From the NCBI GenBank assembly GCA_950097015.1, contig CATNEN010000038.1, forward strand, positions 35,281,954 to 35,345,953: 64,000 bases of DNA, given 5' to 3'. The DNA is from Macrostomum hystrix (lineage: Eukaryota > Animalia > Platyhelminthes). Shown here one piece after another: positions 1 through 64,000 of the stretch (its first letter is position 1; each line of letters begins with the position of its first letter). The translations under genes and the position numbers were made by a program. The notes below the pieces were generated by a model. That model saw only the letters and a list, made by a program, of their open reading frames with translations. It ran no database searches and had not been told where the DNA came from.

Positions 1-300
1 ACATTCATTAGGGGCGCGGCGGCTGAGAGAAGGCTTGAGGACTTGTCGCGCATTTTACGGCCTTGAGGGCCAACCTCCAAGGCACAGTGAGAGTGTACGC
101 TGCCTGACGATGAGAAAGTCAGGGCAGATGTACACACCTGTGTGAGTGTATGCGTGCATACGGTATCTGTGAGCGTGTGTGCTCAGGACTCAGCGGAATG
201 GGCAGAACTGCCTCCTCGCTGGCAGCGGGTTTATTGTCACTAAGATGATGTGCCATTGCCCGCAGCACTATTGTTAGTTATATTGCATTGATTATATTGT
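1..300 (+). mobile_element. tRNA-derived SINE, copy cut by the window edge
   Basis: Body (gagggccaacctccaaggcacag...cctgacgatgagaaagtcagg...gcctcctcgctggc) matches the full copy at 11270-11645 and ends in an (ATT)-rich tail. Confidence 0.8.
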
Positions 301-925
301 ACATTCAATATTGGTTCACCATAGAAATTTTTACAGGGCATTGTTAGTTGTCCTTGACACCAGGTTCTTCGCTTCGACAAGAGTCGCTGACGTCTGACAG
401 CTTCGAAAGTTCATTCATCGAAAAGGGCAGAAATGTTCATGAGGTAAACCAGTTGCTGGACTTTCACGAAAATTGTTCCTTTGGATTCGGAGCTATCCAA
501 ATGGAGTAATGGAGTAGGCAGTGGGTATTTGGTATACCCTCGTAGTCTTCCCCATTGGGGAAAAACAGCGTGGTTTTTCAACTGTTGATCATGACACATC
601 TTAGTCATCGCATTCAGCAATTTTCCCTCAAAATCAATTAAACTAGGGTTATAAGTGAAGTTATGAGTTGGGTATTGTGGTAATAAAAGTATTGGGAGGC
701 CATGTCCACCTGTGAAGCCAAATCAATAAGTTAGTTTTTTGACATGTGAACCGTGAAACATGCACTTTAATTTCTTCGAGATTGAAGACATTTTTTAACA
801 GGAGTTAAGCCCATAGACAGCCTTGCTCTACAAAACTGCAAAGGGAGCTTGAGACGAATACAACTGAGGCATCAACTGAAGCGGAAGATTAACAAAAAAG
901 AGTAGAAGCGCAACTTGAAAGCGTG

Positions 926-1186
926 ATGGATCCATTCTGCATGTCCCACTGCACTCCGAACTGCAAGACAGTTCTCGATCCGTTCTGCATACGTCAGCCG
1001 CCAAGGCAGAGCGAGTGTTATTTCAACCCGTTCCTGCACGCCCAGTGCCTCGGCGTAAACATGAACTCGGAAGGCTTGCAGAGAGATATTCAAAAGTGCC
1101 AGGAGGAGTACAAAATGAAAGTGTGGGCCATATTGAGGAAGTACGCTGTTGACGAAGCTGGCGCGTCGCAAAGCATCGACAAATAA
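926..1186 (+). CDS. Small hypothetical protein (86 aa) with a repeated (D/N)PF(C/L) motif
   Basis: ATG at 926 to TAA at 1186. GC-richer than its flanks. MDPFC / LDPFC / FNPFL internal repeat. No family recognised. Confidence 0.4.
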   Translation: MDPFCMSHCTPNCKTVLDPFCIRQPPRQSECYFNPFLHAQCLGVNMNSEGLQRDIQKCQEEYKMKVWAILRKYAVDEAGASQSIDK

Positions 1187-1744
1187 CACGGCTGACTTCA
1201 CTTCAGTCGTCTTGTTGCACCTGAACTTTACTAAATCTCTCGACGCTGCTATTTCGTTAGCTCCACGACGTCTCTGATATTATCTCTCCAGCTCTGATCA
1301 ATCTTATGTTAGAACATTTTCCTTGCCTAACGAACCCTCCGTTCAATGTGCAAGCTAAAGTGCATTTTAATCCCAAACAAGCACTATAGGTTCCTTCCGT
1401 TTTACCATGACTGTACGCTCAGTTGCATTCAATTTTTAAGTGCTCAGGCAGACTTATTTCAACTCATTTGTTCAGCAATATTAACACCACAGCATTCAGC
1501 TGGGGACTTACTTGCCAAACCCTAGTAAGCCAACCAGCTTCGCCACTTTTGCGATAATATATCAGAGACCGATAGAAAGATTTCGCCTTTAAAAAGCTGC
1601 GAGAAAATTGTTCAGTCAAAGTCATTGAATTTTTTCATTTAATTATTTTGAATCAATTTACTTTTTATTGCCATCATCAAGTCACATTGAAAGAAGTATA
1701 GATTTTCTTAAGCCCGATTTGTTCTTAAACCTGAGTTTTCCATC

Positions 1745-2123
1745 AAACACATGAGTATTCCAATCACACACCTGAGTATTCCAATCACACACCTGAGTAT
1801 TCCAATCAAACACCTGAGTATTCCAATCACACACCTGAGTATTCCATCCAAACACCTGAGTATTCCATCCAAACACCTGAGTACTCCATCCAAACACCTG
1901 AGTATTCCATCCAAACACCTGAGTATTCCATCCAAACACCTGAGTATTCCATCCAAACACCTGAGTATTCCATCCAAACACCTGAGTATTCCATCCAAAC
2001 ACCTGAGTATTCCATCCAAACACCTGAGTATTCCATCCAAACACCTGAGTATTCCATCCAAACACCTGAGTATTCCATCCAAACACCTGAGTATTCCATC
2101 CAAACACCCGAATATTCCATCCA
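1745..2123. repeat. 21-bp minisatellite (acacctgagtattccatccaa), about 18 copies
   Basis: Direct tandem repeats. The first four units carry caatc and the rest catcc. This explains the repetitive ORFs at 1682-2164. Confidence 0.97.
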
Positions 2124-2702
2124 CAGAATTTACTTTATATATTTTGTGGTTCCATCGAAGTTAACCAAAGCTGCATTTAATTTAGGAATATCAGTAGATT
2201 GGCTGCCAAGGCCGGCAGTCAGAGGCTCTTTGAGGTAAAATGTGTTTAATTTATAATTTAGGGACCATGCAGTGGCTCGAGCTATGTGCTACAAGTGCTC
2301 TTACTGCCATTGTACCTTCCATACCCTAAAATATCTTCATAATAAAATAGCTACACGTACTTATAAGATTGGAATTAAATTGTAACAGTTGAAATTTTCA
2401 GCTGCGGCTCATTTCATTGATACGTTTTGTAGCGAAACATAGAGATTATGGTTTAAAACTGAGCCTTTTATTAACTAAAATTTGCATCAATAAAATTATT
2501 AGCAAAATGAACGAAGATTGGCGAAAATTGACACATAGAGATGCTTTAAGCCAGAAAGATGCAATCTTTGTAACCCCAAAAAGGACATCAACTTAAAACG
2601 AAAAATAAATTTCTTTTCAATTGTCAAGAAGTTGTGACTTCTAGACTATATAGTTTGACCGAGTCTTGTAGTTAGGTGGCAGCCATTTTTATTTAATTGA
2701 AT

Positions 2703-4703
2703 TCAAATAATTTTATCTTTCAATCGAATGCCGCGACCAGCGCTAGACTCTTGATCACTAGCTGCATCGGCTTTTGATTGAGTGCCCTGCTGACTTGGAG
2801 TCCTACCCATTGGTCGCTGAAAGTTCAGGCTGCCCCAATCATAGGCCAGGTTCGGCTTCACCGCATCGCCGGGTGTCGCCGAATTCTGAGGTCCGCCCTC
2901 CACCAGTGTCTTCTGCCCCGTCGAGAGCTCAACACCAGCGCCCCAGCGTCGAGCGGCGGTATCAGCAACAACTCGCGCCCGATCCAGAGCGTCTCGCAGC
3001 ATAACGCTGCAGATCGCTGGCTCCTGGAGCCGTCCCGTCATTGAGCTGCCTGCCACTACTCTGGCTGCGGCAGAAACGCCACATTGCAACAGTCGATCAT
3101 CGTTTAGGACGACATCCTGACGTTCGCTGTCCCTGCTCGGCTCCTCAGTTGTTGAATCGGCATCGGTTGTAAAGTCAAACTCCAACTGCATGTCGCAGTC
3201 GATGATGCACACAGCATCTGCCGGCTTGAGTGTCTTCACCTCGAAATGAAACAACCTGTGGATGGGATGTGTTACGCTATGAGTACGCTGGACTAAATTA
3301 AAAAACTTTGATTGCATGAAATGACACGTGGTCCGAACTCAGTTGACATAGGCACTGACACAGAATGTAGCACTGAACGACTCGGCAGCTCGACAAAAGG
3401 CTTCGTACAGCTGTTCAGTCCACGGACTGGGAGACCCCGAGACAAACCCGAATTCTTCCTTATCTAATGTTGGTACATGTATTAATAATGAAAATATTTT
3501 TTGCTTGACGGCTGTGGTCACTGGCACATCATTTGGTGGCACTAGACCTGCAGCCAGCGAGGAAACAATACTGCCCGTTTCCTTGACTTTCTCATCGTCA
3601 GGCAATGCATTACACTCATCTGTGCCTTGGAGGTTGGCCCTCAAGGACGTAAATTGCACGACAAGCCCCCCGAGCCTTCTCTCCACGCTGCGCCTCGAAT
3701 GAATGTGGCCTCGCCGCGGAATCGAGCTCAGTGACCTTTAATTGTTAATTGCTCTGCCACTCACCCCCCGCTGGTGCCAATTTCTCAACTTAGTTCTTAA
3801 ATAATATTGCTTAAGGATTTGAAGTCACGCCCCTGTGAAAAGTTTTCATAATTGTACACAGTACTCTAGAAACTGTTAAGCCTGTGAGAGATACAATTCA
3901 GACTACTGACAACAGTAGAAAGGCAAAGACTTGGCTGCAAAACTCTCACATAACACTAAAAAATATCGCCATAAAAATGGCAAGCTTAAAAGAGACTTCT
4001 GTGCACACTAAGAGTGGTGGGAGAGGACTGCGTGTGGCTATGGCTGACTGACGAAGGCAAACAAGCCAGAAACCGGTCTCGGTCTGCCAGCGCGAGGTTC
4101 GTTCCCCACTTTTAGTGTGTTACAAAGCCAAACATTGTTAAGCGTTTACCTGTCCAGGTAGGAGATGCTGAACACGGACCCAACAGAGAGGCATGCAAAG
4201 TGGCGCAGTTTCTTATTGAGAATGGCAGTTGGATTAGCCCACGCAAAAACTTCAGTTGGTTCAAGCGGCCGAAGTCGAATGTAGTTTCCTGTAGGCATTG
4301 TGACAATGGACAGAGTGGCCTTGCAGTCGATACTGATGGTAGCATTCGTGTCTGGAGTTGTGCTGCTCGATGACCCTTTTCCAGTACTCGAAAGCTGCCT
4401 TGCCGCCCAGCTGGGAACAATGGCGGGATTGCTGTTGAATGTGGGGCCGTCATCTTCAGTGAAGCTGCGAAACACTGGATAGCCGAGGTGCACGAAGGCG
4501 GACGTGGTGGATAGACGGAAGAGGAATGGCGGCTGGCTAGACGTTAGTCGATGCAGCAGTCGGTCGGGCAAAATAAGACGACCTGTGTTTTCAATTTGGC
4601 ACTCTGAATCTGGAGCACTGCTCAAAATTTCTTCTGCTTTGTCATCCGTGTAGATTTTAAATGTTCCTAGCAGCATCGTTGCTGATTGAAAATCAAAAGA
4701 CAT
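2703..4703 (-). CDS. UFD1: Divergent UFD1 (ubiquitin fusion degradation 1) homologue, 2 exons, about 368 aa
   Basis: Exon 1 4703-4150 (donor ag|gtaaac) and exon 2 3255-2703 (acceptor atccacag|g) join in frame (YLDR-LFHFEV). UFD1 motifs: GRLILP, PFLFRL, IVPSW, NPTAILNKKLRHFACLSVG, KPADAVCIIDCDMQLEFD, and C-terminal YDWGSLNF and GRGIRLK. Confidence 0.85.
3505..3770 (-). mobile_element. SINE copy with an internal deletion, in the UFD1 intron
   Basis: Reverse-strand match to the SINE body and partial tRNA head (tgtggcctcgccgcggaatcgagctc). Confidence 0.8.
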
Positions 4704-5592
4704 AGCTCTCTTAAAAGTAGACTGAAAATTAAGCGTCCTCAATAATAGGCTATTTGATCTAAATTAGACCAAAGACGACTTGAAACGTCTATGGCCAACG
4801 TCGAGCTTGTTATAATCAACTCACCGACAAACCACCAGTTAATAATGACCGCAGGAAAGCACAGAATTAACAGAAAGTTTTGTGGACTTCATAGAAAGCA
4901 TACTTAAAGCTAGATAAAAAATCCACTGCCCTGAGGCCCATAGTTAGAATGCTGGACAATAGTTTGAGTTTTAGTTTCCGATAGTAATATTTGATAGTAA
5001 CTCGCAAAAACACAATAGATATTCTCCTTTCTGGAGCAAAGTGATATCAGTCACAGTTTTTATTTTTCTTTTTAAATTTCAATATTTGATTTTTTGTTTT
5101 AATGCCTTTGTTTACAAATTTAAAATATTTTATTAACCTAAAATTAATCTCATGCATGCTACTGTTTTTCTATCGCCGTTTTTTATCAAATCGTTCAGCC
5201 TTGTTACCAACATCAAACAAACAAAAAAAGCAGCACCCAATCAATAATAATAATAATAAAACTAATTAGCTATTTGAGCAACGCTTCTTATGGTAAGATC
5301 TGCTTCGGGTAATGCACACTCGCAGAACAAGATAACTTTTAAAACTGTCTATAGGTAGCTGCTCTATGTGATTTTAATATTATAGGCACAATTTGCAGAC
5401 CAGATTCTAACTACGGTGCAGTAAAGCTGTCCTTTCCTTAGACCTCGCTTCTCATTGGCTCAGCAATACTGCATGTCCATCCTGTCTCATAAAGAGCTTA
5501 TGGAAATTTGCTCAACACGCAGGACTCCCACAGTAACCATTTACTGGCAAGCATTTCTTGATTAGCGACACCATTGTTATTCAACCTGCAGC

Positions 5593-6910
5593 ATGCCTTC
5601 TGCTTACCTTGCGGCCATTGCTTTAGCCCTGCTCCTGGCCTCTCCAGCCGCAATGGCTGCCAGGCTGCTGAACTACAAGTACCTCGGCTGCTATGTGGAA
5701 AGCGACCCAGCTAATCGGGACCTGGTCGGTCTCCGAGGACTCGCCCAGCTTGGCCCCTACTCAGTTTCCGTGCCTGCTGAAGGTCTGACGTCCTTAGCTG
5801 GCATGACAGTCGACATGTGCAGCCAGCTGTGCGCTCTGGGTGGCTTCGGCTACTTCGGCGTCCAGTTTGCGTCCTACTGCTCGTGCGACTTCACCTACGG
5901 CTCATTTGGCAGAGCTGCTGAGGCCGACTGCTCACTAGCCTGCAGCGGAAACTCCGCTCAGAAATGTGGAAACGCTTTTAGAAACTCCATGTACCAGGTC
6001 ACTTACTCGAGTAAGATTATTTTCTAAGAATTCCCACAGATTATTAGAACTTTTGATGAAGCATATGGAACAAAAAATGTAGAAAGACTGGGGAAAGTCC
6101 ACGGGGGTATTTCAAATACCCACAGCCTATAAAAAAATAGCTCCCAAACCGAATGACCGATTTTCGTGAAAGTCCACCATGTGGATTGAAACTTTCAAAA
6201 ACGTACGAGCCAGCATCATTCAGCGATTCTTGTCGAAGACCCAGGTAACAAGGACACAAAAAATTCTCTGCATAAACCTCTTTGGCGAATCCATATCGGT
6301 TCAAAAAAATTTAAATTAACGGTATAATTAATGCAAAATAGTCAACAATTGTAGCCGGCTTAATTACGAGATAAAAATTTGTCAGCAGAAAATGTGTGCT
6401 AATTTTTGTGATTTTTGCCACCAGAGACCCCGACGAGAATCGTTGAATATCTGGACGATGCCAATGTTCTGTGATTCTGGAAATTGTTTCATCGGATAGA
6501 GCGGGAAATTTTAGCCCGTGGGCTCTGGATTTTCATGGTTCGTTTGTATTGGTTGAATATTTTAGGAGATACAGAAATAGAGAAATGTGGGTATTTGAAA
6601 TCCCCCTGGATCTTTCTACTGTTACTGAACACTTCAGCAAATCGTTTTTTCAGAGCACGACAGCTTTGACGCACTATCAAACGCAAGTGATTCAACGGTG
6701 CTTGTTGCAGCGGGGTATAATGTCACCACTGACAGACTGGGCAACTCCAAGACTTTACTGCGTTGCCTCCTTGAGTGCCAAGACAACCCGGTGGCGCTTT
6801 GCCAGGCGATCTTCTTCATCGACGAGAACAATAGCTGCTTTCTGCTTCCGTTTGCCGCCCGTCCAACCTCCTTGATCGGCGTCAACGGAAAGTTCTGGAC
6901 CAGGACCTAG
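5593..6910 (+). CDS. Secreted WSC-domain protein with a C-terminal PAN/Apple-like module, 2 exons, about 224 aa
   Basis: Signal peptide MPSAYLAAIALALLLASPAAMA. WSC motifs YLGCY, MTVDMCSQLC, YFGVQFASYCSC, CSLACSGNSAQKCG. Exon 1 5593-6010 (a|gtaaga) and exon 2 6654-6910 (ttttcag|ag) join in frame to give ...RCLLECQD...LCQAIFF...SCFLL. Confidence 0.85.
6079..6619. mobile_element. MITE-like element in the WSC intron
   Basis: Imperfect terminal inverted repeats: gtagaaaga...gggggtatttcaaatacccaca and tgtgggtatttgaaatccccctggatctttctac. A homologous copy lies at about 12325-12665. Confidence 0.65.
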
Positions 6911-8454
6911 GATCAAACTTGGTGTTGTTTTGTCAGGATATACTCTGAATAAGAAAAAATGTTAATACAGAGAAACTATAACTCATTCATTAAAAAAAAC
7001 ACGAAGATATGCTGCATGAGCAGGAAGTTAAGAGTTAACAGCCAGTTGTCTCTGTGAAGGCTCTTATTTTGAAGCGCAGTTTTTGTTATGTATTGTATTT
7101 TAACGACCAAATGATACTCAAGATGTTAGAACGAACCATTATATTCCTAATTATACATTGAAACGTACTAGTATCAAGGAATTGTTTACAGTTCTGAGCT
7201 AATTATACAGATCCTGTAATTTAAGATGAAAAACACTTTTTGGCGATCAGTCGGAACATTAGAAATCTTTGAGCTTGCATCTTCGGGTAGTTCACACTCT
7301 TTTGGGATGCAGCCAATGAGCGAAGATTCTCAGTTTGTTTCGATCCATGTTCGGTGACAGTTGTACAACCCTTTGTACATCCAAACGGCCCAGGGTATAC
7401 ATTAGTGTGTCATCTTCACAAAAACACTTTCTGCGCCTCGTTGCTGACTTTACATTCTGTTGCTATCGAAGTCTACACGATGCTAGGCTCAATCATTAAA
7501 AACAAGTTTATGATTATTATTCTCCACACATACGCCTATTTATCTTAAAAAATTAAGCTGAATGCCTCAAAAACAAAGTTTACAACTTGAACGTGTGTAT
7601 GACAGACAGCTTTGCTGGAAAACGTCCCACTGCCAAGATTCGTAGATCAGTCTAATGACCCCATAAAGGATCATAGGGTATGTGCTCTTGGGACATTGTC
7701 TCGATGGCTAGGTGTTCTCTCAAGCCTATTTGCTATTTCCGTGCTTGTATGTGTTATGAAATTTAGGCTTTTGTCGAAAGCATTTAAAATTCTGCGGGAA
7801 TGGAAGCATCTTCCTTCTTTCCCTTATCTCTAATAGGAACATGTCTGGCTTTAAGCAGAGAATTAATGCTTAGAATAATACTACAGGTGATTAATAGTAA
7901 GATTAGTCGAAAAGTAAGTAAAACAACTATATAATGAGCCAAGTTTAATTGACTTTTTTTCAGTCCTTTAACTTCGTCATTTCCTTTATTATGTTGCCAA
8001 GCTGCCAAACATAACTGCTCGCTAAATATTTCAGTATGCAGTTGGTTTCTCTATGCCATTGTTTCTAAGTACAGGTGAGCAGCCCACTGGATGTGGAAGC
8101 CAACAGTGCAGCAGAATCTCTTCCAAACCTGAGCTCTTCCAAACCTGCATATTTCATGCGCTGTTTCTCAAGCAGCTCGGATGAAGTTATTCTTCAGAAG
8201 TCCAGCAGAAGCTCCAAACAACGCCGCAGAAAGAATTTAATCACGCAACAAAGGTGGTGAGTGGTTTAAGACAAGAAAATATTTCTGCATTGCTCTTCAA
8301 TTGAACGCCAAAATGGACGATCCGGTTCTTACTTAGCTCGCCCCTATACTGCTATAAGCCTCCGTCTCATTAGCTGGCATGAATATTTTTCCTGGGCCTC
8401 GCAACTTGCACGACACAACGCAGTATTAGTACTTTGCAGCCAAGTCGAGAAATA

Positions 8455-8712
8455 ATAATTATTATTATTGTTATAACTATAATTGCAGGAGGGCTGCAAG
8501 CAATGGCTTATCGTTTGGTACCAATAGACCCGCAGCCAGTAAGGAGGCAAATTCTGCTCATTTCCGCTGACTCCTGAGCACACACACACAGATAATGCAT
8601 GCAGGGCGTAAATTGCACGACAAGCCCCCAGCCAGCTCTGCGCCCAAATTTAATGTGGCCTCGCTACGGAATCGAACTTAGGAACCTTGGTGCGAGAGTC
8701 AAACGCGTTAGA
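8455..8712 (-). mobile_element. SINE copy with an internal deletion
   Basis: Tail (aataataatt), 3' stem region and tRNA-like head match the family. Confidence 0.75.
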
Positions 8713-11269
8713 AATACAATTGGAACATTGTATTGCATTACTTAGATATTGAGAAATTGATATAATGTAGATTTTGGTTTATTCCTTGCAAGACATGATT
8801 TAACGGAAGGTGTAGCTAACCATGACATTATGCTTGTAACTGCCAGACCAAGAATTCACTACGATAGCATGTAATGACGTAAAAAACGAGGTCCACTTCT
8901 TACTCAAGTGTAGTTTGCCGAGTTGCTTGGCTCCCAATCTGTGGCTTCACAGAAATCTATGAAAAAAAAGAAATAAAATGGCTTGAATTAATTTTTAGCA
9001 AAAAAATCAAAAGCAACTACTAAAAGTAGTTGAATAAATACTTTTTCATAGAGGAAAGAAAAGTTTTGTGCTAAACTAACTTAGTGTTTTGCACTTTTTT
9101 TCTCGCTTTTGGATTTTAGCATCCTCTCTCCCCGTTTTAGTCTATTGGCTGTTGAATGCCATAGACAAAAATCGCCTAACCCCGACGTGTTCAATGTGAA
9201 ATCATGTGGTATGTTCCAGGCACTGGAAAACAAGGATGTAGGAATGGTAGATTTACGCACTAGGAAGCCTAGCATAAGTGCATTGATTTATGACCAAGTG
9301 TGTGTGCGCAAGACCAGCTCCTTCGGCCCATAGACAATACCCGTCTGGGATTTACTGCATAGTAGCTGCAGGTCTACTACTACCGCATAGTCATGTCATT
9401 TACCGCACAGTTGCGGAATTTACTGCACACTTCAATCTATTTCTTTGATGGCCTTTAGGCCATAAACTAACTATACACGAGCTTGAGACGTTTACGCACA
9501 CTTGGTTATATGTCAATGTTATAATTTGTGCTAAAATCTATCGTAAAAAGTCCATGCGTTCCTTCTCACAACCATTTACTTTGTACTTTATACCATGCAC
9601 TTTCCACTAACATGACTACCGAGAATTTTCACGTTTTTTCACCATACGGTGGAAATTCTAATTGCCTACCTTTAACAAGCGAACATCCGGGACTTCATTG
9701 ACAAGCCACTGGTGCTGCTCTTTCAGTTCGCACTTCACAATGTCTCCACTTATGTAACCATTACTGGTGTGCAAACCTACCTGGTTTGACACTCAGGTAG
9801 GCAGCCGGACAGTTGTCCGAGGCGCAGAAGACGCTTCGCTGAAGCAGCTAGATTTCTACTGGCATTTTGTCTCTCCTGGTCACCTCGAGTTCGCAGCTGG
9901 GTCGCCTTCAGCGCATCTACATTCAACGCTGAGACATTCGCCTCGGTTGGAGCAGTTACCTAGGCACAGACCTTCGGTTAGGGCCTTAATCTTGCTGGAG
10001 TTTCTGAGCAACACAGTGGCATTGTACGAGCTCGTAGTTTATTTCAGTGTAGCACATTCCAAGCATTGAGCTGAAGAGGGACTGGGTGAAGTCAAACGTG
10101 CCGAGTGTGGAAGCATATAGAGCTCAAATCAACTTGAATTTGAACTTCCGCTTGACCATTTGGGTCTTTTGTTTCGGCGCAGATCTCAGTGCTGACAGAC
10201 CGCCCTCTGTGAGTTCCACGCATTCGAGGAATATGGTAAATCAATTAGTCGCATGTAACTAACAACCTGCATGTACACCTGAACCTGAAGGCTGCATACG
10301 GCTGTTCAGTCCATGGACAGGGGGGCGCTACACTTGCCTTAAACTATTTCCCAGTTAATGCTTTGACCATTTAACAGCTAAGAGACCTGAAGAAATGCAG
10401 ACTTAGCTGTCTTGCTAAAGCACAAATTTTTTCCCTTTCATGAATCAGGAATCAGGAATCGAACCCCCGACATTCAAGTAGTGGGTCCGATGCTCGAACG
10501 ACTATGGTATACAATCCCAAGAAAACTTACACCCTATATTTGTTGATTCGATTGCAATTAGACGAATTAGTTCAGCACAGTTAAAAGGTGACTTTTTACT
10601 AGCAGACAGAAATTCTTGCCCCTATATATGCACCCTTAAACACGTAGTCATAATAAATTCCACTGATTAATAAACACTAGATCAGATGCAAAAGTTGATA
10701 TAGCTTAGATGTTTAGATGTTTGAGAGGACTATTGGTGCGATGTCGCCATAGCAAAGTATTTATGCACCGGTGCAGCGCAGATTGAAGCCACACAGACTA
10801 AAAGCCACTGCACTGCTGCTGCTACTGCTGCGGAATTCAAAGAACGACACTTTTAAAATCTATAACAGTCCCGTCCGTATGAATATTCTGGCCTTTCACT
10901 AAGAGCGAAAATCTGCGGCAATATGAGGTGATATTCTTAGTAGTTTGCTTCTGGAAAGCTACGAGCATAATTTAGTCTCAATGCGAGTTTCTTAATAAAC
11001 ATGCTTCATTAAGCATGTTACTCACCAACTTATATTGACTCAAACATAGGCAGTATTTACTTGACAGCTTATTTCATAAATATTTCACTACAAACCCTAA
11101 AATTTCCCTATCAAAAAAGTTTACTTTTAATTATCACTTTCCAGAAGGTTCCTTTTCCTGAACTTTCTCTTCCCTGAAGTTTCATTTCCATGAAGTTTGC
11201 ATTGGTAATTGTACGCAACAAATAGCAGAGAATAACAATTTTTTTATTTGTATTGTTTATTTGAGTGGC

Positions 11270-11645
11270 TTAAATAACAATAAATAATAATTGCAGGAGA
11301 GCATCGGGCAATGGCACATCATTCGGTGACACTAGACCCGCAGCCAGCGAGGAGGCAATTTTGCACACTTTGCTGACTCTTGAGCACACACGCACACAAA
11401 TACAGTATGCAGGCACACACTCAAATAGTTGTACATCTCCCCTGACTTTCTCATCGTCAGGCAGTGCATTACACTTATCTGTGCCTTGGAGGTTGGCCCT
11501 CAAGGACGTAAATTGCATGACAAGCCCCCAAGCCTTCTCTCCCATGGCTGCGCCCCAAATAGATGTGGCCTCGCCGTGGAATCGAACTTTGGGGACCTTG
11601 ATGCGAGAGGCAAACGCGTTAACCGCTCTGCCACCGACCCCCGAG
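11270..11645 (-). mobile_element. Full-length tRNA-derived SINE (about 370 bp)
   Basis: Minus strand has an A box (TGGCAGAGCGG), a B box (GTTCGATTCC), a body hairpin cctgac-gatgagaaa-gtcagg, a 3' stem-loop and an (ATT)n tail. Confidence 0.85.
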
Positions 11646-12038
11646 TAGCTTTAAAAATTGTAAAAATAATTTTCTGAACTATAAAAACAAGGTTAATCAA
11701 TATAGAAAAATTTAGGAATACTTTTTTGTCGCGTAAACACAAAGTTGGATGATAAATGACTGATGCTAGAATAGATTCATTGCTAGATTACTGCTCACAA
11801 CATGGATATGTAAAATAGTGGTTAAATCGTATTAAAGTTTAGTCACAATAAATGAAATTATGAAGATTTGTCAACAGTTTGTGAGACGACCTACTTGGAA
11901 GTTGTTTTTGGAAGTCAGGTACAGCACTGCTATTGTTGATTGGCTTGATCGTTATCCATTCTGACGCACTGCATTGTAATGCACTGCCTGGGGAATTCTC
12001 CAATGGATTTGAGCAAAACGAATCGTTTTCTATGCAAT

Positions 12039-13398
12039 TCATAACAGAGATAAGCAGTAGAACAGCAGCAGAAGCCAAGCAAGCAAATGCGTCTTCGAAA
12101 GCCACAAAGTCAATCTCGAATTGCAGTCGCGACGTAGTTGAAGTCTGTCAATGGGTCCGTTGCACAATGGCTGCTGACAGCAGATGATACTGGCACTTTC
12201 GTAGCAGACGCTTGGTACGGGAAGTCGAATGACAGGGCCAGAACTCGACACTATTACCTGTTGAGTTTGGAAGAGATAAGGGGCACAAGAAGTGATTAAC
12301 AGTTGAAAAACAACGCTATTTTCCCTCTGGGGAAAGACCACAGGAGTTGCAAATACCCACTGCCTACTTGACGATAGCTCCCAAACCGAATGACCAGTTT
12401 TCGTGAGAGTATAAACAAGTTTTCGCCCTTTTCGGATAAACTGACTACCTTTTTAAGCCTTCCGAGTAAGCACCGTCGAGATATTCAGCGATGATTATCG
12501 AGTGACAAGGACAACAATTATTGCAATGTATAAACCTTTTTCCATTTTGGTTGAAAAAAAACTAAGAATATAGTCAATACAATAAAACCGAAGTGGTTAT
12601 ATGATGGATTTTGTGGCTCTTGCCACCAGACACTCTTGCTGTTTCTACGGTTAGGAGATAAAAGGATTGACGAGCCCAAATATTAAAATGTGTATTCTTG
12701 AGCAAGGCCTTCATTCTCTAGAGCTTCAGTTCAACCAGCTGTAAAATGAGTGTGAATTAAGCCTCCACAGTCCATCGACTGAAAAGCTTACACAGTAAGC
12801 TAATAATATTTGCTAGAAATTTGTTTTTCGATTTCTTTGTTGATCAATTTTGCGAGTGCTGCAATAATGAAATTTATTCACTGAAACCATCATCCTAAGT
12901 TTGGGGTGGTGAGTAGCAGAGCGGTTAACGCGTTTGCCTCTCGCATCAAGTTCGATTCCACGACGAGGCCACGTTTATTTGGGGCGCAGCCGCGGAGAGA
13001 AGGCTTGGAGGCTTGTCGTGCGCTTTATGCCATAGAGGGCCAACCTCCAAGGCTCAGTGAAAGTGTACACTGCCTGACGATGAGACAGTCAGGGCAGATG
13101 TGTAGTTCGTACACACGTGTGAGTTTGAGTCATTGCCTCCTCGCTGGCTGCGAGTCTACTGTCACCAAATGATGTGCCAGTGTTTACAGCTCTCTTGCTA
13201 TATTGTTCATATTATTAAACAAAGTTTCTGTAACTATGTAATAATGCTCTGTACTGTAAGCACATCACAACTAGCTTACCACGCAGTATTTTCCACTAGC
13301 TGTTGGTGTCTGCTCATCGACTGTCGGACAGTTCTGACAGTTGTAGCAAATGATTCTGGAGTCGGCACTGCTGTTGCCCTGAGCTATGGCGAACGGTG
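12039..13398 (-). CDS. Ly6/uPAR three-finger protein, copy A (divergent; signal exon not located)
   Basis: Exon 13398-13280 (ttctag|...gtg|gtaagc) encodes PFAIAQGNSSADSRIICYNCQNCPTVDEQTPTASGKYCV. Exon 12257-12039 encodes VIVSSSGPVIRLPVPSVCYESASIICCQQPLCN plus a hydrophobic tail. Intron phases (1, 0) match copies B-E. Confidence 0.8.
12325..12665. mobile_element. Second copy of the MITE-like family seen in the WSC intron
   Basis: ctggggaaagaccacagg...aaatacccac...atagctcccaaaccgaatgacc...ttgccaccaga matches 6088-6430. Confidence 0.6.
12901..13215 (+). mobile_element. SINE copy in the intron of Ly6 copy A
   Basis: gcagagcggttaacgcgtttgcctctcgcatcaagttcgattcc head followed by the family body. 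Confidence 0.8.
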
Positions 13399-14334
13399 CT
13401 AGAATTTTTGAGGGGGATTTTTAAGGGTCTTGAAGATATTCAAGGACAGAATTTTCGGATTATGTAGGATTGGAATTTGAAAATAATTTGAAGATACTTT
13501 GAGATGGGATTTGAAGATTAGTGCTCAGCGCTTTGTCCTGAAATGATTTGAGATGGGATTTCAGGATGGGATGGGATTTTAACATAATTGGAGACGGGAT
13601 TTCGGAATATTTTCAGATGAGATTTAACGATAAAAGCGACCAAGAAATTGTTCTTTGCCAATCAATTCTCGTTTTAAGTGTAAGAGACAAAAATGTGAGA
13701 TGTTTTTATTTAAATACTTGCTATGGAACTCACTCAAATAGATTAGCAATCCAAGTATGATTCCACAATGGTTCATGTTGTCGAAAATTTCAGAAAACTT
13801 TCTAATTATTTTTAAACGTGCCTATCAAAGTGTGGACAGAAGCCTATAAATTTATAAGCGTATTCAGGTGTAAGCAGTGATGGATACCTGTGGCAGACAT
13901 GAAGGCTATTTTCGACAAAAAATCACTGGCTACATGAATTAATCCAGCATGTTTGCAATGGGTGCTTTGCTGTGCATTCTCTAGCTGATTGCAAGGGAGG
14001 TCAATATTACTTGCAAACTGTTATGTGCTTTATGTACAGATCTCTCTATCATAGTAGTGCGTACATCTCCTTCTATACTGACTCCTTCCATCTAACCCTC
14101 CGAACATGCAGCATCTCCCCCTTCCCCTGTGTACGGCACGGCCTTCTAAATTCACTTTCCGAACTTTCACTCCGTCAAAAAATCGTGTGCGTTTATGGTT
14201 CTATCACTTTACCAGTAGCGTAGGGAAATTGAGAGATGTACTTTATCGTCTTATATTTACATGTACATGAAGATGTACGTATAAATCTTATCGTACATAA
14301 AAAAATCTGTCATAATTTTATCGCGCCAGAATTT

Positions 14335-14490
14335 CATCTCATCTCTCGAGTATCTCATCTCTCCCCTATCTCTTCTCTCCTGGGTCTCATCTCTCCTGTT
14401 TCTCATCTCTCCCCTATTTCTTCTCTCCTGTGGCTCATTTCTCCTGTGTCTCATCTCTAACCTTTCTCATGTCTCCACTATCTCATATTT
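14335..14490. repeat. CT-rich 48-bp tandem repeat, about 2.5 copies
   Basis: Repeated atctcatctctcc... units. The ORF track shows the 16-aa periodicity ISPVSHLSPISSLL. Confidence 0.75.
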
Positions 14491-14501
14491 CTAAAGTCAA
14501 T

Positions 14502-15331
14502 GCTACAGAACTGAGATTCTTCAGGACTGCAAAGCTACTGGACTGAGATTCTTCAGGACTGCAAAGCTACTGGACTGAGATTCTTCAGGACTGCAAAGCT
14601 ACTGGACTGAGATTCTTCAGGACTGCAAAGCTACTGGACTGAGATTCTTCAGGACTGCAAAGCTACTGGACTGAGATTCTTCAGGACTGCAAAGCTACTG
14701 GACTGAGATTCTTCAGGACTGCACAGCTACTGGACTGAGATTCTTCAGGACTGCAAAGCTACTGGACTGAGATTCTTCAGGACTGCACAGCTACTGGACT
14801 GAGATTCTTCAGGACTGCAAACTTACTGGACTGAGATTCTTCAGGACTGCACAGCTACTGGACTGAGATTCTTCAGGACTGCAAAGCTACTGGACTGAGA
14901 TTCTTCAGGACTGCAAAGCTACTGGACTGAGATTCTTCAGGACTGCAAAGCTACTGGACTGAGATTCTTCAGGACTGCAAAGCTACTGGACTGAGATTCT
15001 TCAGGACTGCAAAGCTACTGGACTGAGATTCTTCAGGACTGCACAGCTACTGGACTGAGATTCTTCAGGACTGCAAAGCTACTGGACTGAGATTCTTCAG
15101 GACTGCACAGCTACTGGACTGAGATTCTTCAGGACTGCAAACTTACTGGACTGAGATTCTTCAGGACTGCACAGCTACTGGACTGAGATTCTTCAGGACT
15201 GCAAAGCTACTGGACTGAGATTCTTCAGGACTGCAAAGCTACTGGACTGAGATTCTTCAGGACTGCAAAGCTACTGGACTGAGATTCTTCAGGACTGCAA
15301 AGCTACTGGACTGAGATTCTTCAGGACTGCA
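14502..15331. repeat. 32-bp satellite (ggactgagattcttca-ggactgcaaagctact), about 26 units, highly homogeneous
   Basis: Near-perfect tandem units between Ly6 copies A and B. Confidence 0.97.
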
Positions 15332-15679
15332 CGATTTAACTTGCTATAGAAATAGATGATGGCAGAAACGGTTTATTTTTTATTGCGTTTGAAGTACGAG
15401 TTTGAGTACGAGTATGAGTTTGCTTATTGCGCAAAAGTATTATAGCTTCAAATGTAGCTATTGAGTAATTAGCAAGTTTTAAATATGCAATGCTAAAAAT
15501 ATTATATTTTTTGGTTCATAAGTGGTAGGATTGGCTTCTTTTTAATGATGCTTAAACAAGAACTTCTATACCACCTCTAGTTCATTCGTCTGTTTTTGCT
15601 TTAGTAGGCATGGTACAGAACGTTCGGATTATTGTAAAAAAAAGCACAGAAACTAGAAAATCATCCATGGAACATTGCT

Positions 15680-18253
15680 TTATAGGCTGCAGTTGCTGAC
15701 AATCTGCTGCAGGACAACCGAAACTATCAGAAGGAACAGAGCACCAGACACTTGATGGCCGGTGTTGCACAGGTTAGATACGCAGCAGTATGAATAATCC
15801 AGTACCTCAAGGCAGAACGGAACAGCGCTTCTAGCGACAATTCCTTTCACAACCAATTTCTGTTTGTTAAATTGTTAAAAAGTAAATTCTATTCAGAGGT
15901 TGCATCGGAAAGATTTAGGGATTAGAAATCATATTCATTTGGTGGCAGACTCAAGTCTATGTGCATGGCCTCCTAAAGATTCCTACTCAGGGACTTTGGT
16001 GTGAGAGGCAAACGTGCGAACAAATCTCTCCCTCAGCCCCAGATAATGAAAAGTTTAGTTTGATATTTTAACCACAAGTAAAATAAATTTTTGTGTTTTT
16101 TCGAATCCAATTGACAGGACTGCAAACTTACTGGACTGAGATTCTTCAGGACTGCAAAGCTACTGGACTAAGATTCGTCAGGACTGCAAAGCTACTGGAC
16201 TGGGATTCTTCAGGACAGCGGATCTACTGGGCTGAGATTCTTCAGGACTGCAAAGCTTCTGGACTGAGATTCTTCAGGACTGCAAACTTACTGGACTGAG
16301 ATTCTTCAGGACTGCAAAGCTACCGGACTGAGATTCTTCAGGACTGCAAAGCTACTGGACTGAGATTCTTCAGGACTGCAAAGCTACTGGACTGAGATTC
16401 TTCAGGACTGCAAAGCTATGGACTGAGATTCTTTAGGACTGCAAAGCTACTGGACTAAGATTCTTCAGGACTGCGGATCTACTGGAATGAGATTCTTCAG
16501 GACTGCGGATCTACTGGAATGAGATTCTTCAGGACTGCGGATCTACTGGAATGAGATTCTTCAGGACTGCGGATCTACTGGACTGAGATTCTTCAGAACT
16601 GCAAAGCTTCTGGACTGAGATTCTTCAGGACTGCAAACTTACTGGACTGAGATTCTTCAGGACTGCAAAGCTACTGGACTGAGATTCTTCAGGACTGCAA
16701 AGCTATGGACTGAGATTCTTTAGGACTGCAAAGCTACTGGACTAAGATTCTTCAGGACTGCGGATCTAATGGAATGAGATTCTTCAGGACTGCGGATCTA
16801 CTGGAATGAGATTCTTCAGGACTGCGGATCTACTGGAATGAGATTCTTCAGGACTGCGGATCTACTGGACTGAGATTCTTCAGGACTGCAAAGCTTCTGG
16901 ACTGAGATTCTTCAGGACTGCAAACTTACTGGACTGAGATTCTTCAGGACTGGAAACTTACTGGACTGAGATTCTTCAGGACTGCAAAGCTACTGGACTG
17001 AGATTCTTCAGGACTGCAAACTTACTGGACTGAGATTCTTCAGGACTGCAAAGCTACCGGACTGAGATTCTTCAGGACTGCAAAGCTACTGGACTGAGAT
17101 TCTTCAGGACTGCAAAGCTACTGGACTGAGATTCTTCAGGACTGCAAAGCTACTGGACGGAGATTCGTCAGGACTGCAAAGCTACTGGACTGAGATTCGT
17201 CAGGACTGCAAAGCTACTGGACTGAGATTCTTCAGGACTACGAATCTACTGGACTGAGATTCATTAGGACTACGAATCTGCTGGACTGAGATTCTTTAGG
17301 ACTACAAATCTACTGGACTGAGATTCTTTAGGACTACAAATCTACTGGACTGAGATTCTTTAGGACTACAAATCTACTGGACTGAGATTCTTTAGGACTA
17401 CAAATCTACTGGACTGAGATTCGTCAGGACTACGAATCTACTGGACTGAGATTCTTTAGGACTACCAATCTATTGGACTGAGATTCTTTAGGACTACGAA
17501 TCTACTGGACTGAGATTCTTTAGGACTACGAATCTACTGGACTGAGATTCTTTAGGACTACCAATCTACTGGACTGAGATTCTTTAGGACTACAAATCTA
17601 CTGGACTGAGATTCTTTAGGACTACGAATCTACTGGACTGAGATTCTTTAGGACTACGAATCTACTGGACTGAGATTCTTTAGGACTACGAATCTACTGG
17701 ACTGAGATTCTTTAGGACTACGAATCTACTGGACTGAGATTCTTTAGGACTACGAATCTACTGGACTGAGATTCTTTAGGACTACGAATCTACTGGACTG
17801 AGATTCTTTAGGACTACGAATCTACTTGACTGAGATTCTTTAGGACTACGAATCTACTGGACTGAGATTCTTTAGGACTACGAATCTACTGGACTGAGAT
17901 TCTTTAGGACTACGAATCTACTGGACTGAGATTCTTTAGGACTACGAATCTACTGGACTGAGATTGCGTTTATGTCCACTGCAGCGCTTGTTTTTAGGTT
18001 CGTGATACATGACTCACAAGGCAGTATGAACTCTCTATTATTTCGGTTGTATCGTCCACACTATTGCAGCCTATGCAGACATAGCACTTTGCGGCGTTGG
18101 TTCCAGCGATGCAAACTAAAATGTTAAAAATCGTTGTATGAAGCTTTAAAACTAATGAAAGCTGAATTTCTAAATTGAAAAAAAATGATGAGACTGTCTT
18201 GACTAACATGCAGACAGTATTCCGATCGAAAGAATGGAACGAAGTTTCAACAT
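15680..18253 (-). CDS. Ly6/uPAR three-finger, probably GPI-anchored protein, copy B (107 aa, 3 exons)
   Basis: Exons 18253-18208, 18115-18018 and 15859-15680, all with GT-AG boundaries, total 324 nt. Protein: MLKLRSILSIGILSAFCIAGTNA-AKCYVCIGCNSVDDTTEIIESSYCL-KLVVKGIVARSAVPFCLEVLDYSYCCVSNLCN-TGHQVSGALFLLIVSVVLQQIVSNCSL*. Confidence 0.9.
16115..17965. repeat. 32-bp satellite in intron 2 of Ly6 copy B, about 58 units
   Basis: Tandem units. The exon-2-proximal part is homogenised to the variant ...ttctttaggactacgaatctact. Confidence 0.97.
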
Positions 18254-19399
18254 TTTTCTAGCTTCCAGTAAGGCTTGGACAGGTGCTGTAGAAGAAACTC
18301 GCCCTGCTTTTAAAAAATTTAGCGATAAATATTCCTTTAGCTTGATGCGAAATTAAAGTAGAGAAACTGCAGCAAGTTATAAACACACCGAAAGTTATTC
18401 AGAATAAACTTTAGTGCTGGAGGAAGTGTACAACGTTGTCTAGAAATGACGAAACAGCTTGTCGCTAACTTTTATGAGCAGTGGAGTCTAATGGGAATAA
18501 ACAGGGTATGTTCAGCGAATGAATATTTGGTAAATATGATTTCGCTGAATTAACGCATTTGTCAGACTATGTGGATAGTAGCGTGGCTACTCCAGGTTAG
18601 TGAACGCGGCGGGGGAGGACCGCTGCCCCACCCCAGCCTTTGGGGGTGTTTTAAGCGCCATGCGCGGGCCTCCTGCGCACGGCTGCCCTATCACGGCGTG
18701 CTCAATGTCTTATCTTTATCCATGATTTTTTACTCCCTAATCTTTCTTACCGCTGTTAAATAAAACTTTTTCTTATTGCTAAAAATGCTTTCGCACCTCA
18801 CAGGGGTTTTGTTCCCCGCTTTGTTCGCTTTGCTCACCACTGCCTCGCCTTCGCCTTACTTCCGCGGCGCTGTTCACAAAATCCTCCTAATTGATTTCTT
18901 CTCATTACCGATGATTAACTTTACTTTACTTTAGTTTCAGCTTCCATTTCAATTCATTAGTTTTGTCGTGCCGTAACAACAGGGAGAACTATTGTTTTAA
19001 GATAGCTCAGCTAAGAAAAATACAAACCTAATTAATGGCCACTCTGGCCCTTTATATTATTTTGAACATGACTGACGGCAACGTGCCGCCCAAAACATAA
19101 TGTGAATATAGCGCAATCAACCAGAGTAACGTGCCGTATGTGGACGCTACGAAGAACAAGTACATTAGTTAAGAAGTACCTTAGTTTAGCAGACAGACAC
19201 GCACAGTACAGCAGAGATAGTTAATGATTATGAACATAGTTAACTAGTCAAGTGGTGCCACAGTTTTTTATACTTATTGTCTTTGGCCTTAATACAGGCT
19301 TTTAACTCAGCTAAAAACTACATATCCGCAAGTGCAATGTCCTCAAACAAATATGAAATACATAAAGTCAAATCAAATGCGCTTGGCGGCCACACATTA

Positions 19400-22300
19400 A
19401 ATTCATTGTCTCCGACCATTTTGGTAGCAGAGCGACTAAATCCGGCCCAAGCGACAAGTTTGATCCACGCCATGTCGAATCCATGCGCATTCGTCAGTAC
19501 GACCGACAGATGCTCAGAGGATACAGATACTTGTATTTACTTCTTGTTCAGTCGGCTGTGCAAATGACTCTGCATCGAAGACTTTGCCTTCAGCCTCAGT
19601 AGAAGCAGTAGAATTGAGCTCCTTGAACTCTGACGGCTCCTTGGCCTGTGAAGTCTCCTGGTCTAGAGTCCTGGTAGTGATGTCGGATTGGTGCACTAAC
19701 CGGGCTCGATCCAACCGGGAATTTGGTTGGGATTCGATTTCACACGAATGTACACAGGCTTAGCAGATTCTGTTGGTGGGTGAAACTCTGTTGCAGAAGT
19801 AGAAAAGAGCGTGCGCGGAATTTTCAGGATGACCTGGCCAGCAGGAATGGCTCCGATTGCAGATGGTGTGGTGTTTTGTGTCAGGCAGAACGCGTTGATT
19901 GAATGGTCCACATCACCAGCTGATCTGTTTAGCGACAGCTTGAGCTCTTGAATCACTCGCTCATTGTCGACCAATGCCGCTGCGTGGCGTGGTGGCGTTC
20001 CTGCGACTCTTCGTTGACAAGCCTGGCCTCGGAGCGGCCTCTGTGAACTTCTCCCGGCCTCTGCTCAGCCCGCTTGGACATCCTGGACATCTGGTGATGT
20101 CCAGGAGGCGCTAAAACGTGTTGTATTTGGTTTTGTTTTACGAAGCGCTGGAATTCTTCCGAACGAAAATTAGTTCCGTTGTCTAAGAGAAAAAACTTGG
20201 GCAAACCAACATTACTTAAAACTCCTCCTGCAAGCCTTGATGACAGAAGAAGATGCGAGGAAATTGCGAACTTGCACATCAATCCAGCAAGAAAATACGA
20301 GGAACTTAAAGTATTGGTACATCGCAATGTCGATGTGAACACGTTCAAGAAATTCCTAAGCATCCGTCCAACTGGCTAGGTTGGCATTGGGCTTCTTGAG
20401 TGCGTGTAGCTGGCATGTGGCGCATCTGTTAATGTGCAAGTCCATGGATGGCCACAAGAAATACTGCCGTCCAAGACGAATCGTTCGGATGATGCTGCGA
20501 TGCTGCTCGTGGAGAAATTTCAGAATTTTGAGTCTCATTGCAACGGGAGGAGCGATTGGAATGTAGACGATTCCATTCTGGATGGTGTATTCGGATCGGT
20601 CTTAACTATACGGCTGCATAGATCGTCCTTGAGCGTCTAAAATGCCAGGCAAATAAGTGCGAGTTCTGTGACTTTGCAAAAGACTTTATTCTCTCACTGT
20701 TCATCTTCGGCTTGAAGAGCCAGTCTCTTCGTCAAAAGTTATTTGCCAAGGACCAGTTCACGCTCGAAACTTCGAGTGACTGAATCTCAGGATCCTTGGA
20801 AGCAGAAATTCTTTGAAGAAGTGTCTGTCAGATTGTCTGAACTCCTGAAGACTGTTAATCTCTTGCATGTTTACACAGCTAGTCCTTGCGGCTTCTCGAC
20901 AACTTGGCAATCTCAATTGTCTCTCCTTGGGGCGAGCATTGGGTCGAAAGGAGCGAGCATTGTCTCTCCTTTCGAATAGCACACCCTGTAGTTTTATGAG
21001 CTTAGAGTAAGAGCCCAACGCTGCGGACGAGCAGAAACACTCTCTGAAGTGTTCCTTGGGTTAAAGATGTACATCAGGGGCGATGGTCAGATAGAATCAG
21101 ATAGCTCTCAGGTGACCTGATTTACCACACGAGAAACATGCGCCCTTTAGCTGCATCCTGCGAGAAATTGTTGAAAGTATTTTACTCCTTTAACTATTGC
21201 CAACGCCTCGCGCTCGATGTTAGAGTAGTTGGACTCGGCATGCGTCAGCATCTGACTAGCGAGCCAGACAGCTCGCCTTTGGTTCTCGTCATATAAGAGC
21301 ACGAATCCAATGCCATCCTTTGACGCATCGCAAGTGAGATATAGCGGCTTCGAGATGTCGTACGGAACTACTACTCTAGCAATGTTGGCTTTTAATTTGT
21401 TAAATGCCAGTCTATGAGTCTCTGTGCAACTCAATTGTACGTTCTTCATGGAAAAGTTCTTGCAAAAGAGTTCATAATTTCAAAGGGTGGATATAGCACT
21501 TCGCAGCTTGTCCTTGTCCCTTGGCTCTGGTAGCTCAGTCAAAGCCTCCATCCGAGTACAGTTGTCCGTATTAAAGTATGAAGCCGAGGAACTTGACACT
21601 TTCATTGCACTTTTGCGACTTTTGGGTGTTGATTCTGAAGCCATACTGCGAAAATCGGTTCTTTACGAGGGACAGAACTCGGTGATGCTCTTTCAGACCT
21701 GGTGTTCCGAACATATCGTCCTGGTACGAAGCGACGTTCGGTCGAATGTCGCGGGGAAGTTTATCCATCACTTCTTGGAAGATCAACGGTGCCGCAGAGA
21801 TTCCGAATTGCACTCGACAATAGTCTTCCTTGAGAATGGTAATGATCGGGCTGGGTAGCACATGCTTTCGAATGACACTCCGGATTTCAGGCGAAAGCTT
21901 GCTCTGAATTTGTCTGCCTCATTGACAGAGACATGAGAGCACTTTAAGCTTGAGTCCAAGTCAGGTATCAGGTGCAGTGCTCAATTGAAGTTCAAAACGA
22001 GAATACTGTGCGTGTCCGGCTCTCAAACGAAAATGTCTCCGACTGCGCTCTTCTCGCTGTTGTCCTTGACCGTAGCATACCTCAGCACTCCGAGAGCAGC
22101 TGCCTGTGAGCCCCCACACTTTCAGAGACTTTGTGTTGTCACTTTGGATTTTAAGGCCGGTCCTTTCATAGTGATGGCAGTGATTTGGCTCCCAGAGTCG
22201 ACGCAGATAGTAGTTTTCAAATCACCAATTCGAAGCTCTTCAACCAAAGGATACTACTTGCCGTTCCGAACTCAACAGATAGAATGCTGCCGGGTTGATC

Positions 22301-23250
22301 ACGTTTGAGGCTTTAGTTTGAGGCTGGCATGCAGTGCACGGGTTTTGCAGCCAATCGGCATGCGGATGCAATGTGCCCTTGCTTTCCGAACTTGTTGCAG
22401 ACTGCCTGACTGAATCTGCAAGCGGTTCTCAGGTGACCTGATTTACCACACGAGAAACATGCGCCCTTTGAGGCTTGATTGGCGCCAGAAACGGAGTTAG
22501 CGCCGGCTTCTGAGTCTGGTTTTCGGACCGCCTTTGAAACGGCCGTCGTGAATTTGAAAGCTGCTTCCTTCCGATGCAGTAGGGGTACAGTGGTGATGGT
22601 TTTCTGGGGTTCGGTAGCGACGTGCACGGATTCTGATAGCTTCCTGAACGGAAGTTTCGAGCGTGAACTGGTCCTTGGCAAATAACTTTTGACGAAGAGA
22701 CTGGCTCTTCAAGCCGAAGATGAACAGTGAGAGAATAAAGTCGTTAGCAAAGTCACAGAACTCGCACTTATTTGCCTGGCATTTTAGACGCTCAAGGAAA
22801 GTCGAAATCAATTCAGCAGACTTTTGTGTCTTAAAATGCAGGACATTCCATACGTATTGCAGGAGTCTTTTTGGCTTGAGGTGCTCCAGGATCATCTTTT
22901 CATTGCTTCCAAGGTGCAGTTGTTCGCGCTGATGCCAGTAGGCTTCATCGAAGTTTCAACTAGAGTAAGTCACAACTGTAATTGGGTTAGGAGCTTTGGT
23001 ACACCGGTATCGGGACTAATTCCTCTGATTCTGAAGCCAGGAGAATTAACTAAATAGACTAGTTAGTTCAGTTGATCCTCGTCGTCGTGTTATAAGTCTA
23101 AGACGTAGGAATTTCTAGTGTTGTGCGAAATCGTAGCAGCAATTATATTGATAAGCGCTTATATAACAATATATAACAGTCCGCAATCCAGGCAGCACAG
23201 CCCTTTTAACGATTCAATGAGTGCCTTGTCTTTGGTTAGCACGTTAAATT
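19400..23250 (-). mobile_element. Degenerate Ty3/Gypsy LTR retrotransposon (Mag-like)
   Basis: Order on the minus strand: PBS-like cgacgaggatc near 23080; gag with [14 protein letters not shown] and [14 protein letters not shown]; protease CVDSGSQIT; RT FGISAAP...YQDD; RNase H CDASKDGIG, NYSNIEREALAI; integrase HEQH...CATC and DNGTNF. Many frameshifts. Paired LTRs not confirmed, so boundaries are approximate. Confidence 0.9.
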
Positions 23251-23254
23251 TAAT

Positions 23255-23585
23255 AACTGAAGGATGGCTGCGGGCAATGGCAAATCATTTCGTAACACTA
23301 GACCTGCAGCTAGTGAGAAAGCGATTCTTCCCATTTCGCTGACTCCTGAGCACACACGCACACAAATACCGTACGTTGGCACTCAAACACAGTTGAATAC
23401 ATCTATACCCCGACTTTCTCATCGTCAGGGAGTGTACACTCTCATTGTGCCTTGGATGTTGGTCCTCGGGGTCGTATGCCTTCAGTCCGCGGCTGCGCCT
23501 AAGAATAATGTGGCCTCGCCGCGAAATCGAGCTCAGGGACCTTGGTGCGAGAGGCAAACACGTTAACCGATCTGCCACCGCTCAC
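23255..23585 (-). mobile_element. SINE copy downstream of the Ly6 remnant
   Basis: Family head, body and tail on the minus strand. Confidence 0.8.
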
Positions 23586-23914
23586 CTGCTTCATAGCATT
23601 CGCTACTACTAGTTTTATCGGTTTCGCCAGGAAAGAAAATTATTTAACTTTAGTAATGCTTTTTAATTCGTTTTCGTATCTTACAAAATTTTTGCTATTA
23701 GCGGGGCTAAAGAGTAAAAATGGGCTTGAACTTGCGAGGCTTAAAAAAGAACCAATTTATTATTCAACAATGTTACATCTTATTCGCAATGATACTCTCT
23801 AAGTACTCGTACTATAGTATTTTCGTCAGTTTTTTAGGCATCACAGAACTATCGGATATATTGTTTAATAAAATTTAGCAACAAAGTAGTTAAATTATAA
23901 ATGCAACATTTGTT

Positions 23915-23999
23915 TACAGGCTGCATCTGCTGACAAACTGCTGCAGGATGGTCAGGACAACCGAAGCTATCAGAAGGAACTGAGCACCAGACACTTGAC
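23915..23999 (-). pseudogene. Ly6 remnant: GPI-tail part of exon 3 only, fused directly to satellite
   Basis: ctgacaaactgctgcaggatggtcaggacaaccgaagctatcagaaggaac.gagcaccagacacttga matches exon 3 of copy C, then runs straight into ctgcaaagctactgg. The 3' flank 23500-23900 is homologous to 28150-28650. Confidence 0.85.
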
Positions 24000-24435
24000 T
24001 GCAAAGCTACTGGACTGAGAATCTTCAGGACTGCAAAGCTACTGGACTGAGATTCTTCAGGACTGCAAAGCTACTGGACCGAGATTCTTCAGGACTGCAA
24101 AGCTACTGGACTGAGATTATTCAGGACTGCAAAGCTACTGGACTGAGATTCTTCAGGACTGCAAAGCTACTGGACTGAGATTATTCAGGACTGCAAAGCT
24201 ACTGGACTGAGATTCTTCAGGACTGCAAAGCTACTGGACTGAGATTATTCAGGACTGCAAAGCTACTGGACTGAGATTATTCAGGACTGCAAAGCTACTG
24301 GACTGAGATTCTTCAGGACTGCAAAGCTACTGGACTGAGATTCTTCAGGACTGCAAAGCTACTGGACTGAGATTCTTCAGGACTGCAAAGCTACTGGACT
24401 GAGATTCTTCAGGACTGCAAAGCTACTGGACTGAG
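23998..24435. repeat. 32-bp satellite, about 14 units
   Basis: Tandem units, with a local gagattattc variant. Confidence 0.97.
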
Positions 24436-24554
24436 TGCCTAACTTTTCCAGTCTTTTGATCCTTGGACGTGCTGGACTCCGTAAGTCGCTGGAAAAAAAA
24501 TAGGATAAAGCCGCTAATGGTGTGCTTGCTGTAACTTAAATAAAGCTTGAGTTC

Positions 24555-24722
24555 AGTTCTGTAGGGGGTGTGTATGGATAAATGTGTTATCGAGCGAATG
24601 AGCGAACTTTGAGAACTGTTGATATTGAGGGACGCAGCCGCTCCCTACAGTTTGAGTTAGTGTACGAGCGTCATCGGAAACAGTCAGCAATGGTATGATT
24701 TTGTGCCACAGACAACATTTGT
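24555..24722. repeat. Dispersed repeat, also at about 27778-27910 (inverted) and about 30490-30575
   Basis: Shared gtgtacgagcgtcatc...gcaatggtatgattttgtgccacagacaac. Confidence 0.65.
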
Positions 24723-24724
24723 GC

Positions 24725-27560
24725 GGACCACCCGGAGTGTGGTCCGGTGGGTCCTGTAGCGGCGCTGTCCGGGGGAAAGCGCTGGCAAGCATGATGTCCA
24801 GCCATTCGCCAGGATTCTCGGCCATCCTGTCTTTTGATCACTGAGAGCTTCGACATTTTGTCAAGGGTGAGCGCTTTTACTACGCGAGAGGTCCAGCAGA
24901 CTTTGCTTTCCTGGTTTCACGCTTAAAGTCGCAAATCGCATTCTGGTAGGCGGTCAGGTCAGCTGGTTCTTTGCTTTTTCGCGCAATCCGCTGGAGGGAT
25001 TTGGCCTTGCGCCAGAGGGTTCCAAGCTCTGGGTCCACCAGGGAGCGGATTTTTTGCCTTTGTAGGCATTGAGGGGGCAAGAGGTTTCGTGGGCCGTCAG
25101 GATGGTCGAACTGAGTAGATCAGCGAAATCGTCCACTTTGTGGCAGGTGCAGGAACGGCGGTTTCAAACTGGTTAGTCTGGCGCTTCACGGAGTTCGCTA
25201 AGGCCGTCCAGTCAGCTTCCGGGCGTTCCTTTTCCACAGAATGCCAGGCTTTGAATAGAAGCTTTGCAACCGGAAGCGAACGAAGCGATTTTCAGACAGA
25301 GATTCCTCTTCCTCTTTGGCCCTGGGAGGCAAGGGTCACGTCGAGGACTTCCGTCCACCGCCCATTGTCAAAGGTGGGTGTGCCACCCGTGTTGCAGAAC
25401 TCAATATTAGCGGTGCAGATGTAGGGAAGGAGATCCTCGCCTCTGCAGTTGGAATTGTAACACTGCCCCTGTGGGTGTGGTGGGCGTTAATATCGCAAGC
25501 CCCCAGCAGCTCAAAGTCACGGTCTGAGCAGTAGTCCACAAGGGATGTGAGACTGGGTAGAAACGCGGGACCGTCACCAGGAATGTAGATAGAGGCGATG
25601 ATGACGGTACCGTTCGAGAGAATTAGGTTTGTTTGGATGACACAGAGGTCTTTGACAAAGACGTCTGGTCTATGCCAAGCTTCGAGATCGTTAGTCGCGA
25701 ACACAGCAGCCCTGGGGTTTTGGGGCTTAAAAACAATCAAAACCAACAGGAATGTTCGGACCTTTCTTCGTCCAGGGCTCCTGGAGGAGGATGATGCCCA
25801 GATTTGCGAAGCCCACCACACGCAACAGGTTGGTCGAGGCCGCGATGCAGTGGTGCAGGTTTAGCTGCAGGAAGCTCACCCCAGGAGGGGCGGTTCGTAC
25901 GGCTGCCTGCTGGCCGACGGCGAGCTGTTCAGGAGAGCTTCCTCATCCTAGTCGGTGGTGTGCCCGAGCTCCAATGGGCTCCTCCTGAATCGGATCCAGA
26001 GCCGAGGCCGGGTCTGCTACAGCAGCAGCGTCCGTATCCTCAGCCCGGTTTTCCGCCGGGGGCTCCGTTGTGACATTGGGCTGGGTGGTGCTGCGGTGGC
26101 GTCCTCCGTCGGAGTCCGGCAGCTGTCTGCTGCGCTGAGTCAGGCCAGGCAGATGGTGCTGCAGGCTGGTTTTTGGCCCTTACCATGTCCGCCTGCGGCT
26201 CTCGCCGCTTTGCCCCCGACAGGGACCGCGTCCTCGGAGTGGTCGTGACGGCCAGGAGTCTGTATTCCAGGGCGCTATGGCCTGGCAGAACTCTGGTTCC
26301 GCTTTTCCGGACGCGGCGGGTGAGTGGCGTCAGACTCGAAGCTGAAAATCTGGATTCGAGTGAGACCTGTACTGATGTAGGACATGTCTAGGCAGCAGAG
26401 CATCCAGCAGTTCGACAGTCCAAGAATGGCTGTGAAACCATCTCAAACATGCCTGGTGATGGTTTCATGAACACGATGCCATTTGAGGGCAGATCCTGAT
26501 GGATCGCCAGCAGCAGGCGGCGCAGCTCCTCAGCATTTGTGACGGCGCTACGAGCTGGAATCCAAACACGATGACTGGGTGTCTGGAAGCGCTCATTCTC
26601 CCTGTAGACTAACAGTTTGCCCATTTCCGTACCCCAATCGAGGGTTTTCAGCAGCTCGAGGAGTTGCTGACTGGACTGGTTGTCGGCAGGCTGGACAATG
26701 AGGGCTTGGTCCTGGATGTCGGTCTTTAGGACATGCAGCATAGTGCCACTCAGTGCCAGTTTGACCAGATTGGAATCCAATCTGCGCCAAATTTGGTCGA
26801 GCTGCCCTGTCGATAAGGGCGTCTCCTGACCTCGGATAACCAAGGCCGGCTGCCTCTTGGCCATTGCAGCGTAAGTGTGCTTTGGCCTCGTAGTTTGGCC
26901 AGCGCCTCCCACCACGGGCCCCCAGCAGTCGTCGGAGTTTCTAAATGACAGTGAGAGAGGAACCGGATGCCCTAGAAGCCTGGGCTGCACTTTCCGGCAC
27001 TTCCAGGTTTCCCGCACGGCGCAAGGAGTCCGCCTCCTTGTTGGGTGTCGGTTCCTCCGAGATATTCGCAGAGTTACCGGCCCCCTCCACAGAGGCGGCG
27101 GTTGGCGCGGAATTCGCAGCCAACCGTGCTTTCTGTTTGCGCCGCCGGAATTCCAAGTCTCTGAGCCCTTTCTCAGCCCTTTCTCAGTTTGCCCTTTGAT
27201 CCTGCCACTCTGGTGGCGGCGGGGCAGGATGATTTTGGGGCATCGATGGATCCGATGTTGCCCTGGCGTTAATCCTGAGGAGCTACGTCGCCAACCGGGG
27301 TCAGCTTTTTGGCATAGTCCTGGGACGTGCTGGACTCCGTAAGTCGCTGGAAAAAAATAGGATAAAGCCGCTAATGGCCGACAAAACTCACCGGACCTTC
27401 CAGCCCTGCGGCGCGGTGAGACCTTAGGTCAAAATTTTAGCTCAAACCTTAAGTCGAACCATTCACTCATGAGCCGAAGCATGAGTACACATTACGACCA
27501 GAGGCTCTGGATGGGTCGTCCAGCGCTCTTGCCCATTCAATCCGGCTGCCCTTAAACTTG
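24725..27560 (-). mobile_element. R1/LOA-like non-LTR retrotransposon fragment (ORF1 and AP endonuclease; RT absent)
   Basis: ORF1 pieces at 26388-27156. ORF2 start FLQLNLHHCIAAS...ILLQEPW, then IIASIYIP, CDINAHH, APWW. Frameshifted and cut before the RT. Boundaries approximate. Confidence 0.75.
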
Positions 27561-28039
27561 AGCTGCTGGCACATCATGAAGACATTCAGTCCGTATATAA
27601 GTGCGTTGCTCCAAGTTTGATGGAAACTCCGTTTTTCTAAGCCGGCTGTTTCTTAAATTGTGTTCTTTTGGCTAGAATTTTTTAATATAAAATATGCTAA
27701 TCGGTTGTTGTTTCGACTATAGTTTTTACTTTTAGCATCCTTGTCCCCCCTTTTTCTTCATTCTATTCTTTCCTCCATGCTGCCACCACAAGTGTTGTCT
27801 GTGGCATCAAATCATACCATTGCTGAACGTTTCGGATGACGCTCGTACACTCACTCCAACTGTCTGGAGCGGCTGCATCCCTCCAAATCTACAGTTCTTT
27901 AAGTTCGTTCATTCGTTTAAAGTGCAATATTCTACTGGACCCCTGCCTGCTCTCTCCTCCCCTATCGCCGTCGTCACCACTCGGATTAACCATTGGCTGG
28001 CCTCGAAGCACAAGGAAAGGTGGATCAAGACCGCCATTA

Positions 28040-28235
28040 GTCGTAGAGAGAAGGCTTGAGGCTTGTCGTGCAATTACGCCCTTGAGGGCCAACCTCCAAG
28101 GCACAGTGCGAGGGTACACTGCCTGACGAATAAAATACACTGACTGCCAAATAATAATGTGGCCTCGCCGCGGAATCGAGCTCAGGGACCTTGGTGCGAG
28201 AGGCAAACACTTTAACCGCTCTACCACCACTCACC
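28040..28235. mobile_element. Composite SINE fragments (+ body joined to - head)
   Basis: 28040-28128 is plus-strand body; 28155-28235 is minus-strand tRNA head. Confidence 0.7.
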
Positions 28236-28656
28236 TGCTTCATAGGGTTCGCTACTACGAGCGTAGTTATCGGTTTCGCCAGGAAAATAATTATGAGCCG
28301 TATTTAACTTTAGCAACGCTTTAATCCTTAGCTCGTGAAATCTATTCGTATTTGTCCATTTCAATTGTATTTGCCGGTACACTCACACGTTGGAAAAATT
28401 AGTGTTTGCCTTACTAAGTTTTTTATTGCACACAAAAGACTATTACTATTGCGGGGCTGTAGACTAAAAAATAGGCTTATATTTGCTAGACATACAAAAA
28501 AACATTTTTTTTCAAAAGTATTTTATCTTATTCGCGATTATACTCCATAAGCACTGTAGTGTTTTAGTCATTCTTTTTAGGCTGCACAGAACACGCGGAT
28601 AAATTGTTTAATAAATCGAAGCCCGGAAACTAGAAAATCATCCATGGGAAATTGCA

Positions 28657-30317
28657 TTATGGGCTCCAGCTGCTGACAAACTGCTGCAGGATGGTCAGGA
28701 CAACCGAAGCTATCAGAAGGAACAGAGCACCAGACACTTGATGGCCGGTGTTGCACAGGTCAGATTGGCAGCATGAAAAGATACCCTCTATCTTGTTGCA
28801 GTTACGAACAGCGCCCCGATCGACAGATCGTATCTTATACTTTTTCTGTTTGTTAAATTGTTAAAAAATTGATTCTATTCAGAGGTTGCATCGGAAAGAT
28901 ATAGGGATTAGAAATCATATTCATTTGGTGGCAGACTCAAGTCTATGTGCACGGCCTCCAAAAGATTCCAGCACAGGGACCTTGGTATGGGAGGCAAACG
29001 TGCGAACAAATCTCTCCCTCAGCCGCAGATAATGAGAAGTTTAGTTTGATATTTAAACCACAAGCAAAAAAAGTTTGTATTTTTTTAAATCCTAATGACA
29101 GGACTGCGAAGCTACTTAACCGAGATTCTTCGGGACTGCAAAGCTACTGGACTGAGATTCTTCAGGACTGCAAAGCTACTAGAATGAGATTCTTCAGGAC
29201 TGCAAAGCTATGGACTGAGATTCTTCAGGACTGCAAAGCTATGGACTGAGATTCTTCAGGACTGCAAAGCTATGGACTGAGATTCTTCAGGACTGCAAAG
29301 CTATGGACTGAGATTCTTCAGGACTGCAAAGCTATGGACTGAGATTCTTCAGGACTGCAAAGCTATGGACTGAGATTCTTCAGGACTGCAAAGCTATGGA
29401 CTGAGATTCTTCAGGACTGCAAAGCTACTGGACTAAGATTCTTCAGGACTGCAAAGCTACTGGACTGAGATTCTTCAGGACTGCAAAGCTACAGAACTGA
29501 GATTCTTCAGGACTGCAAACTTACTGGACTGAGATTCTTCAGGACTGCAAACTTACTGGACTGAGATTCTTCAGGACTGCAAAGCTATGAACTGAGATTC
29601 TTCAGGACTGCAAAGCTATGAACTGAGATTCTTCAGGACTGCAAAGCTACTGGACTAAGATTCTTCAGGACTGCAAAGCTACTGGACTGAGATTCTTTAG
29701 AGATTCTTCAGGACTGCAAAGCTACAGAACTGAGATTCTTCAGGACTGCGGATCTACTGGACTGAGATTCTTCAGGACTGCGGATCTGCTGGACTGAGAT
29801 TCTTCAGGACTGCAAAGCTACTGGAATAAGATGATTAAGGACTGCAAAGCTACTGGAATAAGATGATTAAGGACTGCAAAGCTACTGGAATAAGATGATT
29901 AAGGACTGCAAAGCTACTGGAATAAGATGATTAAGGACTGCAAAGCTACTGGAATAAGATGATTAAGGACTACAGATTAAGCTATGGACTCAGATTCTTT
30001 AGGACTACGAAGCTACTGGACTGAGATTGCGCTTTTGTCCACTGCAGCACATGTTTTTAGGTTCGTGATACATGACTCACAAAGCAGTAAAGTCCTTCCA
30101 TTGTTTTGGTTTTTTCGTCCACACTATTGCAATCTTGGCAGGAATAGCACTTGACGGCGTTGGTTCCAGCGATGCAAACTAAAATGTTGAATTTCGTGCT
30201 AGCAAGCATAAATTATGAAAGCTTAATTTCAAAATTGAAAATAGAAAAATAATGATAACGACTTGACTAACTTGCAGACAGTATTCCGATCCACAGTATT
30301 GAACGAAGTTTCAACAT
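28657..30317 (-). CDS. Ly6/uPAR three-finger, probably GPI-anchored protein, copy C (110 aa, 3 exons)
   Basis: Exons 30317-30272, 30178-30081 and 28845-28657, total 333 nt. Protein: MLKLRSILWIGILSAICIAGTNA-VKCYSCQDCNSVDEKTKTMEGLYCF-KKYKIRSVDRGAVRNCNKIEGIFSCCQSDLCN-TGHQVSGALFLLIASVVLTILQQFVSSWSP*. Confidence 0.9.
29099..30028. repeat. 32-bp satellite in intron 2 of Ly6 copy C, about 29 units
   Basis: Tandem units including 30-bp gctatggactg and ggaataagatgattaa variants. Confidence 0.97.
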
Positions 30318-30584
30318 TTTTTAGCTTCCAGTAAGGCTTGAAGAATGGTTGACGAAATCTGCCTTGCCTTTACAAAACTTAGCGGTTACCAGAATGACTG
30401 ATGAACTGATGAAATATTGCCTTGGCTTGATGCCAAATTCAAGGCAAGAAACGGCAGCAAGTTCTAAAAGCTGAATGCCATTAAGCAGAAACTTTAGTTT
30501 TGGAGTGGGTGTACGAGGGTCATCTTAAAGGCAAGCGTATGATTTTGTGCCACAGACAACTTGTGATGTGGCAGCCTTTCAGCC

Positions 30585-30759
30585 TTGGAGAATATATTTC
30601 CTCATCGTTGGTTTGGTCCATTTGAGCCGATTGCAGTACAGTGAGATTTTTAACTTTTTTACTTAAAACGCTCGAGTAGTCTTAAATTCGAATAAGTAGC
30701 AGTCTTGCCCATAGAAATCTCTCAGTACTTCAGTCGGCTCAAATGGACCGGATCTCCAA
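30585..30759. mobile_element. Short foldback/MITE upstream of Ly6 copy D; partial copy at 43568-43712 upstream of copy E
   Basis: Termini ttggaga...tctccaa. Internal inverted repeat ggtccatttgagccga / tcggctcaaatggacc. Confidence 0.6.
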
Positions 30760-30823
30760 TGTTAAACTTGCTGTTGCCTTGAATTTTGCATCAAGCCAAA
30801 GCAATATTTCATCAGTTCATCAG

Positions 30824-32755
30824 GACTTCATTCTTATTTTGAGCCAGCGTGCGGGAATGAAGGCAGTTGTGCAGGAATGAAATAATCTATGGCCAAATAT
30901 CCACAGTTTTACACATGGACATCGTGCAGGAATGACACTCTCCGTTCCTGCACGCAAACAATTTATTTATATGCATTTGATTTATTTTTAACCCCCTCTC
31001 TCTTTCCTCCCTCCACGAGGGCGATCGATAAATTGATCAAACACAGAGCTCGCACGCTCATTGGCTGAGGGAAAATAACATTGATGCATTTGCGAAAACA
31101 TCCTAGGGACAGCGCGATGTACGTTGCACGACCGGCGAGAGACTCGGTCAGCTGGCTGCTCATCTTGGCAAGAATGCTGTCTCTTCGTGGAGCTCAGTGA
31201 CTATAGTGGGTCGAACACAGTGCGCTGTATAGCTTCTCGACAGCCCGGCACTGGAAGATATCCGCTTAAGCATTGGTCCAAGCGTACTGATTCGATTGCC
31301 TGTTTCGTATACCACAGGCCATTCGAGCCAACCAGCTGCTTCGGTCGCAGAAAAAAGTCCGAACCGTTCCATCCAGGCACTGCTTCGATCTTCCGCAAAC
31401 ACACGCGAAAGGCTTCAACGGGACACGATTTCTGATCGGACCCGGCCACCATGATTGCTTGCTTTGGGTCGTCGCTCTGCCTCAAATCCGTTGATCCATG
31501 GACAGTTTTACTGGTTCCAACTTGAAGCACGATGGCCACTCGTCCCTCAGCCAGACGCTTCTCAGAAAACGACTTTGCAGTCAGTCCTCTGAGCCGTTCG
31601 CGGCCCCGGTTACCGAAATAATATAGAATGCTGAAATACACTTCATCCTGAAGTTTGGTTGGACTGCTCCGATCGAAGTAGGTGTTAAGTTTAGACAGGT
31701 CGTCCAATTTCAATGGCCGAGAAATGATTGATTCTTCCTCCAAGACGCAGGAATTCGTTACAGGCATGTTTCAATGTCAGATTGGCCGAATGGAATTGCG
31801 GCAGAGAGAGAATGTCCAAAGAGCGAAGCCTCATAAAGTGCCGATAAAGTCCGGCACGCATTCCCAACATTGTGTTGGGTGAATAGGATGGGCCGTCAGG
31901 CTTCTTCAGAGCGGCGTAATGCTCGCTTACGCTCGGCTTCCTCTTGGTCATTACGGATGCGATATCTCATCTTGATAAGATGTAACTAACGTGTCAGGAT
32001 AGGAAAGCACGTTTTTTTTACTTTTAACGATTACCGCTTTTTCCCAGTTGAACTGATTTGGATGCTGTTTTTTGCAGTCTAACTGAGCGTGCATCTAACG
32101 CGCCATCTAAAGTAGTAAGCCAACGTAATACAATGCAACGCACGAGTGCCATAGACCAGTTAAGCACAAAAAATCGATGTATGAATCCTACATTCGAGTT
32201 TTAATTTACGACGCGTCTTCTGGCGAGCGAATCGGGTTAATACAGATGTCACAAAGATACGTCGTTGGCGCCTCCTCAACAGAAGTTCATGAGCGCACTG
32301 AACGAGAGGGCATCATGCAGGCTTTGTTAGATGATATTGCTTATCTTAGCGCTGGAGAACTCGAATACATGCTCTGTGGCGATACCACAGAAGGTGATCT
32401 TCTAAAGGAATTGGATCTTTTACAGTTACACAACACGTCAGATAAACATTATAAATAAACATTATTGAAGATCTCCGTTTTGAGCGGAGGCCATTTGGTA
32501 TACCCCTAAAAATCCCTTCAAAATGATACAATGAATTAACCTTATATGTCGGCGTGAAATAAAAAAGCACAAAAATCCATTTATTTTTAACCCCCTCTCT
32601 TTTTCCTCCCTCCGCACTTTATTCTTAATATGAATTTTGTCTATGGTTAGAATAGCTCTAAAAAAAATGAAATTCATGAACGCTTACTCGTGCGTCTATG
32701 GCCAAAGCACTCGTGCTTTTCCCATTGACGCACTCGTAAGCGTTCAAGAAATATA
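30824..32755 (-). mobile_element. Decayed Crypton-type (DUF3504 tyrosine recombinase) DNA transposon
   Basis: Three frameshifted segments: LKKPDGPSYSPNTMLGMRAGLYRH; YYFGNRGRERLRGL...SCPVEAF...FFLRP...WY; GLSRSYTAHCVRPTIVTEL. Boundaries come from the empty site in copies C and E (catcag-tcattc). Confidence 0.8.
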
Positions 32756-32833
32756 CATTCCGGTACCGCTAAGTTTTGTAAAGGCAAGGTAGATTTCGTC
32801 AACCTTTCTTCAAGCCTTACTGGAAGCTAAAAA

Positions 32834-35800
32834 ATGTTGAAACCTCGTTCAATACTGTGGATCGGAATACTGTCTGCAAGTTAGTCAAGTCGTTATCATT
32901 ATTTTTTCCTTTTTCAATTTTGAAATTAAGCTTTCATAAATTAAGCTTGCTAGCACGAAATTCAACATTTTAGTTTGCATCGCTGGAACCAACGCCATCA
33001 AGTGCTATTCCTGCCAACATTGCCTAAGAGAAGACATTGACCGTAGAACCAACACAATGGAAGGACTTTACTGTGTTGTGAGTCTTGTATCACGAACCTA
33101 AAAACATGTGCTGCAGTGGACAAAAGCGCAATCTCAGTCCAGTAGCTTTGCAGCCCTGAAGAATCTCAGTCCATAGCTTTGCAGTCCTGAAGAATCTCAT
33201 TCCGGTAGCTTTACAGCCCTGAAGAATCTCAGTCCATAGCTTTGCAGTCCTAAAGAATCTCAGTCCAGTAGCTTTGCAGTCCTTAATCATCTTATTCCAG
33301 TAGCTTTGCAGTCGTGACAACAACAACAAAATACGCTAGCCCCAAATTTCAGGGAGGCAGCGTCAGATGGTGCGCCGCAGAGCCAGCGCGCGAACATGGT
33401 CCGCGCCGGTGGCAGTGTCGGGCGCCCCGGCGTCGCTCAGCAGGCAGTCGACGTAGCGGCGGGTCCGAGCCTGGCCGCGCCTGAACGGGCCCTGCAGGGT
33501 GAGCAGCAGGACGTCCTGGGCGGGCTGGCGGCAGTAGCTCTCGGCCCGAATAACGTGGCCCGCTAGTCGAAGTCGCCGCTGGTGCAGGATGGTGGACGGG
33601 CGTTGCAGATCGGCTCTCTCGTACAGAGACTTAGTCCCGACGCTCTCGTCAGCTTGAAAGGCCGCACGGAGCAGCCCCGAGTGCGCCGAGTCCAACTGCC
33701 GCTCCAGCGTAGCCGTCAGCGTCCACGACTCGGCGTTGTACAGCAGGACGGTCTCGACCACCGCCTGCCACAGCCGAGCCCTCTGGCGGTCAGGCTGCGC
33801 TGTGGACTGGAGGACGGCCCGGATCGAACGTTAGGCCGCCCATGCGAGTCCTCTGCGCCGCCGGATGTCGTCTTCCACGTTGGGCACCAGACCGCCGACG
33901 TAAGTGAACCGCTGGCAGCGTGCGAGCGAGATAATCTGCCTGTCTGCGCCGCGGCACGTCATGTCCTCTGGGATGTCAGCCGGCACGGTCAGCACCTCGG
34001 TCTTAAGCGTGTTGATCACTAGGCTGACGCTTGATGCCTCCTCAGCCAACCTGTCAATATGGCGCTGGGCACCTTCGACAGTTGAGGACAGGAGGGCGAG
34101 GTCGTCAGCTTCAGCTTGAGGCGCTTCTCATCGTGGCGGCGACCCATGCGTCTGCGGAGCAGGAAGCCGTCTTCAGCCGAGGGGAGCGCAGTCCGAAGCA
34201 CCCAGTACAGGAGAAGCACGAAGAGGAACGGCGCCAGCGTGTCGCCCCGCAGCACTCCTGACGAGGTGGCAAACAGGTCGGACAGGCCGTCCGCCGTAAC
34301 ACAGCAGCACGCGTGTCGCGATACAGCGACATGATAGCGGCGACTAGCTGCTCCGGGACCCGGTAGGCACGAAGGACGAGTGGGAGCGCGGCCCTCGACA
34401 CTGAGTAAAACGCCTTGCGGAAGTCGACAAACACTATGATCTGCGTTGACTGGCGCATGCGCGCCTCCTCGATGACACGGCGGAGTGCGAGGATCTAGGT
34501 CACTGTACCGCGCCGCGACCGGAACCCGTTCTGCATCGACTGCAGGCGATCGAGAAGCAGTCGGTTGAAAAGCTTCGTGGTGCAGGACATAAGCGAGATC
34601 CCTCGGTGATCTTCTTTCCGCGTTGTCCCGGCCTTATTCGGGATCGGCACGATGTGTGCTACGGTCCACTCGGTGGGCGCAGGGGCGCCGACGAGCACGC
34701 GGTTCATGGCGCCTGTGACTTGGGAAGCCACACAGCGGAGCCGCAGCGCCTCGACCGGAACCTCGTCGGGGCCGAGCGCCTTGCCGCCAGATGTTCTCCG
34801 AGCGAACCGCACAACATCCTCCACGGTGACTGGGCTGGTGCGAAAATCCTCCTCAGCTGGCAGGGCCGTGTCCGTCGGCAGTGCAAAACTGGGTGGCAGC
34901 GGGGGCGAGGGTGCGTTTTCAATGCCGGCGAAGAAGTCGCGCAATTCATTCCTGCGCTCCTCCGGAGTGTCGCCGGTCAGATTTAGCGCCACACGCCTCT
35001 TGCGCCCCGTCAGGGTCCGAACGGTCGTCCACACTGCGCAGCTCCTCACGTCGGGGCCAGCTGCTGCGATTGACTGGATGGCGTCGTCGACTGCGGCCTG
35101 CTGCCGCGTGTCCAAAAGACGCGCGAGCGCCTCCTCGGCGTCACCAGTGGGCCGTCGGGAACTTCGGAGTCGCTCGATCTTCAGCCGCGCCTGCCTGATC
35201 GTTGGATCGCTCTGCCAGACTGGCTGCGTTCGCTCCGCCGGTCGCATCAGCGGGACCGTCTTCTCAGCTGCAGTTCTCACGGCAGTGCTGATGTCGGCAT
35301 ACTCCGCCTCGCGCTGGTTTCCAAGCGCGCCAGCGAAGGCGCCCGCGAATTGGTACTTTACGCGGGGGTCCCACAAGGCACGATAGTAGCGCCGTGGCCG
35401 CTGCTTCGGAGGTCGGTAGAGCGGGTCGTTGAGCCGCAGGTCGCAGAGCAAGTCGGTGGTCAGAACGGAGAGCCAGCGGAGCCATGGTGTCGCAGTTGAT
35501 GACGCGGTGGTGCTCGCGAGCGCGAACCAGCACATGATCGAGTTGCGCCAGCCGCCTCGTGGCATTCCGCCCACGCGCGTTCCGTCGTCTCCTCTTGCAG
35601 CCCGCGAAGGTGACCAGGCGGGCCGAAGGCTTGCGGAAACGGGAATTGACATCAGGTCCAGCCTTTCTAGCAGGTTCTCCAGCGCATCCGTGTTGGCTTT
35701 CTCGCGTCCCGTGACGAAAGGCGATCGCTCGAACCTACGTGGTAGGTCCGTACGGCGCGTTTAGGTCTCGGAGCGCCGCAAGCTGTCTTCCAGCTGTCCG

Positions 35801-37646
35801 GCCAGAAACTCGAAAAAGGCGAGAGCTTCGTCCGGGTGGGCAGCCGTAGGGGCGAACGCGCAGAAAAGCCGGATGCAGCGAGCGCGCAGGCGCAGGTCAA
35901 CCCACAGCAGACGCGGGGAGAGTGGGGCGCAGTGCACGCTCTGCCGAAGACGCGGTCCGATCAGCACGCCGACGCCGCCACGCCCGCGGCCGTCTACCGA
36001 CGTGTACAAGAGGCTCCATCCGGCTCCAAGGTCCTCGTTTTGAAGGCCTGGCTCAGCCACGATAGAGACCTCCTGCAGCATTATGAGGTCCAGCTGTAGG
36101 TCGTGGGCCAGCTGGACGAGCAGAATGCGACGCCAGGGGGGCCTTCAGGGTCCGGCAGTTCAGCGTGCCGAGCCTCAGGCGACCACCTGGTACGGCTAGG
36201 GCCAGATGACGTTGGGACTCATGGGCCACGGCGCCACCCTGCGGATCCGATTCAGAAGCGGCAGAGACCCGGGACGACTGGCGTCTTGAAGCACCGCGAA
36301 GTCGCCCACGCCGGTTGCGCTGCGCTATTCCTCTGCTCGTCCCTGATGTGCCGATCTTGGCTGCCGCAGCCGAGGCGCGGCCGTCCGAGCCAACCGAGGT
36401 CATCTGCAGCCTGATGGGCTGACCACGATGCCAGGAGGTGTCGACACTTTTTGCACAGATGTGCAAATATAATGGCTCTGCAAATATAATAGCTCTGCAA
36501 ATATAATGGCTCCAATTATGGCTCCAATGGACGTCTTCCTGAAAAATCTCAATCCAGTAGCTTTGCAGTCCTGAAGAATCTCATTCCAGTAGCATTGCAG
36601 TCCTTAATCATCTTATTCCAGTAGCTTTGCAGTCCTGAAGAATCTCAGTGCCGTAGCTTTGAAGTCCTGAAGAATCTCAGTCCAGTAGATCCGCAGTCCT
36701 GAAGAATCTCAGTCCAGTAGCTTTGCAGTCCTGAAGAATCTCAGTCCAGTAGCTTTGCACTCCTGAAGAATCTCAGTCCAGTAAGTTTGCAGTCCTGAAG
36801 AATCTCAGTCCAGTAGCTTTGCAGTCCCGAAGAATCTCAGTGCCGTAGCTTTGCAGCCCTGAAGAATCTCAGTCCAGTAGATCCGCAGTCCTGAAGAATC
36901 TCAGTCCAGTAGCTTTGCAGTCCTGAAGAATCTCAGTCCAGTAGATCCGCAGTCCTGAAGAATCTCAGTCCAGTAGCTTTGCAGTCCTGAAGAATCTCAT
37001 TCCAGTAGCTTTGCAGTCCTGAAGAATCTCAGTCCAGTAGCTTTGCAGTCCTGAAGAATCTCAGTCCAGTAAGTTTGCAGTCCTGAAGAATCTCAGTCCA
37101 GTAGCTTTGCAGTCCCGAAGAATCTCAGTTAAGTAGCTTTGCAGTCCTGAAGAATCTCATTCCAGTAGCTTTGCAGTCCCGAAGAATCTCAGTTAAGTAG
37201 CTTTGCAGTCCTGTCATAAGGATTCAAAAAAATACAAAAATTTATTTTGCTCGTGGTTAAAATGTCAAACTAAACTTTCCATTATCTGGGGCTGAGGGAG
37301 AGATTTGTTCGCACGTTTGCCTCCCACACCAAGATCCCTGTGCTGGAATCTTTGGGAGGCCATGCACATAGACTTGAGTCTGCCACCAAATGAATATGAT
37401 TTCTAATCCTTTAATCATCACGATGTAACCTCTGAATAGAATCAACTTTTCAACAAACAGAAAGCGATTTTTAGAGAACGCGTCAGTCGAACCGCTGCTC
37501 ACGTTTGCAAGAAGGAAAAGAATTATTACTGCTGCCAAACTGACCTGTGCAACACCGGCCATCAAGTGTCTGGTGCTCTGTTCCTTCTGATAGCTTCGGT
37601 TGTCCTGAACATCCTGCAGCAGTTTGTCAGCAGCTGGAGCCTTTAA
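32834..37646 (+). CDS. Ly6/uPAR three-finger, probably GPI-anchored protein, copy D (111 aa, 3 exons)
   Basis: Exons 32834-32879, 32974-33077 and 37461-37646, total 336 nt. Protein: MLKPRSILWIGILSAICIAGTNA-IKCYSCQHCLREDIDRRTNTMEGLYCV-KAIFRERVSRTAAHVCKKEKNYYCCQTDLCN-TGHQVSGALFLLIASVVLNILQQFVSSWSL*. Confidence 0.9.
33130..33312. repeat. 32-bp satellite (inverted), about 6 units, left of the RTE
   Basis: aatctcagtccagtagctttgcagtcctgaag units. Confidence 0.95.
33317..36530 (-). mobile_element. RTE-clade non-LTR retrotransposon, frameshifted, antisense in intron 2 of Ly6 copy D
   Basis: Endonuclease LRLGTLNCRTL and LQEV. RT HRGISLMS, QNGFRSRRGT, FVDFRKAF, LRGDTLAPFLF, ADDLALL. C-terminal VETVLLYNAESWTL. 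(TTG)n 3' tail at about 33317-33330. Three 17-bp tgcaaatataatggctc repeats at the 5' junction. Confidence 0.92.
36537..37213. repeat. 32-bp satellite (inverted), about 21 units, right of the RTE
   Basis: Tandem units continuing the array that the RTE interrupts. Confidence 0.97.
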
Positions 37647-38034
37647 TGCAATTTCCCATGGATGATTTTCTAGTTTCCGGGCTTCGATTTATTAAACAAT
37701 TTATCCGCGTGTTCTGTGCAGCCTAAAAATAATGACTAAAACACCACAGTGCTTATGGAGTATAATCGAGAATAAGATTAAACTGTTAAAGAATAAAATG
37801 TTTGTTTTTGTAAGTCTAGCAAATTTAATCCCATTTTTTCTCTACAGCCCCGCAATCGAATATTTTTTGTATGCAACTAATTTTTTCCATTGTGTAAGTG
37901 TACCGGCAAATACAATTGAAATGGACAAATTTCACGAGTAAAGGATTAAAGCGTTGCTAAAGTTAAATACTGCTCATAATTATTTTCCTGGCGAATCCGA
38001 TAACTACGCTCGTAGTAGCGAACGCTATGAAGCA

Positions 38035-38095
38035 GGTGAGTGGTGGTAGAGCGTTTAAAGTGTTTGCCTCTCGCACGAAGGTCCCTGAGCTCCAA
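38035..38095 (+). mobile_element. SINE tRNA-head fragment downstream of Ly6 copy D
   Basis: ggtggtagagcgtttaaagtgtttgcctctcgcac, with the same flank as 28200-28260 (inverted). Confidence 0.7.
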
Positions 38096-38763
38096 GGCTA
38101 AATTATTTTTAGACGCAGCCGCAGACAAATAATCTGCGGCTGTCTTTGTCGTATAAGACAAAGGGCTTGGGCCCACTAGAAAAAATCCTAGGGGGCCGCT
38201 AGAGGATTCTTAGGGGATTGGGGGAATACTAGGGGAAGTAGAAAACTGCAGAATATATATTGTTTAGTATTATAATACAATAAATCAATGCTCTATGTTT
38301 GTTAGATGCGTCTTTTATAGTTAAGTCTTTGTGGGTTATTTGTCGGCGTTCAAGGGGCTGTACCCTTAGGGGTCGCCCGCTAAATACACCACAGTCGTCC
38401 GCTAAACAAGGAAAAAACGTGAATTGCATTTTAACAATACATATATATAAAATATTGGTGGCTTAAATACTAACCTAAAAAAACAAATTATTTGACTTTT
38501 GCCTACTACTTTTTAAAATTCAAGTTACTTCTCATGATTTTTTGTTTTACTTACACTACTTTTCCAACTGAACCCTGCGATTTATCGAACGTTTCAAGGC
38601 ACCCGCACATGGCAACAGGTTATTATGTAGCCCAGAAGTAGATATTCATCAGATAAAATAGAAATATTATAGCTATTCTAGCTCTCAACCAATATTATTT
38701 GAATAACAGTTGGTCTGTTAAACAGGCTCTGTTCTCTTTATTGTCATTATCATTCTAATATCA

Positions 38764-39176
38764 GGTACCTGGACACTTCGTCATCTTACAACTTCGTCAT
38801 CCAGATGACGATCTGTCCAATATCTCAGAGGGTGGATGACGAAGAGACTTAGACTTGTGGACACTTTGTCATCTATAAAACAAAAGTTTTCAAAGTTAGA
38901 ACAGAACCACCCCTCCCCACCTCCTCACATAGTGTTGGCACCTTTCTTTCAACTCTTATAATGAAATCAGTTTTGACACCTCTTTTTGGCCTTTTAAGAC
39001 GTGAAGTGTGTGACTCTGCCCCACCACCACCCTACCCTCACTTTATTGATGACGAGCTTAATTGCTTATTTGTTATTAGTAGATGACGAACTGACCAAAC
39101 TTTAAAGCATGCCAATTGGCTGGATGACGAATTTGTAAGATGACGAAGTTGTAAGATGACGAAGTGTCTAGGATCC
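38764..39176. mobile_element. Mutator-like MITE (413 bp) with a 9-bp target-site duplication
   Basis: About 38-bp TIRs: ggtacctggacacttcgtcatcttacaacttcgtcatc and gatgacgaagttgtaagatgacgaagtgtctaggatcc. Exact TSD ctaatatca at 38755-38763 and 39177-39185. Confidence 0.88.
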
Positions 39177-40380
39177 CTAATATCATGGCCTATGGGCCTT
39201 ATAATTTTTGCTATACCTAAGGCTAAGCCTAGGGCCTACTTATACAAAATGGTTACGCTTTGCTAGGCCTACTACTAGCCTACTGCATCAAGTAGCTGAA
39301 CTTATTGTTATTTAAATTATAACTTACTGAGCAGCTGAGCCTCAGAGCCTGGTTAGGTAGGCCTAGCCTAGCCTAATAAAAATAGACTAGCTAGATTGTT
39401 TGTTTGAAAAGTTTGCTAGTTAAGCTATCTATCTATGCCCTCAGTTGATATTTTGAAGCAACCAGTTTCATTGGCTATCATTCTTGATTTATTTTTCTAG
39501 GCTTTGAAGGTCAATCTGTGTGCTATTTTGTGCTATATGTGCATTGTCTGTGTCGTATATAATACTGTTTCTCAGTGTTTCTATGTGTTGCTTCTTAGAA
39601 AGGAGCCATGCCATGGTATACCCCTTGCTTTTGCACTGCATGTGCCAAGAACCATAGTATATGCCATGGTTTTGTATCACATGCACCAGGAACATTGTTA
39701 TATACAATGATTGTGCAAAGAATGTACCAGGGATCCTTCATGTGAAATGGAATTTTCTATCCTATTGCCATTGGCCTTCCTGACTATAGTCTATGCTAAA
39801 TTAGGCATACTTTTAAGAATACGCATTACATTACATGTAAACTATTTTGTACTACAAATTTAGACTTAAGTTTGCATGTTAAGCTACAAATCAAAGTAAA
39901 GGTAAATCTGAAAAGAATGATTTGTATTTGGCAAAGTCACTAAGTGCAAAATTCTTCAAAGGCAAGAGAGGCCTAAATTTGAAAAGTTTGAAAATTTGAA
40001 ATTTGAAAAAATGATCAAAATTTTAGCTATCCCTAGCTTCAAAATAGATTTTGTCAATAATCTATTGACAATAATCTAGCTATCCCTAGCTTCAAAATAG
40101 ATTTTGTCAATAAATGTTGTCATATTAAAATGAGCTTGTAGTTTTGCTTAAAATATATAAGCTCCCAAATTAGTATTATTCAAGATCCCAAATGATTAAG
40201 TTCAAACTATATTTTTTAGAAATTAAATGAATCTTATTTGTATATCTTTAGATTTCAAGTAAATATTACAGAGACTTCAGAGATTATAATATACAAAATT
40301 CATGCATACCTTATATATTGTAACAATCTTAACAAAATTATGCAAAACATGATAGTCTTCATTCTGTCAAACTGGCTTCA

Positions 40381-40597
40381 GTGCGATTTTAATCAAACTG
40401 ATACTGAGATCAAAAATATGTTTGCTGGGCCCTTGGAAGAATTAGTTCGAGATGCAACCCACAAGGTCCATCCTAACGCAGATGACAAAGCAGTGAGGAA
40501 GGCTGTTGCTGCAGCTTTGAAAAATTCTCGCTACAGACTTGGTGGGCACAACAAGAGACAAGTTCGCTCTTTGTCATACGGCGAATCTAATGGTTGA
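40381..40597 (+). pseudogene. Isolated coding fragment resembling the C-terminus of DUF4806/BEN-like transposon accessory proteins
   Basis: LEELVRDATHKVHPNADDKAVRKAVAAALKNSRYRLGG recalls that helical motif. It lies in an AT-rich 38.2-42.1 kb block that starts cccactagaaaaa. Recognition by eye only. Confidence 0.3.
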
Positions 40598-42293
40598 GAA
40601 TGAGGGAGAACATTCTCGCAGGACTCAGCAACGCTGCTCTTGAAAATTACTTCATCCAAGGATTGAAAGTGATTCTGATTGACCTGAGGACTTTATTTTT
40701 CATCATTTTTCTATAGCGTTGTATCACCCTGTTCCATTTTTGCAATTATTTTTTGTGGTTTTGTTGTGCACCGTTTTTTGAGTCTAGTTATTTATTAACA
40801 AATGAGACTTGAGTTTGACAGAAGACCTCTAGGACTAAAGCAAAGCGAGCAAAAGAAACAAGGCTCGAAATCTGAGTTAAAAACAAAAGTAGATTCTGTT
40901 CTATATGAGTATGATTTAAACAAACTGTCAGATCTGCTTGCAGTTATTGAATATTTCATGTTATAAGTGCGTAGAATTTTGTGTCTTGTGAACATGAAAT
41001 ATGTCAATTTTCAATCTATTTCTTATAATATTTTCATTTGTTACTTATGTTAAAGTGAATGCTAATTATATTAAATTAAGCTAGCATACATAGCATACAT
41101 TTTGTAAGAACAATTGGTAGCCATTTCAGCTTATTTCTTAAAGTGCATGGATGGATAAAATGTACATTAGGATAAAAAAAAGCTTGATACGTCTATTGTG
41201 TTTTTCCTGTTACTTTGGAAATATTACATGCAAGCATTTAAATATTCATTTTAAGCATACCAAATGTATTTTTCGATTTTGCTGCTGTAACATTTGACAA
41301 TTTTTTCTTGTATGCTCTGTTATTGTGTGCTAATTAGTTTGCACAAAATAATTCATGTGGGTAATTTTACTTCTCTGAAAATAAGTTTTAATCCCTAAAA
41401 GTTGCATTTCAAATGCTATATACTAAAACTGAACTCTTGTTTTCAAAATTGCACTTTTGAAAACATCTCCCTATTTATAATAACAATGGTTAAAGGCCAA
41501 GTTTAACCTTATCGATGCTATATGGTTCAACAAAGGTTTTTCATAACAAACTTAAATCTTAAATTCCTTTACTATACTGGACCAGTACTTAATAATTTAA
41601 ATATTAATTCGTTATTTTTATCCTGTTGTTGAAAATGTGAAAATTTAGTTTAATATATAGAACATGAGACAAGGTTACATTGGAATTGAAATCTGTACTA
41701 AATTGTTTTGCACGAGCAAAACTCTATCTACTTGTGATTTGTTTTCAAGTGGTTTGTTTATAATTTCTCATTTTGTGCACTGATGACATGCTGTGTGGCG
41801 TGGTTTATAAAAATATTCTGTCAGTGAAAGTATTGCTGTTGTGTGCATTAGGTACATGTATTCAATCAATTTTATATCCAGACACGACAAAAGGGGTGAA
41901 ACTGAAACTCATGCTAACATTACTCGGCGCCAATACAGTGAAAATCTATAGTGGTTCGCGAACGAGGGCCCCTGGGGGGGCCATCTAGGGGCTGCACCGC
42001 CGGCATGCTAGGGGCCCCATGGGGACTGTGAGGGGCAACCTTGGGTGGCACCGGGGTGGGATCTAGAAACGGCGCGAATCAAACTTGAACATTTCAGTTT
42101 TAGTATAGCGCAGCAGATTTATGTGGTAGCTAGTCGAAAGGGCTCCTTCTAAATTCATTATTTCTGTATGCGAAATCTTATCTCTAGAGTGCAGAATTTT
42201 AATTCAGTTGACTGTCATTCAAATTTTCGAAATCGTGGCATTTTAATTTTCAATTTAATACAGGCTTATTGTTTGAGTTTCAAAATTCTGATT

Positions 42294-43545
42294 TGTGACT
42301 TACTACTATGAGTAGGCTGTGTGAGTGGATTTCATGTTAGTGTCTTCGGGTTATGCGGTTACCGTAGGATGCCACGGGCTGTCTGATGGGTCTCTAGTAT
42401 GAACGCTGGCTATTGGTGTCGCGGGAGGCCTGCGTACCTGGGTCCGAAAGTGCCGCATAACTTTGACCAAGTCTGACTTAGGTGAGGACCTGTTAGGAAG
42501 CTGGGATCCGGAACCCAACCGCAACCCAGTTAGGCAGCCGCGAGTCTAACGACACGCGAATACAGCTGCGCCCCGAAGCTGTGCTTAGGCTTTTTTGGAC
42601 CCTAAGGACAGGCTAGAATCTAGTCGGCACGACTCTCTTAGTGTAAAGGGAGTCTTGGAGAGGCTAAACAGAGGACCGGGCATTGTCCCTACGGCCTCCT
42701 AACCGAGCGAGTTCCCAGGCTTATGGATCCTGGATTCCACGGTCTCGTAAATCGCGAGGGGAGCCCCTGGCAATGCAGCCGGGAAACGATGACTCCGCCG
42801 AGCGAGTCGGGGATTATCCCTTCCTTGTGTGCTCTATTGAGTCGTGTGCTTTCTGAGGTGGGGTGGGTAGGCCAAGGCCTAGGACAGAGCACTCCATAGT
42901 CTACAGAAGCAGGTGGCATGAGAGTGATGTGGTAAATCTGCCCTACGCAGTAAATCCGGCTAGTCCTAGATCCGCCGTTCACTCTGGGCAGGCTGTACCT
43001 ATAGTGTAACAGGTCGCTATAGGGTTGCAGAACGAGTGCTAAGTTAAAACCTAGACTTCTATGTCCCAAGCTTGAGTGCGCGCGAGCAGTTGTTGATGGC
43101 CAAGACTGGAAGCAAAGCTAGCCAGGTCCCCGGGCCCTATTTCTTTTCTTATTTATTTATTCTTTGTTACCCTTATCGACCACTGCATCGCAGTGTTGTT
43201 TATTGGGGCCTAGGAATTCTCCTTATCGTTCATTAACGTAGAGGTGACGCAAGGTCGTCAGGCTCTTTCCCTTTTCACGACCCCAAGTCGTGCTCTGAGC
43301 AGTGCTCAACCCCGCCTCCTTCTTTTCCCCATTGTCGCTGTTTAGCGTCACCCCCCTCTCTGACAAGCAAAATCCTCGTCCCTCTTTTGGTCGAAATGTC
43401 CGACCAGGAAAATGAGGTCTTCGAGACAATCGGCGCCCCGCGTCTAATTGGAGGTAGGGCTGTCTCCGCGGAGAGGAAGTCTTGCGTAAGATTTTTGATA
43501 AATGCAGCACTAGGGCTTGCACCTTCCTTGTGTAGAGGATGTGTA
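42294..43545 (-). mobile_element. Probable 3' LTR (about 1.06 kb) with PPT and a short internal stub
   Basis: On the minus strand a polypurine tract agagagggggg (43361-43351) is followed at once by TGAC (43350). A matching GTCA(CA) end lies at 42294-42299. The block is GC-richer than its flanks. No second LTR in the window. Confidence 0.45.
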
Positions 43546-43863
43546 GAAAATCTCACAGTACAGGATGTGTACTGTGAGATTTTAAACTTTTTTACTTAAA
43601 ACACTCGAGTAGTCTTAAATTTGACCAAGTAGCAGTCTTGCCCATAGAAATCTCTCAGTATTTCAGACGGCTCAAATGGACCGAACAAACGATTAAGAAA
43701 TATGTTCTCCAGTGTTAAACTTGCTGTCGTTTCTTGCCTTGAATTTGGCATCAAGACAAAGCAATATTTCATCAGTTCATCAGTCATTCCGGTACCGCTA
43801 AGTTTTGTAACGGCAACGCATATTTCGTCAACCATTCTTCAAGCCTTACTGGAAGCTAAAAAA

Positions 43864-44101
43864 ATGTTGAAACTTCGTTCAATACTGTGGATCGGAATAC
43901 TGTCTGCAAGTTAGTCGAGTCGATATCATTATTTTTTCCATTTTCAATTTTGAAATTAAGCTTTCATAAAAAAAGCTTGCTAGCACGAAATTCAACATTT
44001 TAGTTTGCATCGCTGAAACCAACGCCGTCAAGTGCTATTCCTGCTTTATTTGCGATAGTGTTGACAGTAAAACCGGCATACTGGAAGGAACTTACTGCGC
44101 T
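43864..44101 (+). CDS. Ly6/uPAR three-finger protein, copy E, exons 1-2 (exon 3 not in the window)
   Basis: Exons 43864-43909 and 44004-44101 encode MLKLRSILWIGILSAICIAETNA-VKCYSCFICDSVDSKTGILEGTYCA|gtgagt. Same intron-2 leader as copies B-D. Confidence 0.85.
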
Positions 44102-44153
44102 GTGAGTCATGTATCACAAGCCTAAAAACAAGAGCTGCAGTAGACAAAAGCGC

Positions 44154-47100
44154 AATCTCAGTCCAGTAGCTTTGCAGTCCTAAAGAATCTCAGTCCAGTA
44201 GCTTTGCAGTCCTGTAGAATCTCAGTCCAGTAGGTTTGCAGTCCTGAAGAATCCCAGTCCAGTAGCTTTGCAGTCCTGTAGAATCTCAGTCCAGTAGCTT
44301 TGCAGTCCTGAAGAATCTCAGTCCAGTAGCTTTGCAGTCCTGAAGAATCTCAGTCCAGTAGCTTTGCAGTCCTGAAGAATCTCAGTCCAGTAGCTTTGCA
44401 GTCCTGTAGAATCTCATTCCGGTAGCTTTGCAGTCCTGAAGAATGTCAGTCCATTAATTGGCTTTGCAGTCCTTAAGAATCTCAGTCCAGTAGCTTTGCA
44501 GTCCTGAAGAATCTCAGTCCAGTAGCTTTCCAGTCCTGAAGAATCTCAGTCCAGTAGCTTTGCAGTCCTGAAGAATCTCATTCCAGTAGCTTTGCAGTAC
44601 TTAAGAATCTCGGTCCAGTAACTTTGCAGTCCTGAAGAATCTCATTCCAGTAGCTTTGCAGTCCTGAAGAATCCCAGTCCAGTAGCTTTGCAGTCCTGTA
44701 GAATCTCAGTCCAGTAGCTTTGCAGTCCTGAAGAATCTCAGTCCAGTAGCTTTGCAGTCCTGAAGAATCTCAGTCCTGTAGCTTTGCAGTCCTGAAGAAT
44801 TTAGTCCAGTAGCTTTGCAGTTCTGAAGAATCTCAGTCCAGTAGCTTTGCAGTCCTGAAGAATCTCAGTCCAGTAGCTTTGCAGTCCTGAAGAATCTCAG
44901 TCCAGTAGCTTTGCAGTCCTGAAGAATCTCAGTCCTGTAGCTTTGCAGTCCTGAAGAATTTAGTCCAGTAGCTTTGCAGTTCTGAAGAATCTCAGTCCAG
45001 TAGCTTTGCAGTCCTGAAGAATCTCAGTCCAGTAGCTTTGCAGTCCTGAAGAATCTCAGTCCAGTAGCTTTGCAGTCCTAAAGAATCTCAGTCCAGTAGC
45101 TTTGCAGTCCTCAAGAATCTCAGTCCAGTAGCTTTGCAGTCCTGAAGAATCTCAGTCCAGTAGCTTTGCAGTCCTGAAGAATCTCAGTCCAGTAGCTTTG
45201 CAGTCCTGAAGAATCTCAGTCCAGTAGCTTTGCAGTCCTCAAGAATTTCAGTCCGGTAGCTTTGCAGTCCTGAAGAATCCCAGTCCAGTAGCTTTGCAGT
45301 CCTAAAGAATCTCAGTCCAGTAGCTTTGCAGTCCTCAAGAATCATAGTCCGGTAGCTTTGCAGTCCTGAAGAATCTCTGTCCAGTAGCTTTGCAGTCCTG
45401 TAGAATTTCAGTCCAGTAGGTTTGCAGTCCTGAAGAATCTCAGTCTAGTAGGTTTGCAGTCCTGAAGAATCTCAGTCCAGTAGGTTTGCAGCTTTAAAGA
45501 ATTTAAGTCCAGTAGCTTTGCAGTCCTGAAGAATCTCACTCCAGTGGCTTTGCAATCCCGAAGAATCTTAGTCCAGTAGCTTTGCAGTCTAGAAGAATCT
45601 CAGTCTAATAGCTTTGCAGTCCTGAAGAAACTCAGTCCAGTAGGTTTGCAGTCCTGAAGAATCTCAGTCCAGTAGGTTTGCAGCCTTAAAGAATTTAAGT
45701 CCAGTAGCTTTGCAGTCCTGAAGAATCTCACTCCAGTAGCTTTGCAATCCCGAAGAATCTCAGTCCAGTAGCTTTGCAGTTCTGAAGAATCTCAGTCCAG
45801 TAGCTTTGCAGTCTAGAAGAATCTCAGTCTAGTAGCTTTGCAGTCCTGAAGAAACTCAGTCCAGTAGCTTTGCAGTCCTGAAGAATCTCAGTCCAGTAGA
45901 TTTGCAGTCCTGAAGAATCTCAGTCCAGTAGCTTTGCAGTCCTCAAGAATTTCAGTCCGGTAGCTTTGCAGTCCTGAAGAATCTCTGTCCAGTAGCTTTG
46001 CAGTCCTGTAGAATTTCAGTCCAGTAGGTTTGCAGTCCTGAAGAATCTCAGTCCAGTAGGTTTGCAGTCCTGAAGAATCTCAGTCCAGTAGGTTTGCAGC
46101 TTTAAAGAATTTAAGTCCAGTAGCTTTGCAGTCCTGAAGAATCTCACTCCATTGGCTTTGCAATCCCGAAGAATCTCAGTCGAGTAGCTTTGCAGTTCTG
46201 AAGAATCTCAGTCCAGTAGCTTTGCAGTCTAGAAGAATCTCAGTCTAATAGCTTTGCAGTCCTGAAGAAACTCAGTCCAGTAGCTTTGCAGTCCTGAAGA
46301 ATCTCAGTCCAGTAGGTTTGCAGTCCTGAAGAATCTCACTCCAGTAGGTTTGCAGTCCTGAAGAATCCCAGTCCAGTAGGTTTGCAGCCTTAAAGAATTT
46401 AAGTCCAGTAGCTTTGCAGTCCTGAAGAATCTCACTCCAGTAGCTTTGCAATCCTGAAGAATCTCAGTCCAGTAGCTTTGCAGTTCTGAAGAATCTCAGT
46501 CCAGTAGCTTTGCAGTCTAGAAGAATCTCAGTCTAGTAGCTTTGCAGTCCTGAAGAAACTCAGTCCAGTAGCTTTGCAATCCCGAAGAATCTCATTCCAG
46601 TAGCTTTGCAGTCCTGAAGAATCTCAGTCCAGTAGCTTTGCAGTCCTGTAGAATCTCATTCCGGTAGCTTTGCAGTCCTGAAGAATCTCAGTCAGGTAGC
46701 TTTGCAGTCGTGAAGAATGTCAGTCCATTAATTGGCTTTGCAGTCCTTAAGAATCTCAGTCCAGTAGCTTTGCAGTCCTGAAGAATCTCAGTCCAGTAGC
46801 TTTCCAGTCCTGAAGAATCTCAGTCCAGTAGCTTTGCAGTCCTGAAGAATCTCAGTCCAGTAGCTTTCCAGTCCTGAAGAATCTCGATCCAGTAACTTTG
46901 CAGTCCTGAAGAATCTCATTCCAGTAGCTTTGCAGTCCTGAAGAATCCCAATCCAGTAGCTTTGCAGTCCTGTAGAATCTCAGTCCAGTAGCTTTGCAGT
47001 CCTGAAGAATCTCAGTCCAGTAGCTTTGCAGTCCTGAAGAATCTCAGTCCTGTAGCTTTGCAGTCCTGAAGAATTTAGTCCAGTAGCTTTGCAGTTCTGA

Positions 47101-50100
47101 AGAATCTCAGTCCAGTAGCTTTGCAGTCCTGAAGAATCTCAGTCCAGTAGCTTTGCAGTCCTGAAGAATCTCAGTCCAGTAGCTTTGCAGTCCTAAAGAA
47201 TCTCAGTCCAGTAGCTTTGCAGTCCTTAAGAATCTCAGTCCAGTAGCTTTGCAGTTCAGAAGAATCTCAGTCCAGTAGCTTTGCAGTCCTGAAGAATCTC
47301 AGTCCAGTAGCTTTGCAGTCCTGAAGAATCTCATTCCAGTAGCTTTGCAGTCCTATAGAATTTTAGTCCGGTAGCTTTGCAGGCCTGAAGAATCCCAGTC
47401 CAGTAGCTTTGCAGTCGTGAAGAATCTCAGTCCAGTAGCTTTGCAGTCCTCAAGAATCATAGTCCGGTAGCTTTGCAGTCCTGAAGAATCTCTGTCCAGT
47501 AGCTTTGCAGTCCTGTAGAATTTCAGTCCAGTAGCTTTGCAGTCCTCAAGAATCATAGTCCGGTAGCTTTGCAGTCCTGAAGAATCTCTGTTCAGTAGCT
47601 TCGCAGTCCTGAAGAATTTCAGTCCAGTAGGTTTGCAGTCCTGAAGAATCTAAGTCCAGTAGGTTTGCAGTCCTGAAGAATCTCAGTCCAGTAGGTTTGC
47701 AGCCTTAAAGAATTTAAGTCCAGTAGCTTTGCAGTCCTGAAGAATCTCACTCCAGTAGCTTTGCAATCCCGAAGAATCTCAGTCCAGTAGCTTTGCAGTT
47801 CTGAAGAATCTCAGTCCAGTAGCTTTGCAGTCCTGAAGAAACTCAGTCCAGTAGCTTTGCAGTCCTGAAGAATCTCAGTCCAGTAGCTTTGCAGTCCTGA
47901 AGAATCTCAGTCCGGTAGCTTTGCAGTCCTGAAGAATGTCAGTCCATTAATTAGCTTTGCAGTTCTGAAGAATCTCAGTCCAGTAGCTTTGCAGTCCTGA
48001 AGAATCTCAGTCCAGTAGCTTTGCAGTCCTAAAGAATGTCAGTCCAGTAGCTTTGCAGCCCTAAAGAATTTCAGTCCGGTAGCTTTGCACCTCTAAAGAA
48101 TCTCAGTCCAGTAGCTTTGCAGTCCTCAAGAATCTCATTCCAGTAGCTTTGCAGTCCTTAAGAATCTCAGTCCAGTAGCTTTGCAGTCCTGAAGAATCTC
48201 ATTCCAGTAGCTTTGCAGTCCTTAAGAATCTCATTCCAGTAGCTTTGCAGTCCTGAAGAATCTCATTCCAGTAGCTTTGCAGTCCTGAAGAATCCCAGTC
48301 CAGTAGATTTGCAGTCCTGTAGAATCTCAGTCCAGTAGGTTTGCAGTCCTGAAGAATCCCAGTCCAGTAGCTTTGCAGTCCTGTAGAATCTCAGTCCAGT
48401 AGCTTTGCAGTCCTGAAAAATCCCAGTCCAGTAGCTTTGCAGTCCTAAAGAATCTCAGTCCAGTAGCTTTGCAATCCCGAAGAATCTCATTCCAGTAGCT
48501 TTGCAGTCCTGAAGAATCTCAGTCCAGTAGCTTTGCAGTCCTGTAGAATCTCATTCCGGTAGCTTTGCAGTCCTGAAGAATCTCAGTCTGGTAGCTTTGC
48601 AGTCCTGAAGAATGTCAGTCCATTAATTGGCTTTGCAGTCCTTAAGAATCTCAGTCCAGTAGCTTTGCAGTCCTGAAGAATCTCAATCCAGTAGCTTTGC
48701 AGTCCTGAAGAATCTCATTCCAGTAGCTTTGCAGTACTTAAGAATCTCGGTCCAGTAACTTTGCAGTCCTGAAGAATCTCATTCCAGTAGCTTTGCAGTC
48801 CTGAAGAATCCCAGTCCAGTAGCTTTGCAGTCCTGTAGAATCTCAGTCCAGTAGCTTTGCAGTCCTGAAGAATCTCAGTCCAGTAGCTTTGCAGTTCAGA
48901 AGAATCTCAGTCCAGTAGCTTTGCAGTCCTGAAGAATCTCAGTCCAGTAGCTTTGCAGCTCTAAAGAATCTCAGTCCAGTAGCTTTGCAGTCCTCAAGAA
49001 TCTCATTCCAGTAGCTTTGCAGTCCTTAAGAATCTCAGTCCAGTAGCTTTGCAGTCCTGAAGAATCTCATTCCAGTAGCTTTGCAGTCCTTAAGAATCTC
49101 ATTCCAGTAGCTTTGCAGTCCTGAAGAATCTCATTCCAGTAGCTTTGCAGTCCTGAAGAATCCCAGTCCAGTAGATTTGCAGTCCTGTAGAATCTCAGTC
49201 CAGTAGGTTTGCAGTCCTGAAGAATCCCAGTCCAGTAGCTTTGCAGTCCTGTAGAATCTCAGTCCAGTAGCTTTGCAGTCCTGAAAAATCCCAGTCCAGT
49301 AGCTTTGCAGTCCTAAAGAATCTCAGTCCAGTAGCTTTGCAATCCCGAAGAATCTCATTCCAGTAGCTTTGCAGTCCTGAAGAATCTCAGTCCAGTAGCT
49401 TTGCAGTCCTGTAGAATCTCATTCCGGTAGCTTTGCAGTCCTGAAGAATCTCAGTCTGGTAGCTTTGCAGTCCTGAAGAATGTCAGTCCATTAATTGGCT
49501 TTGCAGTCCTTAAGAATCTCAGTCCAGTAGCTTTGCAGTCCTGAAGAATCTCAATCCAGTAGCTTTGCAGTCCTGAAGAATTTAGTCCAGTAGCTTTGCA
49601 GTTCTGAAGAATCTCAGTCCAGTAGCTTTGCAGTCCTGAAGAATCTCAGTCCTGTAGCTTTGCAGTCCTGAAGAATTTAGTCCAGTAGCTTTGCAGTTCT
49701 GAAGAATCTCAGTCCAGTAGCTTTGCAGTCCTGAAGAATCTCAGTCCAGTAGCTTTCCAGTCCTGAAGAATCTCAGTCCAGTAGCTTTGCAGTCCTGAAG
49801 AATCTCAGTCCAGTAGCTTTGCAGTCCTGAAGAATCTCGGTCCAGTAACTTTGCAGTCCTGAAGAATCTCAGTCCAGTAGCTTTGCAGTCCTGAAGAATC
49901 CCAATCCAGTAGCTTTGCAGTCCTGTAGAATCTCAGTCCAGTAGCTTTGCAGTCCTGAAGAATCTCAGTCCAGTAGCTTTGCAGTCCTGAAGAATCTCAG
50001 TCCTGTAGCTTTGCAGTCCTGAAGAATCTCAGTCCTGTAGCTTTGCAGTTCTGAAGAATCTCAGTCCAGTAGCTTTGCAGTCCTGAAGAATCTCAGTCCA

Positions 50101-53100
50101 GTAGCTTTGCAGTCCTGAAGAATCTCAGTCCAGTAGCTTTGCAGTCCTAAAGAATCTCAGTCCAGTAGCTTTGCAGTCCTCAAGAATCTCAGTCCAGTAG
50201 CTTTGCAGTCCTGAAGAATCTCAGTCCAGTAGCTTTGCAGTCCTGAAGAATCTCAGTCCAGTAGCTTTGCAGTCCTGAAGAATCTCAGTCCAGTAGCTTT
50301 GCAGTCCTGAAGAATCTCGGTCCAGTAACTTTGCAGTCCTGAAGAATCTCAGTCCAGTAGCTTTGCAGTCCTGAAGAATCCCAATCCAGTAGCTTTGCAG
50401 TCCTGTAGAATCTCAGTCCAGTAGCTTTGCAGTCCTGAAGAATCTCAGTCCAGTAGCTTTGCAGTCCTGAAGAATCTCAGTCCTGTAGCTTTGCAGTCCT
50501 GAAGAATTTAGTCCAGTAGCTTTGCAGTTCTGAAGAATCTCAGTCCAGTAGCTTTGCAGTCCTGAAGAATCTCAGTCCAGTAGCTTTGCAGTCCTGAAGA
50601 ATCTCAGTCCAGTAGCTTTGCAGTCCTAAAGAATCTCAGTCCAGTAGCTTTGCAGTCCTCAAGAATCTCAGTCCAGTAGCTTTGCAGTCCTGAAGAATCT
50701 CAGTCCAGTAGTTTTGCAGTCCTGAAGAATCTCAGTCCAGTAGCTTTGCAGTCCTGAAGAATCTCAGTCCAGTAGCTTTGCAGTCCTCAAGAATTTCAGT
50801 CCAGTAGCTTTGCAGTCCTTAAGAATCCCAGTCCAGTAGCTTTGCAGTCCTCAAGAATCTCAGTCCAGTAGCTTTGCAGTCCTGAAGAATCTCTGTCCAG
50901 TAGCTTTGCAGTCCTGTAGAATTTCAGTCCAGTAGCTTTGCAGTCCTCAAGAATCATAGTCCGGTAGCTTTGCAGTCCTGAAGAATCTCAGTCCAGTAGC
51001 TTTGCAGTCCTGAAGAATTTCAGTCCAGTAGGTTTGCAGTCCTGAAGAATCTCAGTCCAGTAGGTTTGCAGTCCTGAAGAATCTCAGTCCAGTAGGTTTG
51101 CAGCCTTAAAGAATTTAAGTCCAGTAGCTTTGCAGTCCTGAAGAATCTCACTCCAGTAGCTTTGCAATCCCGAAAAATCTCAGTCCAGTAGCTTTGCAGT
51201 TCTGAAGAATCTCAGTCCAGTAGCTTTGCAGTCTAGAAGAATCTCAGTCTAGTAGCTTTGCAGTTCTGAAGAATCTCAGTCCAGTAGCTTTGCAGTCTAG
51301 AAGAATCTCAGTCTAGTAGCTTTGCAGTCCTGAAGAAACTCAGTCCAGTAGCTTTGCAGTCCTGAAGAATCTCAGTCCAGTAGCTTTGCAGTCCTGAAGA
51401 ATCTCAGTCCGGTAGCTTTGCAGTCCTGAAGAATGTCAGTCCATTAATTAGCTTTGCAGTTCTGAAGAATCTCAGTCCAGTAGCTTTGCAGTCCTGAAGA
51501 ATCTCAGTCCAGTAGCTTTGCAGTCCTAAAGAATGTCAGTCCAGTAGCTTTGCAGCCCTAAAGAATTTCAGTCCGGTAGCTTTGCAGCTCTAAAGAATCT
51601 CAGTCCAGTAGCTTTGCAGTCCTCAAGAATCTCAGTCCAGTAGCTTTGCAGTCCTGAAGAATCTCAGTCCAGTAGCTTTCCAGTCCTGAAGAATCTCGGT
51701 CCAGTAACTTTGCAGTCCTGAAGAATCTCAGTCCAGTAGCTTTGCAGTCCTGAAGAATCCCAATCCAGTAGCTTTGCAGTCCTGTAGAATCTCAGTCCAG
51801 TAGCTTTGCAGTCCTAAAGAATCTCAGTCCAGTAGCTTTGCAGTCCTGAAGAATCTCAGTCCTGTAGCTTTGCAGTCCTGAAGAATTTAGTCCAGTAGCT
51901 TTGCAGTTCTGAAGAATCTCAGTCCAGTAGCTTTGCAGTCCTGAAGAATCTCAGTCCAGTAGCTTTGCAGTCCTGAAGAATCTCAGTCCAGTAGCTTAGC
52001 AGTCCTAAAGAATCTCAGTCCAGTAGCTTTGCAGTCCTCAAGAATCTCAGTCCAGTAGCTTTGCAGTCCTGAAGAATCTCAGTCCAGTAGCTTTGCAGTC
52101 CTGAAGAATCTCAGTCCAGTAGCTTTGCAGTCCTGAAGAATCTCAGTCCAGTAGCTTTGCAGTCCTCAAGAATTTCAGTCCAGTAGCTTTGCAGTCCTGA
52201 AGAATCCCAGTCCAGTAGCTTTGCAGTCGTGAAGAATCTCAGTCCAGTAGCTTTGCAGTCCTGAAGAATCTCTGTCCATTAGCTTTGCAGTCCTGCAGAA
52301 TTTCAGTCCAGTAGCTTTGCAGTCCTCAAGAATCATAGTCCGGTAGCTTTGCAGTCCTGAAGAATCTCTGTCCTGTAGCTTTGCAGTCCTGAAGAATTTC
52401 AGTCCAGTAGGTTTGCAGTCCTGAAGAATCTCAGTCCAGTAGGTTTGCAGTCCTGAAGAATCTCAGTCCAGTAGGTTTGCAGCCTTAAAGAATTTAAGTC
52501 CAGTAGCTTTGCAGTCCTGAAGAATCTCACTCCAGTAGCTTTGCAATCCCGAAGAATCTCAGTCCAGTAGCTTTGCAGTTCTAAAGAATCTCAGTCCAGT
52601 AGCTTTGCAGTCTAGAAGAATCTCAGTCTAGTAGCTTTGCAGTTCTGAAGAATCTCAGTCCAGTAGCTTTGCTGTCTAGAAGAATCTCAGTCTAGTAGCT
52701 TTGCAGTCCTGAAGAAACTCAGTCCAGTAGCTTTGCAGTCCTGAAGAATCTCAGTCCAGTAGCTTTGCAGTCCTGAAGAATCTCAGTCCGGTAGCTTTGC
52801 AGTCCTGAAGAATGTCAGTCCATTAATTAGCTTTGCAGTTCTGAAGAATCTCAGTCCAGTAGCTTTCCAGTCCTGAAGAATCTCAGTCCAGTAGCTTTGC
52901 AGTCCTAAAGAATGTCAGTCCAGTAGCTTTGCAGCCCTAAAGAATTTCAGTCCGGTAGCTTTGCAGCTCTAAAGAATCTCAGTCCAGTAGCTTTGCAGTC
53001 CTCAAGAATCTCATTCCAGTAGCTTTGCAGTCCTTAAGAATCTCAGTCCAGTAGCTTTGCAGTCCTGAAGAATCTCAGTCCAGTAGCTTTGCAGTCCTGA

Positions 53101-56100
53101 AGAATCTCAGTCCAGTAGGTTTGCAGCCTTAAAGAATTTAAGTCCAGTAGCTTTGCAGTCCTGAAGAATCTCACTCCAGTAGCTTTGCAATCCCGAAGAA
53201 TCTCAGTCCAGTAGCTTTGCAGTTCTGAAGAATCTCAGTCCAGTAGCTTTGCAGTCCTGAAGAAACTCAGTCCAGTAGCTTTGCAGTCCTGAAGAATCTC
53301 AGTCCAGTAGCTTTGCAGTCCTGAAGAATCTCAGTCCGGTAGCTTTGCAGTCCTGAAGAATGTCAGTCCATTAATTAGCTTTGCAGTTCTGAAGAATCTC
53401 AGTCCAGTAGCTTTGCAGTCCTGAAGAATCTCAGTCCAGTAGCTTTGCAGTCCTAAAGAATGTCAGTCCAGTAGCTTTGCAGCCCTAAAGAATTTCAGTC
53501 CGGTAGCTTTGCAGCTCTAAAGAATCTCAGTCCAGTAGCTTTGCAGTCCTCAAGAATCTCATTCCAGTAGCTTTGCAGTCCTTAAGAATCTCAGTCCAGT
53601 AGCTTTGCAGTCCTGAAGAATCTCATTCCAGTAGCTTTGCAGTCCTTAAGAATCTCATTCCAGTAGCTTTGCAGTCCTGAAGAATCTCATTCCAGTAGCT
53701 TTGCAGTCCTGAAGAATCCCAGTCCAGTAGATTTGCAGTCCTGTAGAATCTCAGTCCAGTAGGTTTGCAGTCCTGAAGAATCCCAGTCCAGTAGCTTTGC
53801 AGTCCTGTAGAATCTCAGTCCAGTAGCTTTGCAGTCCTGAAAAATCCCAGTCCAGTAGCTTTCCAGTCCTGAAGAATCTCAGTCCAGTAGCTTTGCAGTC
53901 CTGAAGAATCTCAGTCCAGTAGCTTTCCAGTCCTGAAGAATCTCGGTCCAGTAACTTTGCAGTCCTAAAGAATCTCAGTCCAGTAGCTTTGCAGTCCTGA
54001 AGAATCCCAATCCAGTAGCTTTGCAGTCCTGAAGAATCTCAGTCCAGTAGCTTTGCAGTCCTGAAGAATCCCAGTCCAGTAGCTTTGCAGTCCTGAAGAA
54101 TCTCAGTCCTGTAGCTTTGCAGTCCTGAAGAATTTAGTCCAGTAGCTTTGCAGTTCTGAAGAATCTCAGTCCAGTAGCTTTGCAGTCCTGAAGAATCTCA
54201 TTCCAGTAGCTTTGCAGTCCTGAAGAATCCCAGTCCAGTAGATTTGCAGTCCTGTAGAATCTCAGTCCAGTAGGTTTGCAGTCCTGAAGAATCCCAGTCC
54301 AGTAGCTTTGCAGTCCTGTAGAATCTCAGTCCAGTAGCTTTGCAGTCCTGAAAAATCCCAGTCCAGTAGCTTTGCAGTCCTAAAGAATCTCAGTCCAGTA
54401 GCTTTGCAATCCCGAAGAATCTCATTCCAGTAGCTTGGCAGTCCTGAAGAATCTCAGTCCAGTAGCTTTGCAGTCCTGTAGAATCTCATTCCGGTAGCTT
54501 TGCAGTCCTGAAGAATCTCAGTCTGGTAGCTTTGCAGTCCTAAAGAATGTCAGTCCATTAATTGGCTTTGCAGTCCTTAAGAATCTCAGTCCAGTAGCTT
54601 TGTAGTTCTGAAGAATCTCAGTCCAGTAGCTTTGCAGTCCTGAAGAATCTCAGTCCAGTAGCTTTGCAGTCCTAAAGAATGTCAGTCCAGTAGCTTTGCA
54701 GCCCTAAAGAATTTCAGTCCGGTAGCTTTGCAGCTCTAAAGAATCTCAGTCCAGTAGCTTTGCAGTCCTCAAGAATCTCATTCCAGTAGCTTTGCAGTCC
54801 TTAAGAATCTCAGTCCAGTAGCTTTGCAGTCCTGAAGAATCTCATTCCAGTAGCTTTGCAGTCCTTAAGAATCTCATTCCAGTAGCTTTGCAGTCCTGAA
54901 GAATCTCATTCCAGTAGCTTTGCAGTCCTGAAGAATCCCAGTCCAGTAGATTTGCAGTCCTGTAGAATCTCAGTCCAGTAGGTTTGCAGTCCTGAAGAAT
55001 CCCAGTCCAGTAGCTTTGCAGTCCTGTAGAATCTCAGTCCAGTAGCTTTGCAGTCCTGAAAAATCCCAGTCCAGTAGCTTTCCAGTCCTGAAGATTCTCA
55101 GTCCAGTAGCTTTGCAGTCCTGAAGAATCTCAGTCCAGTAGCTTTCCAGTCCTGAAGAATCTCGGTCCAGTAACTTTGCAGTCCTAAAGAATCTCAGTCC
55201 AGTAGCTTTGCAGTCCTGAAGAATCCCAATCCAGTAGCTTTGCAGTCCTGTAGAATCTCAGTCCAGTAGCTTTGCAGTCCTGAAGAATCCCAGTCCAGTA
55301 GCTTTGCAGTCCTGAAGAATCTCAGTCCTGTAGCTTTGCAGTCCTGAAGAATTTAGTCCAGTAGCTTTGCAGTTCTGAAGAATCTCAGTCCAGTAGCTTT
55401 GCAGTCCTGAAGAATCTCATTCCAGTAGCTTTGCAGTCCTGAAGAATCCCAGTCCAGTAGATTTGCAGTCCTGAAGAATCTCAGTCCAGTAGGTTTGCAG
55501 TCCTGAAGAATCCCAGTCCAGTAGCTTTGCAGTCCTGTAGAATCTCAGTCCAGTAGCTTTGCAGTCCTGAAAAATCCCAGTCCAGTAGCTTTCCAGTCCT
55601 GAAGAATCTCAGTCCAGTAGCTTTGCAGTCCTGAAGAATCTCAGTCCAGTAGCTTTCCAGTCCTGAAGAATCTCGGTCCAGTAACTTTGCAGTCCTAAAG
55701 AATCTCAGTCCAGTAGCTTTGCAGTCCTGAAGAATCCCAATCCAGTAGCTTTGCAGTCCTGTAGAATCTCAGTCCAGTAGCTTTGCAGTCCTGAAGAATC
55801 CCAGTCCAGTAGCTTTGCAGTCCTGAAGAATCTCAGTCCTGTAGCTTTGCAGTCCTGAAGAATTTAGTCCAGTAGCTTTGCAGTTCTGAAGAATCTCAGT
55901 CCAGTAGCTTTGCAGTCCTGAAGAATCTCATTCCAGTAGCTTTGCAGTCCTGAAGAATCCCAGTCCAGTAGATTTGCAGTCCTGTAGAATCTCAGTGCAG
56001 TAGGTTTGCAGTCCTGAAGAATCCCAGTCCAGTAGCTTTGCAGTCCTGTAGAATCTCAGTCCAGTAGCTTTGCAGTCCTGAAAAATCCCAGTCCAGTAGC

Positions 56101-59100
56101 TTTGCAGTCCTAAAGAATCTCAGTCCAGTAGCTTTGCAATCCCGAAGAATCTCATTCCAGTAGCTTGGCAGTCCTGAAGAATCTCAGTCCAGTAGCTTTG
56201 CAGTCCTGTAGAATCTCATTCCGGTAGCTTTGCAGTCCTGAAGAATCTTAGTCTGGTAGCTTTGCAGTCCTGAAGAATGTCAGTCCATTAATTGGCTTTG
56301 CAGTCCTTAAGAATCTCAGTCCAGTAGCTTTGCAGTTCTGAAGAATCTCAGTCCAGTAGCTTTGCAGTCCTGAAGAATCTCAGTCCAGTAGCTTTGCAGT
56401 CCTAAAGAATGTCAGTCCAGTAGCTTTGTAGCCCTAAAGAATTTCAGTCCGGTAGCTTTGCAGCTCTAAAGAATCTCAGTCCAGTAGCTTTGCAGTCCTC
56501 AAGAATCTCATTCCAGTAGCTTTGCAGTCCTTAAGAATCTCAGTCCAGTAGCTTTGCAGTCCTGAAGAATCTCATTCCAGTAGCTTTGCAGTCCTTAAGA
56601 ATCTCATTCCAGTAGCTTTGCAGTCCTGAAGAATCTCATTCCAGTAGCTTTGCAGTCCTGAAGAATCCCAGTCCAGTAGATTTGCAGTCCTGTAGAATCT
56701 CAGTCCAGTAGGTTTGCAGTCCTGAAGAATCCCAGTCCAGTAGCTTTGCAGTCCTGTAGAATCTCAGTCCAGTAGCTTTGCAGTCCTGAAAAATCCCAGT
56801 CCAGTAGCTTTCCAGTCCTGAAGAATCTCAGTCCAGTAGCTTTGCAGTCCTGAAGAATCTCAGTCCAGTAGCTTTCCAGTCCTGAAGAATCTCGGTCCAG
56901 TAACTTTGCAGTCCTAAAGAATCTCAGTCCAGTAGCTTTGCAGTCCTGAAGAATCCCAATCCAGTAGCTTTGCAGTCCTGTAGAATCTCAGTCCAGTAGC
57001 TTTGCAGTCCTGAAGAATCCCAGTCCAGTAGCTTTGCAGTCCTGAAGAATCTCAGTCCTGTAGCTTTGCAGTCCTGAAGAATTTAGTCCAGTAGCTTTGC
57101 AGTTCTGAAGAATCTCAGTCCAGTAGCTTTGCAGTCCTGAAGAATCTCATTCCAGTAGCTTTGCAGTCCTGAAGAATCCCAGTCCAGTAGATTTGCAGTC
57201 CTGTAGAATCTCAGTCCAGTAGGTTTGCAGTCCTGAAGAATCCCAGTCCAGTAGCTTTGCAGTCCTGTAGAATCTCAGTCCAGTAGCTTTGCAGTCCTGA
57301 AAAATCCCAGTCCAGTAGCTTTGCAGTCCTAAAGAATCTCAGTCCAGTAGCTTTGCAATCCCGAAGAATCTCATTCCAGTAGCTTGGCAGTCCTGAAGAA
57401 TCTCAGTCCAGTAGCTTTGCAGTCCTGTAGAATCTCATTCCGGTAGCTTTGCAGTCCTGAAGAATCTCAGTCTGGTAGCTTTGCAGTCCTGAAGAATGTC
57501 AGTCCATTAATTGGCTTTGCAGTCCTTAAGAATCTCAGTCCAGTAGCTTTGCAGTCCTGAAGAATCTCAATCCAGTAGCTTTGCAGTCCTGAAGAATCTC
57601 ATTCCAGTAGCTTTGCAGTACTTAAGAATCTCGGTCCAGTAACTTTGCAGTCCTGAAGAATCTCATTCCAGTAGCTTTGCAGTCCTGAAGAATCCCAGTC
57701 CAGTAGCTTTGCAGTCCTGTAGAATCTCAGTCCAGTAGCTTTGCAGTCCTGAAGAATCTCAGTCCAGTAGCTTTGCAGTCCTGAAGAATCTCAGTCCAGT
57801 AGCTTTGCAGTCCTGAAGAATCCCAATCCAGTAGCTTTGCAGTCCTGAAGAATCTCAGTCCAGTAGCTTTGCAGTCCTGAAGAATCCCAGTCCAGTAGCT
57901 TTGCAGTCCTGAAGAATCTCAGTCCTGTAGCTTTGCAGTCCTGAAGAATTTAGTCCAGTAGCTTTGCAGTTCTGAAGAATCTCAGTCCAGTAGCTTTGCA
58001 GTCCTGAAGAATCTCATTCCAGTAGCTTTGCAGTCCTGAAGAATCTCAGTCCAGTAGCTTTGCAGTCCTGAAGAATCTCAGTCCTGTAGCTTTGCAGTCC
58101 TGAAGAATTTAGTCCAGTAGCTTTGCAGTTCTGAAGAATCTCAGTCCAGTAGCTTTGCAGTCCTGAAGAATCTCAGTCCAGTAGCTTTGCAGTCCTGAAG
58201 AATATCAGTCCAGTAGCTTTGCAGTCCTAAAGAATCTCAGTCCAGTAGCTTTGCAGTCCTCAAGAATCTCAGTCCAGTAGCTTTGCAGTCCTGAAGAATC
58301 TCAGTCCAGTAGCTTTGCAGTCCTGAAGAATCTCAGTCCAGTAGCTTTGCAGTCCTTAAGAATCTCAGTCCAGTAGCTTTGCAGTCCTCAAGAATTTCAG
58401 TCCAGTAGCTTTGCAGTCCTGAAGAATCCCAGTCCAGTAGCTTTGCAGTCGTGAAGAATCTCAGTCCAGTAGCTTTGCAGTCCTGAAGAATCTCTGTCCA
58501 GTACCTTTGCAGTCCTGTAGAATTTCAGTCAAGTAGCTTTGCAGTCCTCAAGAATCATAGTCCGGTAGCTTTGCAGTCCTGAAGAATCTCTGTCCAGTAG
58601 CTTTGCAGTCCTGAAGAATTTCAGTCCAGTAGGTTTGCAGTCCTGAAGAATCCCAGTCCAGTAGCTTTGCAGTCCTGAAGAATCTCAGTCCAGTAGGTTT
58701 GCAGTCCTGAAGAGTCTCAGTCCAGTAGGTTTGCAGCCTTAAAGAGTTTAAGTCCAGTAGCTTTGCAGTCCTGAAGAATCTCACTCCAGTAGCTTTGCAA
58801 TCCCGAAGAATCTCAGTCCAGTAGCTTTGCAGTTCTGAAGAATCTCAGTCCAGTAGCTTTGCAGTCTAGAAGAATCTCAGTCTAGTAGCTTTGCAGTCCT
58901 GAAGAATCTCAGTCCAGTAGCTTTGCAGTCCTGAAGAATCTCATTCCAGTAGCTTTGCAGTCCTTAAGAATCTCATTCCAGTAGCTTTGCAGTCCTGAAG
59001 AATCTCATTCCAGTAGCTTTGCAGTCCTGAAGAATCCCAGTCCAGTAGCTTTGCAGTCCTGAAGAATCCCAATCCAGTAGCTTTGCAGTCCTGTAGAATC

Positions 59101-62100
59101 TCAGTCCAGTAGCTTTGCAGTCCTGAAGAATCTCAGTCCAGTAGCTTTGCAGTCCTGAAGAATCTCAGTCCTGTAGCTTTGCAGTCCTGAAGAATTTAGT
59201 CCAGTAGCTTTGCAGTTCTGAAGAATCTCAGTCCAGTAGCTTTGCAGTCCTGAAGAATCTCAGTCCAGTAGCTTTGCAGTCCTGAAGAATCTCAGTCCAG
59301 TAGCTTTGCAGTCCTAAAGAATCTCAGTCCAGTAGCTTTGCAGTCCTCAAGAATCTCAGTCCAGTAGCTTTGCAGTCCTGAAGAATCTCATTCCAGTAGC
59401 TTTGCAGTCCTGAAAAATCCCAGTCCAGTAGATTTGCAGTCCTGTAGAATCTCAGTCCAGTAGGTTTGCAGTCCTGAAGAATCCCAGTCCAGTAGCTTTG
59501 CAGTCCTGTAGAATCTCAGTCCAGTAGCTTTGCAGTCCTGAAAAATCCCAGTCCAGTAGCTTTCCAGTCCTGAAGAATCTCAGTCCAGTAGCTTTGCAGT
59601 CCTGAAGAATCTCAGTCCAGTAGCTTTCCAGTCCTGAAGAATCTCGGTCCAGTAACTTTGCAGTCCTAAAGAATCTCAGTCCAGTAGCTTTGCAGTCCTG
59701 AAGAATCCCAATCCAGTAGCTTTGCAGTCCTGTAGAATCTCAGTCCAGTAGCTTTGCAGTCCTGAAGAATCCCAGTCCAGTAGCTTTGCAGTCCTGAAGA
59801 ATCTCAGTCCTGTAGCTTTGCAGTCCTGAAGAATTTAGTCCAGTAGCTTTGCAGTTCTGAAGAATCTCAGTCCAGTAGCTTTGCAGTCCTGAAGAATCTC
59901 ATTCCAGTAGCTTTGCAGTCCTGAAGAATCCCAGTCCAGTAGATTTGCAGTCCTGTAGAATCTCAGTCCAGTAGGTTTGCAGTCCTGAAGAATCCCAGTC
60001 CAGTAGCTTTGCAGTCCTGTAGAATCTCAGTCCAGTAGCTTTGCAGTCCTGAAAAATCCCAGTCCAGTAGCTTTGCAGTCCTAAAGAATCTCAGTCCAGT
60101 AGCTTTGCAATCCCGAAGAATCTCATTCCAGTAGCTTGGCAGTCCTGAAGAATCTCAGTCCAGTAGCTTTGCAGTCCTGTAGAATCTCATTCCGGTAGCT
60201 TTGCAGTCCTGAAGAATCTCAGTCTGGTAGCTTTGCAGTCCTGAAGAATGTCAGTCCATTAATTGGCTTTGCAGTCCTTAAGAATCTCAGTCCAGTAGCT
60301 TTGCAGTCCTGAAGAATCTCAATCCAGTAGCTTTGCAGTCCTGAAGAATCTCATTCCAGTAGCTTTGCAGTACTTAAGAATCTCGGTCCAGTAACTTTGC
60401 AGTCCTGAAGAATCTCATTCCAGTAGCTTTGCAGTCCTGAAGAATCCCAGTCCAGTAGCTTTGCAGTCCTGTAGAATCTCAGTCCAGTAGCTTTGCAGTC
60501 CTGAAGAATCTCAGTCCAGTAGCTTTGCAGTCCTGAAGAATCTCAGTCCAGTAGCTTTGCAGTCCTGAAGAATTTAGTCCAGTAGCTTTGCAGTTCTGAA
60601 GAATCTCAGTCCAGTAGCTTTGCAGTCCTGAAGAATCTCAGTCCTGTAGCTTTGCAGTCCTGAAGAATTTAGTCCAGTAGCTTTGCAGTTCTGAAGAATC
60701 TCAGTCCAGTAGCTTTGCAGTCCTGAAGAATCTCAGTCCAGTAGCTTTCCAGTCCTGAAGAATCTCAGTCCAGTAGCTTTGCAGTCCTGAAGAATCTCAG
60801 TCCAGTAGCTTTGCAGTCCTGAAGAATCTCAGTCCTGTAGCTTTGCAGTCCTGAAGAATTTAGTCCAGTAGCTTTGCAGTTCTGAAGAATCTCAGTCCAG
60901 TAGCTTTGCAGTCCTGAAGAATCTCAGTCCAGTAGCTTTGCAGTCCTGAAGAATATCAGTCCAGTAGCTTTGCAGTCCTAAAGAATCTCAGTCCAGTAGC
61001 TTTGCAGTCCTCAAGAATCTCAGTCCAGTAGCTTTGCAGTCCTGAAGAATCTCAGTCCAGTAGCTTTGCAGTCCTGAAGAATCTCAGTCCAGTAGCTTTG
61101 CAGTCCTTAAGAATCTCAGTCCAGTAGCTTTGCAGTCCTCAAGAATTTCAGTCCAGTAGCTTTGCAGTCCTGAAGAATCCCAGTCCAGTAGCTTTGCAGT
61201 CGTGAAGAATCTCAGTCCAGTAGCTTTGCAGTCCTGAAGAATCTCTGTCCAGTAGCTTTGCAGTCCTGTAGAATTTCAGTCAAGTAGCTTTGCAGTCCTC
61301 AAGAATCATAGTCCGGTAGCTTTGCAGTCCTGAAGAATCTCTGTCCAGTAGCTTTGCAGTCCTGAAGAATTTCAGTCCAGTAGGTTTGCAGTCCTGAAGA
61401 ATCCCAGTCCAGTAGCTTTGCAGTCCTGAAGAATCTCAGTCCAGTAGGTTTGCAGTCCTGAAGAGTCTCAGTCCAGTAGGTTTGCAGCCTTAAAGAGTTT
61501 AAGTCCAGTAGCTTTGCAGTCCTGAAGAATCTCACTCCATTAGCTTTGCAATCCCGAAGAATCTCAGTCCAGTAGCTTTGCAGTTCTGAAGAATCTCAGT
61601 CCAGTAGCTTTGCAGTCTAGAAGAATCTCAGTCTAGTAGCTTTGCAGTCCTGAAGAATCTCAGTCCAGTAGCTTTGCAGTCCTGAAGAATCTCATTCCAG
61701 TAGCTTTGCAGTCCTTAAGAATCTCATTCCAGTAGCTTTGCAGTCCTGAAGAATCTCATTCCAGTAGCTTTGCAGTCCTGAAGAATCCCAGTCCAGTAGA
61801 TTTGCAGTCCTGTAGAATCTCAGTCCAGTAGGTTTGCAGTCCTGAAGAATCCCAGTCCAGTAGCTTTGCAGTCCTTTAGAATCTCAGTCCAGTAGCTTTG
61901 CAGTCCTGAAGAATCCCAGTCCAGTGGCTTTGCAGTCCTGAATAATCTCAGTCCAGTAGCTTTGCAATCCCGAAGAATCTCATTCCGGTAGCTTTGCAGT
62001 CCTGAAGAATCTCAGTCCAGTAGCTTTGCAGTCCTGTAGAATCTCATTCCGGTAGCTTTGCAGTCCTGAAGAATCTCAGTCCGGTAGCTTTGCAGTCCTG

Positions 62101-64000
62101 AAGAATCTCTGTCCAGTAGCTTTGCAGTCCTGTAGAATTTCAGTCCAGTAGGTTTGCAGTCCTGAAGAATCTCAGTCCAGTGGGTTTGCAGCTTTAAAGA
62201 ATTTAAGTCCAGTAGCTTTGCAGTCCTGAAGAATCTCACTCCAGTGGCTTTGCAATCCCGAAGAATCTCATTCCAGTAGCTTTGCAGTCCTGAAGAATCT
62301 CAGTCCAGTAGCTTTGCAGTCCTGTAGAATCTCATTCCGGTAGCTTTGCAGTCCTGAAGAATCTCAGTCTGGTAGCTTTGCAGTCCTGAAGAATGTCAGT
62401 CCATTAATTGGCTTTGCAGTCCTTAAGAATCTCAGTCCAGTAGCTTTGCAGTCCTGAAGAATCTCAATCCAGTAGCTTTGCAGTCCTGAAGAATCTCATT
62501 CCAGTAGCTTTGCAGTACTTAAGAATCTCGGTCCAGTAACTTTGCAGTCCTGAAGAATCTCATTCCAGTAGCTTTGCAGTCCTGAAGAATCCCAGTCCAG
62601 TAGCTTTGCAGTCCTGTAGAATCTCAGTCCAGTAGCTTTGCAGTCCTGAAGAATCTCAGTCCAGTAGCTTTGCAGTCCTGAAGAATCTCAGTCCTGTAGC
62701 TTTGCAGTCCTGAAGAATTTAGTCCAGTAGCTTTGCAGTTCTGAAGAATCTCAGTCCAGTAGCTTTGCAGTCCTGAAGAATCTCAGTCCTGTAGCTTTGC
62801 AGTCCTGAAGAATCTCATTCCAGTAGCTTTGCAGTCCTGAAGAATCTCAGTCCAGTAGCTTTGCAGTCCTGAAGAATCTCAGTCCAGTAGCTTTCCAGTC
62901 CTGAAGAATCTCAGTCCAGTAGGTTTGCAGTCCTGAAGAATCTCAGTCCAGTAGCTTTGCAGTCCTGAAGAATCTCAGTCCTGTAGCTTTGCAGTCCTGA
63001 AGAATTTAGTCCAGTAGCTTTGCAGTTCTGAAGAATCTCAGTCCAGTAGCTTTGCAGTCCTGAAGAATCTCAGTCCAGTAGCTTTGCAGTCCTGAAGAAT
63101 CTCAGTCCAGTAGCTTTGCAGTCCTAAAGAATCTCAGTCCAGTAGCTTTGCAGTCCTTAAGAATCTCAGTCCAGTAGCTTTGCAGTCCTGAAGAATCTCA
63201 GTCCAGTAGCTTTGCAGTCCTGAAGAATCTCAGTCCAGTAGCTTTGCAGTCCTTAAGAATCTCAGTCCAGTAGCTTTGCAGTCCTCAAGAATTTCAGTCC
63301 AGTAGCTTTGCAGTCCTTAAGAATCCCAGTCCAGTAGCTTTGCAGTCGTGAAGAATCTCAGTCCAGTAGCTTTGCAGTCCTGAAGAATCTCTGTCCAGTA
63401 GCTTTGCAGTCCTGTAGAATTTCAGTCAAGTAGCTTTGCAGTCCTCAAGAATCATAGTCCGGTAGCTTTGCAGTCCTGAAGAATCTCTGTCCAGTAGCTT
63501 TGCAGTCCTGAAGAATTTCAGTCCAGTAGGTTTGCAGTCCTGAAGAATCTCAGTCCAGTAGCTTCGCAGTCCTGAAGAATCTCAGTCCAGTAGGTTTGCA
63601 GTCCTGAAGAGTCTCAGTCCAGTAGGTTTGCAGCCTTAAAGAGTTTAAGTCCAGTAGCTTTGCAGTCCTGAAGAATCTCACTCCAGTAGCTTTGCAATCC
63701 CGAAGAATCTCAGTCCAGTAGCTTTGCAGTTCTGAAGAATCTCAGTCCAGTAGCTTTGCAGTTCTGAAGAATCTCAGTCCAGTAGCTTTGCAGTCTAGAA
63801 GAATCTCAGTCTAGTAGCTTTGCAGTCCTGAAGAATCTCAGTCCAGTAGCTTTGCAGTCCTGAAGAATCTCATTCCAGTAGCTTTGCAGTCCTTAAGAAT
63901 CTCATTCCAGTAGCTTTGCAGTCCTGAAGAATCTCATTCCAGTAGCTTTGTAGTCCTGAAGAATCCCAGTCCAGTAGATTTGCAGTCCTGTAGAATCTCA
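44154..64000. repeat. Giant 32-bp satellite array (over 19.8 kb, about 620 units) with higher-order structure, at the intron-2 position of Ly6 copy E
   Basis: Continuous gaatctcagtccagtagctttgcagtcctgaa units to the window end, with recurring ordered blocks of variants. Confidence 0.98.

Follow-up and report, generated by a model that had tools for sequence, protein, structure and literature searches.

Genes of the Ly6/uPAR (LU) family are described as comprising a signal exon and two domain exons, of which exon 3 carries the GPI signal, and their internal intron is placed at the tip of loop 2 (PMC6600238). According to the same source, the LU domain spans 60-90 residues and has 10 plesiotypic cysteines bonded 1-5, 2-3, 4-6, 7-8, and 9-10, and departures from this number occur in snake toxins and in the first domain of uPAR-type proteins. 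For the three-finger toxins of snakes, an "accelerated segment switch in exons" (ASSET) has been proposed (PMC2474615; PMC2711939, PMC3847720), and plethodontid modulating factor (PMF), a hypervariable three-finger courtship pheromone of salamanders, is reported to have undergone massive duplication with pervasive positive selection on the fingers (PMC4029566). In invertebrates, a census describes dozens of LU genes per genome in many phyla, many of them with a signal peptide and a GPI site and of unknown function (PMC13719153). The invertebrate cluster analysed here probably consists of transcribed genes with three exons each, which encode small, cysteine-rich proteins similar to CD59/Ly6; these are predicted to have a GPI anchor and three fingers, their loops likely having been driven apart by diversifying selection while the rest remained constant.

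Within the window, i.e. the whole stretch of 64,000 nucleotides that was analysed, there are five three-exon genes, named A-E, and a single tail remnant (Table 1). This is the content that the original prediction had reconstructed from GT-AG boundaries; A-D have open spliced frames, and E is represented by exons 1-2 only. All boundaries in A-D are GT-AG, and these genes consist of three exons each, separated by a phase-1 (intron 1) and a phase-0 (intron 2) intron. With a length of 43 nt in A and 46 nt in B-E, exon 1 places intron 1 in phase 1 in all five copies. Genes C and D are arranged head to head, and the exon 2 variable part of D includes a 6-nt insertion. Since satellite sequence extends from position 44154 to the window end, no exon 3 of gene E is seen in the window. 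Gene A, with introns of 335 and 1022 nt and no satellite in intron 2, shares the cysteine spacing of B-D at 33-35% identity and is a divergent, older paralogue. The remnant keeps the last part of the tail and the 3'UTR and lacks the trailer, the loops, and exons 1-2. Transposon debris is found around and inside the cluster genes. In the six frames of the 64 kb, CC-x(3-6)-CN occurs four times, always in exon 3 of A-D, and C-x2-C-x2-C occurs 12 times, including exon 2 of all five genes. The four peptides quoted in the prediction are encoded exactly at the implied places, with the loop peptides immediately upstream of the constant tail peptide.

Table 1. Features of the gene cluster, in positions of the window.
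Feature	Positions	Strand	Remarks
Gene A, 126 aa	12039..13776	-	GT-AG boundaries, open spliced frame
Gene A exons	exon 1 13734-13776, exon 2 13280-13398, exon 3 12039-12257	-	
Orphan 32-bp satellite array	14498..15615	-	directly 3' of gene B, no adjoining exon
Gene B, 107 aa	15680..18253	-	spliced model and segment alignment
Gene B exons 1 and 2	exon 1 18208-18253, exon 2 18018-18115	-	exon 2 variable part 18018-18074
Gene B exon 3	15680-15859	-	variable part 15788-15859, constant tail 15680-15787
Gene B constant tail peptide	15725-15772	-	
Gene B intron 2 satellite	16127-17966	-	
Remnant	23701..24435	-	32-bp array 23997-24435 fused to end of exon-3 tail and 3'UTR (23701-23998)
Gene C, 110 aa	28657..30443	-	model and both junctions in contigs of X5, X8, X11
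Gene C 5'UTR and exon 1	5'UTR to at least 30443, exon 1 30272-30317	-	
Gene C exon 2	30081-30178	-	variable part 30081-30137
Gene C exon 3	28657-28845	-	variable part 28774-28845, tail 28657-28773
Gene C constant tail peptide	28711-28758	-	
Gene C intron 2 satellite	29099-30028	-	
Gene D, 111 aa	32834..37646	+	spliced model and segment alignment
Gene D exons 1 and 2	exon 1 32834-32879, exon 2 32974-33077	+	exon 2 variable part 33015-33077
Gene D intron 2 middle	33130..37213	+	satellite 33130-33317, insertion 33318-36536, satellite 36537-37213
Gene D exon 3	37461-37646	+	variable part 37461-37529, tail 37530-37646
Gene D constant tail peptide	37545-37592	+	
Gene E, 5' half (exons 1-2 only)	43864..44101	+	donor GT intact
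Gene E exons	exon 1 43864-43909, exon 2 44004-44101	+	exon 2 variable part 44045-44101
Satellite array after gene E	44154..64000	+	~619 units, 91% matches

The proteins encoded by A-D retain all eight domain cysteines, which are spaced C-2-C-2-C-14/16-C-16-C-7/8-CC-4-C in B-D and follow the same plan in A. All four copies with an exon 3 contain CC-x4-CN, with an Asn directly after the last cysteine, and the domain from the first cysteine to this Asn comprises about 54-56 residues. The scaffold common to B-D and the paralogue A consists of cysteine, Tyr, Asp, Thr, Val, Arg, Leu, and Asn. GPI-anchored proteins carry an N-terminal signal peptide as well as a C-terminal signal made up of small residues where the anchor is attached, a short polar spacer, and a hydrophobic end. 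All four full models (A-D) have hydrophobic stretches at both termini, and the tail combines a spacer and a hydrophobic run as in a GPI signal, as judged by a heuristic. Intron 2 is positioned one codon past the fourth cysteine, a site more suggestive of a loop's base than of its tip, although loop assignment needs a structure. By position, the 4-6 disulfide pair seems to be absent, and a rewired pattern is equally possible: the atypical cysteine spacing of PMF comes with rewired disulfides according to PMC4029566, and the same may apply to the cluster proteins.

Scanned as single exons, exon 3 of D (E 3.3e-4, 20.8 bits) and of C (E 3.1e-3, 17.6 bits) aligned with positions 79-123 of the 127 in the Pfam CD59 profile, below its gathering score of 33.9, and no LU match was obtained for exon 3 of B, exon 3 of A, or exon 2 of C. 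A phmmer search of the PDB with exon 3 of D returned 10 matches, all to CD59 (best E 3.3e-4), spanning the YYCC..DLCN motif and the GPI-signal tail. All 38 weak PDB matches of an exon-3 profile were three-finger proteins (best E 0.002), namely CD59, snake three-finger toxins, lynx1, or activin/BMP-receptor ectodomains; with an exon-2 profile, the PDB yielded no LU protein. The nearest Atlas clusters belonged to the Ly6, QVR, Toxin_TOLIP, and CD59 families at 0.85-0.90, and no relatives of the cluster proteins were found in the protein libraries searched. The original assignment to Ly6 is supported by the Ly6/uPAR gene plan, the CC-x4-CN motif, and the CD59-like tail.

Splicing, which had been proposed as a check, was confirmed for gene C, with its junctions present in RNA-type contigs of three runs from three studies (X5, X8, X11). 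A 372-nt contig of X8 joins 30443-30272 to 30178-30081, exactly omitting the 93-nt intron 1, and loose contig ends at 30081 in all three runs continue with the 30 nt that open the predicted exon 3. Beside these transcript contigs, a DNA-type contig of X1 is unspliced across exon 2. Read against the segment alignment, a loose end in run X5 corresponds to a B-type 5'UTR. Where contigs stem from other family members, they cover only constant parts of D and E, and no RNA contig was seen for the variable parts of D. In the DNA run X1, a second contig over exon 2 of D differs at eight listed sites in five codons, all of which replace the amino acid, three of them by adjacent double changes.

The loops were described as radically different between copies, and the figures for all six pairs bear this out: variable (loop) coding sequence differs at 33-43% of bases, against 7-17% in the introns and 1-11% in constant coding sequence. 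Loop-coding divergence is thus 3-5.5 times intron divergence, with Fisher p values from 5e-3 to 3e-16, the latter for C-D (50/126 in variable coding sequence vs. 28/390 in introns). Between copies, identity ranges from 40/46 to 46/46 in exon 1, from 45/51 to 51/52 in the intron-2 leader (51-52 nt), and from 222/247 to 230/253 (90-91%) in the intron-2 trailer (245-253 aligned nt), and a long stretch of the tail is identical across B, C, and D. Intron 1 is 86/93 to 89/93 identical among C, D, and E, but only 70/88 to 72/89 (about 80%) in comparisons with B. The earlier description of the constant parts as "nearly identical" therefore stands for C-E and was overstated for intron 1 of B and the trailer. 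Within the variable part, codons with an unchanged amino acid show a synonymous change in 2/16, 2/15, and 3/13 cases, and these low numbers indicate a neutral background near the intron level. The variable patches are saturated, some of them at random-level identity (one 18-nt patch at 5/18, counted by hand), and the C-D codons with 0/1/2/3 differences number 15/10/11/6.

The claim of diversifying selection is partly supported, i.e. strongly with the introns as neutral rate and equivocally on coding-only tests. The analysis compared three to four sequences in non-independent pairs with purpose-written codon-model scripts rather than codeml. On coding sequence alone, NG86 dN/dS of the variable part was 1.06-1.19, and the one-ratio ML omega of 1.5-2.0 was not significant (p 0.21-0.40). 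A two-class codon model, in which 44-68% of the codons fall into a class with omega 5-22, outperformed omega<=1 with LRT values of 6.5, 5.2, and 2.6 (p.011,.023, and.11); with dS fixed to intron divergence, omega>1 was favoured with LRT values of 113, 64, and 74. The ML dS of the variable part was 0.22-0.43, or 2-5 times intron divergence, and forcing it to the intron value was marginally rejected for C-D (p 0.042; other pairs p 0.25 and 0.08). Under the intron rate, the random-identity patches call for an omega of 12-55, values unusually high for point substitution.

A 32-bp satellite is present in intron 2 of every copy from B to E. In gene D, it is interrupted by a 3.2-kb insertion with ~64% GC and broken minus-strand frames, which match no Pfam family at E 0.001 and from which the insertion is read as retroelement-like. 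The array after gene E begins 52 nt past exon 2 and is unbroken to the window end (at least 19.8 kb), and the orphan array has the orientation of the arrays in minus-strand genes. With B as the odd one out, the site counts are 46/5/9 5' of the satellite vs. 17/11/13 3' of it (chi-square 13.2, p 0.0013). As the two sides of intron 2 thus differ in history for B, exchange between paralogues happens, and the half-genes at arrays (E, the remnant, and the orphan array) point to breakage in intron 2. It is conceivable, if unlikely, that the satellite is a recombination hub that re-pairs finger-1 exons with finger-2/3 exons of other paralogues, and that the cluster generates surface-recognition variants combinatorially in the germline, with the hypervariable loops as a further layer. 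If true, shuffled recognition loci would have a Ly6-based counterpart in an invertebrate. A satellite with unlike flanking histories offers a testable idea on exon-half reshuffling.

Processes other than selection on point substitutions could also have shaped the loops. Segment replacement or a local mutational process, similar to the ASSET of snake toxins, may have made the variable patches, by exchanging short exon segments for unrelated sequence or by clustered multi-base hits, with the anchors and introns left in place and selection only sorting the products. To this explanation, which we regard as unlikely but give some weight, we attribute the potential to account for patches of 6-18 nt at random-level identity between perfectly conserved codons, the over-dispersion of differences per codon between C and D, the adjacent double changes in the second X1 contig, the insertion within the first patch of D, and the raised dS of the variable part; viperid toxin genes have been described with the same picture (PMC2474615). 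However, no donor of a patch was found in the 64 kb, where the best matches scored 18-24 bits and shuffled queries averaged ~22, the switching mechanism is not known, and an intron-level dS with a high omega fits the data almost equally. The loop cassettes might instead be old, with introns, leader, and tail homogenised by gene conversion or unequal exchange (concerted evolution), conversions that overwrite loops removed by selection, and intron divergence understating their age. The unlike histories of the two sides of intron 2 in B, the breakage in intron 2 seen in the array-bounded half-genes, a tail identical in B, C, and D despite a 9-10% difference in the adjacent trailer, and a constant coding sequence somewhat less diverged than the introns for C-D and C-E (p 0.04) are consistent with such a history. 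We nevertheless consider it rather improbable, as conserved and variable codons are interleaved at intervals of 1-9 codons, far under usual conversion tracts, and as the conserved codons carry few synonymous changes where old cassettes should show many. Moreover, the trailer and tail of B are only ~9% diverged, yet the 72 nt between them, encoding the exon-3 loops, cannot be aligned by BLAST.

The remaining alternatives concern the products. These may be ligands that are released, e.g. toxins, pheromones, or antimicrobial peptides, and not membrane recognition molecules, in which case the tail would be only a pro-piece. The best-known hypervariable three-finger families, snake toxins and PMF, are secreted (PMC4029566), and toxins, repellents, or attractants have been suggested as roles of invertebrate three-finger proteins (PMC13719153), but no other part of the protein is as well conserved as the tail, which aligns with the CD59 precursor's GPI signal and has the GPI-type spacer and hydrophobic run noted above, and this makes released products improbable. 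That the copies are decaying duplicates, with a pattern that arose under relaxed constraint and has no function, is hardly credible: the cluster does include a remnant, a half-gene, and transposon debris, but relaxed constraint cannot exceed the neutral rate, which the loops do at 3-5.5 times the intron change, the frames, cysteines, and splice sites of A-D are intact, and gene C is transcribed and spliced.

Under the preferred reading of diversified, membrane-anchored three-finger proteins, the constant signal peptide would direct the products to the secretory pathway, where the constant hydrophobic tail would be exchanged for a GPI anchor just past the CN motif. The disulfide core of roughly 55 residues would then display three variable loops that bind a changing partner, for which self or non-self, a gamete, a pathogen, or a receptor are candidates. 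New copies may arise by local duplication and inversion, and recombination in the satellite-filled intron 2 may bring 5' halves, which encode finger 1, together with other 3' halves, which encode fingers 2-3. Should the products indeed act in surface recognition, the animal may use them to recognise self/non-self, gametes, or pathogens. In this compact case, the introns provide an internal neutral yardstick within a few dozen bases of the selected codons, and the cluster bears on the old argument over whether three-finger loops diversify by selected point substitution or by segment switching. In addition, these transcribed genes are absent from the protein libraries searched and are probably missed by annotation pipelines.

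Compared with described systems, the cluster resembles genes of GPI-anchored LU proteins such as CD59 in its three-exon plan, the phase-1 intron after the signal exon, gene clustering, the CC-x4-C-N domain end with an Asn after the last cysteine, and a tail that aligns with that of the CD59 precursor. In contrast to LU proteins, it has eight instead of 10 cysteines, an unusual C-x2-C-x2-C start, a very short domain, and an internal intron that follows a cysteine by one residue and apparently does not lie at a loop tip, and it lacks library relatives and has half-domain Pfam scores below threshold. Conotoxin superfamilies, in which a constant signal region accompanies a hypervariable mature peptide built on a cysteine framework, differ from it in fold and exon plan and are secreted. 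The invertebrate census was based, as described, on annotated proteins and Pfam-clan profiles (PMC13719153), whereas the cluster genes score sub-threshold exon by exon; without a relative in the libraries searched, they would probably be missed by such a census. Like the cluster, snake toxin genes are described as three-exon genes whose introns are highly similar and whose exon segments are, among paralogues, either much alike or "distinctly different" (PMC2474615), and both belong to the same fold superfamily by sequence signature. Unlike the cluster, with its constant GPI-type hydrophobic tail past CN in A-D and its intron-2 satellite, the snake toxins are secreted and have no GPI signal. 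PMF is likewise a small, 8-cysteine three-finger relative with atypical cysteine spacing, but it is secreted by a vertebrate gland and its conserved parts are reported for transcripts (PMC4029566), whereas the cluster also conserves introns and a predicted membrane-anchor signal. The kind of locus is thus already known from snake three-finger toxins and salamander PMF, and new here are the satellite in intron 2 of each B-E copy and the unlike histories on its two sides.

The five Ly6-like genes A to E share one plan, in which a short signal exon 1 (46 nt in B–E and 43 nt in A, ending in phase 1) is followed by intron 1 (92–94 nt in B–E, 335 nt in A), an exon 2 of 98–119 nt that ends in phase 0, a long intron 2, and an exon 3 that completes the domain and adds a hydrophobic tail before the stop codon, with GT-AG at all intron boundaries of the models. 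These gene models confirm the five copies and one remnant of the original prediction, and the peptides quoted there are encoded exactly as stated. Gene A shares just 33–35% identity with B–D but has the same cysteine spacing, and genes C and D are arranged head to head. The satellite that begins 52 nt downstream of exon 2 of gene E continues unbroken to the end of the window, placing its exon 3, if present, beyond at least about 19.8 kb of satellite and outside the window. A six-frame motif census of the window found no further family copies: all four occurrences of CC-x(3-6)-CN are exon 3 of A–D, and five of the 12 occurrences of C-x2-C-x2-C are exon 2 of A–E.

Positions of genes, satellite arrays, and neighboring features in the window
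Feature	Position	Strand	Description
Gene A	12039-13776	minus	126 aa, open spliced frame
Gene B	15680-18253	minus	107 aa, open spliced frame
Gene C	28657-30317	minus	110 aa, open spliced frame
Gene D	32834-37646	plus	111 aa, open spliced frame
Gene E	43864-44101	plus	exons 1 and 2, donor intact
Remnant	23701-23998	minus	last part of tail and 3'UTR, satellite array fused directly
B satellite	16127-17966		1.84 kb
C satellite	29099-30028		0.93 kb
D satellite	33130-33317 + 36537-37213		0.19 + 0.68 kb, split by insertion
Insertion in D intron 2	33318-36536		3.2 kb, GC-rich (~64% GC)
E satellite	44154-64000		>=19.8 kb, ~619 units, 91% matches, runs off window
Remnant satellite	23997-24435		0.44 kb
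Orphan array beside B	14498-15615		1.1 kb
Tandem repeat	1729-2123		21 bp, 18.9 copies, 96% matches
WSC-domain frame	5566-6027	plus	Pfam E 2.7e-11
LTR-type debris	19953-22708	minus	separate broken frames
Frame between C and D	31201-31770	minus	DUF3504, 27.5 bits vs cutoff 29.7, E 3.7e-6
Transcribed stretch between D and E	40381-40959	minus	contigs of 496 and 579 nt
Short interspersed repeat	3339-3737, 11270-11650, 27889-28230, about 12880-13130		frames with similar peptide strings

Membership in the Ly6/three-finger family, as originally predicted, is supported by exon-3 matches, the gene plan, and the CC-x4-CN end. The searches used each exon as a separate query rather than a spliced full-length protein. 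For D and C, exon 3 matched the C-terminal positions of the Pfam CD59 profile below its gathering score (E 3.3e-4 and 3.1e-3, respectively). Against PDB sequences, all ten matches of D exon 3 were CD59, the best being a full precursor (E 3.3e-4), in an alignment that spans the YYCC..DLCN motif and continues into the GPI-signal tail. When the four exon-3 translations were combined into a profile, 38 PDB matches at E<=10 resulted, every one of them CD59, a snake three-finger toxin, lynx1, or an activin/BMP-receptor ectodomain, and in a language-model atlas exon 3 lies closest to the Ly6, QVR, Toxin_TOLIP, and CD59 clusters (0.85–0.90; a lead only). The exon-2 profile gave a single meaningless PDB match (E 5). 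Homologous-protein searches returned zero candidates for the exon-3 frame of C and four for exon 3 of A, none at E<=0.01. A HMMER search of D exon 3 against 1.84 billion representatives matched only a 1149-aa STAND/TPR repeat protein, which we judged spurious. In metagenome contigs, the 26-nt tail pattern had no matches, and none of the 592 pattern matches of the exon-3 protein was confirmed. A literature search that was not organism-specific found nothing on this gene family beyond general Ly6 and toxin work. The proteins appear CD59/Ly6-like with a GPI-type tail, the three-finger fold and the anchor being predicted.

Contigs from public sequencing runs were matched to two stretches, 30029-33129 and 37214-44153. 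In the first, a 372-nt contig of run X8 joins 30443-30272 to 30178-30081; the 93 nt it skips, bounded by GT..AG when read in the direction of the gene, correspond precisely to intron 1 as modelled for C. Contigs from X5, X8, and X11 turn loose for 102, 102, and 91 letters at 30081, where the donor of C exon 2 is predicted, and the consensus of these loose ends is the first 30 nt of predicted C exon 3. Each of the three runs belongs to a separate study, X11 being declared as RNA-seq. A second X5 contig stops at 30272, its 12 loose letters being the start of C exon 2, and in the DNA-type run X1 one contig covers C exon 2 unspliced, reading into both introns. The proposed splicing check therefore found both junctions of copy C: the gene is transcribed, its splicing follows the model, and its 5'UTR spans 126 nt or more. 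In the second stretch, the only segments of D and E covered by RNA-type contigs are constant ones (43718-43909, 44004-44044, and from 37526/37530 onward); these contigs jump or turn loose at the variable parts and belong to other paralogues. No RNA-type contigs are listed over 33015-33077 or 37461-37526 of D or 44045-44101 of E, so these data are uninformative on the expression of D and E. One loose end in this stretch is the 5'UTR of B and another carries loop-3 sequence encoded nowhere in the window; therefore, at least three family members are expressed and the family exceeds this window.

Near-identity of the constant parts had been proposed for B–E, and for the trailer and tail of B–D. 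It stands for C, D, and E, where the 5'UTR, the first exon and intron, and the 52-nt leader of intron 2 are 92–100% alike. The same segments of B are 80–92% alike to those of C, D, and E, and near-identity is overstated for intron 1 of B and for the intron-2 trailer of ~250 nt (90–91% among B, C, and D); the tail is identical over most of its length in B, C, and D. In the variable part, taken as the codons from the C-Y-x-C motif to the CC doublet, 33–43% of bases differ (C-D 50/126), compared to 7–17% in introns (C-D 28/390) and 1–11% in constant coding sequence (C-D 6/201). The loops have thus diverged beyond the introns, as predicted, in all six pairs (Fisher p <=5e-3, down to 3e-16), and only 13–17 of 42–43 residues are identical in the variable part. 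The retained set comprises the cysteines, one Tyr following the first cysteine and one preceding the fourth, Asp and Thr in loop 1, and Val and Arg in loop 2; as the old paralogue A keeps them too, they count as scaffold.

Tests on coding sequence alone gave a less clear picture, neither falling to a dN/dS of 1 or below nor clearly rising above it. By the Nei-Gojobori method, the variable part has a dN of 0.54–0.66, a dS of 0.49–0.56, and a ratio of 1.06–1.19 (1.4–1.7 in its exon-3 portion), and a pairwise maximum-likelihood codon model with one ratio gave an omega of 1.5–2.0, indistinguishable from 1 (p 0.21–0.40). The high dS stems mostly from multi-hit codons. Among amino-acid-conserved codons of the variable part, synonymous change is near intron divergence (2/16 in C-D, 2/15 in B-C, and 3/13 in B-D), and a codon tends to show either no change or several, with 15, 10, 11, and 6 C-D codons carrying 0, 1, 2, and 3 differences, respectively. 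Codon models were run with custom scripts on three non-independent pairs of ~42 codons. In a two-class model, 44–68% of codons fall into a class with an omega of 5–22 at a dS of 0.22–0.35, and comparison with omega<=1 gave LRT values of 6.5, 5.2, and 2.6 (p 0.011, 0.023, and 0.11). With dS fixed to intron divergence the LRT values were 113, 64, and 74, and fixing dS in this way made the fit marginally worse (p 0.042, 0.25, and 0.08). By neutral change, the variable part would thus be about as old as the introns, with the excess sitting in amino-acid-changing codons, as diversifying selection predicts. The original interpretation is supported in part: the family and its accelerated loops stand, and diversifying selection on the loops is likely, although coding sequence alone does not prove it.

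A segment switch or a mutational component may also shape the variable patches, and it remains a candidate because some patches are near saturation (one 18-nt patch matches at 5/18 positions), the implied omega of 12–55 is very high, and adjacent double changes occur. The last were seen in a second contig of X1 over D exon 2 (33007-33057), which makes up about half of the summed depth and may represent an allele or an additional paralogue. Among the differences listed, with 15 more outside this listing, it departs from D at eight sites in five codons; all five codons are amino-acid changing, three of them by adjacent double changes. Segment switching has been proposed for viperid toxin genes in a part of PMC2474615, but in the window no donor cassettes for the variable patches rose above shuffled controls. 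Old loop cassettes with homogenised flanks fit poorly, as conserved codons are interspersed among variable ones and show little synonymous change. Pseudogenes under relaxed constraint were rejected, given that the loops exceed intron divergence, the frames of A–D are intact, and C is spliced.

In intron 2, one 32-bp satellite occupies the same place in B, C, D, E, and the remnant, and each time it is oriented like the gene; gene A lacks it. Spacings of 95–96 nt within the satellite point to a higher-order repeat made of three units. The insertion in intron 2 of D has long broken minus-strand frames that look retroelement-like, with zero Pfam families at E 0.001. In the constant DNA 5' of the array, B is the clear outlier (odd-one-out counts for B/C/D of 46/5/9; B-C divergence of 18% vs. 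7% for C-D), whereas 3' of it B, C, and D are almost equidistant (17/11/13; divergence of 7–9%). The histories of the two sides are different (contingency chi-square 13.2, p 0.0013). Exchange between paralogues with a breakpoint in intron 2 would explain both this mosaic history and the half-genes bounded by the array, and we infer that the satellite itself may have been the exchange site.

Mobile-element debris is scattered through the cluster, including LTR-type remains with integrase, RNase H, RT, and a gag zinc knuckle. One copy of a short interspersed repeat sits in intron 2 of A, and between the heads of C and D lies an open frame whose match to DUF3504 is sub-threshold. The stretch between D and E is transcribed, as X5 and X6 contigs match it with 0 mismatches. 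The WSC-domain frame is probably an exon of a neighboring gene, and the atlas clusters closest to it occur most often in Cnidaria and Hemichordata (a lead only).

Compared to the definition of the Ly6/uPAR (LU) domain in the relevant portion of PMC6600238, the cluster shares the three-exon plan, the phase-1 first intron, clustering, the CC-x4-CN end including its Asn, and a GPI-type tail in exon 3. It departs from the 10-cysteine signature, having eight cysteines and an unusual C-x2-C-x2-C start, and by cysteine position the 4-6 disulfide pair seems to be absent. However, the plethodontid modulating factor (PMF), a salamander pheromone, is an eight-cysteine relative with odd spacing that can rewire its disulfides, as described in a section of PMC4029566, so the bonding pattern of the cluster proteins is not fixed by cysteine position. 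That introns and signal stay conserved while the loops are hypervariable is already known in three-finger gene families, among them the snake toxins (PMC2474615; see also PMC2711939 and PMC3847720), and the same section of PMC4029566 reports conserved parts with hypervariable loops for PMF. Invertebrate LU genes are abundant and of unknown function, according to an excerpt of PMC13719153. Unlike the secreted snake toxins and PMF, the cluster product is predicted to be of GPI type. What sets the cluster apart, in addition to its lack of library relatives, is this GPI-type tail, the eight-cysteine frame with its C-x2-C-x2-C start, and an intron-2 satellite with a recombinant history.
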